A DNA stretch of 64,000 nt from an uncultured Methylomirabilota bacterium (GCA_963705305.1 OY970067.1:1568001-1632000); one strand, 5' to 3'; shown: positions 1 through 64,000, counted from the first letter of the stretch. Translations and numbers: made by a program. Notes: generated by a model not told the origin, from the letters alone.

Positions 1-760
1 AGTAGGCGCCGTCGAATTGATGCTGGATGTAGAACAACCACACCCCGACCGACCCTGCGATCATCAGGACCGTCACCTGGATCGCTAGGTACGCCTGGAG
101 ACCCATCTGCCAGCTCAGCAGGGCAGCCATCCCGAGAAGGGCCACATTCGTCCAGAAGACGTTGCGGCGTTCTCGCCGGTCCGCCTTCCGCCACGGGAGT
201 CGCTGTCCGACCACGAGCAAGAAGAGCGGGGCAATGCCGAACAGCACCACCGGGTTCCGTACCAGCCGATAGGCAATCCGCCGCCAGCGCGAAGCTTCGA
301 GGTACTCTCGCACCGTCAAGGTCCAGACATCTCCGGTGCCCCGCCGATCCAGGTCGCCAGACGTCGCATGGTGGATGGCATGCTTATGCCGCCATTGGTA
401 ATAGGGGGTGAAGGCCAAAATCCCGGTGATCACCCCCAGGGTATCATTGGCCAGCCGGGACCGGAAAAACGAGCCGTGGCCGCAGTCGTGGAAGATGATG
501 AAGAGCCGCACCAAGAACCCCGCTGCAAGAATCGCCAGGGCGAGCGTGATCCAGTAGGAAAGCGCCAGGCTTCGGTCCATCCCATACCACAGCACCCCAT
601 ACGAGACGACCGCGCTCGCCGCCTGCCACACGCTGCAGCTCAAGGCAGGCTTCTCATATCGAGATACGATCGGCTTCCACATGGACTTGGCAGGCTGGAG
701 TGTGTTGAAGGAGAGGACCCGATCGCCCCTTCCTTCCGTCGTAGACCGCGGGGAGTTCAC
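1..760 (-). CDS. Membrane fatty acid desaturase (Des-like), runs off the left edge
   Basis: Hand-translated; not in the ORF track because it is open at the edge. His boxes HDCGH and HKHAIHH plus YIQHQF, with hydrophobic segments. GTG at 760 preceded by AAGGAG; alternative ATG at 682. Confidence 0.9.
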   Translation of the reverse strand, partial: MNSPRSTTEGRGDRVLSFNTLQPAKSMWKPIVSRYEKPALSCSVWQAASAVVSYGVLWYGMDRSLALSYWITLALAILAAGFLVRLFIIFHDCGHGSFFRSRLANDTLGVITGILAFTPYYQWRHKHAIHHATSGDLDRRGTGDVWTLTVREYLEASRWRRIAYRLVRNPVVLFGIAPLFLLVVGQRLPWRKADRRERRNVFWTNVALLGMAALLSWQMGLQAYLAIQVTVLMIAGSVGVWLFYIQHQFDGAY

Positions 761-834
761 TCTTGTACTCCTTGTAGTGTGGTCTAGGGTTCGCATCACA
801 ATGCAGCATCCTACAGGGGGGGGCTGCGGGCGAT

Positions 835-883
835 GCCCGGGACCTGCGACTCCCGCCACACTGGCCCCACTCGCATCGCGCAT
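835..883 (-). pseudogene. 5' stub of the ferritin-like gene found intact at 4625-5101
   Basis: Same TAATG stop/start overlap and similar first ~45 nt (atgcgcgatgcgagtggggccag vs atgcgcgactcgtggtggggccag), then similarity stops. Confidence 0.6.
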
Positions 884-1083
884 TACCCGGCTCTCCCGCT
901 GTCGCAGAATGCCTCCGCGGAGGCCTTCGCCTCCCGCTGGTTCCTCCAGGGGCCCCCGAGGACCGCACGATCGCCCCCCACATCCTTCTCCGCCGCGCGG
1001 GCCTTGGCCCACCACACGCCTTCGTCCCGGAGGGTCGTGATCGTGTAGCGCTGATAGGGGTAGCTCGTCCACTCCGCGTCCAT
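883..1083 (-). CDS. Small hypothetical protein (66 aa), paralog of 5101-5301
   Basis: Same length and shared blocks YQRYTI, DEGxWWA, GGDRAVLGGPW, AEAFCDSGRAG in both copies. Confidence 0.8.
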   Translation of the reverse strand: MDAEWTSYPYQRYTITTLRDEGVWWAKARAAEKDVGGDRAVLGGPWRNQREAKASAEAFCDSGRAG

Positions 1084-1183
1084 GGTCGTCCTCTGCCGTC
1101 ACTCCACCGAAGCAATGCCCCCGGCCATTCGCGAACCCGAGCGACCGGGGGCCATCCCCGTGGAGTCCAAGAGCCCCGTCTGC

Positions 1184-1396
1184 TTAGGCGATGGGAGGGC
1201 CCACTTTCATATGAGCGGCCCGCGGGCCCTTTTCGCCCTTCTCAATATCGAACTCGACGGCCTGTCCTTCCGCCAGGGCGTCGAACTCCTCACCCGGGAG
1301 CGCCGACCGGTGAAAGAAGAGCTCTACCCCATCGGAGGCCTGAATGAACCCAAAGCCTCGCTCCCGGACCAGCTTCTTGACCGTGCCTGTTGCCAT
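1184..1396 (-). CDS. csp: Cold-shock domain protein
   Basis: MATGTVK..RGFGFI..LFFHRS..GQAVEFDIEKGEKGPRA (RNP1/RNP2 motifs); AAGGAG RBS. Confidence 0.95.
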   Translation of the reverse strand: MATGTVKKLVRERGFGFIQASDGVELFFHRSALPGEEFDALAEGQAVEFDIEKGEKGPRAAHMKVGPPIA

Positions 1397-1529
1397 GATT
1401 ACCGCTCCTTTCCGGATCGCCATCCGGCATACATTTCACTGCCCACCACTGCGCCACCAGACCATTCTTGGCGCCTGCACTTCCTGCCTCCTCGGCCGTC
1501 CGTTCAGGGCCGCGTCGCTCCGACCCGAA

Positions 1530-1686
1530 AGGGTTGCACCCCCCGCCCTGGACCACCTCCTTCTCCACCAGCCGGCATGCGGGTTGCTCGAGGAAGTCCC
1601 GCTGCGATGCGAGGAGGGCGCCGAGCCTTGCGTGCGCCTCGACTATGAGCCCGCTCCCTCGGCGTCGACGAGTCGCGCCGTCTCCG
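1530..1686 (-). pseudogene. Degenerate 3' fragment of ftsH
   Basis: Aligns by eye to 17210-17370 (gaccacctccttctcca.., gctcgagga.., cgtgcgcctc.., ctcggcgtcga..); sits upstream of csp as the intact ftsH does. Confidence 0.75.
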
Positions 1687-1709
1687 CCCGGTGATGGATC
1701 TCACGCCGA

Positions 1710-2027
1710 TCATCGGGTCCCTGACCTTGCCCTTCTCTTCTCCCCCCGCAGGGTTTCCGGGCGCAGAGTCATGCGCTTCCCGTTGGCTCCCCCTTTGCGG
1801 GCGAGGCTCCGGATGCGGCGGATCGCATTGGCCTGGGCCTCCACGTTTGCGAGCAGATTGGGCTTGCCATCCCGCTTCAGCCCCTCCTCGATGAGGGCGC
1901 GGAACACGATCTGCAGGCTCACCGGGAGCTTGAGCGTGGTCGTCGCCTTCCCCGCCAAGGCCCGCGCCCGGTCGAGGATGTCTTGGGGGAGAATCAGCAG
2001 AACCCTGGACCTATTGGCGAACATCAT
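1710..2027 (-). CDS. Hypothetical protein, possible ribbon-helix-helix DNA-binding protein
   Basis: RVLLILPQDILDRARALA...SLQIVFRALIEEGL strand-helix-helix pattern; GGGGG RBS-like tract; AT-rich promoter-like tract at 2085-2125. Confidence 0.55.
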   Translation of the reverse strand: MMFANRSRVLLILPQDILDRARALAGKATTTLKLPVSLQIVFRALIEEGLKRDGKPNLLANVEAQANAIRRIRSLARKGGANGKRMTLRPETLRGEKRRARSGTR

Positions 2028-2347
2028 CCGATCCCCCCTATCTGCCGGCCGAGCCTCCGCGTCAAACGCCCCGTCTATTTCATCGTTACATACTTTATAC
2101 TATTGATATATATTATATTACATGTTGTGCCTGGTCAAGCGCAACATGAGGTTAGCCTCCAGATTCCGCCCGTAGTGTGCCCAGGTCCCCCATCCGTGCC
2201 GGCCGCCGCCCGCGGATTGAGCGCCTCGTACGCCGCCTGCACTCGCTCGCTGGCGACGCACCAGCTATGGCCTTCCGCCTCTCCATGCGGCGTCGGCACT
2301 CCAGACTGAGCACCTCGTTCGAGGCGGTGAATTGCTTGGTTGGATGT

Positions 2348-2386
2348 GGCATGGCATCCGCGATGTCCCATCCGGGATGCCATGCC
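2348..2386. terminator. 12-bp stem-loop downstream of groEL
   Basis: GGCATGGCATCC (2348-2359) / GGATGCCATGCC (2375-2386), ~30 nt after the groEL stop; no clear U-tract. Confidence 0.45.
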
Positions 2387-2417
2387 CCACACAAGGGGGA
2401 AAGCCTCCTGCGACCGT

Positions 2418-4127
<1,710 letters not shown>

Positions 4128-4418
4128 TTACTGCAGGATGCCGAGGACATCCTCCTCCCGCATGATCAGGTATTCCTCATCGTTCAGCTTCACTTCGCTC
4201 CCCGAGTACTTGCCGAAGAGGATCTTGTCGCCCACCTTCACCGCCATGGGCTGGAGCTTTCCATCGTCGGTGACCTTGCCGGGACCCACGGCGATGACTT
4301 CGGCCTCCTGGGGCTTCTCCTTGGCGGTATCCGGGATGATGATCCCGCCCTTCTTCGTCTCTTTCTCCTCCAGACGCTTGACCAGGATCCGGTCGTGCAA
4401 TGGCTTCATCTTCTTCAT
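4128..4418 (-). CDS. groES: Co-chaperonin GroES
   Basis: [45 protein letters not shown]. Confidence 0.99.
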
Positions 4419-4624
4419 TGTGCTTCGCTCCTTTCGACAACGGATGCGGAATGATCGGCGCACCCGTGCAGCCGAGCACTGCGATGGGGTCGGCGCCTCG
4501 AGGTTCCCACGGTGCGAGCACCGCCTGAGCGGAGACGCCGTGAGGCTCCGGACGGCCTCGAGGCAATGCACACACGAGCGCTCCTGCTATTCATTGACAG
4601 GTCTTCCCACGTTCTCTCATCACT

Positions 4625-5101
4625 CTACCGAAGATCCGTCACGTAGCTGTCCATCCTGGCCAGGATCCCGCGGATGGTCCGCGAACTGCGCCCCTCCTCC
4701 TCGGCCATCTCCCCCAGCCTCCCGCGGAGGAGCCCGTCCGGCGTCAGCCAGCGGGCCTGCCGGTACAGCGTGTACAGATCTTCGGTCTCCGCCAGGTCCT
4801 GGATGAGCTTGGTGGCCGTCAGCGCCCCGCGCCGACGCGCGGTCCCCGCAGCTGCCGCCAGAGTGGCTCCGCCCCCGATCTCGAGCGCCAGCGCGTGAGC
4901 GTTCTGGCCCTCCCGCGCGGCCAGCCCCTCGAGGCTTAGCCGGTGGGGGGCGAAGCGCACCGCGCGCGCCCGGTCGGCCAGGTGGTCCGCCAAGGCCGTT
5001 TCCTGCCAATAGATCCGGGTCAGGAGCCCCTGCAGGGCCTCCGTAGTGTCCGGGTCCGGCCCGGCCTCCTCGACCCGCTGGCCCCACCACGAGTCGCGCA
5101 T
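4625..5101 (-). CDS. Ferritin-like four-helix protein
   Basis: Helical 158 aa with ferritin-like spacing (YWQE, REGQNA, LY, EEEGRS); start overlaps upstream stop (TAATG). His ligands appear absent. Confidence 0.55.
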   Translation of the reverse strand: MRDSWWGQRVEEAGPDPDTTEALQGLLTRIYWQETALADHLADRARAVRFAPHRLSLEGLAAREGQNAHALALEIGGGATLAAAAGTARRRGALTATKLIQDLAETEDLYTLYRQARWLTPDGLLRGRLGEMAEEEGRSSRTIRGILARMDSYVTDLR

Positions 5102-5301
5102 TACCCCGCCCTCCCGCTGTCGCAGAATGCCTCCGCGGCGGTCTTCGCCTCTCCCTTGTTCTTCCAGGGGCCGCCCAGGACTGCGCGATCGCCCCCGGCC
5201 TCCTTCTCTGCCACGCGGGCCCTGGCCCACCATGTGCCCTCGTCTTGGAACGTCGAGATCGTGTAGCGCTGGTACGCGTAGCACCGTGTCTCCTCGTCCA
5301 T
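5101..5301 (-). CDS. Small hypothetical protein (66 aa), paralog of 883-1083
   Basis: See 883-1083; AAGGAG RBS; first gene after the sigma54 promoter at 5457-5473. Confidence 0.8.
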   Translation of the reverse strand: MDEETRCYAYQRYTISTFQDEGTWWARARVAEKEAGGDRAVLGGPWKNKGEAKTAAEAFCDSGRAG

Positions 5302-5456
5302 GGCCGCTCTCCTTCCGCATCTCCCGGGATTCTTACGTCCTACCCCCTCGGACTCCCGTGGGGCCAAGGTGTCACCCTGGGAGGTTCCGTATGTCGCAAC
5401 CGCGGACCGGGTCAGCCTCCATCCCTCCGTCCTGTAGACACCTCCTTCAAATGAGT

Positions 5457-5606
5457 ATGCAACAACAGATCCACACGGCGTCTCGATTGGCCTGAAAAGG
5501 TCTCAGCCCTGATGAATCGGGTGGTTAGATGAGATGCTGCGGTGAAGTCTTCGCGTGGACACCGGCGGGAAACACCCGAGATATCGGAGCGGCTCCGATG
5601 GGTTGG
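5457..5606 (-). promoter_or_regulatory. sigma54 promoter cassette copy 1 (promoter + IHF-like site + tandem enhancer)
   Basis: Minus-strand TGGATCTGTTGTTGCAT (5457-5473; GG-N10-GC); AATCGGgtggTTA at 5515; CCGAgataTCGG-agcggct-CCGAtgggTTGG at 5576-5606. Confidence 0.85.
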
Positions 5607-5621
5607 AGGGGGAGGCGGAAC

Positions 5622-5712
5622 TCAGCGGGCACGCTGGAACCCGAGCGTCTCGATACGGGACGCGAGCGTGGTGGACTTGAGGCGGAGAAACGTGGCGGCG
5701 CCGGCCGGCTCA
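5622..5712 (-). pseudogene. C-terminal Fis-HTH remnant of the sigma54 activator
   Basis: Translates PAGAATFLRLKSTTLASRIETLGFQRAR* vs [28 protein letters not shown] at 20660. Confidence 0.8.
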
Positions 5713-7566
5713 CCCCTTCGAAGTCCCCACGGCAACAGGCTGCGCGGTTATCGGGCCGTCCCCCCAGAACCCCAGCAGCTCGCCCGCCCGGGTGTAGGCC
5801 TGCCGGATCCGGTCGAGGTTCTCCGTGAACAGGAGGCCGATCCTCGCGAACGGCTCGAAGACCGGGCCCTGCTCGAAGTTCACCGGGAGCGGGATCACCC
5901 GGGCCCACTTGTCCAGGTTGCCCTGGAGGGCGGCGGTCACGGCGCCCAGACGTTGCGACAGCTCCTCCTTGCCCTTGGCCGCCCGCTCTACGATGGGCGT
6001 GATGATCACGTCCACCGTCTGCTGCACGCGGTGCAGCGCGTCCACCACCGGCTCCGCCAGGGGGGTCACCCGGACGCCCAGCTCGTGCAGGAACTGCTCC
6101 AGGAGCCGCCCCAGGTCCTCCTGGATGAAGGCCTCGGGGACCGCCACGGCACCTTGGGCGCCCCGGCCGGCGCGCTGGCGCTCCGCGTACAGCTCCTGCC
6201 GGAGCCGCGCGGTGTGCGCCCGGTTCACCGGGTCCTTCCACCAGTCCCCCACCAGTCGCTTGGCGGAGAACCGGAGGGCGGCGGTGAAGAGGTCGCGTCG
6301 GAAGAGCGACTCCAGGATGGCGCCCCAGGAGTAGAACTGCTCGGTGGCCTGCATGGCCGCCATCTGCAGCTCGTAGGGAGCGATCCTGCGCGGCTGGTGG
6401 ACGCAGTGGTGCCCGTCGTACAGCTCCCAGTTGTTGCTGAGGATGTCCTTCTTGCCCTGGGCGTAGAGGGTGCGCCAGTCGGACGAGCCGGGGCACGGGG
6501 TGAGGATCATGAATTGGACGGATTCGATGTGGTTGGCGCGGGCGAATCGGGCCGTCTGGTAGATGGTCTCCACGTCGTCCTCGTCGGAGCCCACCACGAA
6601 CATTCCGTGGATCTTGATTCCATGGTCGTGGAACTTGTCGATGGCTCGCTGGATCTTGGCCAGGTCTTGCTTCTTCTTGAAGAGGCGCAGGGTCTTCGGA
6701 TTGATTGACTCGAAGCCGACGTAGACATTGAAGCAGTTGCTCCGGCGCATGAGCTGGAGCAGCTCGTCGTCGTTCACCGTCTCCGTGCGCACCTGGGCGC
6801 CCCACTTGGGCGTGATCCCCTCGGCGATCATGCGGGTCAGCAGGTCCTTGGTGCGTTTCGGGTTGGCGGTGAAGATATCGTCGGCGAAGAAGATGTAGGG
6901 GGTCCCGGCGTGGGTCTGTAGCTCGGCGATCACCCGGTCGATGGAATGGGTCCGGAACGCGCTCCCGTACATCCCGGGCACCGAGCAGAAGGTGCAGGGG
7001 AAGGGACACCCGCGAGAGGTGGCCACCGAGGCAATGCGCTGGCGCCCGTACCCCACCACCAGGGAGAAGTCCGGGATGGGGTTCACATCCAGATCGGTCA
7101 ACCTGGGCTGGTCCGGGTTGTGCGCCTTCTGGCCGTCGCGCCAGCAGGAGAGGCCCTGGATCCCCGCGACCCCCCGGCCCCGCTCGAGGGCCTCCGCGAG
7201 TTCCGGGAAGGCGACCTCGCCCTCCCCGCGGATCACGAAGTCGGCGTGGTCGAGGCCCTCGTCCGGCAGGAAGCTCACGTGGGTCCCCCCTAGGACCACG
7301 GGGATGCCGGCCGCCCGGACCGTGGCGGCCAGGCGGTAGGACGGTGGCGCGGTGGGGGTGATGGTGGAGATGCCCACGAGGTCCGCCGCGAGGACCTCCC
7401 CCATGTCCACGGGGGCGATGTCCTCGATGTAGACCTTCACGTCCCAGCCCCGATCCCGCATGATGGTGCCCAGAAGCACCGACCCCAGGCGGGGGATGGT
7501 GAGCCGACTGTACACGTGGAGGTGGGTCGACGAAGGCTCCACGAGGACCACCCGCTTCCGGTTCAT
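5710..7566 (-). CDS. Cobalamin-binding radical SAM protein
   Basis: N-terminal B12-binding domain (DLVGIST..PVVLGGTH..GEGE), CPFPCTFC cluster motif, FADDIF, GFESIN; extra ~150-aa C-terminal region. Confidence 0.93.
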   Translation of the reverse strand: MNRKRVVLVEPSSTHLHVYSRLTIPRLGSVLLGTIMRDRGWDVKVYIEDIAPVDMGEVLAADLVGISTITPTAPPSYRLAATVRAAGIPVVLGGTHVSFLPDEGLDHADFVIRGEGEVAFPELAEALERGRGVAGIQGLSCWRDGQKAHNPDQPRLTDLDVNPIPDFSLVVGYGRQRIASVATSRGCPFPCTFCSVPGMYGSAFRTHSIDRVIAELQTHAGTPYIFFADDIFTANPKRTKDLLTRMIAEGITPKWGAQVRTETVNDDELLQLMRRSNCFNVYVGFESINPKTLRLFKKKQDLAKIQRAIDKFHDHGIKIHGMFVVGSDEDDVETIYQTARFARANHIESVQFMILTPCPGSSDWRTLYAQGKKDILSNNWELYDGHHCVHQPRRIAPYELQMAAMQATEQFYSWGAILESLFRRDLFTAALRFSAKRLVGDWWKDPVNRAHTARLRQELYAERQRAGRGAQGAVAVPEAFIQEDLGRLLEQFLHELGVRVTPLAEPVVDALHRVQQTVDVIITPIVERAAKGKEELSQRLGAVTAALQGNLDKWARVIPLPVNFEQGPVFEPFARIGLLFTENLDRIRQAYTRAGELLGFWGDGPITAQPVAVGTSKG

Positions 7567-7704
7567 CTCGGACTCCGTGCTGGCGGCCTGCTCCGCGCCT
7601 CAGGGATCGGCTCGCACGGCACTGGGAACGCCGGGGCGCTCCTGTCTAAGCCGCGCAGGCCATGCGTGCGCACGCGCAGGGAGAGGCTCCTGGCTCGCGC
7701 CGAT

Positions 7705-7875
7705 TCAGTGCTGCCTGCTCTTCTCCTCGAGGTCCTTGCGCCCTTTCTCGGCGGTCCGGTACTCGCCAGTCATGGTGATGACGGACTTTTTGAGTGAAAG
7801 GACCTTGAAGTACCAGACACCCCCGCCTCCGACAACGAGCCCAATGAGGATTCCCAACCAGAAACTGCTGTCCAT
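7705..7875 (-). CDS. Small membrane protein (56 aa), not in ORF track
   Basis: MDSSFWLGILIGLVVGGGGVWYFKVLSLKK...; AAAGGAG RBS; single TM plus charged tail. Confidence 0.7.
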   Translation of the reverse strand: MDSSFWLGILIGLVVGGGGVWYFKVLSLKKSVITMTGEYRTAEKGRKDLEEKSRQH

Positions 7876-8001
7876 GGCATTCTCCTTTCATCCAACCAGC
7901 AGCGAGGTCACAAGGCTGAAAGGCTGGCCGCGCTTCATCTCCTTCATCTTGTTCATCTTGTGAGCGCTCTGGCCATCCAGGCGGCCTGGGAGTGGGACGG
8001 C

Positions 8002-8421
8002 CTACTTGCTGACCAACATAAGCAGCCTGGCACACTCGGAGGCCACCTTGCTATCGGGTGTCTCCTCACCGGGCATCGTCGCCCACCCCTGTTTTTCTAC
8101 GTACTCACTCCGCTGCCACGAATCTGTTTTTTCCAATTCTTTGAGCTTCTGGTCTTTCCCGGGATCCCGGTTGAACTGGACGACACACATCGGTGCCAGG
8201 CGCTTGACGACAGCATCTTCCGCCATCGTCTGCGCCATGCTCCGGGCGGTCCCCCCCGTCACCCATCCGCCCCACGCAAAGCCGATGATCATTGTGAGAA
8301 CAACAGAGCCAACCCATGACCAGAAGACGATCGTTTTCGTCGGGCGCGCCTCATCCCACCGCTGTCGAAGACTCAGCTTCCGCGTTTGTTCCCCGCCTCT
8401 ACCCCCCTTATCCTGCTCCAT
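8002..8421 (-). CDS. Hypothetical membrane protein (GGWVTG family), paralog of 22691-23104
   Basis: TM helix, GFAWGGWVTG, LAPxCVVQFNRDP, KQGWATMPGEE, two conserved Cys; GGAGGAG RBS. Confidence 0.85.
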   Translation of the reverse strand: MEQDKGGRGGEQTRKLSLRQRWDEARPTKTIVFWSWVGSVVLTMIIGFAWGGWVTGGTARSMAQTMAEDAVVKRLAPMCVVQFNRDPGKDQKLKELEKTDSWQRSEYVEKQGWATMPGEETPDSKVASECARLLMLVSK

Positions 8422-8752
8422 TGTTCTCCTCCTCCGTACGCCACGTGTTTCGACCGGAAACAGCCTTGGGGGTTGTGGTTGATCCAGGCAGATCGTGCAT
8501 TCCCTCCTCGCTGCACTCCTGGGAGTTCGCTCTGGTGCTGCTACGCAGGCACTCCCATTCGGTGCTGTCTGTAGTCCCCCGACTCCGCATCCAATGGCAC
8601 GGCAGGTGGCGATGCCTGCCGCCGCTCACCCAGGCGGCGCAGCTCTTCGCTGGCACGCGTGTAGGCGGCGACTGCGGAGTCCAACACGGCCTTCATCGAG
8701 GCCTCGGATCCCGCCAGGGGGCCGGTGCCGCTGCGGTATACAGGGTCCGCTC

Positions 8753-8989
8753 CTAGATGCTCGCCCAGAGCAGGCGCTGGGCGCCGATCACGAGGACCGC
8801 CCCGATGAACGCGACGACGACCGCCATGAAGAGCCCCGCGCCGGGAGAAACCCCCAGGGCCCGGAAGATCCAGCTTCCCAGGAGGCTGCCGACGAGCCCG
8901 AGGACGATGTCGCCGATCAGCCCGTAGCCGCCGCCCTTCATGACGAACCCGGCCAGCCAGCCGGCCAGCAGCCCGACGAGCACCCACAT
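8753..8989 (-). CDS. GlsB/YeaQ/YmgE (transglycosylase-associated) stress membrane protein
   Basis: VGLLAGWLAG..GGGYGLIGDIVLGLVGS..AFIGAVL; start could be a few codons upstream. Confidence 0.9.
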   Translation of the reverse strand: MWVLVGLLAGWLAGFVMKGGGYGLIGDIVLGLVGSLLGSWIFRALGVSPGAGLFMAVVVAFIGAVLVIGAQRLLWASI

Positions 8990-9229
8990 CGCAAACAGTT
9001 CCAGCGTCCTGGCCCTTCCTCCTTCACCGACTGCGCCGGTCTTCCCCCGGCCCCTCGCGCCGTCTCGCGGGAGGGGCCGCCCCTCCGGTCCGGGCCCCGC
9101 GACGCCCACCGATGGGAAGTGCCCAGCCCGGGCCGGCTGTGCCGAGGATGGGTGGGGACCGCCGTAGACGGCCCCCAGCCGCCCCCCGTACGCCGGCGGC
9201 TCCCTAGATCAACCGACCGGGCCCGACCG

Positions 9230-9805
9230 CTACTTGTCCTTGTGGCTCTGGAACGGCTCCTTCAGCACCACCTTCACGCCGGCGATCGTGCCCGTCACGG
9301 CGTTGCGCACCTGCGCCGCAGCCGCCGAGCCGATCTCGCCCGCAGCCTTGAGCGCCCCCGTCGCGGCGGCCGCGGCGGCCTCCTCCGCGCTCAAGCCGAC
9401 GGCTTTCGCGCCGGCGATCGCACCCTCGACGGCGCCCTTCGCCGCCGAGCCCAGGTCGCCGCCGACCTCGGCCGTGCTCTTGACCAGGGCGGCGGCGGTT
9501 GCGCTCACGGCGTCGAGCGCCTCGCCGCCGACCTCCTTGGTGCCGCGCAGCACGCCGATCACTGCCCCCTTGGCCGCGCTGCCGATGTCGGCGCCGATCT
9601 CGGTCACGCCCTGGACCACTCCGCGCACCACCGCCGAGATCGCCCCGGTGAGCGCCGCGCCCATCTCTCCGGTGCGCGTGACCGCGTTGACCAGGCTGCC
9701 GCTCACCGTGTCGACGACGGCGTCCGTGATCTCACCGACGCCCTTCACTGCGGAGACGATACTGTCCTTTACCGATTTCGCCAGGCTCTTGCTCTCGTCC
9801 GGCAT
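9230..9805 (-). CDS. Ala/Gly/Val-rich amphipathic repeat protein
   Basis: Repeated ~22-aa units (EIGADIGSAAKGAV, EVGGDLGSAAKGAV, EIGSAAA); strong GC3 codon bias. Confidence 0.8.
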   Translation of the reverse strand: MPDESKSLAKSVKDSIVSAVKGVGEITDAVVDTVSGSLVNAVTRTGEMGAALTGAISAVVRGVVQGVTEIGADIGSAAKGAVIGVLRGTKEVGGEALDAVSATAAALVKSTAEVGGDLGSAAKGAVEGAIAGAKAVGLSAEEAAAAAATGALKAAGEIGSAAAAQVRNAVTGTIAGVKVVLKEPFQSHKDK

Positions 9806-9999
9806 GGGAGGCCCCCTTTCTCAGACGATCCCCTGACTTGTGATGGGCCAAATCGCCTGCTGTCGGTTCGCGCCATCAGCGTACCCCCCCCGCGTCGTGG
9901 TGAGGGGGATCGAACACTACTCCATCTGGCCGGAAAGCCGCGGCCGGGCCAAGTCCGTTCAGGAGCGGGGCGGGGGAGTCCACGTCGCAAAGCTGACCC

Positions 10000-10287
10000 T
10001 GTCCGATACCCCGCGTGTCGAGACCGTCGTTACTTGGGCGATCCCTTGCTTCCCTGGGGCCGGCTTGGAGCGCGCTGGGAGTTCGGACTCGGCCAATATC
10101 GCCGACGCGGCGGTGCCATCTTCCGCACCGCTACGCCGTCCTTGGGGCTGGTGCGCGCACCAGCCTTCTCGTCCCGCCCGGCGTTCCACCCTTTGAAGCT
10201 GGCCTTCACGGCGCGGGTCCGTTTTTCCAGGTCGCGCTGGATGACCCGGCGCGCCTCTTCGTCGGAGAGCAATCGTTTGGCCGGCAT
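10000..10287 (-). pseudogene. Heavily decayed groEL 5' remnant
   Basis: MPAKRLLSDEEARRVIQRDLEKRTRAVK..KDGVAVRK matches [36 protein letters not shown]; another frame gives AEDGTAASAILA and SKPAPGKQGIAQVTTVS ([28 protein letters not shown]). Confidence 0.85.
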
Positions 10288-10379
10288 GATGCGGCCTCCT
10301 TCTCGATGTGTCGAATCAGCGTTGAGCTTGCCGCCAGGATTATCCTCGTCCTATCTATGCGGTGCGCGCTATTCATCCT

Positions 10380-10528
10380 ATGCAAAGATAGATCCAGCTT
10401 GCTCTCGGAGTGGCGCGAAGAGGTCTTGACGCAGCCGAATCGACTGATTGGATCGGACGCCAGGGTGAAATGTCAGCGGCCGGGGCGGCGGGACCACCCG
10501 AAATCTCGGAGCGGCTCCGAGATACTGG
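10380..10528 (-). promoter_or_regulatory. sigma54 promoter cassette copy 2
   Basis: Minus-strand TGGATCTATCTTTGCAT (10380-10396); AATCGActgaTTG at 10438; CCGAaatcTCGG-agcggct-CCGAgataCTGG at 10498-10528. Confidence 0.85.
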
Positions 10529-10544
10529 AGGCAGGGCCCAACGA

Positions 10545-10596
10545 TCAGCGGGGACGTTCGAGGCCGAGTTTCTTGATGCGGGATTCGAGGGTGGTG
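10545..10596 (-). pseudogene. C-terminal remnant of the sigma54 activator
   Basis: [16 protein letters not shown], identical in protein sequence to the end of the gene at 20660. Confidence 0.85.
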
Positions 10597-10604
10597 TTCT
10601 TCCC

Positions 10605-10759
10605 ATCGCGGCCCCCGAGACCTGCGTGCCCACCGGGACGGTGACGACCGCATTGGGGGTCCCGGTGGCCGAGACGGTGGACCGGAGGTCCCCGCGGGTC
10701 ACGGGAATGGTCGAGAAACGAGGATGGACCAGGCCCCCAGTGGACAATTTTCGGAGCAC
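10605..10759 (-). pseudogene. N-terminal fragment of an efflux membrane-fusion protein (MacA/HlyD-like)
   Basis: PRFSTIPVTRGDLRSTVSATGTPNAVVTVPVGTQVSG, then abrupt junction to the activator remnant. Confidence 0.75.
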
Positions 10760-10769
10760 AACCCTCGCC

Positions 10770-11465
10770 TCATGAGATCGCTCGGGCGATCAGGAAGGCC
10801 GCTCCCGCGGCCAGCCCGCCGATGAGCATCGTTTGAATGGAGCTCCGTACCGGAGCCGCCCCCGTGAAATGCCCTTTCACGTATCCGAATATGGCAAGGG
10901 CGAGCAGCGTGATGGCCACGGACGCCACGAGCGCCGTAGAGGCCTTCGGCTGGAAGATGTACGGCCCGAGAGGAATGAACCCACCACCGATGTACGCACC
11001 GGCGATCGTCACCGCGCTGCGTAGCGCGCGTTTCGGGTCCGGCTTCTCCAGCCCCAACTCAAATCGCATCATGAAGTCGACCCAGGCCATGGGGCGCTTC
11101 CGCATCGCGGCCACCACCGGCGTGGTCTCGTCCGCGGTCATGCCGTAGGTCGTCAGCACGTCGGCGACCTCCGCGGCTTCGGCGTCCGGTTTCTCCGTGA
11201 CCTCCATTTCCTCTCGGTTCCGTTCTGCCTGGTAGTGTTCGGCATCGCTCTTCGCGGCCAGATAGCCACCGAGCCCCATCGCTATGGAGCCTGCGGCGAT
11301 CTCGGCCAATCCCGCCGTCACGATGATCCGCGTGGTGTCAACCGCGCCCGACAGGCCCGCCGCAAGAGCAAACGGCACCGTCAAGCCATCCGCCATGCCA
11401 ATGACAATGTCGCGGACGGTTTCCGAGCCTGTGAAGTGGCCTTCGATATGCGGCGTCTGGGGCAT
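10770..11465 (-). CDS. VIT1/CCC1 family Fe/Mn transporter
   Basis: RDIVIGMADGL, AGSIAMGLGGYLA, MMRFELGL. Confidence 0.95.
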   Translation of the reverse strand: MPQTPHIEGHFTGSETVRDIVIGMADGLTVPFALAAGLSGAVDTTRIIVTAGLAEIAAGSIAMGLGGYLAAKSDAEHYQAERNREEMEVTEKPDAEAAEVADVLTTYGMTADETTPVVAAMRKRPMAWVDFMMRFELGLEKPDPKRALRSAVTIAGAYIGGGFIPLGPYIFQPKASTALVASVAITLLALAIFGYVKGHFTGAAPVRSSIQTMLIGGLAAGAAFLIARAIS

Positions 11466-11581
11466 GCCTGTCTCCGATCACGTCACGCTGATCTTCTGGG
11501 TTGGAGCTCCCTGGTAATTGATCTCAGGCGGCCACCGTCGCAACGTCTGCGCCTGCTGCAGCGCCTCCCGGCTCTTTTCGG

Positions 11582-12025
11582 TCATCCGATTTGGGTCCAT
11601 CCTCGGGCTTCCTCCTCGCGCCTGTGCATGTCGAGCACCACGTCCCCGGCCGGGGAGCGGCCGTCAGCTTCGGCCGGGAGTTCCGGCGGCGCCTCCGGAG
11701 CGCGGCTGAGCTCCTCCCGGAGGCGCTCGATCTCCCCCTCCATCGCCTCCAGCCGGCCCACGAGGTCCAGCACGATGCCTACGGCAACCAGGTCCACCCC
11801 GAGATCGCGACGCAGGCGGATCGCTTTGCGGAGGCGACCCACGGCCAGGACGGGGAACCGCCCAGTCGAGGCATTGCACTGCACCACGTCAACCTGGGTG
11901 TAGGCTTCCAGGGCGGCCGGAGGCAGGCCGCAGCGCAGGGCGAGGTCGTCTGCCGTGAGGTCGTCCGTCTCGTCCTCCACGATCGCCGCGATGTGAATCC
12001 GGATCTCGGCCTCATTGCACGCCAT
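11582..12025 (-). CDS. Chaperone modulator CbpM / MerR-like protein
   Basis: RLRKAIRLRRDLGVDLVAVGIVLDL; directly downstream of dnaJ; GAGGAGG RBS. Confidence 0.85.
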   Translation of the reverse strand: MACNEAEIRIHIAAIVEDETDDLTADDLALRCGLPPAALEAYTQVDVVQCNASTGRFPVLAVGRLRKAIRLRRDLGVDLVAVGIVLDLVGRLEAMEGEIERLREELSRAPEAPPELPAEADGRSPAGDVVLDMHRREEEARGWTQIG

Positions 12026-12069
12026 CAGCCTCCTCCTCTTCCCCCACGCTCCCGCACCCGCCGCGCCCG

Positions 12070-13071
12070 TCAGCGCCACTGGCGAGGGCTGTCCGGGGTC
12101 AGCCGGCCGACCTGTTCGAGCAGGCGGCGTTGCTCCTCCGTGAGCGTCGCCGGCAAGACGAGGCGGAGGCGCGCGTACAGGTCGCCCCGGCTCCCGTCTC
12201 GTCGGGCCAATCCCTTCTCGCGTAGCCGCAACCGCTGACCAGCCGAGGCGCCGGGGGACACCTTGAGCGTGACCGAGCCCTCCAGCGTCGGCACCTCCAC
12301 CTCCGTCCCCACGGCCGCCTCCCAGGGATACACCGGCAGGTCAATCTCGAGGTCGTCGCCGGAGATGCGGTACAGGCGGTGGGGCCGCACCCGCACCACG
12401 AGGTACAGGTCCCCAGCCGGGCCGCCGTTTCTCCCCGGCTCACCCTGACCGGCCAGGCGGAGCCGAGTGCCCCCTCGTGCGCCGGGGGGGATCTGGACTT
12501 CCAGCGTCCGTGGTTTCCCGATCTCTCCTTGCCCGTCACAGGCCTGGCAGGCCCGGTCCTTCGCGACGCCGGTTCCACCGCAGATCGGACAGTCCTCCGA
12601 GCCTTCGACCGTCACCGACCGGCGACCACCCCGGGTGGCCTCCTCCAGCTCCAGGCTCAGGTCGGTCTCGATGTCGCGGCCCGCGACCGGTTGGCGAGGG
12701 CGGCGTTGCCCTCGCGGGCGACCGAAGAGACTGGCAAAGAAGTCGCTGTAGGCGGCGCCATCCCCGCCGCCCAGGTCTCTGTATTCACCCCGTCCGTGGG
12801 GGGGCCCTTCCGAGGGCCGTGTGAAATCGCCCCCCGCCATCCCGTTCGGGCCGAGCTGGTTGTAGCGGGCCCGCTTGTCCGGGTCGGAAAGCACCGCGTG
12901 CGCCTCGTTGATCGCCTTGAACGCCTCCTCCGCCTGCGCTCGCGCTTTGCCGTGATGCAGGTCCGGATGGTGCTTCCGGGCCAGCCGGCGGTAGGCTGCC
13001 TTGATGGCGTCCGTTGAGGCGCCTCGGGACACGCCGAGCACCTCGTAGTAGTCGCGAAACTCGACCGGCAT
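12070..13071 (-). CDS. dnaJ: DnaJ/CbpA-type co-chaperone
   Basis: J-domain with HPD, two CxxCxGxG repeats, GDLY motifs in the C-terminal domain. Confidence 0.95.
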   Translation of the reverse strand: MPVEFRDYYEVLGVSRGASTDAIKAAYRRLARKHHPDLHHGKARAQAEEAFKAINEAHAVLSDPDKRARYNQLGPNGMAGGDFTRPSEGPPHGRGEYRDLGGGDGAAYSDFFASLFGRPRGQRRPRQPVAGRDIETDLSLELEEATRGGRRSVTVEGSEDCPICGGTGVAKDRACQACDGQGEIGKPRTLEVQIPPGARGGTRLRLAGQGEPGRNGGPAGDLYLVVRVRPHRLYRISGDDLEIDLPVYPWEAAVGTEVEVPTLEGSVTLKVSPGASAGQRLRLREKGLARRDGSRGDLYARLRLVLPATLTEEQRRLLEQVGRLTPDSPRQWR

Positions 13072-13079
13072 GGCGGTTC

Positions 13080-13643
13080 TTACCCCTCCCGCGCCCCAGG
13101 GCGCACCCCGTGCGACAGGCGGACCTCTCGCTCCCCGTCCTCCGGGGTCGACTGGGCCACCACGACCTGGGCCGGACGAAGGACTTCCCCGCCCAGAAGG
13201 AATCCCCGTCGGATCTCCGTCACGACAGTATCCGGCGGGTGGTCAATGGCTGGAACAGTCCCCACCGCCTCGTGGAGCCGCGGATCGAAAAGCGTCCCGA
13301 CGCCGGGGATGGGGACTGCGCCCAGGCTCGCCACAATCCGGCGGAGCTGCTCCGCGATCGCATCGACCCCCCGCAGGAAGGCGGGGTCGCTGGACCCGGC
13401 CGCCAGCGCGCGCTCCAGGTTGTCGTGCACCTCCAGGAGCGGTAGCAGAACCTCGCTCTGGCCCGCCCGGCGAGCGCCACCGGCCTCCCGTTCGGTCCGC
13501 CGGCGGAAATTCTCGAGGTCTGCCAGCGCCCGCAGTCGGCCCTGATGCTCGTCGGCTCTCGCCCGCTCCAACTCCGCGACACGCTGCTCCAGAGCGGGAA
13601 TGTCCGTATCTGTGGTTCTGGGGATGAGGGGAGCGTCCGCCAT
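13080..13643 (-). CDS. grpE: Nucleotide exchange factor GrpE
   Basis: ADLENFRRR, DNLERAL, FDPRLHEAV, VLRPAQVVV. Confidence 0.97.
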   Translation of the reverse strand: MADAPLIPRTTDTDIPALEQRVAELERARADEHQGRLRALADLENFRRRTEREAGGARRAGQSEVLLPLLEVHDNLERALAAGSSDPAFLRGVDAIAEQLRRIVASLGAVPIPGVGTLFDPRLHEAVGTVPAIDHPPDTVVTEIRRGFLLGGEVLRPAQVVVAQSTPEDGEREVRLSHGVRPGAREG

Positions 13644-13687
13644 GATGATTCTCCGGCAGACTCGCTGGGCTGACCCGGATCGCAGCC

Positions 13688-15550
13688 TCAGGCCACCTCA
13701 CGAAAGTCTGCATCTACAACATCGTTCTCGCCTTGCGGTGTCGCGTTCTGGGGGCGCCCGCGAGCCGTATCCAGCGCCGCGGCCGCTTGACGCAGGTCAT
13801 CGGCGAGGGTCCGGATCCGCGCGAGGTCCGCCCCCTCCTTCAGCGCGCGCCGGAGCTCGCTCACCAGCTGGTCGAGGCGGGCCTTCTCGTGCACGGGTAA
13901 CTGGCCCCCAACATCGCCCAGGCGTTGCCCCACCTGGTACGCCAGGGCATCAGCGGCGTTGCGGGTCTCTGCCTCCTCCCGTCGCTTGCGGTCCTCAGCC
14001 GCATGCGCCTCGGCCTCACGGAGCAACCGCTCGATCTCTTTCTTCCCCATCTGGGCGGTCCCAGTCACCGTGATCTGCTGCACCTTCCCGGTGCCGAGGT
14101 CCTTGGCGGATACGCTGACGATCCCGTTGGCGTCAATGTCGAAGGCCACCTCGATCTGCGGGCCTCCCCGGGCAGCCGGCGGGATCCCCTCCAAACGGAA
14201 CTGGCCCAGCGTACGGTTATCCCGCGCCAGCTCCCGCTCGCCCTGCAGCACGTGGATGTCCACGGCGGTCTGGTTGTCATCCGCCGTGGAGAAGGTCTGG
14301 CTCCGCCGCACCGGGATGGTGGTGTTCCGCTCCACCAGCTTCGTCAGCAGGCCTCCCAGGGTCTCCACCCCCAGGGACAGCGGCGTCACGTCCAACAGCA
14401 CCACATCCTTCATCTCGCCCGCCAGCACCGCCGCCTGAATGGCGGCACCCACCGCGACGACCTCGTCGGGGTTGACCCCCTGATGCGGCTCCTTGCCCTG
14501 CGTCAGCTTGCGCACCAAGGCCTGAACGGCCGGGGTCCGGGTCGCGCCCCCCACCAAGATCACCTCGTCGAGGTCCTGTGCGGCCAGCTTCGCGTCCGCC
14601 AGGGCCCGCTCGAAGGGCACCCGGCACCGCTCGACGAGGTCGGCCGTGAGCGCGTCGAACTTCGCGCGGGTCAGTTTCATCTCCAGATGCTTCGGCCCGG
14701 CGGCATCGGCCGTGATGAAAGGCAAACTGAAGGTGGTTTCCGGAACCGCGGACAGCTCGATCTTGGCCTTCTCCGCCGCCTCGATCAGTCGCTGCAACGC
14801 TTGGCGGTCCTTCCGGAGATCGATCCCTTGATCTCGCTGAAACTCCTCGGCGGTCCAGTCCACGATCCGCTTGTCGAAGTCATCGCCACCCAAGTGGGTA
14901 TCGCCGTTGGTGGCTTTCACTTCAAAGACCCCGTCGCCCACGTCCAGGATGGAGACGTCGAACGTCCCGCCCCCCAGGTCGAAGACCAGGATCGTCTCGT
15001 TCTTCTGCTTGTCCAACCCGTAGGCCAGCGCGGCAGCCGTCGGCTCGTTGATGATCCGGAGGACATTCAATCCGGCGATTTTTCCCGCGTCCTTGGTAGC
15101 CTGCCGCTGAGCATCGTTGAAGTAGGCCGGCACGGTGATGACGACGTCCTTCACCTTCTCGCCGAGGTATCGGGAGGCGTCGTCGACGAGCGCGCGCAGG
15201 ACCATGGCGGCGATTTCTTCCGGGGGGTATTCCTTGCCCCCAGCGCGCACCCGGACTGCCTCGCCCGGTCCGGCAACCACCCGGTACGGGACCAGCTTTG
15301 CCTCCGCGGGGATCTCCCCGAACAGCCGCCCGATGAAGCGCTTGATCGAATAGATCGTGTTCTCCGGATTCAGGACGGCCTGGCGCTTGGCGAGCTGCCC
15401 CACCAGCCGCTGCCCATCCTTTGCGAAAGCGACCACGGAAGGTGTCAGCCGGTTCCCTTCGGCGTTCACGATCACCATCGGCTTCCCGCCCTCCACCACC
15501 GCCACGACGGAATTGGTGGTCCCGAAATCAATCCCGACCGATTTGGCCAT
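13688..15550 (-). CDS. dnaK: Hsp70 chaperone DnaK
   Basis: [35 protein letters not shown] tail. Confidence 0.99.
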
Positions 15551-15740
15551 CTCGGCCCTCCTCTCCTCAAAGGTACCCGCGAGCGTTCAAAGGCTCGGGT
15601 CGCCAAAAGAGCCCGCCGTCGATGGCGATCACCAACGGGGCGGCCTGAACCCAGTCAGCTCTTCGACGCGCGCGCGAACCGTGCCTCCCTCCAACCAATA
15701 CGTTCCCCTGCGTGCGGATCTCGTGGCCGCGGCATCCGTC

Positions 15741-15878
15741 TTACCGGGACTCCGGCCGGCCGACGGCCACCGGCACCACCGCCATGGGGAAGATCACGGT
15801 CCCCCGCAGTGGCAGCACCGGGAGCGCACCCGGGATCGTGGGGCTGCTCGTCTAGGGATCCGAGTTCTCCGGGCTCAT
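15741..15878 (-). pseudogene. Lon protease N-terminal remnant
   Basis: MSPENSDP*TSSPTIPGALPVLPLRGTVIFPMAVVPVAVGRPESR*: Lon N-domain motif with in-frame stops. Confidence 0.8.
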
Positions 15879-15916
15879 GACCTGCGCTGCACCCTCTTTC
15901 AGCCCGTTTGTGCTCG

Positions 15917-15987
15917 TGTTCGGCATCGCTCTTCGCGGCGAGATACCCACCGAGTCCCATCGCGATGGATCCTGCGGCGATCTCGGC
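15917..15987 (-). pseudogene. Internal fragment of a VIT1/CCC1 gene
   Basis: AEIAAGSIAMGLGGYLAAKSDAEH, nearly identical to 11235-11307. Confidence 0.85.
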
Positions 15988-16051
15988 CGGCCCCGCCGAG
16001 ATGCACGGCCAGAGCGGGGCGACCCTTTCTCGGATCGGCCGAACGCCCCCT

Positions 16052-16388
16052 TCACAACCTCACCATCCGATAGAACATCCTCTTTGCCACCTCCGCCGAG
16101 ACAATGTATGCGATGATGACTCCCCCGATGAGCCCGAAATAGGAAATCGGCAGCTGGCGAAAGCCAAACACCGGTCCGAGCGGGGTGAAGGGGAAGATCA
16201 CCGTTGCGAGGAGAACGAAGAGCGTGGCCATGAACAGACTTGTCGACGGTCGACTCCTGAAGAAGGGCTTCCGACTTCGAATCACAAGCACAATCAACGC
16301 CGCCGACATAACGGACTCCATAAACCAGGCGGTCCGGAATTGATCCGGCGTCGCGTGCAGGATGAGCAACAGGACGCCAAAGGTGAGG
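16052..16388 (-). pseudogene. C-terminal fragment of a Mg2+-transporting P-type ATPase (MgtA-like)
   Basis: LTFGVLL..FRTAWFMES..VIRSRKPFFRSRPS..PFTPLGPVFGF..AEVAKRMFY; most of the gene is missing. Confidence 0.85.
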
Positions 16389-16424
16389 CCGCCGCAACGA
16401 GGGGCTCGGTGACTCTGATGAGGA

Positions 16425-16763
16425 TCAGGAGCTCCCGCTCCGCCTCGGCATGCGCCAGCGCTGCAGCCGGCTGCCTGTGCGTCTGGTGACCGTATCGAAG
16501 TGAATCACGGGCTGCTTTTGCGACAGCTCGATCGCCGCCAGGACGGCGCGATAATCCTCGGAGCGTAAGCGGAGGAGCAGATCGGCCTGCGATTCCCACT
16601 CCTCAACCAGAGTAATGGCTTCTGAGTTTTCGACATCCTGGTAGAGGTCACACTTGCGGCAGCCCGGGAGCACACGCGTCGGCTCCAACTGGGCGGCGAG
16701 CGTCCGGACCACCTCGCCCCGGGACTGGGGCGCCGTCACGATTCGGAGGGTGGAAATAAGCAT
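16425..16763 (-). CDS. ABM (antibiotic biosynthesis monooxygenase-like) protein, 3' end replaced; paralog of 19910-20251
   Basis: TRVLPGCRKCDLYQD..LVEEWES; similarity to the paralog ends at FDTVTRR. Confidence 0.8.
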   Translation of the reverse strand: MLISTLRIVTAPQSRGEVVRTLAAQLEPTRVLPGCRKCDLYQDVENSEAITLVEEWESQADLLLRLRSEDYRAVLAAIELSQKQPVIHFDTVTRRTGSRLQRWRMPRRSGSS

Positions 16764-16778
16764 AGTCACTCTCCTTCC

Positions 16779-17075
16779 TCAGCTCGCCGGGGGATTGTCT
16801 TTATCGCTCCCGGAGCCGAAAGGCCGAGGGCAATCCCCGTGGAGTCCAAGACGTCTCGTCCACTCAGGCGCTGGGGGACGCACTCTCATGTTCACGGCCC
16901 GCGGTCCCTTGTCTCCCAACTCGACATCGAACTCAACGGCCTGCCCTTCCGCCAGGGTGTCGAATCCTCCCCCCTGGACGGCAGACCGGTGAAAGAAGAG
17001 CTCGAAGCCGTCCCATCCCTGGACGAACCCAAAATCTCGCTCCCGGACCAGCCTCCTGACCGTACCCGTTGCCAT
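16779..17075 (-). CDS. csp: Cold-shock domain protein with C-terminal extension
   Basis: MATGTVRRLVRERDFGFV..LFFHRS..KGPRAVN; paralog of 1184-1396. Confidence 0.9.
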   Translation of the reverse strand: MATGTVRRLVRERDFGFVQGWDGFELFFHRSAVQGGGFDTLAEGQAVEFDVELGDKGPRAVNMRVRPPAPEWTRRLGLHGDCPRPFGSGSDKDNPPAS

Positions 17076-17157
17076 TGTTGCTACTCCTCCCCGAACATCC
17101 GTCCGGATCTCATCGCGTTTCCACCCCCGATTCACCCCGATGCTCTGCGTATCTGCT

Positions 17158-19038
17158 TCACGCCTCCCGCTCCCGGCCGCCCTCTTTGGCTGGCTTCGCG
17201 CCGGCCAGCAGGGTTTGCAGCTCCTCCCCGTCCACCACCTCCTTCTCCAGCAATCGGTGCGCGAGCTGCTCGAGGAGGCTCCGCTGGTCCGTGAGGAGGG
17301 CCCCCACCTTCACGTGCGCCTCGGTGAGGATGCGGCTGGCCTCGGCGTCGAGGAGCCGCGCCGTCTCCTCGCTGTGCTCGCGCGGCGGGGCCAGGCCCGG
17401 GAGGAGGCCCGGCCGGCCATCGCCGTCGAAGGTCATCAAACCGACCTTCTCGCTCATCCCGTACTGGCCCACCATGTGCCGGACGAGATCGGTGGCCCGC
17501 TGGAGGTCGTTCTGGGCACCGGTCGAGACATCGCCAAAGATGATCTCCTCCGCCGTCCGGCCGCCCAGGAGGACGCACAGCCGGTTGAACAGCTCGGAGC
17601 GGGTCATCAGGTACCGGTCCTCCGTGGGGAGCTGCTGCGTGTAGCCTAAGGCTGCGATTCCTCTCGAGACGATCGAGATCTTCGCCACCGGGTCGGTCCC
17701 GGGCAGGCACGCCGCCGCCACCGCGTGCCCGGCCTCGTGGGTGGCCACGATCTCCCGCTCCCTCCCGCTCATCACCCGGGTCTTCTTCAGCCCGGCGACC
17801 ACCCGGTCGATGGCCTCCTCGAAGTCGGCCCGTCCGACCGCCGCCTTGCCCTGCCGGGCGGCCAGGAGGGCGGCCTCGTTCACGATGTTCGCCAGGTCCG
17901 CGCCCACAAAGCCGGAGGTCTGGGCGGCGAGGGCGGCCAGATCGACCTCCGGGGCCACCGTCACCCCCTTGGTGTGGACCAGGAGGATGGCCTCTCGCCC
18001 CTTCCGGTCCGGCCGGTCCACCAGGACCTGGCGGTCGAATCGGCCGGGCCGGAGCAGCGCCGGGTCCAGGATCTCCGGTCGGTTCGTGGCCGCCATGATG
18101 ATGACGCCCTTGTTGGTTTCGAACCCGTCCATTTCCACGAGGAGCTGGTTGAGCGTCTGCTCCCGCTCGTCGTGGCCGCCCAGGGGATTCATCCCCCGCG
18201 CCTTGCCCAGGGCATCCAGCTCGTCGATGAAGATGATGCTCGGCGCATGCTGCACCGCCTGGGCAAACAGATCCCTGACCCGTGCGGCGCCGACCCCAAC
18301 GAACATCTCGACGAAGTCCGAGCCGCTGAGGCTAAAAAACGGGACCTTGGCTTCGCCCGCCACGGCCTTCGCCAGCAGGGTCTTGCCCGTCCCGGGGACG
18401 CCGATCAGCAGGACCCCCTTCGGGATCTTCCCGCCCAGCCGCTGGAAGCGCTCCGGCGTCTTCAGGAACTCGACGACTTCGACCAGCTCGGCCTTGGCCT
18501 CCTCAATCCCCGCGACGTCGCCGAAGGTCACCCCCGTATCCTTCTGGACATAGACCTTGGCCTTGCTCTTCCCGATGGCCATGAGTCCGCCCAGTCCGCC
18601 GCCCCCGCCCATCTTCTTCATGGCGTACTGCCAGATGAGGAAGAAGAGCCCAATGGGGAGGAGCCAGCTCAGCAGCGTCGGGAGCCACGTGTTCGTCGCC
18701 TCGCCGCGGAAGTTCACATTGGCCTGCTGCAGGTCGTGAACAAGCGCGGGGTCGTCCACCCGGACCGTCATGAAGGGCTCCTCACCCGTCCCGGACTTGG
18801 TCAAGGCGTCGATGCGGGCCTTGGGGAGCAGCCCCGCGAGCCCGTCCCGGTTCAGGCGCCCCGTGATGATCTTCGCGCCGATCGCCACGTCGCTGATCTT
18901 CCCCTTCTCCAGCAGCGTCGTGAACTCGCCGTAGGTGAGGGTGTCGACGTGCGGCGCAAAGACGTAGTCCTGCAGCGCCATCAGGAGAAGGAACACGGCC
19001 AGAAAGTACCAGAGGGAGGCGATGTGCTTCTTGTCCAT
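17158..19038 (-). CDS. ftsH: ATP-dependent zinc metalloprotease FtsH
   Basis: Two TMs, Walker [24 protein letters not shown]. Confidence 0.98.
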
Positions 19039-19044
19039 GGCGTC

Positions 19045-19407
19045 CTATCCCTCCAGGAGGGCGTGTCCAGTCCGTTGCGCCATCCGGTGGCGGCAGACCA
19101 CGGCCTCGGGCTCCACCACGCAGACGCCGCCGCTTTCGGAGCAGTGCCGGCAGGAGAGATTCAACGGGTGGAAGTACCAGTAGCGCACCTCGACCCGGCC
19201 GTGGTGCCCGTCGGGGCAGAGATGGAAGAGGGGATCGGCCGCCAGCGCGGCGTCGGCGTCGCGCATCGCCAGGCCGGCGATCGCCAGCGTGGGCCACCGG
19301 CAGGGGGAGGGCGCGGTCTCCTTCAGGTTCTCGAGGGGGTCCGCCTCCCTCGGAATGACGGCGGTGCCGGGGCCGCTGCTCGGTTCGGTCTCACGTATCC
19401 TATCCAT
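19045..19407 (-). CDS. Cys/His-rich hypothetical protein
   Basis: GGAGG RBS, overlaps upstream gene end, CPDGHHG / CRHC / CRH motifs. Confidence 0.6.
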   Translation of the reverse strand: MDRIRETEPSSGPGTAVIPREADPLENLKETAPSPCRWPTLAIAGLAMRDADAALAADPLFHLCPDGHHGRVEVRYWYFHPLNLSCRHCSESGGVCVVEPEAVVCRHRMAQRTGHALLEG

Positions 19408-19696
19408 GTCCCGCCTCCATCTTCTGGTCTGTGCCGACTTTCGAGGGGGCCTGCGCCGCGAGGGGAGCCCTGCCGCTCCTCTCATGGTCTCTCTTCGCCG
19501 CCTCCTGGTAGGATTTCGAGCGATGGTCAGTGGTGTAGAAGCCCGACCCCTTGAAGAGGAGCCCGGCGCCTGCGCTGATCAGGCGGTCCACCTTCTTCCT
19601 GCAGTGCGGGCACCGCGTGAGCGGAGATGCCATGATACTCTGGAAGGCATCGAACCGACGCCCACAGGAGCGGCATTGATACTCATAGGTCGGCAT
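19400..19696 (-). CDS. FmdB-family zinc-ribbon protein
   Basis: MPTYEYQCRSC..CPHC..FKGSGFYTTD. Confidence 0.93.
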   Translation of the reverse strand: MPTYEYQCRSCGRRFDAFQSIMASPLTRCPHCRKKVDRLISAGAGLLFKGSGFYTTDHRSKSYQEAAKRDHERSGRAPLAAQAPSKVGTDQKMEAGHG

Positions 19697-19909
19697 TTAT
19701 CCGTTCTCCCGTAACTCCCCCCAGAGGTCGAGCCACCGCCCCGCCATCCGACACACTGAGGCGTGAGGGTCTCCCTCCTCGCTCCCCTGTGTGCCACGCT
19801 CCTCATCCTCCGGGCGATCTCTGTCTTCCGGGCGGTCGGCCTAGATCGTGGTACGCACTTCCTCCCCCCACTCGTTCGAGGGGTCTTCCTCACCACGTCG
19901 GCCGGGTCC

Positions 19910-20251
19910 TCACCGTGCCGCTTCGCGCCGCAACCCTCGGGCCCACTCGATCACCTCCAAGCCCGCGCGTCTGGCGACCGTGTCGAAATGGATCACGGGT
20001 GGCTTTTGCGCTAGCTCGATCGCCGCCAGGACGGCACAGGAACTTTCGGAGCCTAAGCGGAGGCGCAGATCAGCCTCGGATTTCCACTCCTCCACCAGCG
20101 TGATCGCCCCCTGGTTCTCGATATCGCGGTAGAGATCGCACCGGAGGCAGCCCGGTTGCCCCCGCGTTGGTCCCAGTTGCGCGGTAAGCGTCTGGACCAC
20201 CTCGGCCCGGGAGTGGGGTGCCGTGAGGATTCGCAGGGTGGAAATGACCAT
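19910..20251 (-). CDS. ABM-domain protein
   Basis: TRGQPGCLRCDLYRD..LVEEWKS; first gene after the sigma54 promoter at 20320. Confidence 0.85.
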   Translation of the reverse strand: MVISTLRILTAPHSRAEVVQTLTAQLGPTRGQPGCLRCDLYRDIENQGAITLVEEWKSEADLRLRLGSESSCAVLAAIELAQKPPVIHFDTVARRAGLEVIEWARGLRREAAR

Positions 20252-20319
20252 GGCCACAGTCGTTCCCTTTCGCTTGGATTGCCTCTCGGATGGAATCTCG
20301 CGTCCCTGTGGGATGGAAG

Positions 20320-20469
20320 ATGCAACAACAGATCCACACCAGGCGTCGGGGGAGCAGAGAAGGACTGTGCCCTTCGAAATCAATGAGTTCGCGACGATGC
20401 TGTGGCGGGACTCGAGGGGCCGGGCCGGTGGGAAACACCCGAGATATCGGAGCGGCTCCGACAGGTCGG
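20320..20469 (-). promoter_or_regulatory. sigma54 promoter cassette copy 3
   Basis: Minus-strand TGGATCTGTTGTTGCAT (20320-20336); AATCAAtgagTTC at 20378; CCGAgataTCGG-agcggct-CCGAcaggTCGG at 20439-20469. Confidence 0.88.
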
Positions 20470-20553
20470 AGGGGGAGCGGCACGTCGCGTTAGCGAGCGC
20501 AGCCTGCCCGCCAGAGGACGTCTCTTCCCGCTCTTCAAGGAACGGAGACTTGG

Positions 20554-20579
20554 CCCTTCGACAGGCTCAGGGCGAACGG
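20554..20579 (+). repeat. REP-like interspersed element
   Basis: CCCTTCGACAGGCTCAGGGCGAACGG; related copy CCCTTCGACTGGCTCAGGGCG at 59176-59196. Confidence 0.6.
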
Positions 20580-20659
20580 AATCGTAGGTGGCCTGCCCCC
20601 ACTAATTGATCCAACCGCATGGTAGTTCACACCGAACCATTGGAGGCGGGGCCAGCCGC

Positions 20660-22226
20660 TCAGCGGGGGCGTTCGAGGCCGAGCTTCTTGATGCGGGACT
20701 CGAGGGTGGTGGGCTTGAGGCCGAGCAGCTTGGCGGCTCCGGCCGGGCCGCGGATGTGCCAGCCGGTCTGCTCCAGCGCGGCCACGATCTGCGTGCGCTC
20801 GGCGTCGGCGAGGGTCGGTGGCGCGGCCACACTCGGGCCGGCGGTCGCCCCTAGCGGCACCCGGAGAGTCGAACCCTCGCTGAGGATGACTGCGCGCTCG
20901 ATCACGTTCCGCAGTTCCCGGATGTTGCCGGGCCAGGGGTAGCCCTGGAGCGCCGCCATCGTCTCCTGGGGGATCCGCTCCACGGGCTTGCCGAGCGCCT
21001 GGCCGAATTGCTTGGCGAAGGTCCAGACGAGCAGTGGGATGTCTTCCTGGCGCTCCCGAAGCGGCGGCACGGCGATCGGGAAGACATTCAGGCGGTAGTA
21101 GAGGTCCTCGCGGAAGGTGCCGTCCGCGACCCGCTTGGCGAGGTCCCGGTTGGTCGCGGCGATCACCCGGACATCCACCGTGAGGGTCCGGGTGCTGCCG
21201 ATCCGCTCCAGCTGCCCGTTCTCCAGGACCCGCAGCAGCTTGACCTGCAGCTCCAGCGGGAGCTCGGCGATCTCGTCCAGGAAGAGCGTCCCGCCGTGCG
21301 CCAGCTCGAACCGCCCGGCCTGGCGGGTCAGGGCCCCCGTATAGGCGCCCTTCTCCCGCCCGAACAGCTCGGCCTCGATCAAGGTCGGGGGGAGGGCCGC
21401 GCAGTTGACCGTGACCATCGCACGGTCCTTTCGCCGGCTCCGGCGATGGATGAGCTGCCCGAGCAGTCCCTTGCCGGTGCCGGTCTCCCCCAGCAGCAGC
21501 ACGGCGGTCTCGGTGGGGGCGACGTGGTCCGCCTGGGACAGCACCTGCTGCAGCGCCGGCGAGTTCCCCACGATCTCGCTGGGTTGCGCCTGGGCCGCCT
21601 CGCGCAGATAGGCGTTCTCGGCCTCGAGCTGCTGTTTCAGGCGCGTGGCATCGTCCAGGGCGCGCCGGAGCGCCTGCTCGCTCCGCTGGCGCGCCAGGGC
21701 ATTGGCAAAGATGTCCGCCAGGAGCTGCAGGCGCTGCACCAGGACGTTCCGGCCACTCGCGCTCGGTCCGGAGCGTGCCGAAGGAGAGCGCCCCGAACAC
21801 CCGCCCGCTCGCGGCCAGCGGAAAGATCAGGTTGGACTTCTGGTGGATCTTGCGGAAGGAGACCTGGTCACGCGTGGCCTCGGGGGGGAGCTCCGCCAGC
21901 GTCGCGAAGCGCACGGTCCCGCCCCGCAGCAGCGTCTGATGCACCCAGGGGAAATCCCGGATCGCAAAGAGCCCGGGCTGGGCCGCGAAGTCCGGCACGG
22001 CCCAGGCGTGTGTGATGACCAGGTCGTTCTCCGCCTCCGCCCGCTGCAGGAGGGTGCTGCGGTCCACCCCCAGCGCCTCGACGATGCGCCGCTGGGCCTC
22101 CTCAATCAGCCGGTCCACCTGCTCGGCCGGCACGTGGACGAAGCGGGCCGAGAGGTCGGCGAGAAGCGCCTCGAACCGCAGCCGCTCCTCCAACTCCGCC
22201 CGCAGGCCCTCTTCCGCCCGGGTCAT
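20660..22226 (-). CDS. sigma54-dependent activator (GAF-AAA+-Fis HTH, FhlA-like) with one frameshift near 21745
   Basis: N-terminal GAF-like part in one frame; [34 protein letters not shown] and HTH in another. One extra base at ...ccggaa c gtcctggtg... Confidence 0.92.
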
Positions 22227-22450
22227 GGCGCCACCCGCCGAGGGATGTGAAATTCGGGTAGTACCAAGATCCACACCTATTCGCTCTCCGCGCCGAGACA
22301 CCGTCACCACAGTTCGTCGCGACGGCACCTTACCCTGAAATTAGACCACAATAGCCTTAGTGCATTCAACCCAATTCAACCACCTCGCGGCGATGGCGTT
22401 GGCCGCGTCCCCTCTCTGCAGTGCGCCGCCTCTCCACTCCCCCTCCCCGT

Positions 22451-22600
22451 CCGATCCTTCGGAGCCTCTCCGATATATCGTGCGATTCCCGTCGCGATCT
22501 CCCGGGAGGCTTCATGCCGGCATCACCCCCCAACCGTACGATTCAACGCGACGGACACCTCCTGAGGCCACGGGAAAGCCAAATGGATTCGGCCTTGCAT
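22451..22600 (+). promoter_or_regulatory. sigma54 promoter cassette copy 4 (divergent from activator)
   Basis: CCGAtcctTCGG-agcctct-CCGAtataTCGT (22451-22481); IHF-like site at 22531-22543; TGGATTCGGCCTTGCAT (22584-22600). Confidence 0.85.
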
Positions 22601-22690
22601 GCTTGCCGTGCAAGGAGGGTGCGCCCAGAGAAGCCTGACGAGCCCCATGCCGGTGTCGATGGAAACACGTCACTCACGGAGGAGAAGACC

Positions 22691-23104
22691 ATGGAACAAG
22701 ACAGAGGCGACAAGGGAAGGGAGCAGCAGAGGAAGGCGAGCATGGGAGAGCGGTGGGGGGACGCCCAACCGACGAAAACAATCGCCTTCTGGTTGTGCGT
22801 GGCCTCGATCGCGCTCACGATGATCGTCGGCTTCGCCTGGGGCGGATGGGTCACGGGGGCGACCGCCCAGAAGATGGCGGAGACCAGGGCGGACGATGCC
22901 GTCGTCAATCGCCTGGCCCCGATCTGTGTCGTCCAGTTCAACCGCGATCCGGCGAAAGTCGAGAAGCTCGCGGAACTGAAGGGGACAGACTCGTGGCAGA
23001 GAGACGGGTACATCGAGAAGCAGGGGTGGGCGACCATGCCCGGCGAAGAGAAGGCTGACAGCAACGTCGCCGGGGCGTGCGCCCGGCTACTGCTGCCCAG
23101 TTAA
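22691..23104 (+). CDS. Hypothetical membrane protein (GGWVTG family), paralog of 8002-8421
   Basis: GGAGGAG RBS; high similarity to 8002-8421 along the whole length. Confidence 0.85.
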   Translation: MEQDRGDKGREQQRKASMGERWGDAQPTKTIAFWLCVASIALTMIVGFAWGGWVTGATAQKMAETRADDAVVNRLAPICVVQFNRDPAKVEKLAELKGTDSWQRDGYIEKQGWATMPGEEKADSNVAGACARLLLPS

Positions 23105-23857
23105 GTAACGCTCGTGGACTTGTGCCGTCGCGGTGGCCCCAGGCCAGCTGCTCCCCCTGCTCGCCCTCGGGCCACCCGTCGAGGAGTCGGCGCGTGGAGT
23201 CAGCCCAGAGGGTCCGGACTGTCCAGGTCGGTCGAGAAGACCTCGAGGAGCGCCCAAGACCGGATGGCCCCGGAATTCCCACCCCCTGGATCGCCTGAGC
23301 AGCCTGAGATTCCTGTCAAGAGAACCTGAAGATCGTCTGTCCGCAGGGCTGACCGGACTAGTCTATTTCAGGCGAGGGCGCACCAGTAAGATCCTGGTTT
23401 CACGCCGTTTGCAGGAAGGCATGTGGGCCTGGACGGGGGTTTTGGCGGACAACAACGCGACGCTGCGATCCAATCAACCTGGATGCCTGTGGGCCCACCC
23501 ATCCATTGCACAATTAGGGTGCCGGGGGAGCGGACCGCCAATTGAGCAAGACAGATTTCCCCCAGAAGGGATTGCCTCTGAAGCGAGACCTGAGGACCTT
23601 TGGAGCGCAGAGATTAGCGGGCGTCTTCGGCGCTGAAGGCCGAGGACGTTTGCGCAAGGTAGGGCCGTGCAAGCGCGGGACGAATTGGGAGGCGGGAATC
23701 GGGACTACGGGATCCGAGCCACCCGTGGATTCAAAGCGCCTGCACAGGCTTCCCAGGTGGCGAACGTCGGTTGTGGATCCCCAAATGGTTCCGGCTGGTA
23801 CGGTGTTTTGTGACCCGGCATCGATGTTTCCAGCATAGTTTTCACCGAAAGATTCAC

Positions 23858-23886
23858 TTGACATAATCTAAGTTTAGACATACTCT
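23858..23886 (+). promoter_or_regulatory. sigma70-type promoter of fur-katG with palindrome in the spacer
   Basis: TTGACA-17 nt-TACTCT, 9 nt before the ATG; TCTAAgtTTAGA dyad inside the spacer. Confidence 0.7.
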
Positions 23887-23895
23887 TAATTTACC

Positions 23896-24291
23896 ATGGA
23901 GGACATGCTAAAGAAACTGGCTGCCCACGGGATTCAGCCGACCCCGCAAAGAATTGCCGTGGCGGAATACGTCTTGAATACCCTGAACCATCCGACCGCG
24001 GACGAGGTGTGGATGAACGTGCGCGACCGCTGCCCGACCCTCTCGCGCGCAACGGTCTACAACACGCTCAACCTGTTCGCCGAGAAAGGCCTGCTCAGGA
24101 CACAGTTCCTGAAGGAAGGCGTCGTGGTCTTCGATCCGCACGTCGCGCCGCACCACCACTTCATCGATGAAGAAACTGGCAACGTGTTCGACATACCCTG
24201 GGACGCCGTGAAGGTCACGGGCGAGAAATCCCTCCAGGGCCTCGAGGTCAGGGAATACCAGGTCGTGCTGCGCGGTCGGAGGCGGAAGTAG
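23896..24291 (+). CDS. fur: Fur-family regulator (PerR/Irr-like)
   Basis: TPQRIAV, HPTADEV, SRATVYNTL, HHHFID. Confidence 0.95.
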   Translation: MEDMLKKLAAHGIQPTPQRIAVAEYVLNTLNHPTADEVWMNVRDRCPTLSRATVYNTLNLFAEKGLLRTQFLKEGVVVFDPHVAPHHHFIDEETGNVFDIPWDAVKVTGEKSLQGLEVREYQVVLRGRRRK

Positions 24292-26619
<2,328 letters not shown>

Positions 26620-26739
26620 CCTCAAAGGATAGGCCTGAAAGGTCTTATGCTGAGCCTCGACCTGGCGTCCGGTTCTCCCGGACCAGGTCGAGGTTCAGTG
26701 AACCTGCCGCTTCCTTTTTGACCTCGCGCGTCGCCCGGT

Positions 26740-26830
26740 AGCGATCGAACACGATTTTCTGGGCCGCGTCCGGGACGCAAGCCGCAGTCGCCGGGATGTA
26801 CGGCCCCCACCTGTCCATAACGACAAGCAG
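26740..26830 (-). pseudogene. ISL3-family transposase remnant
   Basis: VVMDRWGPYI..VPDAAQKIVFDRY resembles the ISL3 AMDMW.PY..IVFDRFH motif. Confidence 0.65.
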
Positions 26831-27064
26831 GACGCGGTGGCCCAATGGGCCGTGAGTGGTCAGCGTCCCAACCGGGACACCGAATCAAACGATAGTGGTT
26901 CCCCTCACAAACTACGCCGATCCGGGACGCGTCTCAAGATTATCCTTGATGGACATGGAGCGGGAGAATACTCATTCATGGGATCTAGGAGTTCATGCTC
27001 AGAGGAGAATCGAACCCGGCCGACGATTTCCTAGATCCATCAAGGGGTTACGGCCGGGATGCCT

Positions 27065-27090
27065 TTCCCGGCGCGATTCGAACCCGCGTT
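27065..27090 (-). repeat. Degenerate tRNA 3'-end fragment (att-like), copy A
   Basis: TTCCCGGCGCGATTCGAACCCGCGTT; 23/26 match to 50024-50049. Confidence 0.65.
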
Positions 27091-27299
27091 TATGCTACGA
27101 CCACGTTTTCGCCAATGTTTTCAGACGGTTATGAGATGGAGAGTGATGAAAAACTGGGTACGACTAAAACACGGGGGGTGGTTGTGGCTCGCCAATACGA
27201 GGGCCGCAGTTGGGGCTTTGGATGGGTCCCCACATCACGGCAACGAATAGTAGTAGGCTTGCCCCCCATGTTTCCGGGGTGGGTAGGCCAGCCCTTACC

Positions 27300-27974
27300 T
27301 CATACCCACTTTCTTAGCGAGTGCCTTTTGGCCCGAGTAGGCATCACTCGTGAGAGAAACCGACGTAGAGGCCATCTTGCCAGGCGAAACAGACGAATAT
27401 CGAAATCGCTGATATCCTTGCAGCGTCTTTGCCTGATAATGGAATACACGTCGTGCGCGTCCAGGTTGTTTTCAGAAAAGGCAGCCGGCTTCCGCGCCTT
27501 AACAAAAACGCCGGGGCCGCGAGGATCCCTTTCGACGACCTCAATCGAGAGGTCGGAAAATATCACTCTTGCATCATCCACTTCAAAGCGCCAGAAGTCA
27601 TGCGGGTACGCGTGGTAGCCCCATCCTTGCGACCGCGTTGTCAACAGCAGGATTCCATCCGGCTTCAGAACATTTTTCAAGTTGGAAGCGGCATTCCGCC
27701 AGTTGCGAACATGTTCGAATAGCTCAGTGCAGATCACTACGTCGAAGCTCTCCTTCCCATAACGGGAAGCTACATCGCAGATATCACATATATCGTCGAC
27801 ACCCGGACCCTCCACAATGTCAACACCCAAATAGCTCGAAGGTCGAAGAGCTTCAACAATTCCCCTCAGCGAGCCATTGACGTCAAATGCTCCCACTTCG
27901 AGGACCTTCTTCTTCGCTACCTCGTCGGAGGAGAGGTGGGACCTCCCAAACTGGAGGCAGGCTGCGTTGCACAT
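27300..27974 (-). CDS. Class I SAM-dependent methyltransferase
   Basis: [41 protein letters not shown]. Confidence 0.9.
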
Positions 27975-28247
27975 AAGCTGTCCTTCGGGCTTCTAATACG
28001 TCTTTTGCCGATGCAAGCCCCCCGCGTAGGGCTGGGGCTCCTCCTGTCGATTCTTAATGGGTGATGTGTTCGGGGGATTGCGCCAGAAGCGTATCGAAGG
28101 ACTCGACTGGTGTCAACAGCGGACGCTGCTGTCCCGGTAACGCGGGGGGCTGCCAATGCCGGAGGGATGGGGTGCCAAACCCGCGTTGATTGCCCCTGTA
28201 CTATCCCTGCTGTAGAATCAATAAGTTAGTTGACCGTCGGACAAGCC

Positions 28248-28280
28248 TTTAACCCCCGGGCTGCTAACCCGGGGGTTAAA
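28248..28280. terminator. Perfect 13-bp hairpin, possibly a bidirectional terminator
   Basis: TTTAACCCCCGGG-ctgctaa-CCCGGGGGTTAAA. Confidence 0.6.
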
Positions 28281-28578
28281 GTTTGTATGGGCAGGTGGAC
28301 AAGGAGGGACGCGTTATCGGCTGGCGAGGGCGATGACGCCGACGGCATTGGAACCCGAGTTATGGTTACGGCCACGTCTTCGCTTACGGATTCAGGAAGT
28401 TACACAGGGCGAAAAGGTCGAAAAATGGGGACGGACAAAACAGGGGCGTGCTTTTTTGGGAAGACCGATCTGGAGTGATACTAGTTCGACTCCTAGTTGC
28501 GTCCGCTAGTGGGTGAATGTCGGGACTGGCAGGGGACGTTTGAAATGGTCAAATGAAAACCGCCCCCAAGGTAAGCAC

Positions 28579-29241
28579 CTAAGAATCCATGAAAGCCTCA
28601 ATAAAAGCTGCAAATGACTTTATGTGTCCAGTCTCGCTTAAACGCGCGTGAATCTGTCGAAAGTACTTCTCATGGCTAATAACGCGTGGGTTACCTTTCG
28701 TATAGATTAATCTTGGATATCGGTCCTTCAACATTCTTTTGAGGTAAACGAAAGCAGATTGAGAGCGATTCAACTCCTCTGCGAGAGAAGGAAGAAGTTC
28801 TGGGTCTTGTTCTCGTACGTCATACATCCTGAGGTATTGCCTCAATATCACGTCTTGAGGGTGGCGACGGCACACTATGCGATTACCAAGAGCCCACGTT
28901 TCCAAACAAGGACATTGAACTATTAATCGTAGCTTCTGAGGGTCAAATCGGCCCCTTAGATATTCGAATATTTCGGTTACCTTCTCTTCGTAAGAAAACT
29001 CCTCTGCGTCAACAGCTACAACTAACACATCTATAGCAGCATTAGAATTGCAGTCCTCTACTGCGGAGTCGATAATTTTGAAATACCGTGGGTATCCGTT
29101 TCCCGAAATTAAGAAGTAGTTGTTCTTTACTATATCACTCACGGAAAATACTTGGACCAAATTAGGCTTGATAATTGACAGCCACTTGGGATAGACAATT
29201 CTCTCGCCACTCTTACCTTCAACAACTACGTATAGGTTCAT
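28579..29241 (-). CDS. TOPRIM-like putative nuclease partner of the ATPase
   Basis: VVVEGKSGE, VVAVDAEE, CLETW acidic motifs; ATGA overlap with ATPase stop; AT-rich. Confidence 0.7.
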   Translation of the reverse strand: MNLYVVVEGKSGERIVYPKWLSIIKPNLVQVFSVSDIVKNNYFLISGNGYPRYFKIIDSAVEDCNSNAAIDVLVVAVDAEEFSYEEKVTEIFEYLRGRFDPQKLRLIVQCPCLETWALGNRIVCRRHPQDVILRQYLRMYDVREQDPELLPSLAEELNRSQSAFVYLKRMLKDRYPRLIYTKGNPRVISHEKYFRQIHARLSETGHIKSFAAFIEAFMDS

Positions 29242-30368
29242 TCAATTCCGTCCGTATAAAATGGGTCATTAAGTAATTGGGTAAATTGTTCTTGCTTGGA
29301 TCCTTTGTATTTCTCCTTCACCTCCCTACCGCTTTTGATCCTCACTGAAAGTCCTTTGCGATGAAAGATATGCCAGTCTTCAATAGGAATGTTGTTAATA
29401 ATGTACGGATGGTGGCTGGTAATTATAAATTGACATTTGTCGGATATCGAATAAATAAGGTCGGGGAGAAAGTTGATTGCGTTGACACCTAATGAGTTTT
29501 CATACTCGTCAATAAGCAAAATCCCTGAATCTCGCATTAGAAATAAGTCAAGTATTAGTAGAAACAGTTTTTGCATGCCGGATGAGATATCATTGACAGG
29601 AACCCAGTCGTTAATGTTCTTCTCCTTGATGCAAAACACTGGGGCTATTAATGGCATTGCTGCAGACTCAAATACTTGCGAAAAACTGTGTATGGTTGTC
29701 TCTGAAATGAATGGAAACGCCTGTTTGTACAGATCGGTGATTGCATGATACATGTTAGAGTCAAGTGCCTTTAAGAGGTTCATTCTATTGTGGAAATCCA
29801 TGGGCTCGGCCAGAAGGAGTTGAACGTCCTTTTTTGCAAGTAGTTGTTTCTCGGCGTCTGGTGCGAGTGCGCCAAACTGAAAATTATTGCTTAGGTCGGT
29901 GCCATAGAACCTTCTAGCGACAATTCTGCGAAATCCATTATAGAGATCGCGGATCTCAGGTTCATCTTTAAGCAATGAGATAGCGGAAATATTCGTTGAT
30001 AATTTGGGCAACTCGATATCTTTCCAATGGAATGCCTGCCGATCTCTCCTGGCCAGTACTTGATTATTGTCTTTCCAAATCAATTCTTCGTTGACCACCT
30101 CCTTTTGGTTGATGCGTGAGGGAGAGGTCTGAACTAGTAGCTTGTAATTATAGACCTTGCCGTTAATTGAAACATCAGTATCCCAGTCACCCTCGTACAG
30201 TAATGTGTCCGACACGATTTGTTTTGTGAAGTTGACTATTGTGTTGAGGAATCTGGACTTACCGGTAGCGGAGTCGCCTACTAGGAGGTTGACTCTCGCG
30301 AAAGCAACCTCATCAAACTGCCATCCATCATGTGTTCCGCTGGAAAGCTTGTATCTGAGTAATTGCAT
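29238..30368 (-). CDS. ABC-type (AAA_21/AAA_15-like) ATPase
   Basis: Walker A GDSATGKS, signature ISSGMQK, Walker B LLIDEYEN, switch ITSHHP; AT-rich; no adjacent permease. Confidence 0.9.
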   Translation of the reverse strand: MQLLRYKLSSGTHDGWQFDEVAFARVNLLVGDSATGKSRFLNTIVNFTKQIVSDTLLYEGDWDTDVSINGKVYNYKLLVQTSPSRINQKEVVNEELIWKDNNQVLARRDRQAFHWKDIELPKLSTNISAISLLKDEPEIRDLYNGFRRIVARRFYGTDLSNNFQFGALAPDAEKQLLAKKDVQLLLAEPMDFHNRMNLLKALDSNMYHAITDLYKQAFPFISETTIHSFSQVFESAAMPLIAPVFCIKEKNINDWVPVNDISSGMQKLFLLILDLFLMRDSGILLIDEYENSLGVNAINFLPDLIYSISDKCQFIITSHHPYIINNIPIEDWHIFHRKGLSVRIKSGREVKEKYKGSKQEQFTQLLNDPFYTDGIE

Positions 30369-30705
30369 GTGTCCACTCCTGGAATAGTCGGTAGTTCTAC
30401 AGTGGGGCTACGACTGGGTACCAAGTTTGTTAAAATTAGACGGCGAGGAAAAATCGAAAGTGTTTTGTTAGAGCCTCCTCGACGTTGAGGGCGTCTGGAT
30501 TTCAGTCTGGTTATGTGGGAGTCTGGGCCTATACTGCATCATCACCCACACGGGTGGATCTTGGCGAGGGCAAGTTGAACGGCGCGGAAAGTAGTAGAAG
30601 TGTAGCGACGGTGGGGCACAATGTCAACGGCAGAGGTCGGAATTGCAGCGAGGGTGAGGGATATAGGAGCAAGGGGGGTCTGATTCTGACGTCGTGGAAA
30701 AATAC

Positions 30706-30738
30706 TTGACACCTCTTCGCACTAGTGTACACTAGTGC
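30706..30738 (+). promoter_or_regulatory. sigma70 promoter overlapped by a perfect 20-bp palindrome
   Basis: TTGACA (30706)-16 nt-TACACT (30728); GCACTAGTGTACACTAGTGC at 30719-30738. Confidence 0.8.
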
Positions 30739-30758
30739 ATATCGGAAGGAGGTGAGGC

Positions 30759-31043
30759 GTGATGGCGGTTGGCCCCGGAAAGACGCGGATCATCGTAACG
30801 GTGGATGCAGATGTGGTGGAGGACGTGCGGAAGCTCTTGGAGGAGTTGGGTTTTCGGCGAGAGTACCTGTCAACGCTGATTAACGATTCGCTGAAGGCCC
30901 AACGGGTGGCGTTCGGGCGGCTGGTCAAGGAAAAGAGGAAATTGAAGGGAAAGCAGAAATCGTTCGGGATGGGGGAATTCGTGGACCTGGTCTTCGGTGC
31001 GGTGGATGATTTGAAAGCGGCCGAAAAGAAGGGGAAGCTCTGA
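30759..31043 (+). CDS. CopG/RHH-like regulator
   Basis: KTRIIVTVDADVVEDVRKLL..LSTLINDSL strand-helix-helix; AAGGAGGTG RBS. Confidence 0.65.
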   Translation: MMAVGPGKTRIIVTVDADVVEDVRKLLEELGFRREYLSTLINDSLKAQRVAFGRLVKEKRKLKGKQKSFGMGEFVDLVFGAVDDLKAAEKKGKL

Positions 31044-31060
31044 AAAGGGGGTGATCCAAG

Positions 31061-31291
31061 GTGGGGGCGAGGTCGAAGGGAAGGAGGGCAGGGGGACCAC
31101 CCAGCCGAGCGATGCTGTGTGTCCTGGAGCGTGCGGTGGAGTCGGCAGGGCCAGGGGGCGTCGTAATGACGGTATGGACGCCTGGGCGGACATTCGGGGC
31201 AAAGGACCAGGGAGAGCTGCGCGAATACCTCATGGAGAAGTGGGGGGCAACCTTCGCGGGGAGCATCGGACGGAGGGGGGTCCTGAGGTGA
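31061..31291 (+). CDS. Small hypothetical protein
   Basis: GGGGGTG RBS-like motif; packed between neighbours in the element operon. Confidence 0.5.
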   Translation: MGARSKGRRAGGPPSRAMLCVLERAVESAGPGGVVMTVWTPGRTFGAKDQGELREYLMEKWGATFAGSIGRRGVLR

Positions 31292-31689
31292 GGGGGGAGG
31301 TCGGAACGTTGAACCGGGGGCATCCTGGAGGGTCGGTTTTGATCGTGTGCGTAGAAAATTCGGCCCTGGGCGAAGAACACCCAGCGCGGGCGGCTGCGGG
31401 GGGCACCCGCCCGCGCACGCACCAGGGACCAGCGAGGGCCGAGGCCGGCGACGCGAGGCCGGCCCCCCGGGCCAGCGCGGAGCCGGTCCGGCCCGGACGG
31501 TCGGACACCACCACGCCCAGTCATCGACAGACACCCGCCGGCAAAGAGCCCTGCTATCTGGTGGAGTGTCCCATCTGTGGAGGCCAGGTGGATCATGGTG
31601 GGTCGGAGTCGATCGCGTGGGCGTGGGCGACGGTGCATGACGAGGTGGAGGGGCACGAGGTCGGGACGGCGTACGTGGTGAGGGCCTAA
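31288..31689 (+). CDS. Hypothetical protein with C2H2-like zinc site
   Basis: GTGA overlap with upstream stop; CPIC-x19-HDEVEGH at the C-terminus; start uncertain. Confidence 0.5.
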   Translation: MRGEVGTLNRGHPGGSVLIVCVENSALGEEHPARAAAGGTRPRTHQGPARAEAGDARPAPRASAEPVRPGRSDTTTPSHRQTPAGKEPCYLVECPICGGQVDHGGSESIAWAWATVHDEVEGHEVGTAYVVRA

Positions 31690-31750
31690 ACAAAGAGGCG
31701 GCCCCCCGGAAGAGCCGAGGCTTCCAGGGGGCCAGGTGGGGGGAGGTGTG

Positions 31751-32722
31751 ATGAGTCAGTCACAAGCCCCACCATATGAGACGGTGTTGGTAGCACCGTC
31801 CCACGGGGTGGAGCGTAAGGGAGTTTCGGAGCAAAGTCAAGCGGGGACCATCCTCGATGGGGGTGGTCCCTGTGCTGTTCCTGGGGCCGGGGCCGTAGGC
31901 CCCGCTTCACTTGATAAAGATAGTCATAAGTCGAAACATATCCCCTGGTCTCGTCGCCAAAAGCGCATCTATCAGCGTGTCCAATCCCTTTTGAGCTATT
32001 GGGGTGCGCATGGCTTCATGGTGCGCTGGGTGATGCTGTCCACGGCCCCTGGAGGCAATGCGGATCAATTGGCGAATCATCATGATCGCCTCTTGAAGCG
32101 AATCGAGCGCGAGTTCGGCTTCCCGGGCATCCAACATTTCTTCGTGCGAACGCGAGAGGGGCACGGCGTCCTGCATTGCCTGTGGGCGTGGCGCGGGGCC
32201 TACCCCTTCTACGTCCCGCAAGCCTGGCTGTCGGAGGAGTGGGCGCGCCTCCACGGGGCCGAGGTCGTCTGGATCAAGAAAGTGAGGACGGGATACCGGG
32301 GCCGGAGGGGGCTGAGTCGCTACGTGGTGGGCCAGTACGTCGCGGATCAATGCGGGTTGGTGTCGATGGGCTGGTCCTGGCAGAAAACGTTCGGCTTCCC
32401 GTACGTCCAGGTTTGGGCGCGCTTTCGACGGGTCATGCGGGATCGCCCGTACCGCGAGACGGTGGATCGCTGGTCGGACATGATGGAGGGCAAGGAAATC
32501 CTCCTACCGGATGGGCGGCTGTTCCATTTGGGCAACCTGGGCGAGTTGGTGGGCGTCTCGGCCTGGGAGAAGCGAGCCAGAGGGCGCGGGGCGGTGGCGC
32601 GGCTCTGGGAAGATGTGCAGGTATTCGGGAAGCGGGCCAGAGATACCCATCCGGAGACAATCGCCAAACCTAGGGCTTCGCAGAGGCGCAGGCGGGCAAG
32701 TGCAAGCGTGGATGCGCGGTGA
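31751..32722 (+). CDS. rep: HUH rolling-circle replication initiator (Rep)
   Basis: Motif I WVMLST, motif II EGHGVLHCLW, motif III YVVGQYVADQ (two Tyr); GGAGGTG RBS. Confidence 0.75.
   Translation: MSQSQAPPYETVLVAPSHGVERKGVSEQSQAGTILDGGGPCAVPGAGAVGPASLDKDSHKSKHIPWSRRQKRIYQRVQSLLSYWGAHGFMVRWVMLSTAPGGNADQLANHHDRLLKRIEREFGFPGIQHFFVRTREGHGVLHCLWAWRGAYPFYVPQAWLSEEWARLHGAEVVWIKKVRTGYRGRRGLSRYVVGQYVADQCGLVSMGWSWQKTFGFPYVQVWARFRRVMRDRPYRETVDRWSDMMEGKEILLPDGRLFHLGNLGELVGVSAWEKRARGRGAVARLWEDVQVFGKRARDTHPETIAKPRASQRRRRASASVDAR
31889..31920 (+). other. Candidate double-strand origin (nick site)
   Basis: Hairpin GGGGCC-gta-GGCCCC followed by CACTTGATAAA (CTTGATA at 31910-31916). Confidence 0.6.
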
Positions 32723-32725
32723 GGC

Positions 32726-32872
32726 GTGGGCGTGGGTGAGGACCAGACCATAGGGTTCTGGCGCTGCGTGAGACTCCCGGAGCCGTGGCCCTTGACGGCT
32801 GGGTCGTTCCTCCGCATACTCTGGACGGGCGAAGACGTGGTCGTGGCCCGGGCCGGAGGACCGAGGCGATGA
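32726..32872 (+). CDS. Small protein (48 aa), possibly AbrB-like
   Basis: Fills the rep-int gap with ATGA overlap onto the integrase; VRLPEPWPLTAGSFLRILWTGEDVVV. Confidence 0.35.
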   Translation: MGVGEDQTIGFWRCVRLPEPWPLTAGSFLRILWTGEDVVVARAGGPRR

Positions 32873-33810
32873 CCCAACGCTTAGTCGAGCTCGTCGAGCA
32901 GTTCTGTCAGTACCAGTTGAGGCAGCGGGGCAAGGCCGCGCGGGGCGTGCAGACGTACCGATGGACCCTGGAGCACTTCTGCAAGTTCGTCCAGGCCCAG
33001 GAGCATCGGTTGGCGCGGATCACGGATCTGAGCGTTAGCATGATTCAGGCGTGGATGGACGACATGGCCGGATCGAACCTCGCCCTGGAGACCTTGCGCA
33101 GCCGGCAGGCCAGCGTGTCGAGTTTCTGCAAGTGGCTGGTCAAGCGCCAGGTGCTCCCGACGAATCCGGTGGACCAGATGGAGCGCCCGCCCCATCGGCG
33201 GAGCGTGCCGGCGGTGCCGGGACCGGACATCATGGATGACTTGGTGCGCGCCGTTATCGAACGGGGCCATGCCCGGGATGTGGCCATCTTCCTCTTGCTG
33301 CGCTACACGGGCATGCGGCGGGAGGCGGTGGCATCCCTGCGCGTCGGGCATCTGGAGGGCGAGTGGGGACTGCGGGGCGTCCTGAACAAGGGGCAGAAGA
33401 TGCAAGACATCCCCGTGCCGGCGGTGGTGATGCGCTTCCTTGCCGCGTACGTCGAGCGGGTGCTCGCGGTGGAGTGTGGGAGCGTGACGCCGGAGACTCC
33501 GTTGTTCTGGTCGGCCTGGGGGCGGAAGGGCGTGGGGAAGATGCGCCAGCCGATGACGGGCAAGAACATCTGGCGCTTGTGCAAGGTGTACGGGGCCCGG
33601 ATCGGCTACCCGGCGCTGAAGCCTCACGACCTGCGGCACGGCGTGGCCATGGAAGTCCTGGCCCAGCGGAACAACCTGGAAGAGGTGCGGGCGCTCTTGG
33701 GGCATGCCCGGATCGACACGACGCAAATCTATACGATGATCCGGCCCCCGCAACTCAAGCAGGCCGTCACGTTTTACGAAGAACGAGCCTTGAAGATGTT
33801 GGAAGCGTAA
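32869..33810 (+). CDS. Tyrosine recombinase/integrase
   Basis: YTGMR, HDLRH, LLGH, TTQIY catalytic motifs; N-terminal core-binding domain. Confidence 0.95.
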   Translation: MTQRLVELVEQFCQYQLRQRGKAARGVQTYRWTLEHFCKFVQAQEHRLARITDLSVSMIQAWMDDMAGSNLALETLRSRQASVSSFCKWLVKRQVLPTNPVDQMERPPHRRSVPAVPGPDIMDDLVRAVIERGHARDVAIFLLLRYTGMRREAVASLRVGHLEGEWGLRGVLNKGQKMQDIPVPAVVMRFLAAYVERVLAVECGSVTPETPLFWSAWGRKGVGKMRQPMTGKNIWRLCKVYGARIGYPALKPHDLRHGVAMEVLAQRNNLEEVRALLGHARIDTTQIYTMIRPPQLKQAVTFYEERALKMLEA

Positions 33811-33887
33811 GCACGGGAGCAAATGTGGTTTGAGGAACAAACCGATGTTCCTCGAACCCGATGCGGTAACTACTGGAAAACAAGGGG

Positions 33888-33915
33888 GGTGTCCCCAGGC
33901 GGAATCCAACCCGCG
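33888..33915 (-). repeat. Degenerate tRNA-Glu 3'-end fragment (att-like), copy B
   Basis: GGTGTCCCCAGGCGGAATCCAACCCGCG; 24/28 match to 50020-50047. Confidence 0.7.
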
Positions 33916-33975
33916 GGATTCTGTCGAAATTCAATGTTCTTGAGGAGATACGTCCAGAGGCGAATCTTCGTCGAA

Positions 33976-34315
33976 GGGATACCATTTATATATACGTCGT
34001 ATGACTCCAGGGGGATTTTCTCCATGGATACAACCTCCTGTAAGACCGCCCCGTAGGCCAGCTCCCCCGAAACTCGTACGTCCACGTGCCGGTTTCGAGT
34101 TCGACAGGGCGGAACGTCACGCGGTCCGCCAAGAGTCGCTTCAACACCTGCCGGATCTGCGGCACGTCGCCCCGGAGGAGGGCGGCGAAGCGGCCGGGTC
34201 CCGCGCCATGTCGCGCTTGATCCGCTTCAGGTCAAGGACGCCGAGGGCCGGACCGACCGCGAGGCGGGCGAGGTCGCCCTCGATCTCCGCGACCAGGGCC
34301 GCCGGGCCCGTCATG
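33976..34315 (-). pseudogene. C-terminal remnant of a large serine recombinase
   Basis: Frameshifted pieces LVAEIEGDLARL..LDLKRIKRD / RFAALLRGDVPQIRQVLKRLLADRVTFRPVE..YEFRG, typical of LSR tails. Confidence 0.6.
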
Positions 34316-35009
34316 CGCGCGCTTGGTCGGACAGCCTCCTGTAATCCTCGGCGAAGGCCCGCTGGGCGATGCGGAAGATGCTGTCGGTGATGAAGAAGGC
34401 GGCGAAGACATCGATGGAATAGTGCAGGTGGCCGAACAGGACGGCGAGTGCGAAGAGGACTGACGAGCCGAGGAATATCCACCGCAGGATCCGGTTCTCC
34501 CAGAAAGTCAGGGCCAGCAGGAAGGGAAACCCTGTGTGGCCGGAGAAGAAGAGATCACCCGCGAAGGTGAGATCGCTCATGATCCGATTCGGATCGAGGA
34601 TCGCCTCATGCGCGGGGGGCCCGAGGTGGGTGAGAATCACGAAGAAGGACCGGATGACGATGAACAGGCTCAGGACCTTCAGGGTGAACGGCACAGTCCG
34701 CGGCTTGGCGAGCAGGATCCCCACTACGAACAGCCAAAACACAAACGCCCCATCGATGAAGATGAGGTCCACAGGCAGCGTCGGAACCCGATCGAGGACG
34801 AGGTCGTGCACCGCCCTGCCGGCATGGAGCGAGGCGTACGTGCCGGCCGCATAGTTGACCACCAGGCTGCCGGCCAGACCCAAGACTCCCTGGAGGAGGG
34901 AGGCCCGGAACCAGTGATCCCCCCAACAACCCCGGTATTCGGCCAGGGTGGTCCGCACGAAGACCCGGGGATCGGTCTCCCCAAACCAGGCCATGTCATG
35001 CCCCCTCAC
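34311..35009 (-). CDS. PAP2-related membrane protein (sphingomyelin-synthase-like C-terminus)
   Basis: DLFFSGHT and HLHYSIDV motifs; ~6 TMs. Confidence 0.85.
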   Translation of the reverse strand: MRGHDMAWFGETDPRVFVRTTLAEYRGCWGDHWFRASLLQGVLGLAGSLVVNYAAGTYASLHAGRAVHDLVLDRVPTLPVDLIFIDGAFVFWLFVVGILLAKPRTVPFTLKVLSLFIVIRSFFVILTHLGPPAHEAILDPNRIMSDLTFAGDLFFSGHTGFPFLLALTFWENRILRWIFLGSSVLFALAVLFGHLHYSIDVFAAFFITDSIFRIAQRAFAEDYRRLSDQARA

Positions 35010-36358
35010 TGCCCACCGGGGACCCCGTTCCCTTCCGTCTTTTCACGGCCTCCGGGTGGCCCGGGGTTCTGCCCCGCCTCGCGTCGCCCCAGGAGCGCCA
35101 ACCCGTCCAAGATGACCGTATAGTTCCCCTCGTACCAGTAGATCAGCGCCCAGAGAATGAGGAGCCCGCCTGCGAAGCCTCCGAGGACGTCCGTGGGCCA
35201 ATTCGCCCCCAGGGCCACTCGGCTGATCCCAATGGCGAGGACGAGAAGGCTCGCTCCCACTTGGGATGGCCGCTCCCAGGCTGGCCAGAGGCGGCCCGTC
35301 AGATAGGCAGCCATGCCGTATGTCGCCGTGGCCACCAGGGCATGGCCGCTCGGAAAGCTGTAGTGGTTGAGGTGGACCAGGACGTCCCACAGGCTCGGGT
35401 GGGTCCGTTGGACGGTGTAGAGGAGGATCAGGGTGACGGCTTCAGCGGTCCCGGCCGCGGCCAGGAGGCCGAGCGCCTCCCGGCGGGCCCCGCGCTTCGC
35501 CAGGAGCCAGGTTCCGCCGGCCACCAGAAGGAGCACGGCGGGAAGCGAGCCCAGGGCGCTCCCCACCTGGGCCAGAACGGTGAGGATGGAGTCGCTCGGG
35601 ACGTGAAGGAGGTGGAGGAGGACCCGGTCGAAGCGACTGGACTCCCCCGTGACCACATCCTCGATAACCTTGCTGAAGAGGGAAAGGGCCGTGAGGTTGG
35701 CGAGGAGAATGACCCCCTCGCGGCGGCCAAGGGCACGGGGGAGGACGGCGGCCACCGCCCGCCGGAGGGTTCGCGTGTGGTGCAGCATGACGGTGAGTAG
35801 CAGGGCGAGCCCCCCGACACTCAGGGCGAGGAGTCCGCCGACGCCCACCCACTTCTCCAGCAGGTGCCAGCTCGCCCCGAAGAAGAAGCCGAGCAGGCTC
35901 ATCGCCACGGCCCACCGGAAGGCCCCGGCGGCGTTGTAGATTGCAAACATGCGCCAGCGCATGCCGGAGAGCCCGGCGAAGAGCGCCGCGACCACGCGAA
36001 GCCCCGAGACGAAGCGGGCAAAGAGGATGGTCTTGTCGCCGTGCCGCTCGAAGAAGGCCTCGGCAGCCCGCAGCCGCGGCGGGGTCAGGAGGAGGAACCG
36101 GCCGCGGCGGGTGAGGAAGGGCCGGGCGACCTTCTCGCCCAGCAGGTACCCCAGGTTGTCCCCGAGGATCGCCCCCGCGGTGGCAAGCAGGACAACCAGG
36201 CCCAGGCTGAAATGTCCTTGCGAGGCGAAGAAGCCGGCCGCCAGCAGGATCGTTTCGCCCGGGAGGGGAATGCCCGCGTTCTCTGCCATGACACCGAGGA
36301 AGACCGCCACGTAGCCGAAGCGGAGAAACAGCTGCAGAAGAGCCTCGAGGAGATTCAT
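35006..36358 (-). CDS. Bifunctional DedA + PAP2 protein
   Basis: ENAGIPLPGE, GDNLGY, ARFVSGLR (DedA); YSFPSGH, SRVALGANWPTDV (PAP2; the last catalytic His appears as Asn). Confidence 0.93.
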   Translation of the reverse strand: MNLLEALLQLFLRFGYVAVFLGVMAENAGIPLPGETILLAAGFFASQGHFSLGLVVLLATAGAILGDNLGYLLGEKVARPFLTRRGRFLLLTPPRLRAAEAFFERHGDKTILFARFVSGLRVVAALFAGLSGMRWRMFAIYNAAGAFRWAVAMSLLGFFFGASWHLLEKWVGVGGLLALSVGGLALLLTVMLHHTRTLRRAVAAVLPRALGRREGVILLANLTALSLFSKVIEDVVTGESSRFDRVLLHLLHVPSDSILTVLAQVGSALGSLPAVLLLVAGGTWLLAKRGARREALGLLAAAGTAEAVTLILLYTVQRTHPSLWDVLVHLNHYSFPSGHALVATATYGMAAYLTGRLWPAWERPSQVGASLLVLAIGISRVALGANWPTDVLGGFAGGLLILWALIYWYEGNYTVILDGLALLGRREAGQNPGPPGGREKTEGNGVPGGQ

Positions 36359-36954
36359 GGCCTCCGTTTCCATCCCCGGCCGGCGGCGAGCCACTCACAC
36401 GCGGCGTCGGTCCACTTGGCGGCCAAGTTCACCAGCGGACGCACCCATGGGTCCCCTCTGGGAATTCCCCCGCCCACCGCGCCACCGATGAGCGCCCCGC
36501 CGAGGACATCCAGGGGGTAATGGGTGCCCACAAAGACCCGGGCGACCCCCAGAAGGATGCCCAGACCCAACAATCCTACGCCGAGCCTCCGGTGGGTTCG
36601 AGCGAGGGCCACAGCGATGGCGAAGGCCGCCAGGGTATGATCGGAGGGAAACGAGGGGTCGGCAGTCCGCGGGATCAAGAGATGGACGGTGTGGGTGGCA
36701 AAGGGGCGCGGCCGAGGATAGAACCAGATGATCACCTGCCCAAGGCCCAAAGCCACCGCGGCCGCCGCCAAGGCGCGGCCGACCGCCAGGCGGTCCAACG
36801 CTCTCTGGGCTCCGTGCCCGTGCACGCCCCAGAGCCACACGAGGAGGACGGCGTACAGCAGCGGGGCGTAGACCGCAATCCCGACGAGGGGGCGATCGAG
36901 CCAAGCCGGCCGGCCCGCCAGATCATTGATGAGTCGGAATATGGTGTAATCCAT
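36355..36954 (-). CDS. Undecaprenyl-diphosphatase, PAP2/BcrC-like
   Basis: RPRPF, SFPSDH, ARVFVGTHYPLDV. Confidence 0.92.
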   Translation of the reverse strand: MDYTIFRLINDLAGRPAWLDRPLVGIAVYAPLLYAVLLVWLWGVHGHGAQRALDRLAVGRALAAAAVALGLGQVIIWFYPRPRPFATHTVHLLIPRTADPSFPSDHTLAAFAIAVALARTHRRLGVGLLGLGILLGVARVFVGTHYPLDVLGGALIGGAVGGGIPRGDPWVRPLVNLAAKWTDAACEWLAAGRGWKRRP

Positions 36955-37199
36955 CGGTGCTCCTGGCGGGAGCCGGCTTGGTCACGCTGCCCCCCGAGGC
37001 CGGTGCGTCTCGAGGGGAGATGCCAGACCGCCTCGCCCCCATTTCGTAATCGATGGGCGGCAACCTTCACAAGGACACAGGAGGCTGCCCCTCGGCCCGG
37101 GGAACAACAGAGTGAGCATGTGCTCCCGGGACTCGGGGCCAGGAGAGAGACGAGCGCGGCGGATCGCCCCTCTAGGGTCGGCCCCGGTCGTGCGGTTTC

Positions 37200-37445
37200 T
37201 CAACGGAGGAGGGCAAAGGCGACGACCGCGACGAGTCCGACCCCCGCGAGGGCGACCGCCACCCCCACGAAGAGGATCATCCTCCGGAGTGTCCGGAGCA
37301 GCCGCTCCCCCTCGAGCAGGTAGTCCTCTGCGTGCTGCTCGATCATCTCCCACACGTGGTCAACGCGCGGCTCCCGATCGCGCGGAGGCTCTCCCGTGTC
37401 GCCGCCCACGCGTGTCTGTTTCTCCTCCCAGCCCTTGATGACCAT
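37200..37445 (-). CDS. Small protein with C-terminal TM helix
   Basis: GGGAGAG RBS-like; hydrophobic C-terminus. Confidence 0.5.
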   Translation of the reverse strand: MVIKGWEEKQTRVGGDTGEPPRDREPRVDHVWEMIEQHAEDYLLEGERLLRTLRRMILFVGVAVALAGVGLVAVVAFALLR

Positions 37446-37519
37446 CGGACACTCTCCCGTCCCGAGTCGGCCCCCAAAGATCCCCGGGCCGCATCGGTGG
37501 TGAAGTCACCCGGACCCCG

Positions 37520-38012
37520 TCACCTGGACGCTTCGAGAATCGCTCGCCGAGCCCCTCGGGTCTCCGCGATCGGCTCCAGGGTGGCTCCCAGCCCCACAAC
37601 CGAGGCGCCAAGCAGCACGACCTCCCCCGCGAACGGAGTCACCCCCGCGCAGGCGACGACCCCTACGAGTATCCCCCGCATCCTGGCGGGAAGGCGTCCC
37701 GGCTCCCAAACCCAGGCGAGGACCATGGCCCGCCCCCAGGACCGCCTCCCCTCCGATAAGGGAGAAGAGGAGGAAACCCACGGGAAGTCCGATGACCGTC
37801 AGGCTTGCTGCGGGGGCGGCCCTGCCGAGAAGGGCTGCCCACAGGAGACCCAGCCCCATCCCGCGGACGGGGCGCGCGCTCAGTCGTCTAACTTGACGGG
37901 CCACGACGGCTATGGGGGCCGAGTGCCAGGCAGGCATTCCGGCGGCGATTAACAGGGCGAGACGAAGAAGGAGAAGAGCGGCGAGGACAATCCTCGGGTG
38001 AGCAAGGCTCAC
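37520..38012 (-). pseudogene. Degenerate multi-TM membrane protein fragment
   Basis: Hydrophobic segments (LTVIGLPVG; VVGLGATL) split across two frames. Confidence 0.4.
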
Positions 38013-38100
38013 CGTCTCGACAACCGCCGGCGATACCGCCGTGATGGACTCTCGGCCTCGGACCGCGGCGGGGAACTCGTTCGCTCCCTGAGCCGCGCTG

Positions 38101-38158
38101 ATAGGATAACCGCAGAGCCTTGCATGGACATTACCCGGGTATTACATCGGTGTAAAGG
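38101..38158 (-). promoter_or_regulatory. Cop-box-like operator/promoter copy 1
   Basis: Minus strand TTTACAccgaTGTAATacccgGGTAATgtccaTGCAAG. Confidence 0.8.
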
Positions 38159-38652
38159 ATGGGGTGGTCGGGGGCCCGGAGAGAGGTGCTCAGCGGGCAG
38201 AGGCGGGGGCAGCGGAGGGTGAGGCGCCAGCCAGGCCCGCATGGCATTCTGGAAATGCGGCCCCGCATCGGGAACGGTCGGCGCTTCGCTTGTAGCCATG
38301 CGGGGACAGCCTCACCGGCTGAGCTGACGGGTGACGGTCGATAGATGTTTTGGCTGCCAGAACAAAGCGTCTCATGATTCCTGTCCATGGATTCTCGAGC
38401 AGCCCCGCCAAGCCTTAAATCAACGAAATCGGGAGGCTGAGTGACGGACCACCAAGCGCCGAGGGCTTTGGGCGCTGGCCGCAGGGCGTCCATCCGGCAG
38501 CCTCGCGGTCTGGCGCCGGAGTCTCTCGAGGCCATCTCTCGACAACTTGAACCTGGAAAGTGCAGCCTCTCGGGGGTATAAATGTGTCAGGAGAGATCCC
38601 CGGGCGTGGGCGCTGACTCCACTGAGGTCGGAAGGAAGCAAGCGGGAGGGGT

Positions 38653-39333
38653 GTGCCGGTGCGAGTCCTGGTCGTGGAAGACGACCGGAAGATCGCGTCG
38701 TTCATCGTGAAAGGCCTGGAACAGGCAGGTTTCGCCGTGGACCATTCGGACAATGGCGAGGACGGCCTACACCTGGCCCTCACCGAACCGTACGACGCCG
38801 CCGTCATCGACATCATGCTACCCAAGCTGGATGGCCTAGCCATTATCGAAGAGATGCGGCGAAATAAGATCCGCACCCCCGTGATCATCCTGAGCGCCAA
38901 GCGCTCGGTGGATGATCGAATCAAGGGCTTGCAGACCGGGAGTGACGATTACCTGACGAAGCCCTTCGCCTTCTCCGAGTTCCTGGCGCGCCTCCAGGCC
39001 CTGATCCGGCGAGCGACCGGCGCCACCGAGCCCACGCGTCTGGTGGCGGGGGATCTCGTGATGGATCTCACCAGCCGGAAGGTCACGCGGGCGGGCCGAC
39101 CCGTCGAGTTGCAGGCACGGGAGTTCTCCCTTCTGGAGTATTTGATGCGGAATGCTGATCGCCCCGTGTCGAAGACCATGATCCTAGAGCACGTCTGGGA
39201 GTACAGCTTTGACCCGCAGACGAATATCGTGGACGTGCTGGTTTGCCGATTGCGGAATAAGGTGGATCGGGATTTTCCGAGCAAGATGATTCAGACCATT
39301 CGGGGTGTGGGCTATGTCCTTAAAGGAACTTAG
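38653..39333 (+). CDS. OmpR-family response regulator (CusR/CopR/CzcR-like)
   Basis: VVEDD, DIMLP, DDYLTKPF, winged helix QTIRGVGY. Confidence 0.96.
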   Translation: MPVRVLVVEDDRKIASFIVKGLEQAGFAVDHSDNGEDGLHLALTEPYDAAVIDIMLPKLDGLAIIEEMRRNKIRTPVIILSAKRSVDDRIKGLQTGSDDYLTKPFAFSEFLARLQALIRRATGATEPTRLVAGDLVMDLTSRKVTRAGRPVELQAREFSLLEYLMRNADRPVSKTMILEHVWEYSFDPQTNIVDVLVCRLRNKVDRDFPSKMIQTIRGVGYVLKGT

Positions 39334-40723
39334 CCGACTGCGGAAGACCATCGGGTTTCACCTGACCGCCTGGTATACGGCCTTTTTCATCCTCAGCGCG
39401 GCGGCGCTTTTTGGTCTTGCCTACTTTCTCCTGGCGTCTTCCCTCCAGACCAACGACCGGGAGAGCATTCACGTAAAGCTCACGGAACTGGTTGCCCAAT
39501 ATACGCAGGACGGCCTCGGTGGCCTCAAGGAGTCCCTGGCAACGCAGGGACGCCAAGGGACGGGCCCCTTTTTCGTCCGCGCGGCCGGACCGCAGAACAA
39601 CACGCTCCTCTTGCAGATTCCCAGGCAATGGGCAGATTTCGAGCTCCAGAAACTGGAGCAACTCGGGAACGTGCAGGACGGAGAGTGGACGTACGTGACT
39701 GCGAAGGGTGACGACAGTCTGCTGGAGGTCCAGTCCGCTCGTCTGCCGGACGGCTCGCTCTTGCAGGTGGGGAGAAGCACGGAGGACCGGGACAGCCTCA
39801 TCGAGCATATCGGCCGGGTTGTAGCCGGCGTCATGCTGGTCATGATCGGCCTGGCCTTCGGCGGCGGGACCTTGCTGGCATTCCGTGCCCTGCGCCCGGT
39901 CCGGAGCCTGATCCGCACCGTCCGGGCCATCGAGGCGGGGAGCATGGAGGCCCGGGTGGAAATCCGGCAGGCGGGCGACGAGCTGGACGAATTGGGGCTC
40001 CTGTTCAACCGCATGCTGGACCGAATCGAGGCGTTGATCCGGGGCATGCGCGGCGCCCTGGACAACGTCGCCCACGACCTGCGGACGCCAATGGCCCGGC
40101 TGCGCGGCACGGCCGAATTCGCCTTACGGTCGCGGGAGGATCCGTCGATTTACCGAGAAGCCCTCGGGGACTGCGTGGAGGAGTCGGACCGGCTGATCAC
40201 GATGTTGAACACCCTCATGGACATTTCCGAGGCCGAGACGGGCGCACTGAAGCTGGACCTCCAGCCGGTCAACCTGGCCGTGTTGATCGAGGACGCTGTC
40301 GAGCTGTATGGGTACCTGGCAGAGGAGAAGAACATCACCATCTCCACATCCGTCCCACGGGACCTGGACGTGGCGGCCGACCGGACCCGGCTACAACAAG
40401 TCCTCGCCAATCTGCTGGACAATGCCGTCAAGTACACTCCATCGGGGGGGCGGATCACCCTCATCGCCTACCCGCAAGAGGACGAAAGCGTGATCGTCAT
40501 CGAGGATACGGGGAGCGGCATCCACCCCGACGAGCTTCCCAAGATCTGGGATCGCCTGTATCGTGGCGACCAGAGCCGCTCGCAGCGAGGCCTGGGTCTC
40601 GGCCTGAGCCTGGTCAAGGCTGTGGTCCAGGCGCACCGGGGTAGCGTTCAGGTGTGGAGCGAGCCCGGCACCGGCACACGCTTCACGCTCACCTTCCCCG
40701 CGGCTCTTGCCTCTGCCCGTTGA
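39314..40723 (+). CDS. Sensor histidine kinase (2 TM, HAMP, HisKA, HATPase)
   Basis: AHDLRTP, NLLDNAVKY, DTGSGI, GLGLGL. Confidence 0.96.
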   Translation: MSLKELSRLRKTIGFHLTAWYTAFFILSAAALFGLAYFLLASSLQTNDRESIHVKLTELVAQYTQDGLGGLKESLATQGRQGTGPFFVRAAGPQNNTLLLQIPRQWADFELQKLEQLGNVQDGEWTYVTAKGDDSLLEVQSARLPDGSLLQVGRSTEDRDSLIEHIGRVVAGVMLVMIGLAFGGGTLLAFRALRPVRSLIRTVRAIEAGSMEARVEIRQAGDELDELGLLFNRMLDRIEALIRGMRGALDNVAHDLRTPMARLRGTAEFALRSREDPSIYREALGDCVEESDRLITMLNTLMDISEAETGALKLDLQPVNLAVLIEDAVELYGYLAEEKNITISTSVPRDLDVAADRTRLQQVLANLLDNAVKYTPSGGRITLIAYPQEDESVIVIEDTGSGIHPDELPKIWDRLYRGDQSRSQRGLGLGLSLVKAVVQAHRGSVQVWSEPGTGTRFTLTFPAALASAR

Positions 40724-40759
40724 AGAACCCCTCCGAGCACCCGAGCCTCTGACCTCTGC

Positions 40760-40815
40760 CTTACACTCATGTAATGCCCGGGCAATGTCCGTGCAAGTCT
40801 CTCCGACTATCTTAT
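40760..40815 (+). promoter_or_regulatory. Cop-box-like operator/promoter copy 2
   Basis: CTTACActcaTGTAATgcccgGGCAATgtccgTGCAAG. Confidence 0.8.
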
Positions 40816-40920
40816 GCCGTGACACAGCGAGCAAACGTGCTCCCCATCGCGGCAGGGGTCGCGACCGTAAGCCGGGCCGGCGCCGGTCCGGGAAAGAAAC
40901 GGCACGAAGGAGGATCGTAC

Positions 40921-41388
40921 ATGAGTGGGAAGACGATCGGAATGGTTCTGGGTGCGGCGGTACTGGGGATTGCCTTGATCGGCGGCGGGTACGGGCCGGG
41001 GCAGGCCGGGGCCCAGGCCGCTGCCCATGCTTCCAAGGTTCAGGTAGGGGACCGGGTTCGCGAGGAGTCCCCCGTCTACACGGCCAGCATTCAGGTGAAG
41101 GACCAGGACCGCGAGGAGCAGGGCGAACGGCACGAGGAAGGGGGCGAGGCCGTCCAGCTGGCGAGTCTGGCCAAAATCGACACGACCCAGGCGATCTCGG
41201 CAGCCCTGGCCCAGGTGCCCGGGACGGTCCTCAAGACCAGCCTCGACAACGAGAACGGAAACCTCGTCTACAGCGTGGAGGTGAAGACCACGGCGAGCGA
41301 GGCCAAGGATGTGAAGGTGGATGCCGGCAACGGCAAGGTCCTGCACGTCGAGGCTGCCGGCCACGATGAGGAGGAGGGAGAGGAATAG
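40921..41388 (+). CDS. Exported PepSY-domain protein
   Basis: Signal peptide; AISAALAQVPGTV..LVYSVEV..VKVDAGNGKVL; AAGGAGG RBS. Confidence 0.9.
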   Translation: MSGKTIGMVLGAAVLGIALIGGGYGPGQAGAQAAAHASKVQVGDRVREESPVYTASIQVKDQDREEQGERHEEGGEAVQLASLAKIDTTQAISAALAQVPGTVLKTSLDNENGNLVYSVEVKTTASEAKDVKVDAGNGKVLHVEAAGHDEEEGEE

Positions 41389-41517
41389 ACCTATCCCCGG
41401 CACCCCCCGGGAGGGTCGCCTTCCTTGGGGGGTGCCTGCCGCTGCGCCCATGGGCCTTGTGTAGAAATCCCAAGCGGTCATGGGCTTCGCGAGGCGCCGG
41501 TTCGAGAGGAAGAAGCA

Positions 41518-42459
41518 ATGAACATCATTGAGACCCAAGATCTGACGAGGGTATTTCCGGGGAGGACCGCCGTCGCCCATCTCAATCTGGCGGTTCAGGT
41601 GGGGGAGATCTACGGCTTCCTCGGGCCGAACGGGGCGGGCAAGACGACCACGATCCGCATGCTCGCGGGCCTGCTCCCCCCTTCCCGGGGCAAGGTGCGG
41701 GTGGCGGGGCACGACCTCCAGACCGATCGGGACGGGGCGCGGGCCAGCATCGGCCTCCTGCCGGAATCGGTCGGCTACTACGGATGGATGACGCCGGTGG
41801 AGTACCTGCAATTCTTTGCGGACCTCTACGGCGTCCGGCCGAAGGGGGGTCGCGACCGCATCGGCAGTCTGCTCGGGCAGGTAGGGCTCTCCGACCGGCA
41901 GCAAAGCCGGATCACTACCCTCTCACGCGGCATGCGGGCCCGCCTGGGGATCGCCCGGTCGCTGGTCCACCGGCCGCGTGTCCTCTTCCTGGACGAGCCG
42001 ATCCTGGGCTTAGACCCGCTGGGCCAGCGGGACATTCTGGAGCTCATCCAGCACGTCAATCGCGAGGAGGGCGTGACCGTCTTTCTCTCCAGCCATGCCC
42101 TCGACCAGGTCGGGCAGTTGTGCGCCCGGGTGGGCATCCTGAACGAGGGGCGTCTGGTGGCGCAGGGGACCCCCTCCGAGCTGCGTCGTCAGATCGAGAT
42201 GCCATCGTCCCTGCACCTGACCGTGACGCAGGCTGACCTGGCGTGGGAGATCGCCATGGGGCTGAAGCTGTATGCCGAGGCGAGAGTCCTGGACCCGGAA
42301 CACCTGGTCGTGACCCCCAGAGGCACCAGCCCGCAGACGGAAGTCCTGGTGCAGGCCCTGGTGAAGGCCGGCGTGGCCGTCCGCGAGGCGCTGACCCGGG
42401 GGCCCAGCCTCGAGGAGCTGTTCTTTGCGCTGATCCAGCGGGAAAGGACCGGAGCATGA
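41518..42459 (+). CDS. ABC transporter ATP-binding protein
   Basis: GPNGAGKT, LSRGM, LFLDEP. Confidence 0.95.
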   Translation: MNIIETQDLTRVFPGRTAVAHLNLAVQVGEIYGFLGPNGAGKTTTIRMLAGLLPPSRGKVRVAGHDLQTDRDGARASIGLLPESVGYYGWMTPVEYLQFFADLYGVRPKGGRDRIGSLLGQVGLSDRQQSRITTLSRGMRARLGIARSLVHRPRVLFLDEPILGLDPLGQRDILELIQHVNREEGVTVFLSSHALDQVGQLCARVGILNEGRLVAQGTPSELRRQIEMPSSLHLTVTQADLAWEIAMGLKLYAEARVLDPEHLVVTPRGTSPQTEVLVQALVKAGVAVREALTRGPSLEELFFALIQRERTGA

Positions 42460-43208
42460 AGACCCGGACACTGGGCCTGCGGGCCCTCCGCGAGCTGGCC
42501 TTCACCCCCAAGGGACTGGGCTGGCTCCCGGCCTTCAGCATCCTGCTGAGCCTGCTGGTGTACCTCTTTCTCACCAACGTGGACCTCAGCCTGATGGATC
42601 AGAAGACCATGATGTTCATGACCAGCCAGGCGGTCCTCCTGCTGGGGGTCCTGGCGGTCACCGTGACCGGAGCGGAAGCGGTGGCGGGCGAGCGGGAGCG
42701 CGGCACGCTGGAAGCGATCCTGGCGGCGCCCGCCTCGCCCGGCCAGCTCCTGGGCGGCTACCTTGGGGGAGTGCTGGCTCCCTGGGCGGCGATGGCCGTC
42801 ATCGCGCTGCCCTACCTAGCCGTCGTCTCCGCCGGGAGCGGGGGCTTCCTGCCGGCGGCTGTCTACCTGCTGGGGACGGGGAGCCTGCTGGCGCTGGGGG
42901 TAGGCGGGTGGACCGTCGGGCTATCGGCCCAGGCCGACTCGCTACGGAACGGCATCCTGCTGGCTCTGGTGGTGTACGCCGGCCTGGCCATCCCCGCCGT
43001 GCTCAGCTCGGCTCTCCGGGCCAATTGGGCGGGACGCGCCTACGATTTCGTGAATCCGTTCGCCAATGCGATGAACACCCTCGACAGTGTGATCATCGAC
43101 GAGCAGGGGCTGGGGTTCCAGCTGGTCCGGCTTCTGGTGTTGGCTGCCTTCGCCGGCGCTGGCCTGCTGTACGGGCGTCGCCAGATCTCCAGACTGTCGC
43201 TGAGCTAG
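42456..43208 (+). CDS. ABC-2 type permease
   Basis: GERERGTLEAIL motif, 6 TMs, ATGA overlap. Confidence 0.9.
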   Translation: MKTRTLGLRALRELAFTPKGLGWLPAFSILLSLLVYLFLTNVDLSLMDQKTMMFMTSQAVLLLGVLAVTVTGAEAVAGERERGTLEAILAAPASPGQLLGGYLGGVLAPWAAMAVIALPYLAVVSAGSGGFLPAAVYLLGTGSLLALGVGGWTVGLSAQADSLRNGILLALVVYAGLAIPAVLSSALRANWAGRAYDFVNPFANAMNTLDSVIIDEQGLGFQLVRLLVLAAFAGAGLLYGRRQISRLSLS

Positions 43209-43221
43209 GGAAGGCAGGACC

Positions 43222-43785
43222 ATGCACGCTTCAACGAGAACACAGGAGCGGCATCTGATCGGGTGGGTTCTGGGGCTGGCGTTGGCCTTCGGGCTGGTCT
43301 CGTCCAGCTTGGCCGGGGAGCCGGCGCCTCTCCAGGTCCAGCTCACCGCCACCGGCGGAGCACGCCTCGTCGGGGACCACGCGAGGGTCGTCGCAACCGT
43401 GGCGAACACGGGCAGCCGGCCCCTCCGCGATGTGGTCCTGATGCTCTCGCTGCTGGATGTCAGCGGCTCGCCAGCGGTCCCGCTGGGGGTCGAGGACTGG
43501 ACGCCCACCCCCGAGGCCGTCCATGCGGCCAGCCTGGCGCCGGGGGCGCACCTCACGGGGACCTGGCGCCTGAGGATGATCCAGGCCGGCCGCCTGGCGA
43601 TCTTCACCACCGCGGTCGCCGGCAGCAGCCATTCCGTGGCGAACAGCCGACCGGTGATCTTGGAGATTGGCCCAACACATAATCTGACGCCTGGGACGGT
43701 GCTCCCGGTTGCGTTCGGTGTGCCGCTCGTCATGCTAGCGGGCGGTGGGGCCCTTCTCTGGCGCCGCCGGGCCACCGGACGCTGA
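43222..43785 (+). CDS. Exported Ig-like protein with C-terminal TM anchor
   Basis: Signal peptide, VVATVANTG..W.L.MIQAG, TM + RRR tail; paralog of next gene. Confidence 0.8.
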   Translation: MHASTRTQERHLIGWVLGLALAFGLVSSSLAGEPAPLQVQLTATGGARLVGDHARVVATVANTGSRPLRDVVLMLSLLDVSGSPAVPLGVEDWTPTPEAVHAASLAPGAHLTGTWRLRMIQAGRLAIFTTAVAGSSHSVANSRPVILEIGPTHNLTPGTVLPVAFGVPLVMLAGGGALLWRRRATGR

Positions 43786-43813
43786 GGCGCGGGTAAGCAT
43801 CGTGAAGGAGTAG

Positions 43814-44401
43814 TTGCCGATGTCTCGTACCATTCTGGCCATGATCGCCTCACTGGGTCTCTGTGTTGCACCTCTCGTGGCAAAGGGTGCGGTCGCTGCC
43901 GGCACGGGTCCGACAGAAGGAGCAGGAGGACTGCGGGTGACGGTGACAGTCGTCATCGGACCCACCGTCAAGACAGGGGATCGCGTGACGGTCACGGCGA
44001 CGGTGACGAATGCGACACCTCAACCGGTGAACGGCATCACGCTGCTCCTGGGCCTGGTGGACCTGACGCCGGGGCAGCCCGTGCCCCTGGGCCTGGAGAC
44101 CTGGACCATGGATCCCGAATCCGTGGCGCTGTCCCCCCTTACGGCCGGCACCTCGGAGTCCGCCACCTGGCACCTGGTGATGATCCAGCCCGGTCCTCTG
44201 GGGATCTACGCGTCCGCCATGGCCGGCCCTGATGGGCCTATCGTGAGCAGCCCGGTCTCTGTACTGCCGGTCCGGGACGTGCGGCCCCTGAATCCCTGGA
44301 ACGTCCTTCCCGTGGCGGTCGGCGAGCCGATAGTCCTCCTAGCTCTCGTGTTTAGCGGAAGACTCCGTCGGAATGGTCGGACTTGCCAGGGCGTTGATTG
44401 A
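43814..44401 (+). CDS. Exported Ig-like protein with C-terminal TM anchor
   Basis: VTATVTN..PVPLGLETWT..WHLVMIQPG..VLPVAVG. Confidence 0.8.
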   Translation: MPMSRTILAMIASLGLCVAPLVAKGAVAAGTGPTEGAGGLRVTVTVVIGPTVKTGDRVTVTATVTNATPQPVNGITLLLGLVDLTPGQPVPLGLETWTMDPESVALSPLTAGTSESATWHLVMIQPGPLGIYASAMAGPDGPIVSSPVSVLPVRDVRPLNPWNVLPVAVGEPIVLLALVFSGRLRRNGRTCQGVD

Positions 44402-44485
44402 TTGGTCCGACCCCGGTCGTCGAAGGCTCGATGCCTCACGTGCCGCCTACCATGTTTTTGCCACCTCCCGAACTTCTCTTCCAAC

Positions 44486-44540
44486 CTTACATGGATGTAA
44501 TTTTCCGGCAATGCTCCTGCAAGTCTCCGTGCCTAATGTG
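44486..44540 (+). promoter_or_regulatory. Cop-box-like operator/promoter copy 3
   Basis: CTTACAtggaTGTAATtttccGGCAATgctccTGCAAG. Confidence 0.8.
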
Positions 44541-44779
44541 GGGCGGCCCAGAGAGAGATCGTGATTCGACCGGCCGACTCCTGACAGCGAAAGTCCCGCG
44601 GGGGGCAGGAGATCAGCCCTAGGCGGAGAGTCTTGCACGCCTGCCACGAATCTGCCGATCGCAACATCCGACTGCCCTGTTGGCTCCTGGGTAGGCCAAA
44701 ACAAGCACGGTTCCCCGCGCCTGGCCACCGGGCGCAAGGACGAATGTATTGATGAATCCTTGACGCGTGGACGGGTACA

Positions 44780-46678
44780 ATGTGCGGAATTTGCGGCGTT
44801 GCATTCCTTGATCAAGGTCCGCGAGTTGATGAGAAACTTCTGGAGGCCATGCGGGATACGCTGACGCCGCGGGGGCCCGATGAGGCCGGGCTATACCTTG
44901 ATGGAAACGTCGGTCTTGCCTCCAGGCGTCTCAGCATCATCGATCTGGCCGAGGGCCATCAACCCATGGCCAACGAGGATGGATCCGTCTGGATCGTATT
45001 TAACGGGGAGATCTACAACTTCAAGGAGGTGCGGGACTTCCTCCAAACCCGGGAGCACAAGTTCAGGACGAACAGCGATACCGAGGTCATTCTTCATGCA
45101 TACGAAGAGGAGGGCCCCGACTGCCTCAAACGTCTTAATGGAATGTTTGCGTTTGCGCTCTATGATAAGAACGCCCGACGGCTCTTCGTAGCGCGCGACC
45201 GGATCGGCGTGAAGCCGCTGCACTACCTCTGGGACGGCCAGCGATTCATGTTTGCGTCCGAGATAAAAGCGTTGCTGCGGGACCCCAGTGTTTCCAGGGA
45301 ACTGGATCTCCTCTCCCTGAGCAAATACCTCACCTACGAGTATGTCCCGGCCCCCCATTCGATATTTCGAGCCATTCAGAAGATCGAACCCGGCCATTGG
45401 CTCTTGCTCGACATTGCCCAGGGCAGCCTGACGAAAAGCAGGTACTGGGACATCCCACTCCTGGACGACAATCTCGGATACAAGCGGGAGGAGGACTACG
45501 CCGAAGAATTGCTGTACAGGCTGGAAGAGTCGGTCCGGCTCCGGCTCGTGAGCGACGTCCCGATCGGGATTTTCTTGAGCGGCGGGATTGACTCCAGCAC
45601 GGTTGCAGCCCTTGCCAACAAGCATCACGGTTCGCCCATTACTGCCTTCACCGTTGCGTTCGATGACAAGTCATTTGACGAGTCGGCATATGCAACCCTC
45701 GTGGGACGCACCCTCGGCGTGGACCATCGCGTTGAGACATTCAGCCCCCGAAGAATGTGCGAGATCCTTCCGCGCGTTGTTGAGTGCATGGACGAACCAC
45801 TCGGAGACGCGTCGATTCTGCCGACCTACCTGCTCTCGGAGTTTGCCGCCCGTCACGTGAAGGTGGTGATGGGCGGCGATGGAGGCGACGAACTATTCGC
45901 AGGCTACCAAACTTTCCAGGCCCTAAAGCTCATTCGGTATTACGACATCCTTCCCCACGAGGTCCGCGCCTGCCTCCTCAGGATTGCGCAGGCAATGCCG
46001 GTGTCGCACCGGAATTTCTCCTTTGACTTCAAGATCAAACAGCTCCTGCGCGGGGCAGGTGTGTCCCGCGAGATAATGTTCTTCCTCTGGATGGGCTCCT
46101 TCAATGAGCGCGAGAAGCGCGACCTACTGAGCCAGGAGATCTGGGAACAGGTCAAGACTCGGAACACCTTCGAAGACCTCTTCGATTACATCAAGGCAAG
46201 CAATCTCAAGAACGAGATGGAGCGGGCCTTGTATCTTATCATGAAGCTCTACCTCCAAGATGACGTCCTAGTGAAGGTCGACCGAGCAAGCATGGCCAAT
46301 TCGCTTGAGGTGCGCGCCCCTTTCCTGGACTATACCTTCGTGGAGTTCGCAGCCCAGCTGCCTACCCTCCTGAAGCTGCGGGGGTTGACGACAAAGTATT
46401 TGTTGAAGAAAGCTGCAAGGACGGTCCTCCCCCGAGAGATCACCCACCGACGCAAGAAGGGGTTCGGGGTCCCGGTGGGGAGGTGGATTCTTGGAGACCT
46501 TCGCGAGATGTTTCAAGAGTACCTGGGGGAGGCGCGCCTCCGTCGCGAGGGCATCTTCAATCCGGCATTTGTGAGGCGGCTGCTGGATGATCACCTGGCG
46601 CGGCGTCGCGATAATCGAAAGCTGTTGTGGACCCTGATGACGTTTCAGCTGTGGCAGGGGAAATGGCTGTCTTTTTGA
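44780..46678 (+). CDS. asnB: Asparagine synthase-family glutamine amidotransferase
   Basis: MCGICG, RGPD, NGEIYN, LSGGIDS, KVDRASMANSLEVRAPFLD. Confidence 0.96.
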   Translation: MCGICGVAFLDQGPRVDEKLLEAMRDTLTPRGPDEAGLYLDGNVGLASRRLSIIDLAEGHQPMANEDGSVWIVFNGEIYNFKEVRDFLQTREHKFRTNSDTEVILHAYEEEGPDCLKRLNGMFAFALYDKNARRLFVARDRIGVKPLHYLWDGQRFMFASEIKALLRDPSVSRELDLLSLSKYLTYEYVPAPHSIFRAIQKIEPGHWLLLDIAQGSLTKSRYWDIPLLDDNLGYKREEDYAEELLYRLEESVRLRLVSDVPIGIFLSGGIDSSTVAALANKHHGSPITAFTVAFDDKSFDESAYATLVGRTLGVDHRVETFSPRRMCEILPRVVECMDEPLGDASILPTYLLSEFAARHVKVVMGGDGGDELFAGYQTFQALKLIRYYDILPHEVRACLLRIAQAMPVSHRNFSFDFKIKQLLRGAGVSREIMFFLWMGSFNEREKRDLLSQEIWEQVKTRNTFEDLFDYIKASNLKNEMERALYLIMKLYLQDDVLVKVDRASMANSLEVRAPFLDYTFVEFAAQLPTLLKLRGLTTKYLLKKAARTVLPREITHRRKKGFGVPVGRWILGDLREMFQEYLGEARLRREGIFNPAFVRRLLDDHLARRRDNRKLLWTLMTFQLWQGKWLSF

Positions 46679-46818
46679 TGCGCGACGGTCGGCACCGGGA
46701 TGCAGCATCAGCAGCACCGCCATTTTTCACTGAATCCCTCGTCGCTTGGGTGGGGAGAACCATCCTATGACCGCTCCAGTTCCGGAAGCTGACGTTCGAG
46801 CAGGCAGGCCGGAGCGTC

Positions 46819-48306
46819 GTGCGGCCGGCGGTCGTGGCCTTGGTCGGGCTGGCAGCCCTGACCGCGTTTCGGCTGTGGTATGCGACGCGGGTGGAGCTGG
46901 TGCCCGACGAGGCGTACTTCTGGCTGTGGTCCAAACATCTGGCGGCTTCGTACCGGGACAAGGGCCCCGGCGTCGCCTGGGCGATCGCACTCGGCACCCG
47001 AGTGTTCGGCGACACTGTGCTCGGTATTCGCGCCCCGGCAGTATTGCTGAGCTTCGCAACCGGGTGGCAACTGTTCGTGCTGACACGCCGGCTCTACGAC
47101 GATCGGACGGCCCTGTGGTGCCTGGGGGTGGCTGCGGTGATGCCGGTGCTTGCCGTGGGGTCTATCCTGATGGTGCCTGATGCCCTAAGCGTGTTCTTTT
47201 GGGCTTGGGCGATCAACGTGCTTTGGACCGCGCTCGAAAGCGAACAGCTTCGTCATTGGATCGCGCTGGGGGTAATTATCGGATGCGGATTTCTCGGGAA
47301 GTTCACCAACGGGGTCCAGTTGATCTGTATCGCATGGTTTCTCTGCTGGTCGAGGCCGTACCGGCGTTTCCTGTTCAGCCGGCAGAGTCTCGCGTTGGTT
47401 GCTGCATTCGTCATCACCATCTTGCCTCTCATCTACTGGAATGCCGAGGTGGGATGGGTTCATATCGCCGCGCTGCACTCTCGGAGCGGGGTGCAGGACT
47501 CCTTTGGAGTCCATCCGGACGAGCTGTTCCGTTTCCTGGGGGAACAGGCAGGCGTGGTCTCGCCATTGCTGATGATCGGCATGGTCGTGGCGGTGGTGGG
47601 CCTGTGGCGAGTCCGGGCTCACGAGACGCGGGTGCGTTTGCTCCTCAGCCAGTTCGTTCCCGTCCAGGCCCTGTTCATCTTCTTCAGTCTGAACAAGGCG
47701 GGGAAGAGCAACTGGGTTGCTCCCGCGCTGATCACCGGCGTCATCCTGCTCGTGGTGTTTTGGCGAGAGGTCGTCGCCCGAAGAGTTCGATGGCGGTGGG
47801 CGGTGGGCGCCGTCCTTGCCCTTGCTCTTCTGCAAACCACCCTCCTCCACGACACGGCGATCCTGCACCTGCCACGGAGGTTGGATCCCATGCTTCGCGC
47901 TCAGGGGTGGCCGGATTTTGCTGCTCATGTGGAGCGGGCGCGCCTGCGATACGATGCAACTCTCCTGATCGGCAATCATTACTCGCAGGCCAGCATGATG
48001 CAGTTCTATCTGCCGGACCGGCCTCCCACGTACCTACCTCCCGAACCCTACGGGAGCACGCAGTTTACCCTCTGGCCCGGCTACCGGGTCACAGCGGGAA
48101 CGCGCGCCTTGTACGTCACGGACTCGCTGAAGTGCCCGCCGCATGCCCTCCTCGACCAGTTCAGCGAGTGCTCGCTGGTGGATGATTTCTGGTCGCTGGA
48201 TGCTGGCCGACCGAGGAATCGATTCCGCATCTTCCTGCTCGAGCGGACCGAGGCTCGTGCGAGCCCGCACGATTGTCCGGTGCGTGCTGCATCCACCCAC
48301 GGCTGA
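46819..48306 (+). CDS. GT-C glycosyltransferase (ArnT/PMT_2-like)
   Basis: PDEAYFWLW, multiple TMs, PD and LGK motifs; start uncertain. Confidence 0.88.
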   Translation: MRPAVVALVGLAALTAFRLWYATRVELVPDEAYFWLWSKHLAASYRDKGPGVAWAIALGTRVFGDTVLGIRAPAVLLSFATGWQLFVLTRRLYDDRTALWCLGVAAVMPVLAVGSILMVPDALSVFFWAWAINVLWTALESEQLRHWIALGVIIGCGFLGKFTNGVQLICIAWFLCWSRPYRRFLFSRQSLALVAAFVITILPLIYWNAEVGWVHIAALHSRSGVQDSFGVHPDELFRFLGEQAGVVSPLLMIGMVVAVVGLWRVRAHETRVRLLLSQFVPVQALFIFFSLNKAGKSNWVAPALITGVILLVVFWREVVARRVRWRWAVGAVLALALLQTTLLHDTAILHLPRRLDPMLRAQGWPDFAAHVERARLRYDATLLIGNHYSQASMMQFYLPDRPPTYLPPEPYGSTQFTLWPGYRVTAGTRALYVTDSLKCPPHALLDQFSECSLVDDFWSLDAGRPRNRFRIFLLERTEARASPHDCPVRAASTHG

Positions 48307-48435
48307 ATTCCTGGCTTCGTCCTGCGCAAGGGCAACGGCTGTTCGTTCGAGTCGCCCGTGTTTCCCCGACCACTCATGGCGGTTTGAACTTGGGATATTC
48401 GCAGGCGATGCAGCGATCTGGCGGACGAGAGGCAC

Positions 48436-49605
48436 TCAGCCGCGCTCTCCTAAGACGGGAGCACGGCGCGGCGCCGGTATAAGCGCTTGGCGAAGCGTGC
48501 CGGGGAAGAGGTTCGCTTGAACGAACAGGAGGCCTCCTCCCAGGGCAATCAAGAGGTCGGGCAGCCACATGGCGAGCACCTCGGGCACCAATCCGGCATT
48601 CGCCATGGCCTCTCCGGCGACGAGAAGCACGTAGTAGCCTACGGTGAAGGCCACCGAGATCGCCAGGCTGAGCCCTCGGCCTCCCTTCCGGAACCGGCTG
48701 CCCAGGGGGAGGCCCAACAGAGGAAAGAGCATGCAGGAGACGGGAATGGCGAGCTTCTTGTGAAACTCCACCATGGGGGGATGGTAATTTTGCCCGTGCG
48801 CCCGCAGCGTCGCGGCGCGTTTCCACAGCTCGGTCAGCGTCAGTTCCTGATCGCCCATGGGGCGCTCCATGGGACTGGCCAGGTTTCGGTTCATGTCCAG
48901 CGTCAGCGTGTAATTCGAAAAAGTGAGCAAGCGGTAGCCGCCGGAGGGCTCGGAGGCGGACAGGTGGATGGTCCCCTGGTTCAGGCTGAGTGTCATGGTC
49001 AGGTTCTTCCGGTCCGAGGTGAACCGACCGTCTCGGGCGACAATGACTTTGGGCTCCGCGGGATTGCGGGTATCCACGAGGAAGATGCCCTGCATCTGGG
49101 AGGTTTTTGGGTCCGCGTGCTCCACGTACAGGATGAGACCCTCGAAGTTGCTGTTGAAGACGCCGTCCTGAATCCCTACGGCCACCTGCCGCTGCGCCAT
49201 CTGGAATACCAGATTCTTGAAGGCGTTGTTACTGAAGGGCAGGATCCAGATGGTGATGAGGAGGGTCAGAACACATGTGAACAGGCCGAACCAGGCGGCC
49301 GGCCGGGTGAGGCGAATGAGGCTCAGGCCGGCGCCGCGCAGGACCAAAAGCTCCCCGTCGGCGCCGAGGCGCATGAACGTCGCAAGCGTGGCGAGGAGGA
49401 CCGACATAGGGATGGTCACCACCAGCGAGTAGGGCAGGATGTACAGGAAGAGCCGGAGGACCGTCCAGATCCCGACGCCCTTGTTGACGATCAACTCGAC
49501 CAGGCGAAGGATGTTATTCGTCAGAAGGACGAAGGTGAAAATCATGAGGCCGAGGCCGAAGGCCGTCCCCATCTCTTTCAGCATGGCGCGATCCACGAGC
49601 GTCAT
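48436..49605 (-). CDS. lptF: LPS export permease LptF/LptG family
   Basis: TIPMSVLLA..DGEL, EFHKKLAIP, AMWLPD. Confidence 0.9.
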   Translation of the reverse strand: MTLVDRAMLKEMGTAFGLGLMIFTFVLLTNNILRLVELIVNKGVGIWTVLRLFLYILPYSLVVTIPMSVLLATLATFMRLGADGELLVLRGAGLSLIRLTRPAAWFGLFTCVLTLLITIWILPFSNNAFKNLVFQMAQRQVAVGIQDGVFNSNFEGLILYVEHADPKTSQMQGIFLVDTRNPAEPKVIVARDGRFTSDRKNLTMTLSLNQGTIHLSASEPSGGYRLLTFSNYTLTLDMNRNLASPMERPMGDQELTLTELWKRAATLRAHGQNYHPPMVEFHKKLAIPVSCMLFPLLGLPLGSRFRKGGRGLSLAISVAFTVGYYVLLVAGEAMANAGLVPEVLAMWLPDLLIALGGGLLFVQANLFPGTLRQALIPAPRRAPVLGERG

Positions 49606-50018
49606 GTCGATTCCCCATGCTCAGGCCGAAGGTGCGTGGAGATTCTATTTATGAAATTGGGGGCGGGCCAACAGTTTCTTGACGTATTTCTTTGATGTAA
49701 TGTTGCAGTAATGTTCCTGCAAGGTTTCGTGCTCCCGGTGAGGTGGTTCATTTGTGAGGAACGCGGCGGTGGAGCGACCGACCGGAGGCTAGCCGGACCA
49801 GACTTGGCGCCCGGTCACTGTTATGCCTGCCGGCACATGGAGATCTTTGAGCGCACCTTCCTTTCTATCCAGCCGGATTCTATTTGGAAGACAGGAGATT
49901 CGCCCTTCATGGGGGAGCCAAGCGGGGCTCGAACTCGAGTGTCTGCGAGGGCGGGGAATCTCGGAGGAGGTTTTGCTGGTCAGGAGGTCCTGCATTTCCG
50001 GAGCAACGTATATATAAA

Positions 50019-50049
50019 TGGTGTCCCCAGCGGGATTCGAACCCGCGTT
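50019..50049 (-). tRNA. tRNA 3' fragment (Glu-like), att site copy C; not a complete tRNA
   Basis: Minus strand AACGCGGGTTCGAATCCCGCTGGGGACACCA: intact T-arm, acceptor 3' strand and CCA; no D or anticodon arm. Confidence 0.8.
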
Positions 50050-50218
50050 ATGGTTACCCCTTCTCTGATCACCCGAACTCTTCATCAAAAGCTGTGGCGT
50101 GTCGATTCCTCCCAGGCTCCCCGGGCAGGATTCGAATCAGCCGGGGATTCGTTTCCCTTCTCAGAGACTTGGGGCGCTCCCAACACTCCTGGCAGATCGG
50201 CCAGGACCCTCCTTTAAT

Positions 50219-50770
50219 CTAGCTGTCGTTGTCTTTCTCGCTCCCACCCCCAAGCAAGTTGCCGAGCCCCTCAAGGATCGAGCCCGCCGCTCCCGTCCCT
50301 GCTCCCGACCCGGCGTCTTGGCCGCCACTTCTCCCACCGAGGAGGCCGCCGAGCAAGCCTCCGGTTGTGGAGGCCACCGTGTGAGCCGCTGTCCCGCTCT
50401 CCAGTATGGCTGGCGCCGCGCTTCGCGCAAGGTGCATCAGCGCGGGCGACTGGAGCCAGATGCGCCCGGGCCCAGTCAACGCGGCGAAGACGAGCCCTTG
50501 GCCGCCGAAAAGGGCGGACTTGATGCTGCCGACGTATTCGATGTCGTAGGACACGGTATTCTCGAAGGCCACGATCGCGCCTGTCTGCACCCGCAGCTTC
50601 TCGCCGGACTCGAGTCGGTGTTCGGAGACCGCCCCAGCGCCGGCCACGAAGACCAATCCCTCCCCCTGAAGGCGCAGCAGGATGAAGCCGGCGCCTCCCA
50701 GGAGACCGGCGCCCAGGTTCTTCTGAAAGGCAATCGTGATGTTCTCTCCCTTCCCTCCGGCCAGAAGGAC
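50219..50770 (-). pseudogene. AIM24-family protein, C-terminal half only
   Basis: GLLGGAGFILLRLQGEG..SALFGGQGL..LTGPGRIWLQS; N-terminal half not recognisable. Confidence 0.75.
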
Positions 50771-51114
50771 TGGCTGGGGCTGCCTCTCTCGTCGCCCCCT
50801 GGTGGCCGTCAGTTTGGCGCGCGGGACCTGCCCCGCTGGCACGCGCTTAGAGGGGCCGGTGACTCGAAGAGCCAATTTTTCCATGGGTTATGGCATCGGC
50901 CATCGGTGTCCCCCGTGGCACAGACGTTGCTTTCGAGTCTCACGGGTACGGCATGGGTGCCCTCGGCCTGCATGCCGGGGACAGACTTCCGGCCGGATCC
51001 CACGAGCAGGCAGCAAAAAAAGGGGGGCGTCGCATTAAACGTTTGTCCCGGACAGGGCTCTGATCAAGCAGAGCGAACATTGAGTGCCACACCCGCTCAG
51101 AGAGGAGACAAGCC

Positions 51115-51495
51115 ATGACGAGGTACATGATGATGCTGCTCGGGGTGCTGCTCGCCGGCGCCCTGCTCACCCCCGCGTCCCCGGCCTGGGCCGGCCCGGA
51201 GAAAGACCCGAAGTTTCAGAAGAACCACCCGCGCCAGACGCAGGTGCTGAACCGCGTGGATCGGGAGCGGAACCGCGTCAACACTCTCTACAAGCAGGGG
51301 AAGATCACCGCCCAACAGCGGAACCAGCTGCGGGGACAGATCCGCAGCGAGCGCAAGGAAGACTACACGGACGCCCGGGCCAACAGCAAGAGTGGCACGG
51401 TCCGCAGCGGCTACATCACCCGGGGGCAGCAGGGCGGGATGAACCAGCAGGAGAATCAGATCAGCCGCGAGATCCGGCAAGACGCCGGCAAGTAG
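51115..51495 (+). CDS. Secreted Gln/Arg-rich helical protein
   Basis: Signal peptide ending AWA; internal repeat GKITAQQ / GYITRGQQ; GAGGAG RBS. Confidence 0.8.
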   Translation: MTRYMMMLLGVLLAGALLTPASPAWAGPEKDPKFQKNHPRQTQVLNRVDRERNRVNTLYKQGKITAQQRNQLRGQIRSERKEDYTDARANSKSGTVRSGYITRGQQGGMNQQENQISREIRQDAGK

Positions 51496-51681
51496 CCTGG
51501 GGCCGCCCCCCGCCCCCTACCACCCGGGGCGGGGAGAGTGGGTTATAATGAGGACGGAGTTGAGGGCGCAACAGATTAGCTGTCCTCCGCCTTGTCCCGA
51601 AGTCCCCGAGCGACTGAGAACTCCAGCGCCTGCCAGCTGCTCGACCGGCGCGCGGCCACTCGGTTCAGCCCCTGGCGTGGG

Positions 51682-53472
51682 ATGGATTCTGCGTTGGCTC
51701 CTGCAGAGGGATCCGTGAAGCGCTTGGGTCGGTACGAACTCCTGGAAGAGCTGGGCCGCGGGGCCATGGGGATCGTGTACAAGGCCCACGACCCGCAGAT
51801 CGACCGGCTTGTCGCCGTGAAGGTCTTGGCGGCGGCCGAGGGGCCTCAGGCGGATGAGACTCGGCAGCGACGGACTCGCTTCCAACGCGAGGCGCGAGCG
51901 GCCGGGCGTCTGGCCCACCCCAACATCGTCGCAATATACGATGTCGGCGAGGAACAAGGTCAAGACTTTCTGGTCATGGAGCTATTCCAGGGCGAGACCT
52001 TGGAGCAGCGTCTCCGACAGCGCCGGACGCTTCCCCTGGAGGAAGCGCTGCCTATCCTGGACCAGGTCGCAGCGGCCCTGGACTATGCCCACGACCATGG
52101 GATCATCCACCGCGATGTGAAGCCGGCCAACATCCTGCTCACCTCCGAGGGAGCCGCCAAGGTGGCCGATTTCGGAATCGCGATGATGACGGGAGGATCG
52201 CTCACCCGGACGGGGCACATCCTGGGGACCCCCAGCTATATGTCCCCGGAGCAGATCGCCGGACTCGCCGTGAGCGGTCGCTCGGACATCTTTTCCTTGG
52301 GGGCGGTTCTGTACGAGATGCTGAGCGGCGACCGGGCCTTTCCGGGGGAGACGATCAGCAGCGTCATCTACCGTATCGTCCATGAGGACCCGATCCCCCT
52401 GCGCCGCCTGAGCCCCGCCTTCCCGGAAGGTGTGGACGATTGCTTGCGGAAGGCCTTGGCCAAGGATCCGGCCGCGCGCTACCCGCGGGCCTGCGACATG
52501 TCGGTTGCCCTACGGGCCATTGCGTCGGGCCGACGCTCCGCACCCGGTCCCGCAACGACCGTCCGGACGCCCGCCGTAACACCCAGGAGGGCTGCTTCTC
52601 CTCCGCCCGGCCCGCGTCAGCGATCTCGGGCCTGGATCGGTCTCGTGGCTTTGGGGGGCTTGGCCCTGCTCCTTGGGGTCTGGATCAGCCATGGAGCGCG
52701 GCCTCATCCCCCGGTCCCGTCAACGCCGCCAGCCGCTACGGAGGCCACGCCGCCGAATGTGGAGCCGCGGCAGGATGCCGAGGTCGATCGTCTCGAGACC
52801 AAGCGAAGGCAGATGGCTGAAGAGCAGGAACGGCTGGAGAAAGAGCGGGCGGCGCTCGAGGCCAACGAGAAATCGCTCGAGCAGACGAAGCAGGGTGCGG
52901 CTCCCGCGCGCCAGCAGCCCGCAGAGGAACCGAGGCCCGCCGCGCCGGGGGTGATTCGTCGGTTCGATTTCGCCGGAAACACGATGGTCCCCTCGCCAGA
53001 ACTGGATGCCCTGCTGGCTGGGATGGTGGGAAGCCCTGGGACGTCGGAGCAGCTCCAGGCGGCCGTCAACCTCGTAACGGAGCACTACCGCTCGCACGGC
53101 TACTTCCTGGCGCTGGCGCGCCCGCTCTCATCGGAGGTCCAGGATGGGGTCGCAACTATCCAAGTGGAGGAGGGCCGGATCGGGAGGCTGCGAGTGGGGC
53201 CGGCCCTCCGACCGGATGCCGACCTGATCAGAACAGCATTCGCCCCCGCCATGCGACAGGGGATTGTGGAACGCGCGGTCCTCGGGGCGGCCATCCGTAC
53301 CCTGGCCCTCCAGTATGGGGTCACCGTCGGCCTCCGCATCCAGACGGGGGACACCCCCGGAACCTTCGACCTGCTGGTGCATCGCAGCCGGTCAGGGCAG
53401 ATGGAGATCGAGCTTCCCGGCGACTCCCTCGGCGGCCCCCGCCGCATGCAATTCCCCCTGGGGGGCGGCTAG
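51682..53472 (+). CDS. Hanks-type Ser/Thr kinase with TM, coiled coil and C-terminal POTRA domains
   Basis: LGRGAMG, VAVK, HRDVKPAN, DFG, GTPSYMSPEQ; TM; FAGNT..YRSHGYFLA..DGVATIQVEEGRIG. Confidence 0.9.
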   Translation: MDSALAPAEGSVKRLGRYELLEELGRGAMGIVYKAHDPQIDRLVAVKVLAAAEGPQADETRQRRTRFQREARAAGRLAHPNIVAIYDVGEEQGQDFLVMELFQGETLEQRLRQRRTLPLEEALPILDQVAAALDYAHDHGIIHRDVKPANILLTSEGAAKVADFGIAMMTGGSLTRTGHILGTPSYMSPEQIAGLAVSGRSDIFSLGAVLYEMLSGDRAFPGETISSVIYRIVHEDPIPLRRLSPAFPEGVDDCLRKALAKDPAARYPRACDMSVALRAIASGRRSAPGPATTVRTPAVTPRRAASPPPGPRQRSRAWIGLVALGGLALLLGVWISHGARPHPPVPSTPPAATEATPPNVEPRQDAEVDRLETKRRQMAEEQERLEKERAALEANEKSLEQTKQGAAPARQQPAEEPRPAAPGVIRRFDFAGNTMVPSPELDALLAGMVGSPGTSEQLQAAVNLVTEHYRSHGYFLALARPLSSEVQDGVATIQVEEGRIGRLRVGPALRPDADLIRTAFAPAMRQGIVERAVLGAAIRTLALQYGVTVGLRIQTGDTPGTFDLLVHRSRSGQMEIELPGDSLGGPRRMQFPLGGG

Positions 53473-53667
53473 CCCTCTGTCCCAAGTCTTCCGCTCCCGG
53501 CGGCCGAATTTCCGACCGGGTCCGGCCTCCCGCCCCCGCAGCACGGGCGCCTCCCACGCGCATTCCGCAGCCGCGCCCCGTATTGACGTTGGGAACCGGT
53601 TTGAACTCACATTGGGGGTAGACCGATCAGTGGGGGCGGGCCACGTCTCGGCAAGGCCCACTACATA

Positions 53668-54841
53668 CTAGTCTACCGTGTCACACAGATGCCATCTTAT
53701 GCAGCACTGCTCGAGCCCGCTCGACTTTCGCCAGGATGTCCTCCACCTTGGCCGTCCAGGTGAACGACCGGGGGTGGCGGTTGTGGTGTGCGATGAAGGC
53801 CTCAATGGCGGCGATGAGGTCGGCGACGCTCTTGAAGACGCCCCGGCGGAGCCGCTTGGTCGTGAGCTCCCGGAACCACCGCTCGATGAGATTCAACCAC
53901 GAGCTGCTGGTCGGAATGAAGTGCATGTGGAAGCGTGGGTGGCGGGCGAGCCAGCGCTGGACCGCAGGGTGTTTATGGGTGGCGTAGTTGTCCACGATCA
54001 GGTGGAGGTCCAGGTCGGGCGGGGTCTGCGCGTCGATCAGCCGGAGGAACCGGAGCCACTCCTGGTGCCGATGCTTGGGCAGGCACGTGCCGATGAGCTG
54101 GCCCGTCACGAGCCCCAGGGCGGCGAAGAGCGTGGTCGTGCCGTTCCGCTTGTAGTCGTGGGTCAGGGTGCCGCACCGGCCCTTCTTCAGCGGGAGGCCG
54201 GGTTGGGTGCGGTCGAGCGCTTGGATCTGGCTCTTCTCGTCGGCGCACAGCACCAACGCGTGCTCAGGGGGATTCAGGTACAGCCCCACCACATCGGTCA
54301 GCTTCTCGAGGAACCGCCGGTCGCGGCTCACCTTGAACGGGCGGACCCGATGCGGCTTCAGGCCGTGGGCCTGCCAGACCCGGTGCACGGTCTTCGGGCT
54401 CACGCCGACCGCGGCCGCCAGGGTCCGCGTGCTCCAGTGGGTGGCGGCGGGCGGCGCGCTGGTTGTCGTCAGGGTGACGATGCGCTGCAGGACCGCCGGG
54501 GCGATGGCGGGCGTCCGGCCGGGGCGCGGGGCATCCCGCTCGATCCCGGCCAGCCGCTGCTGGGCGAAGCGAGTCCGCCACCGACCCACACACTCGCGAT
54601 CCGTGTCCAGGGCCCGGGCGACCTCGTCGTTCCGCTGCCCCGCCGCCGCGCGCAGGACGATCTGCGCCCGGCGCACGAGGCGCGCGGGGGTGCGCCGCCC
54701 CCGTGCCCAGCGTTCCAAGATGGTGCGTTCCTGCGGGCTCAGCACAATCGGCACCGCCACACGCATGGCTTGCTCCTCCTCACCGAGGAGCATACCAGAG
54801 TACGTACTATAAGTCACCGTATTTATGACACACTAGACTAG
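53668..54841. mobile_element. IS630-family insertion sequence
   Basis: Inverted ends CTAGTCTACCGTGTCA / TGACACACTAGACTAG (14/16) enclosing the transposase. Confidence 0.9.
53681..54766 (-). CDS. IS630 transposase
   Basis: [28 protein letters not shown]. Confidence 0.97.
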
Positions 54842-55198
54842 CTCGCCTTTACATCGATGGTGAAAGCGGCGAGGCGGCTCGCAAAGAGACGCCAAAGACT
54901 GGACCATTACGGAGCAACCCGCGCTATTGTGCGATAGGCGCGGCCGGTCTTCCATATGGTCTTTTGCATATGGAAGGGAGCCTGCAAGGGATAGGAAGGG
55001 GGGAATTCTCGAAACGAGCAGAAAGAAGCGCGGCAACTGCAGTAACCAACTGCGACGGGCTGAAAGCCACTTCAGCCCGTCGCAGCATTGTCTCAAGCCT
55101 GATGTCAACGGCCGGCCATTGAGAGCCACTCAGGGTCACCCCATGGTGAGCCAGCGAAGGACGTAGCCGGGTCCCTCGCAAGTGGGTTGTCCGGACCT

Positions 55199-55992
55199 TT
55201 ACGCTGGGCGTGCCTCCTGCTTCGGTGACGGCTTACTGCGCCGCTGGGCCGCGAGCTGCTGCTTGGTCTGCTCGGCCCGGTAGCTGGCCCCCGTGATCTC
55301 CACGAAGTGGGCCCGGTGGGTCAGCCGATCCAAGGCCGCGGAGGCCAGGAGCGGCTCGCCGAAGATCTCCGGCCACTCGCTCACGGCCCGGTTGCTCGTG
55401 AGCACGATGGACGCGCGCTCGTACCGCTCGTGGATGATGTCGTAGAGGTCCTCGGGGCCGGGGGCCCGGAGGGCCTTCAGCCCGAAGTCATCCAGGACGA
55501 GCACATCGGGCCGCAGGTACTTGGCCAGCCGGTGGGCGAGCGTGCCGTCGGCCCGGCCGCCGGCCAGGGGGCCAGCAGCTTCCCGGTGGACACGAAGAGG
55601 ACCTCGTACCCGCGGCGGCACGCCTCGTGCGCCAGGGCTTGCGACAGGTGGCTCTTGCCCACGCCGGTCGGGCCGTAGATCAACACGTTCTCGTGCCGTG
55701 CGACGAACTGGCAGGTGGCGAGGTCGAAGACCTGGGCCTTGTTCAACTTTGGGTTGAAGCCGAAGTCGAAGCCCTCGAGCGTCTTGCCAGGATCGAAGGC
55801 CGCGCGGCGGAGGCGGAGCCGGAGGGCGGACTGGGCCCGCCGCTCCACCTCGTCGTGCAGGAGCAGGGTCAGGAACTCGACGAACGAGGCGCGGCTCTCG
55901 ATCGCCTGGTGGTTGCGCACCTCCAGGGTCTCCAGGATCCCGGAGAGCCGGAGCGTGCGGAGCATCGGGGTGAGCTGGTGCGTCAGTTCCAT
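55199..55992 (-). CDS. istB: IstB ATPase, frameshift near 55570
   Basis: GPTGVGKS in one frame; LVLDDFG, TSNR, LDRLTH in another; shift falls in a C-run. Confidence 0.9.
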
Positions 55993-57558
55993 GGGGGACC
56001 TCCTTCGCCACCGGGGTCGGGGAAGAAGTCGGTCCAGGGGCGCGCATGCCGCGGGGGCGGTGCGGCAGGGGGCGGCGGAGGCGCCAGCCCCAACTCGAGC
56101 AGCGGCTGCCGATCGAGGCCCGCGGCCAGGATGGTCTTCACCGTGGCATACCGGATCTCGCCGACCGCGAGCGCCCGGGCACAGGCGGCCTCGAGGCGCG
56201 CCGCGCCGTAGCGCGGCGCCAACCGGAGAACGCCCTGGGCGGTCCGCAGCCGATCGAGGGGCCGCTCCCCCAGCAGGGCGGCGATGAACGCGGCGCAGGT
56301 CGGGCCGATGTCGGCGGCCCGCTGCTGGCACCAGAGCGGCGTCTGCAGCAGGAAGTGGACCTTGTCCGGGGGGAGGTGGTCGTGGAGTGTGCGCCGCTGC
56401 CCGGGGCGGGCCGCGAGGTGCGTGGCGACCAGGGCGTGCTCGTGGAAGAGCTGCACCTGGGTGGCCGTGGCCCGCACCCAGAGCCGCTGCCCGATCAGGC
56501 GGAAGGGCGCCGAGTAGTAGTAGGCGCCAGCGAAGACGACGTGGCAGTCGGGGTGCAGCTTCGCCTGCTTCCAGGTCACCGGCGCCCACGGGGTCGCCGG
56601 GAGCGGGAGGAGCGCGGCCCGCTCGACCGTCTCGAAGGCCACCAGGGGCTGCTGCTTGATCGTGCCGTGGCGGCGCCTCCCGGCGGTCTCCAGGCACCAG
56701 CGGAGGCCGTGCTGGTTCGCGTGGTGGAGGTCGCGGAAGGCCCGGCCGGCGAGGCAATTGCGCTTCACGTAGTGGACGCCCCCCTGCTCGACCTTGCCCT
56801 TGTGCTCGGGGGTCCGCACCCGACAGGGCGCGATGAGGAAGCCGTAGTGCTCGGCGCACTCTCGGTAGACGCGCTGGACCTCCGGGTCGTAGAGGGCCGC
56901 GTGGACGATGGCGGCCTTCAGGTTATCGAGCACCACCCGGCGCGTCACCCCCTGGAACCACTCGAAGGCGGCGCGGTGGCAGCGGCACCAGGTGGTCACG
57001 GTCTGGTCGAAGACGAACTCCACGGACCTGGTGGCGGCTGAAGGCCAACGTCATCACGAACGCCCAGGCGCGGCGGAGGCGGCCCTGGTCGGGATCGAAG
57101 AACTGGCCCGCCGCGCCGAAGTCGACCTGCGCTTCCTCCCCCGGGGGCGTCTCCACCCGGACCGTGGCCCGCGGGGTCGGCGGCTCCAGGCGGCGGAGGA
57201 AGCGCTTCACGGCGGAGTAGCTCCCGGTGAAGCCATGCTGTTCGACGAGGAGCTGGAAGATCGCCTGGCCCTCCACACCCTGCTGGCGCCACGCCACCAC
57301 CTGCGCGCGGAACGGGGCCACGCCGGACTGCTCGAGCCGGGGCTGGGCGCGCTCCGGCGGGTGGAGCAGCGTGGCCAGCGCGGCCGCGTCGGGCAGTTCG
57401 CCGGTGAGCAGGCCGTGCTGCCGCGCCCAGCGGTGGTAGCCGGCCACGGTGTTCCGACTGAGCCCGAGTTCGCGGGCGATCCGGCGGGCCGGCTCTCCGA
57501 GGCGGAGCCGGCGGAGCACTTCGCGTACATCGGTCACCTCGCACCTCCGTCCAGCCAT
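55983..57558 (-). CDS. istA: IstA transposase, frameshift near 57025
   Basis: ETPPGEEAQVDFG, then DNLKAAI and KGKVE in the next frame. Confidence 0.9.
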
Positions 57559-57637
57559 GGGGCACCTCCGGGTTGGGGTTCCCGGAGAGCAAGCCCCCAT
57601 GTGGCTGCGAAGCGCAAGGGACCCGGCGGCCTGCTGG

Positions 57638-57775
57638 GGTGGCTCAGTATCAGGCGACCCGAGGTGGCTCAGTATGCCCGACCCTGGGTGGCTCAGAATG
57701 GGTGACCCTGCTGGCTCAGGTTGGGCGACCCTGGGTGGCTCAGTATCCCCGACCCCGGTGGCTCAGTATAGGGTG
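57638..57775. repeat. IS21 subterminal tandem repeats
   Basis: Six to seven copies of (GG)TGGCTCAG..GACCC at ~21-25 nt spacing. Confidence 0.85.
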
Positions 57776-58296
57776 GCCGCTGACATTTTGCGATATCAAG
57801 GCCGTAAATCCTTGATTTGGGGGACGTTGCTTCCTTATTATCCTTATTTTCTACTGGGGCCAGGCCCTGATAATTTCCCGGACGGCGACCGCCCCGGGAT
57901 CTTGAGGTGCCAAAATGGAACCTCAAGTCTTCAAACACTCACCGAACTAGAGCCCAGAGAAAGCTCAGAGCCTCACGCCAAGATCGCTAAGCTCGCCAAG
58001 AAGAACGATCTTCTGTTTCGGACTTCGAACCTACCCCCTGCTCTACTTTGCGACCTTTGCGGCTTTGCGTGAGGCACGTCTTCTCGAGTCCGGCCGTGTA
58101 GATTGCAAAAAACCGAATGTTTTATAGCACCAATCTTCGGTCTCGGTCAAGGCCGACGCTCCCCCAGCCACTCGCCCCTTCCCACAGCTATTCCAGGCCT
58201 CCTCTCCCCCTCCCGGCCCCCGCACTCGCTCTCTGGGGGTTGCTTCTTTATTCTGCTTGCTCCCTTGGGCCACCGCTGTCACAATCGAGGTGACAT

Positions 58297-58320
58297 ATGT
58301 GTACACGATATGGTACACAT
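58297..58320. promoter_or_regulatory. Palindromic TA operator
   Basis: ATGTGTAC-8 nt-GTACACAT upstream of the Phd-like antitoxin. Confidence 0.7.
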
Positions 58321-58357
58321 GTGGTTCAAGCATAGCCCAGCGCGGGAGGGCCGAACG

Positions 58358-58651
58358 ATGAAGTTCGTCACGATTCGCGAGCTGCGGAGCAAGACCGCCT
58401 CGATTCGCAAGGACCTCGACCAGGACCGGGAGATCGTGCTCACGGCCAACGGCCGCCCCTTCGCGGTGGTCAGCCGCATCGAACCCGATGCCGTGGAAGA
58501 AGAGCTGCAGGCGATCCGTCGGGCCCGGGCCAAGGTCGCCGTGGAGCGCCTTCGCGCCCACGCCAAGGCGACAGGGCTCAATCGGCTGACCCTGGGCGAG
58601 ATTGACGCGTTAATCGCCGAGGCCCGCCGGCAGCGCCGAGCGAGCCGGTGA
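58358..58651 (+). CDS. Phd/YefM-family antitoxin
   Basis: MKFVTIRELR..IVLTANGRPFAVV. Confidence 0.85.
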   Translation: MKFVTIRELRSKTASIRKDLDQDREIVLTANGRPFAVVSRIEPDAVEEELQAIRRARAKVAVERLRAHAKATGLNRLTLGEIDALIAEARRQRRASR

Positions 58652-59064
58652 GACTCGTCCTCGACACCAACGTCCTTGTCGCCGCCCTCCTGACCCCGGC
58701 GGGTGCCTGCGGCCGCCTCCTCGATCTCATCCTGGATGGGGCCGCCGGCGTATGCCTCGATCCCCGAATCCTCCAGGAGTACGAGGACGTCCTCCGGCGT
58801 CCGCAGCTTTTCCCGCCGTCCGACGCCGTGGAGGTCGTCCTGGATTTCTTCCGGAGCACCGCCGAATCCGTCGCCGCGCTGCCCCTCGGCGTGCGCCTTC
58901 CGGATCCCGACGACCTCCCCTTCCTCGAGGTCGCGGCCACCGCGGAGGCTGTCCTCGTCACCGACAATCTCCGCCACTTTCCGAAGAAGGCGTGCAAGCC
59001 CGTCCAGGTCGTGACCCCCCAGGAGTGCATTGGCCTTCTGCGCGGCCCCGCTCCGGATCTCTGA
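58648..59064 (+). CDS. PIN-domain toxin
   Basis: LVLDTNVLV..EYEDVL..DPDDLPFLE..LVTDN; GTGA overlap. Confidence 0.9.
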   Translation: MRLVLDTNVLVAALLTPAGACGRLLDLILDGAAGVCLDPRILQEYEDVLRRPQLFPPSDAVEVVLDFFRSTAESVAALPLGVRLPDPDDLPFLEVAATAEAVLVTDNLRHFPKKACKPVQVVTPQECIGLLRGPAPDL

Positions 59065-59290
59065 CCAGGGGGACGTTGCTTCTTTATTCTCCTTGCTCCT
59101 CGCACTGCATCGGGGAGGCCCGGAGGGAGGTGCACCGCTGCGCCCGGGTGCGGGGGAGCTGAGCCCTTCGGCAGGCCCTTCGACTGGCTCAGGGCGCCGA
59201 GCAGAGTCGAACCGCTCAGGGTCGCGAGCGAGGTCGAGGGGGTGAGGGGGAGACGCGGAGCAGAGGGAATGCAACGCGGCCTGGCGACTC

Positions 59291-59698
59291 CTACGGCTGA
59301 GAGACCCAGTTCTCCACACGAAGGCCGGGGATCTGCCGGAACTCCCGCTCGTTATTGGTGACGAGGCGCACCCCCAGGCTCAGAGCATGAGCCGCGATCA
59401 GCAGGTCCATCGCACCGATGGGGCGGCCGCGCTTCTCGAGTCCGGCCCGCACCTTGCCATAGGCCATGGTCGCCGGGCGGTCGAACGCGGCCACCTCCAG
59501 CGGGGAGAGGAACTGCTCCAGGGCCGCCTGGTTCTGCTTTGGCCGGGTGCTCTTGCTGACGCCGTACTGCAACTCCGCCAGTGTGATGACTGAGAGGCCG
59601 ACGTCCCCGACAGGGAACCGGCGAAAGCGCTCCAGGAGGGCGTCGGGCCGCTGCCGGATGAGGTAGATGCAGATGTTGGTGTCCAGCATGATCTTCAC
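59291..59698 (-). CDS. vapC: VapC toxin
   Basis: MLDTNICIY..ELQYG..DLLIAAHA..LVTNN.REF. Confidence 0.95.
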   Translation of the reverse strand: MKIMLDTNICIYLIRQRPDALLERFRRFPVGDVGLSVITLAELQYGVSKSTRPKQNQAALEQFLSPLEVAAFDRPATMAYGKVRAGLEKRGRPIGAMDLLIAAHALSLGVRLVTNNEREFRQIPGLRVENWVSQP

Positions 59699-59931
59699 GA
59701 GAACGCCCTGCCCCTGGGCTGGACGGGCGGCTGCTCCCGGCCGTCCCGCATGAAGTCGCCGCTGAACATACGCAGGCTCTCGCCGAAGGCATCCCAGGAT
59801 CGCTTCGTCGGGCGGAGGAGCAACAGCTCTCCCTTGCGCTCGATCTCGACCTCCCCGCCCTGGAGCTGAAACTCCTTGGGGATCCGCACCGCCTGGCTGT
59901 TGCCGCTGCGAAAGATCTTCGCTGTCTTCAT
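59695..59931 (-). CDS. vapB: VapB antitoxin (AbrB-type)
   Basis: TAKIFRSGNSQAVRIPKEF. Confidence 0.95.
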   Translation of the reverse strand: MKTAKIFRSGNSQAVRIPKEFQLQGGEVEIERKGELLLLRPTKRSWDAFGESLRMFSGDFMRDGREQPPVQPRGRAFS

Positions 59932-60142
59932 GGCCGCGCCCTCCCGATGTATATACGGAAGGATATACGGAACGGCCCGGCCTGTCAACCGGTGCCCGCG
60001 CGAGAGGAACGCCGAGGGGCACGGGCGAAGAGGAGCAGAGGCGCGGAGGCGAATGGGAGAACCGGGGAGCCGGGGAACCGGAGAAATGGGGAAAAGAACG
60101 CAAAGGCACTGGGAGCGATGGAACGGAAATAAACATTCTACT

Positions 60143-60565
60143 TCATGCGACGTCCTCAACCCACGACAGAGAGGGTGCGAGCGGCCCCCGCCTCAGGGCG
60201 CCGTGAAGGCGCCGGTCGGCGGTCACGAAGCGGCAACGCCTGCTCATCGCCAGGGCCAGATAGAGGCTGTCATAGACGCTTCGGTTGGCCAGCGAGGCGA
60301 TATCCAGAGCGGCGCTGACAAGCAAGATGGAGGGAACGGTGCTGACGGGAAAGCGCTTGAAGTCGCGAAGAAGATCACGGGCCTCCTCTGCATCTATCTC
60401 GTGCGCTCGACACTTCTTCCAGAGCACATTCCCGAGTTCGGCCCACAAAAGGTCGGGGGCGAGCAACTGGTTCTCTTCCGTGAGGACGCGTCGCGCGGCG
60501 CTGCTGTGCACTTCCGGCAGGAGCCACTTGACCACGACGCTGGCGTCGACCACAAGGGGCGTCAC
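60143..60565 (-). CDS. PIN/VapC toxin
   Basis: VVDASVVVKW..ELGNVLW..YDSLYLALA..VTAD. Confidence 0.92.
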   Translation of the reverse strand: MTPLVVDASVVVKWLLPEVHSSAARRVLTEENQLLAPDLLWAELGNVLWKKCRAHEIDAEEARDLLRDFKRFPVSTVPSILLVSAALDIASLANRSVYDSLYLALAMSRRCRFVTADRRLHGALRRGPLAPSLSWVEDVA

Positions 60566-60792
60566 CGCGCACGATCCTTCCGGATGATGCGTGCGCTGTC
60601 ACTCAGCCGCCTTCGCGCCAGTCGTTGCTGCCACTTTTCGAGAAGTGTCGAGACCTCGCCAGCGGACAACGTTGCAGCCTCTTCCAGGACGATCTTGACC
60701 TCTCCCTGGAGCGACCGGCCGTGCCGCTTTGCCAGCGCCTTCAAGCGTGTGATGGTATCCTCATCCAGATTCCTGACCAAGAGCTGGGGCAT
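60562..60792 (-). CDS. FitA-like RHH antitoxin
   Basis: QLLVRNLDE..LKALAKRHGRSLQGEV; upstream dyad TGCTATCA-taa-TGATAGC at 60828-60845. Confidence 0.9.
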   Translation of the reverse strand: MPQLLVRNLDEDTITRLKALAKRHGRSLQGEVKIVLEEAATLSAGEVSTLLEKWQQRLARRRLSDSARIIRKDRAR

Positions 60793-61381
60793 GTCCGTCT
60801 CCTCTCCTCCAGGCGAATGCTATCATAATGATAGCCTAGGGAGGGCTGCCGGTGCAAGCCAGTTCGAGAGTTAGGGGACAATGCGCTATTCTCCTTACTC
60901 CGCGCGACGAATCGGAGAGGCCCAGGGGAGGCGCAGCGCTACGCTCGGGCGCGGGGGCGCAGCCTCCGGCCCGGCAGGGCCTACGGCCCGGAGGGGGGCG
61001 AAGAGGCGCGGAGACGAAAGAGCAAGAGGAGGCGACAAGGCGAGGGGGCGAGGGGGTAAGGGGGAGCTAGGACAATTCGAATTTCGAAGTTCGAGTTTCG
61101 AAATTGAAGAAGGCCTGTCTTGGCGATCTTGGCGTGAGAACATCGCCGGAGTTTTCCTCACGCCAAGGCGCAAAGATCGCAAGGGAAGACATAGTCAAAG
61201 TTCGGACCGGAAAGGCCGACGGGACGTGGCATCCGAAGTTGCACTATTGAGCGGATGGAGGTGTGGTCTCTTTTTGCTAGAACGAGACGACACGGCGGGC
61301 TGACAATTCCGGCAGGAAGGTCAGCGGCCATGGTTGGGAGCCCAATCCGGGGGACCGAAGCGGGAAAAGCCGATCCAAGAC

Positions 61382-61540
61382 CTACCGATACACTTCCCGC
61401 CGGTGCGCGATTCGGACGACTTCTACCAGCGGCACCTCCTCGAGGGCAAGGAGCCGCTGCCAGATCCGGCGCGCCACGGCGATGGGAAGCCGGTCCAGGT
61501 CGTGCTCCGCCCTCGGTTTGAGCCGAACGGCGTAGGCCAT
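61382..61540 (-). pseudogene. RelE/ParE toxin with internal in-frame deletion
   Basis: MAYAVRLKPRAEHDLDRLP..LLALEE joined directly to VEVVRIAHRREVYR*; only 52 aa, central RxRVGDYR block absent. Confidence 0.8.
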
Positions 61541-61785
61541 CACCGAACCGCCTTCAGTTTACCCAGTTCTCGAGCCTCCCGTTCCTCGATGTACTCGCGG
61601 AGCGGTCTCGATGGCTTCCCTCGTTCCTCCTCCAGGACGAGGCGGTCGGAAATATCCTCCATGAGCCGGCGGAATTTCCGATCCCTGGCGATCCGTCCAA
61701 GGATATCCTCTTGCTCTCGCCGGGACAGCGCCTTGAAGGCGGTCACGAAGACCTCGGCGGTCGCTTCTTGGACCGTCATAATCAT
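61540..61785 (-). CDS. Putative antitoxin paired with relE
   Basis: Small helical protein, TGATG overlap onto relE. Confidence 0.7.
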   Translation of the reverse strand: MIMTVQEATAEVFVTAFKALSRREQEDILGRIARDRKFRRLMEDISDRLVLEEERGKPSRPLREYIEEREARELGKLKAVR

Positions 61786-62057
61786 CCCCTCCTCTCAGGG
61801 TCCACCTCGCCGCTCTCCCCAACCCTTGCAGAACTCTCCTCGCCCGCGGAATCATAACCCGGGATCCCCCGGACGGTACCTTTGACCTGAAATGTCGCAC
61901 AGCCCATGATCAAGCGTCAAGTGATAACCCCGTGATGAGGCACGTAATTGACCACGTGGAAGAGAAGGTTGTGGTAGATCCGAAGTTCGAAATGGAAGCA
62001 GGCCTGTCAGTTAGGGGACCGGTGCTCGATCGAGGCCTGCGGACTCACTTGGCTCTG

Positions 62058-62105
62058 TGGTGGGCGAAGGTGGTTTCGAACCACCGACCCCCTGCTTGCA
62101 AGGCA
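62058..62105 (-). tRNA. tRNA 3' half (Val-like body, loop reads TGC), att-site fragment
   Basis: Minus strand TGCCTTGCAAGCAGGGGGTCGGTGGTTCGAAACCACCTTCGCCCACCA; 5' half absent. Confidence 0.8.
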
Positions 62106-62130
62106 TGACAGGCTGAATCAGTAGAGCACA

Positions 62131-62163
62131 AAGCCCCCGTAAACGTAAGGTTTACGGGGGCTT
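62131..62163. terminator. Perfect 14-bp hairpin
   Basis: AAGCCCCCGTAAAC-gtaag-GTTTACGGGGGCTT, downstream of dctP. Confidence 0.7.
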
Positions 62164-62306
62164 CGCTTCCGGTCTTTCTCGGTCAACTGGCTGGAGTCGG
62201 CCGGATGTGGCCATTCCTTCCGTCCCGCGGGCGCACCCCCACCCTCCCGTCCGGTTCCTGCCGGCCGGCGCCCGGGATCCGCCGAACCGGCTCCCGGCCT
62301 CGTCGG

Positions 62307-63302
62307 CTACTTCTCCAGGGCCTTGATCTGTCCGTACAGGCCGACCCAGGGAAGCTTGGATTCCGGGACCAGCGCCGCGGCCCGCGCCCGGAAGGCCGCA
62401 ATGTCGGGGTCCTTGACCAGCGTGACCCCGTTTGTGTGCTCGAACAGCGCCAGCATCTTCTCGTCGTTCTCTCGGGTCAGCTTGACGTCATACTCGCCGG
62501 CGGCGGCGACGGCACTCCCAATCAGCTTCTGCTGGTCCGGCGTGAGGCCGTCCCAGAACTTCTCGTTCATGAGGGTGACCTGGGACTGCAGGATATGATT
62601 CGTCAAGATGATATGGCTTTGCACCTCGTAGATCTTCGTTGCGTATATGAACGACAGCGGGTTCTCTTGGGCGTCGACCACCCGCTGCTTGAGCGCGAGA
62701 TACAGTTGCTGCGGATCGAGCGGTACGGGATTCCCTCCCAGCACCCGCCCGGCCAGGAGATTCGTCGGTGACGGGGGCGTGCGGATCTTCAGCCCGGCGG
62801 CGTCCTCAGGCCTCCGGATGAGCTTGTTGGCGGTGAGCTCGCGGGTCCCGTAGTACCAGTGCGTGCCCAGGAGCTTGATCCCCGCCTTGGCCAGATCGGC
62901 CCGGATGGGATCGAAGAGCGGGCCGGTCGTCACCCGCACGAGGGTCGCATAGTCGGTCCAGACGAAGGGCGCATCCATGACGCCGACCAGGGGGACGACG
63001 TTCCCCAGCGTGCTGGCGGAGTCCACGGACATTTGGATCGTCCCCTGCCGCACCTGCTGAATGACCTCGTTCTCTCCGCCCAGCTGGTTGTAGGGGTACA
63101 CCTGTACGGTGATCTGACCGTGCGATCCCTGCTCGACCAGCTCCTTGAACCGCAAGGCTGCCATTGCGATCGGCTGGCCCTCCGGAATGGTGTGCGACAG
63201 CTTAATCACGATCGGGCCCTGTGCCGTGACGGGGGGCGCGCCTGCGGCGACGAGCACGCAGGCCGCCGCGCATCCCAGCAGACAACTGATGAACCGCCTC
63301 AT
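62307..63302 (-). CDS. dctP: TRAP transporter substrate-binding protein DctP
   Basis: Signal peptide, QLGGE, GLKIRTP, VVDAQENP. Confidence 0.95.
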   Translation of the reverse strand: MRRFISCLLGCAAACVLVAAGAPPVTAQGPIVIKLSHTIPEGQPIAMAALRFKELVEQGSHGQITVQVYPYNQLGGENEVIQQVRQGTIQMSVDSASTLGNVVPLVGVMDAPFVWTDYATLVRVTTGPLFDPIRADLAKAGIKLLGTHWYYGTRELTANKLIRRPEDAAGLKIRTPPSPTNLLAGRVLGGNPVPLDPQQLYLALKQRVVDAQENPLSFIYATKIYEVQSHIILTNHILQSQVTLMNEKFWDGLTPDQQKLIGSAVAAAGEYDVKLTRENDEKMLALFEHTNGVTLVKDPDIAAFRARAAALVPESKLPWVGLYGQIKALEK

Positions 63303-63341
63303 GGATCCCTCTCCTTTTCGTGGGGCCTTTGCCTCGGCCGT

Positions 63342-64000
63342 TCAGAACACGTGCAACAGCTGCGGCACGATCATGGTGATCTGCGGAATCAGGATGAGCA
63401 GGATCAAGTCCACGATGATGGCAATCCAGAAGGGCACGATGGCCCGGGTGACCTCCTCCAGCTTTGCGCCTGTGATGGCCCCGGTGATATACAGCAGAAA
63501 CCCGACCGGCGGCGTCACGATCCCCAGGGACGAATTGGCGAGGAAGAGGATGCCCAGATGGATGGGGTCCACCCCCGCCTGAGCGAAGATCGGCAGGACG
63601 AGCGGAACGATCAGCATGAGCGTCGATGCCGTTTCCAGGACCTCGTGGATCAGCACCAGGATGACCATCAACAGTCCGATGAGGATCAGCGGATCGTGGG
63701 AGAGCCCCAGGATGCTCCGGGCCAGAGCCTGCGGGATCTGCTGCAGTGTCAGGAGCCAGCTGAGCAGCAGCGCGCCGGAGAGGATGAACATCACCCGCGT
63801 TGTCGATATGACCGCGTCCCCCAGACTCTTCCACACCCCAGCGACACCCAGGGAGCGGTACGGCCCCACCACGATCATGAGCGTATACAGGACGGCGATC
63901 ACCCCAGCCTCGGAGGGGGTCACCGCCCCGCTCAGGATCCCTCCGAGGATGCTCAGCGGAGCCAGGAGGCCCCAGAGGGCGCCACGGAAGGCGTCCCAGA
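63342..64000 (-). CDS. dctM: TRAP transporter large permease DctM, partial
   Basis: TPSEAG, GVDPIHLG, TPPVG; open at the right edge. Confidence 0.93.
   Translation of the reverse strand, partial: WDAFRGALWGLLAPLSILGGILSGAVTPSEAGVIAVLYTLMIVVGPYRSLGVAGVWKSLGDAVISTTRVMFILSGALLLSWLLTLQQIPQALARSILGLSHDPLILIGLLMVILVLIHEVLETASTLMLIVPLVLPIFAQAGVDPIHLGILFLANSSLGIVTPPVGFLLYITGAITGAKLEEVTRAIVPFWIAIIVDLILLILIPQITMIVPQLLHVF

Follow-up and report, generated by a model that had tools for sequence, protein, structure and literature searches.

Four copies of a 150-bp cassette lie among chaperone and stress-type genes in the DNA analysed here, a window of 64,000 nt from an uncultured bacterium of the Methylomirabilota, a phylum in which gene regulation has hardly been studied. 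The question they raise is which regulator would act through them, and on which genes. The initial annotation read them as sigma54 promoters, each preceded by activator sites and an IHF-like box, controlled by a GAF-AAA+-Fis activator encoded between copies 3 and 4. All four cassettes were confirmed at the positions and on the strands given there.

5457..5606, minus strand: cassette 1; dyads 5606-5595 and 5587-5576, IHF-like box 5527-5515, sigma54 box 5473-5457, predicted start ~5447
10380..10528, minus strand: cassette 2; dyads 10528-10517 and 10509-10498, IHF-like box 10450-10438, sigma54 box 10396-10380, predicted start ~10370
20320..20469, minus strand: cassette 3; dyads 20469-20458 and 20450-20439, IHF-like box 20390-20378, sigma54 box 20336-20320, predicted start ~20310
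20660..22226, minus strand: FhlA-like GAF-AAA+-HTH activator, ORF split by one extra base near 21747
22451..22600, plus strand: cassette 4; dyads 22451-22462 and 22470-22481, IHF-like box 22531-22543, sigma54 box 22584-22600, predicted start ~22610

Anatomy of the cassettes and the activator

Each cassette holds a pair of TCCGA-N4-TCGGA dyads at a distance of 19 bp, an IHF-like box (AATCGGGTGGTTA, AATCGACTGATTG, AATCAATGAGTTC and AATCGTACGGTTG in cassettes 1 to 4, on the strand opposite the promoter) and a TGGAT(C/T)-N5-TTGCA sigma54 box. The dyads end 102, 101, 102 and 102 nt from the T of TGG, and the fixed spacing of 102-103 nt claimed earlier is borne out when measured to the GG. The IHF-like box ends 41, 41, 41 and 40 nt from the promoter. 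The general layout described in the initial annotation stands, with its linker and some dyad ends slightly corrected: the 7-nt linker between the dyads reads AGCCGCT or AGCCTCT in the promoter direction, and the dyads deviate at the start of copies 1 and 2 (CCAA/CCAG) and at the end of copy 4 (TCGT). The spacers have diverged, as had been noted, but are still related, with 45-71% identity over the 28 pairs formed by the eight copies in the genome. At a spacer identity of 0.50, common descent could partly account for the fixed spacing. Positions 1-30000 of the window gave no structured-RNA match in Rfam.

An activator of the predicted family is present between copies 3 and 4, but the window copy is frameshifted in the assembly. 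An intact twin of 521 aa, identical apart from the extra base, lies elsewhere in the genome (G000 366269-367834, plus strand) and would be the source of activator were the window copy truly broken. The intact copy carries PF01590, PF00158 and PF02954, and GETGTGK, FLDE and GAYTGA are conserved across 36 sequences. Its GAF domain, which has no conserved Cys, matched the GAF fold in structure comparison (Z about 19-20, rmsd 2.4-3.3, 158-181 residues aligned); the matches are phytochrome-type GAFs at 9-17% identity and indicate no ligand. A model of the GAF domain from a single sequence was poor (pLDDT 45), and the AAA+ part of the full model is below 50. Among the top three NCBIfam matches, the FhlA model NF011958 alone aligns through the HTH (residues 189-519 of 521), whereas the NifA and NorR models end at 451-454. 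Of the genome's 29 activator loci, only the two copies of this gene carry this HTH helix. In the related genome G010 the activator is in five frame pieces.

Cassettes in the genome, the class and metagenomes

A joint dyad and promoter matrix, which includes the eight genome sites that it then finds, gave 8 sites in the 5.65-Mb genome and none in each of three block-shuffled genomes, and a dyad pattern search gave 8 sites against 0 for a reversed control pattern. The four cassettes outside the window are at G000 363376 (minus), 367851, 953886 and 3358487 (all plus). Across 67 cassettes, the GG and GC of the promoter, with their 10-nt spacing, are nearly invariant (G in 66, G in 66, G in 67 and C in 67). 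The two dyads end 99-104 nt before the sigma54 box in 67/73 cassettes, and two dyads have promoters on both flanks, each at 100-102 nt. An independent metagenome scan that permitted gaps of 98-106 nt found a gap of 101-102 nt in 70 of 80 loci and of 99-103 nt in all 80. Positions outside the search pattern were conserved too: the TCCGA of the first half-site is kept in 72-75 of 75, and the A, A and T of the IHF-like box in 63, 74 and 69. This box, with its conserved AA..TT, partially fits the IHF consensus, WATCAA-N4-TTR. The genome encodes one rpoN (E 2e-61) and four HU/IHF genes, among which the IHF subunits are not told apart; a scan for sigma70-type promoters between cassette 3 and dnaK stayed at chance level (2 found, 1.1 expected).

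Activator orthologues with at least 72% identity were found in 8 of the 66 genomes of the order Methylomirabilales, all of one genus and hence not independent samples. The cassette model matched 9 of 151 class genomes, namely these eight carriers and G013, in which the orthologue search did not find the activator; the matches in the carriers are partly circular, because the model was built from their cassettes. Co-occurrence and fixed spacing, for which the initial annotation had proposed a matrix scan, were thus both found, among class genomes and metagenome loci. Together with the layout of the family and the presence of rpoN, they support the reading of the cassette as a putative sigma54 promoter and enhancer, cognate to the neighbouring GAF-AAA+-HTH family. 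The carriers have from 1 to about 22 cassettes each. Applied to 53 loci around distant activators, the model gave no convincing match, and cassette 3 had none among 72,556 plasmid records. Dyad-only matches in 12 of 40 genomes of other phyla were dropped, as the 16 loci examined had no sigma54 box 90-115 nt away.

Genes behind the cassettes

22691..23104, plus strand: GGWVTG membrane protein of no named family, behind cassette 4
19910..20251, minus strand: ABM-fold protein with invariant CxxC, first gene behind cassette 3
19045..19696, minus strand: zinc-ribbon protein, presumably FmdB-like from its motif, and 120-aa unknown
17158-19038, minus strand: ftsH, behind cassette 3
16779-17075, minus strand: cold-shock-domain gene, behind cassette 3
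16425-16763, minus strand: second ABM-fold gene
15655..16369, minus strand: remnants of cation ATPase, VIT1 and lon, separating the second ABM gene from dnaK
10770..15550, minus strand: dnaK, grpE, DnaJ/CbpA-type, CbpM/MerR_2-type and VIT1
5710..10287, minus strand: cassette 2 region, beginning with a groEL 5' remnant (10030-10287) and a 191-aa unknown
8753-8989, minus strand: GlsB/YeaQ transglycosylase-associated protein, cassette 2 region
8002-8421, minus strand: GGWVTG membrane protein, cassette 2 region, plus a 56-aa protein
5710-7566, minus strand: B12-binding radical SAM, cassette 2 region
2418..5301, minus strand: cassette 1 region with 66-aa unknown, 158-aa protein (ferritin/rubrerythrin-like, an atlas lead), groES and groEL

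Genus-wide, the first genes behind cassettes belong mostly to general-stress-type families or are unknowns. Pfam families among the downstream genes include BON, GlsB/YeaQ, DUF3309, CsbD, YtxH, DUF948, YflT, entericidin and DUF3096; behind the eight cassettes of the window's own genome there are BON and GlsB/YeaQ, and none of CsbD, YflT and YtxH. The predicted regulon is broader than chaperones. The label "general stress" is suggested by these gene families. BON/OsmY, YeaQ/YmgE and CbpA-CbpM are RpoS genes. For sources cited here by PMC number, statements refer to the available parts of their text: csbD, yflT, ytxG and ytxH are SigB genes (PMC7824861), and csbD and ecnAB are EcfG genes (PMC7083833). 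A group-2-like sigma factor that scores below the RpoS cut-off is also encoded in the genome and could run a separate general stress response.

Proposed mechanism and alternatives

We consider it probable that the cassettes are a sigma54 enhancer-promoter module that spread by flank duplication and drives a stress regulon of the island over an HrcA/HspR base. Two dimers of the FhlA-like activator would bind the tandem sites, IHF would bend the DNA half-way between enhancer and promoter, and the GAF domain would sense a signal, upon which the AAA+ ring would open the sigma54 closed complex ~100 bp away. The island-borne regulon would then switch on general-stress-type membrane and small proteins, a second groESL and ftsH, acting on top of the ordinary heat-shock system. 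General stress responses are known as the job of alternative sigma70-family factors; control of the same marker genes by a sigma54 activator would, if true, be another solution. That this one-component activator runs a true general stress response replacing RpoS, SigB or EcfG, with a regulon self-built by copying, is a tentative extension that we regard as somewhat doubtful.

The initial annotation had gone further with respect to chaperones, making the activator their main regulator in place of HrcA and HspR and placing the whole island, including dnaK-grpE-cbpA-cbpM-VIT1, under it. Island groESL does stand 0.5-3.5 kb behind a cassette in seven genomes and ftsH 1.0-2.0 kb in four, and G005 has a separate dnaK at 1.6 kb from one. 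No CIRCE precedes island groESL or dnaK, or any of 10 island-clade groEL genes, positions 1-30000 of the window hold no HspR (HAIR) box, and our scan between cassette 3 and dnaK showed no other sigma54-type or notable sigma70 site (internal promoter and terminator scans were at chance level). However, the genome has HrcA, with CIRCE at hrcA and at the housekeeping groESL (G000 586091 and 2708670), CIRCE precedes 9 of 10 housekeeping-clade groEL genes, and HspR sits in the housekeeping dnaK operon; the island chaperones are therefore second copies, and a regulator "rather than HrcA/HspR" is not supported. Moreover, none of the 73 cassettes has a chaperone as its first intact downstream gene (two have a groEL 5' remnant there), and grpE-cbpA-cbpM of G006 is 12.8-14.4 kb from the nearest cassette. 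Such a replacement is improbable. Of the proposed chaperone targets, groESL and ftsH remain plausible and well-supported predictions. The genes from dnaK to VIT1, separated from the copy-3 promoter by 4.8-8.8 kb and by gene remnants, are weak candidates that cassette 3 could control by read-through alone.

A narrower regulon, in which a specific signal such as redox or low oxygen, relayed by the CxxC ABM protein or perceived by the GAF domain, acts on envelope-remodelling genes while the stress-marker genes are island passengers, is also unlikely, if marginally less so. In 5 of 8 carriers the activator-linked cassette is followed first by the ABM-CxxC gene, whose CxxC is invariant in 11/11 sequences and present in 97 of 150 homologues, and desaturases, squalene-hopene cyclase, B12 radical SAM and OmpA are among the targets. 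Passengers would not be expected to come first repeatedly, as BON (6 times), GlsB/YeaQ (4) and DUF3309 (8) do, and the GAF domain offers no conserved Cys. It is very improbable that most copies are by-products of recombination or assembly, conserved only because they are recent, with the activator-linked copy alone functional. Such an origin would fit the frequent remnants and stubs, the three 100%-identical blocks of 1.2-2.3 kb that the window has in common with a second island, and the three activator copies of G006, which are 99.7-99.9% identical. Recent copying does not account for motif positions that are fixed while the eight spacers have diverged as far as they have, a pattern repeated in 75 distinct metagenome spacers, or for a co-oriented ORF beginning 37-702 nt downstream of 65 of the 73 cassettes.

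Comparison with known systems

The enterobacterial FhlA is likewise a GAF-AAA+-HTH enhancer-binding protein with two sites per promoter, each a 14-bp palindrome with an A-N4-T core, and a TGG-N8-TTGC box (PMC7658346). The activator described here, however, scores 374.9 bits on NF011958 against an equivalog cut-off of 830, and has 521 aa with one GAF, compared to 692 positions in the FhlA model. The FhlA site, TGWC-RAWRAT-GWCA, agrees with TCCGA-N4-TCGGA only in length and in the T..A-N4-T..A frame (PMC7658346). The remark that the motif matches no characterised regulator thus holds for the letters of the FhlA site and not for its geometry. FhlA drives formate hydrogenlyase (fdhF, hyc/hyf, hyp), whereas the cassette targets are of stress type, and none of these families was found among representatives of the 149 downstream ORFs scanned.

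PexR of Myxococcus xanthus shares one GAF, a signalling helix, AAA+ and HTH, and here too tandem palindromes stand ahead of the sigma54 promoters that serve stress genes (PMC12754779). It differs in its site (CACCG-n6-CGGTG, in three or more repeats rather than two), in a His/Cys/Asp metal centre that senses peroxide, where the GAF here has no conserved Cys, and in a small regulon (katB, ahpC) compared to up to about 22 promoters (PMC12754779). The SigB (PMC7824861) and EcfG (PMC7083833) regulons share the CsbD, YflT, YtxG/DUF948, YtxH and entericidin marker families; SigB, EcfG and RpoS are alternative sigma70-family factors, whereas the system here is sigma54-type with an enhancer, on islands in part of one genus. 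Sigma54-type promoters have been predicted before groES, groEL, grpE, dnaK and dnaJ in Bacteroidota and Planctomycetota, with no cognate activator or enhancer named in the available text, while here second copies only are concerned (PMC12316311). Its available main text does not mention Methylomirabilota, NC10 or Rokubacteria, and the available parts of PMC13101641 and PMC4371752 contain nothing on this system.

Proposed spread of the cassette

For the probable sigma54 enhancer-promoter module of the island, remains of the activator gene beside the cassettes point to a route of spread.

5621..5708, minus strand: decayed activator 3' end before cassette 1, 81% nucleotide identity over 88 nt
10526..10596, minus strand: decayed activator 3' end before cassette 2, 89% over 71 nt
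20632..20643, minus strand: first dyad left over from the activator's own cassette, with 162 nt of other sequence between it and cassette 3

Activator 3' ends stand before 28 of 143 cassettes, eight of them as decayed stubs. In 5 of 30 more distant FhlA-like activators, tandem dyads lie 6-13 nt past the stop codon and a sigma54 box 97-103 nt further, a variant of the cassette layout; the other 25 have no such layout after the stop. From this layout and the stubs before copies 1 and 2, we infer that the cassette spread by duplication of the activator's downstream flank, in that direction. It would have originated as a promoter immediately behind the activator's own stop codon, and the duplicated flank would have captured older operons. 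Five genomes of the genus also have the ftsH-csp-groESL string with neither cassette nor activator, and because many target genes lack a cassette in five genomes, gain and loss are not distinguishable.

Putative mobile promoters are similar in that one promoter is reused before unrelated genes by duplication (PMC3575422). The genes downstream of the cassettes do differ, but the spacers are only 45-71% identical. Mobile promoters are unlike the present case in that here the whole 150-bp enhancer-IHF-sigma54 module would be copied, in copies that are old by their spacer identity, and in a source, the activator's 3' flank, that is still visible as stubs. With its activator, the module could serve as a tight orthogonal switch. 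The growth of this regulon is unusually legible, with its source, its copies and the stubs left behind all still visible.

Cassettes and the activator in the genome

The initial annotation had reported four cassettes in the window, and all four were found in place. Each contained two 12-bp dyads with starts 19 nt apart, an AT-richer IHF-like box midway, and then the sigma54 box TGGAT(C/T)-N5-TTGCAT. The T of TGG lay 102, 101, 102 and 102 nt past the end of the dyads, and 41, 41, 41 and 40 nt past the end of the IHF-like box. The genome (G000, one contig of 5.65 Mb) carried four further copies outside the window. A joint matrix scan, whose training set included the eight G000 cassettes, returned exactly 8 in G000 and 0 in three block-shuffled genomes, and the dyad pattern gave 8 sites versus 0 for a reversed control. 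Rfam gave no match in window 1-30000. The cassette is a real feature of this genome.

The activator gene is present twice in G000.
Window 20660-22226, minus strand: window copy, split, with its GAF and AAA+-HTH portions in different frames
G000 366269-367834: intact copy of 521 aa

Over 1,599 nt the two differed only in that the window copy had an additional base. Contigs crossing this position lacked the base in three of four runs; the closest run, X1, had a single contig there without it and with no other difference. Since the twin copies are identical, these contigs fit an assembly error and a true frameshift equally. The intact protein comprised GAF, sigma54-activator and HTH_8 domains, and GAYTGA and intact Walker motifs were seen across 36 aligned relatives. 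With 375 bits on the FhlA model against a cut-off of 830, the protein is by sequence best classed as FhlA-like, not as FhlA. In the GAF alignment His73 was invariant and no conserved Cys was found; the GAF fold match yielded no ligand. Relatives at 72-86% identity were found at five loci. The KPTTLESR helix occurred in 2 of 29 activator loci of G000, only the two copies of this gene. G000 also contained rpoN and four HU/IHF genes.

Pairing of the site and the activator

Of 66 genomes of the order, eight had an activator orthologue (at least 72% identity), and these eight belong to a single genus; in one of them, G010, the gene lay in five frame pieces. Those eight carriers and G013 had dyad sites with no more than one mismatch, and seven other genomes had two-mismatch sites only. 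A sequence model built from 25 cassettes matched 9 of 151 class genomes, again the carriers and G013; the carrier matches are partly circular, but absence from the 142 others is not, although many of these are incomplete and related genomes are not independent. In G013 (95% complete) a single cassette lay close to the end of a contig, preceded by an apparent decayed activator tail, and no activator was found in this genome.

A pattern scan of metagenomes, allowing gaps of 98-106 nt, found 121 loci; among the 80 listed, gaps were 99 (1), 100 (4), 101 (27), 102 (43) and 103 nt (5). Outside the scan pattern, 75 distinct spacers kept the upstream TCCGA in 72-75 cases and the A, A and T of the IHF-like box in 63, 74 and 69. 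Among 30 more distant FhlA-like activators, five had related tandem dyads 6-13 nt past the stop, followed after 97-103 nt by a sigma54 box, and the remaining 25 had no such layout there. The dyads behind the five read CCAA..TCGT/TTGG, CCCA..TGGT/TGGG and CCGA..TCGG; one activator, from another order of the class, combined a different N-terminal region with an exact CCGA-N4-TCGG pair. The strict full pattern matched 9 of 251 phylum genomes, of which 7 are carriers and 2 belong to that other order, and a control pattern none. The metagenome scan and the layout behind distant activators provide, at the sequence level, independent support, and the pairing of cassette and activator appears well supported. 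Two of the dyads have a promoter on either side, 100-102 nt away, an arrangement that an enhancer would allow.

A published study gives the FhlA site as TGWC-RAWRAT-GWCA (PMC7658346). The cassette dyad has equal length and the common core A-N4-T, and its motif is therefore best read as a family variant. Variant tandem dyads directly behind the stop codon of distant FhlA-like activators can be seen at loci L010, L011, L042, L314 and L315. Matching site against recognition helix over the FhlA-like family could yield a code.

Genes behind the cassettes

We catalogued 73 cassettes in loci of eight genomes (23, 17, 11, 8, 7, 4, 2 and 1), including about two that are second, weak readings, and excluded 9 further model matches that lacked a clear dyad or box. 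Most cassettes of G005, G010 and G006 lay inside islands of about 90-125 kb. A co-oriented ORF started 37-702 nt downstream in 65 of the 73. The commonest of 149 downstream ORFs encoded BON (10), ABM-fold CxxC (ABM; 9), GGWVTG membrane (9), GlsB/YeaQ (8) and DUF3309 (8+5) proteins, followed by groEL, a ferritin-like protein, ftsH, groES, CsbD, OmpA, YtxH, DUF948 and YflT; entericidin, DUF3096, PRC-barrel, dodecin, desaturases and squalene-hopene cyclase also occurred. Among the genes behind the eight cassettes of G000 were BON and GlsB/YeaQ, but not CsbD, YflT or YtxH. BON/OsmY, YeaQ/YmgE and CbpA-CbpM are RpoS genes. The SigB core set includes csbD, yflT, ytxG and ytxH (PMC7824861), and an EcfG regulon csbD and ecnAB (PMC7083833).

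In most cases the activator is followed first by the gene for the ABM protein (window 19910-20251 and 16425-16763), which has an invariant CxxC; 97 of 150 homologues carry the CxxC. The protein is a candidate redox partner or feedback element. GGWVTG (window 22691-23104 and 8002-8421), found behind cassettes in 7 of 8 carriers, belongs to no Pfam or NCBIfam family and to unnamed atlas clusters.

The sigma54 enhancer architecture itself is textbook (PMC7175178). Other papers describe PexR, a GAF activator of stress genes (PMC12754779), sigma54-type promoters before chaperone genes in Bacteroidota and Planctomycetota (PMC12316311), and promoter reuse (PMC3575422); the portion of a Desulfovibrio regulome text mentioned neither CCGA nor groE (PMC4641369). 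Our literature search, with supplements and most subscription journals outside it, found no paper on the cassette motif, Methylomirabilota sigma54 regulons or a sigma54-run general-stress gene set.

Proposed control of the chaperone genes

In 7 genomes a cassette preceded island groESL by 0.5-3.5 kb; ftsH followed one at 1.0-2.0 kb in 4 genomes, and dnaK did so in 2 (4.8 kb in G000, 1.6 kb in G005). In G000, remnants of a cation ATPase, VIT1 and lon separate dnaK from the cassette, and grpE-cbpA-cbpM of G006 lay 12.8-14.4 kb away. The proposal that the activator replaces HrcA or HspR was not supported: G000 has hrcA, CIRCE boxes at both hrcA and the housekeeping groESL, and an HspR above cut-off in the operon dnaK-hsp20-hsp20-dnaJ-hspR. 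The reading of a whole island under this activator is partly wrong. A single group-2-like sigma factor of G000, which scored under the cut-offs for RpoS, RpoH and SigB, could run another stress response.

A GroEL tree of 21 full-length genus sequences (10 partial ones left out) resolved two clades (96/91 and 98/97). CIRCE preceded 9 of 10 groEL genes of one clade and 0 of 10 of the island clade. Island-clade groEL was also found in G003, G012, G014, G019 and G020, along with the string lipoprotein-(GlsB/YeaQ)-ftsH-csp-66aa-(ferritin-like)-groESL, and these five genomes have neither activator nor cassette. Accordingly, the targets predate the cassette or are independent of it; either some lineages captured them or other lineages released them. 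This cassette-less ftsH-csp-groESL operon (L306-L310, from G012, G014, G020, G003 and G019) opens with a protein of 95-106 aa that has no Pfam family and is also encoded at window 1710-2027.

Probable spread of the cassette

The cassette begins 16 nt past the stop of the intact activator, and decayed activator 3' ends of 88 and 71 nt precede copies 1 and 2. From 143 upstream regions tblastn gave 30 rows, 2 of them off-register and dropped; an activator 3' end stood in front of 28 cassettes, in 8 as a decayed stub. Column identity in 41 cassettes with a 102-nt gap, with columns chosen from the consensus, was 0.50 in the spacer; the dyad columns reached 0.87, the promoter columns 0.91 and the IHF-like columns 0.71. 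The stubs and these identities indicate old copies of common descent in which the motif has been retained.

The window shares three blocks, 1.2-2.3 kb long and 100% identical, with a second island; they carry the activator, the 191-aa protein with GlsB/YeaQ, and groESL.
Window 2374-4625: identical to G000 373139-370888
Window 8775-9973: identical to G000 370787-369589
Window 20632-22230: identical to G000 367862-366265

The blocks are collinear, in islands 1.2 Mb apart, and end sharply near gene boundaries. Their flanks show either no relation or 70-76% identity, and the blocks may be explained by gene conversion or by a collapse in the assembly. The three activator copies of G006 are 99.7-99.9% alike, and exchange between copies may be continuing, with assembly collapse as the alternative. 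A group II intron reverse transcriptase lies between two cassettes of the second island (L021 11661-12953).

Neighbours of the islands

A Fur/PerR-family regulator and catalase-peroxidase katG (window 23896-26619), just outside the island, have their own sigma70-like site (23839-23867) and were excluded from the regulon count. Within islands of G006 and G005, activator copies adjoin genes that, from their sequences, we take to be KaiC-KaiB-KaiB-like (L027 11907-13935 and L029 7185-10184). A GH94/glucoamylase protein of 2,910 aa (cyclic beta-glucan synthase type; L025 2104-10836) lies at the left end of an island. A tyrosine integrase and a small ORF (window 32018-33810), about 10 kb right of cassette 4, form a possible island or element boundary.
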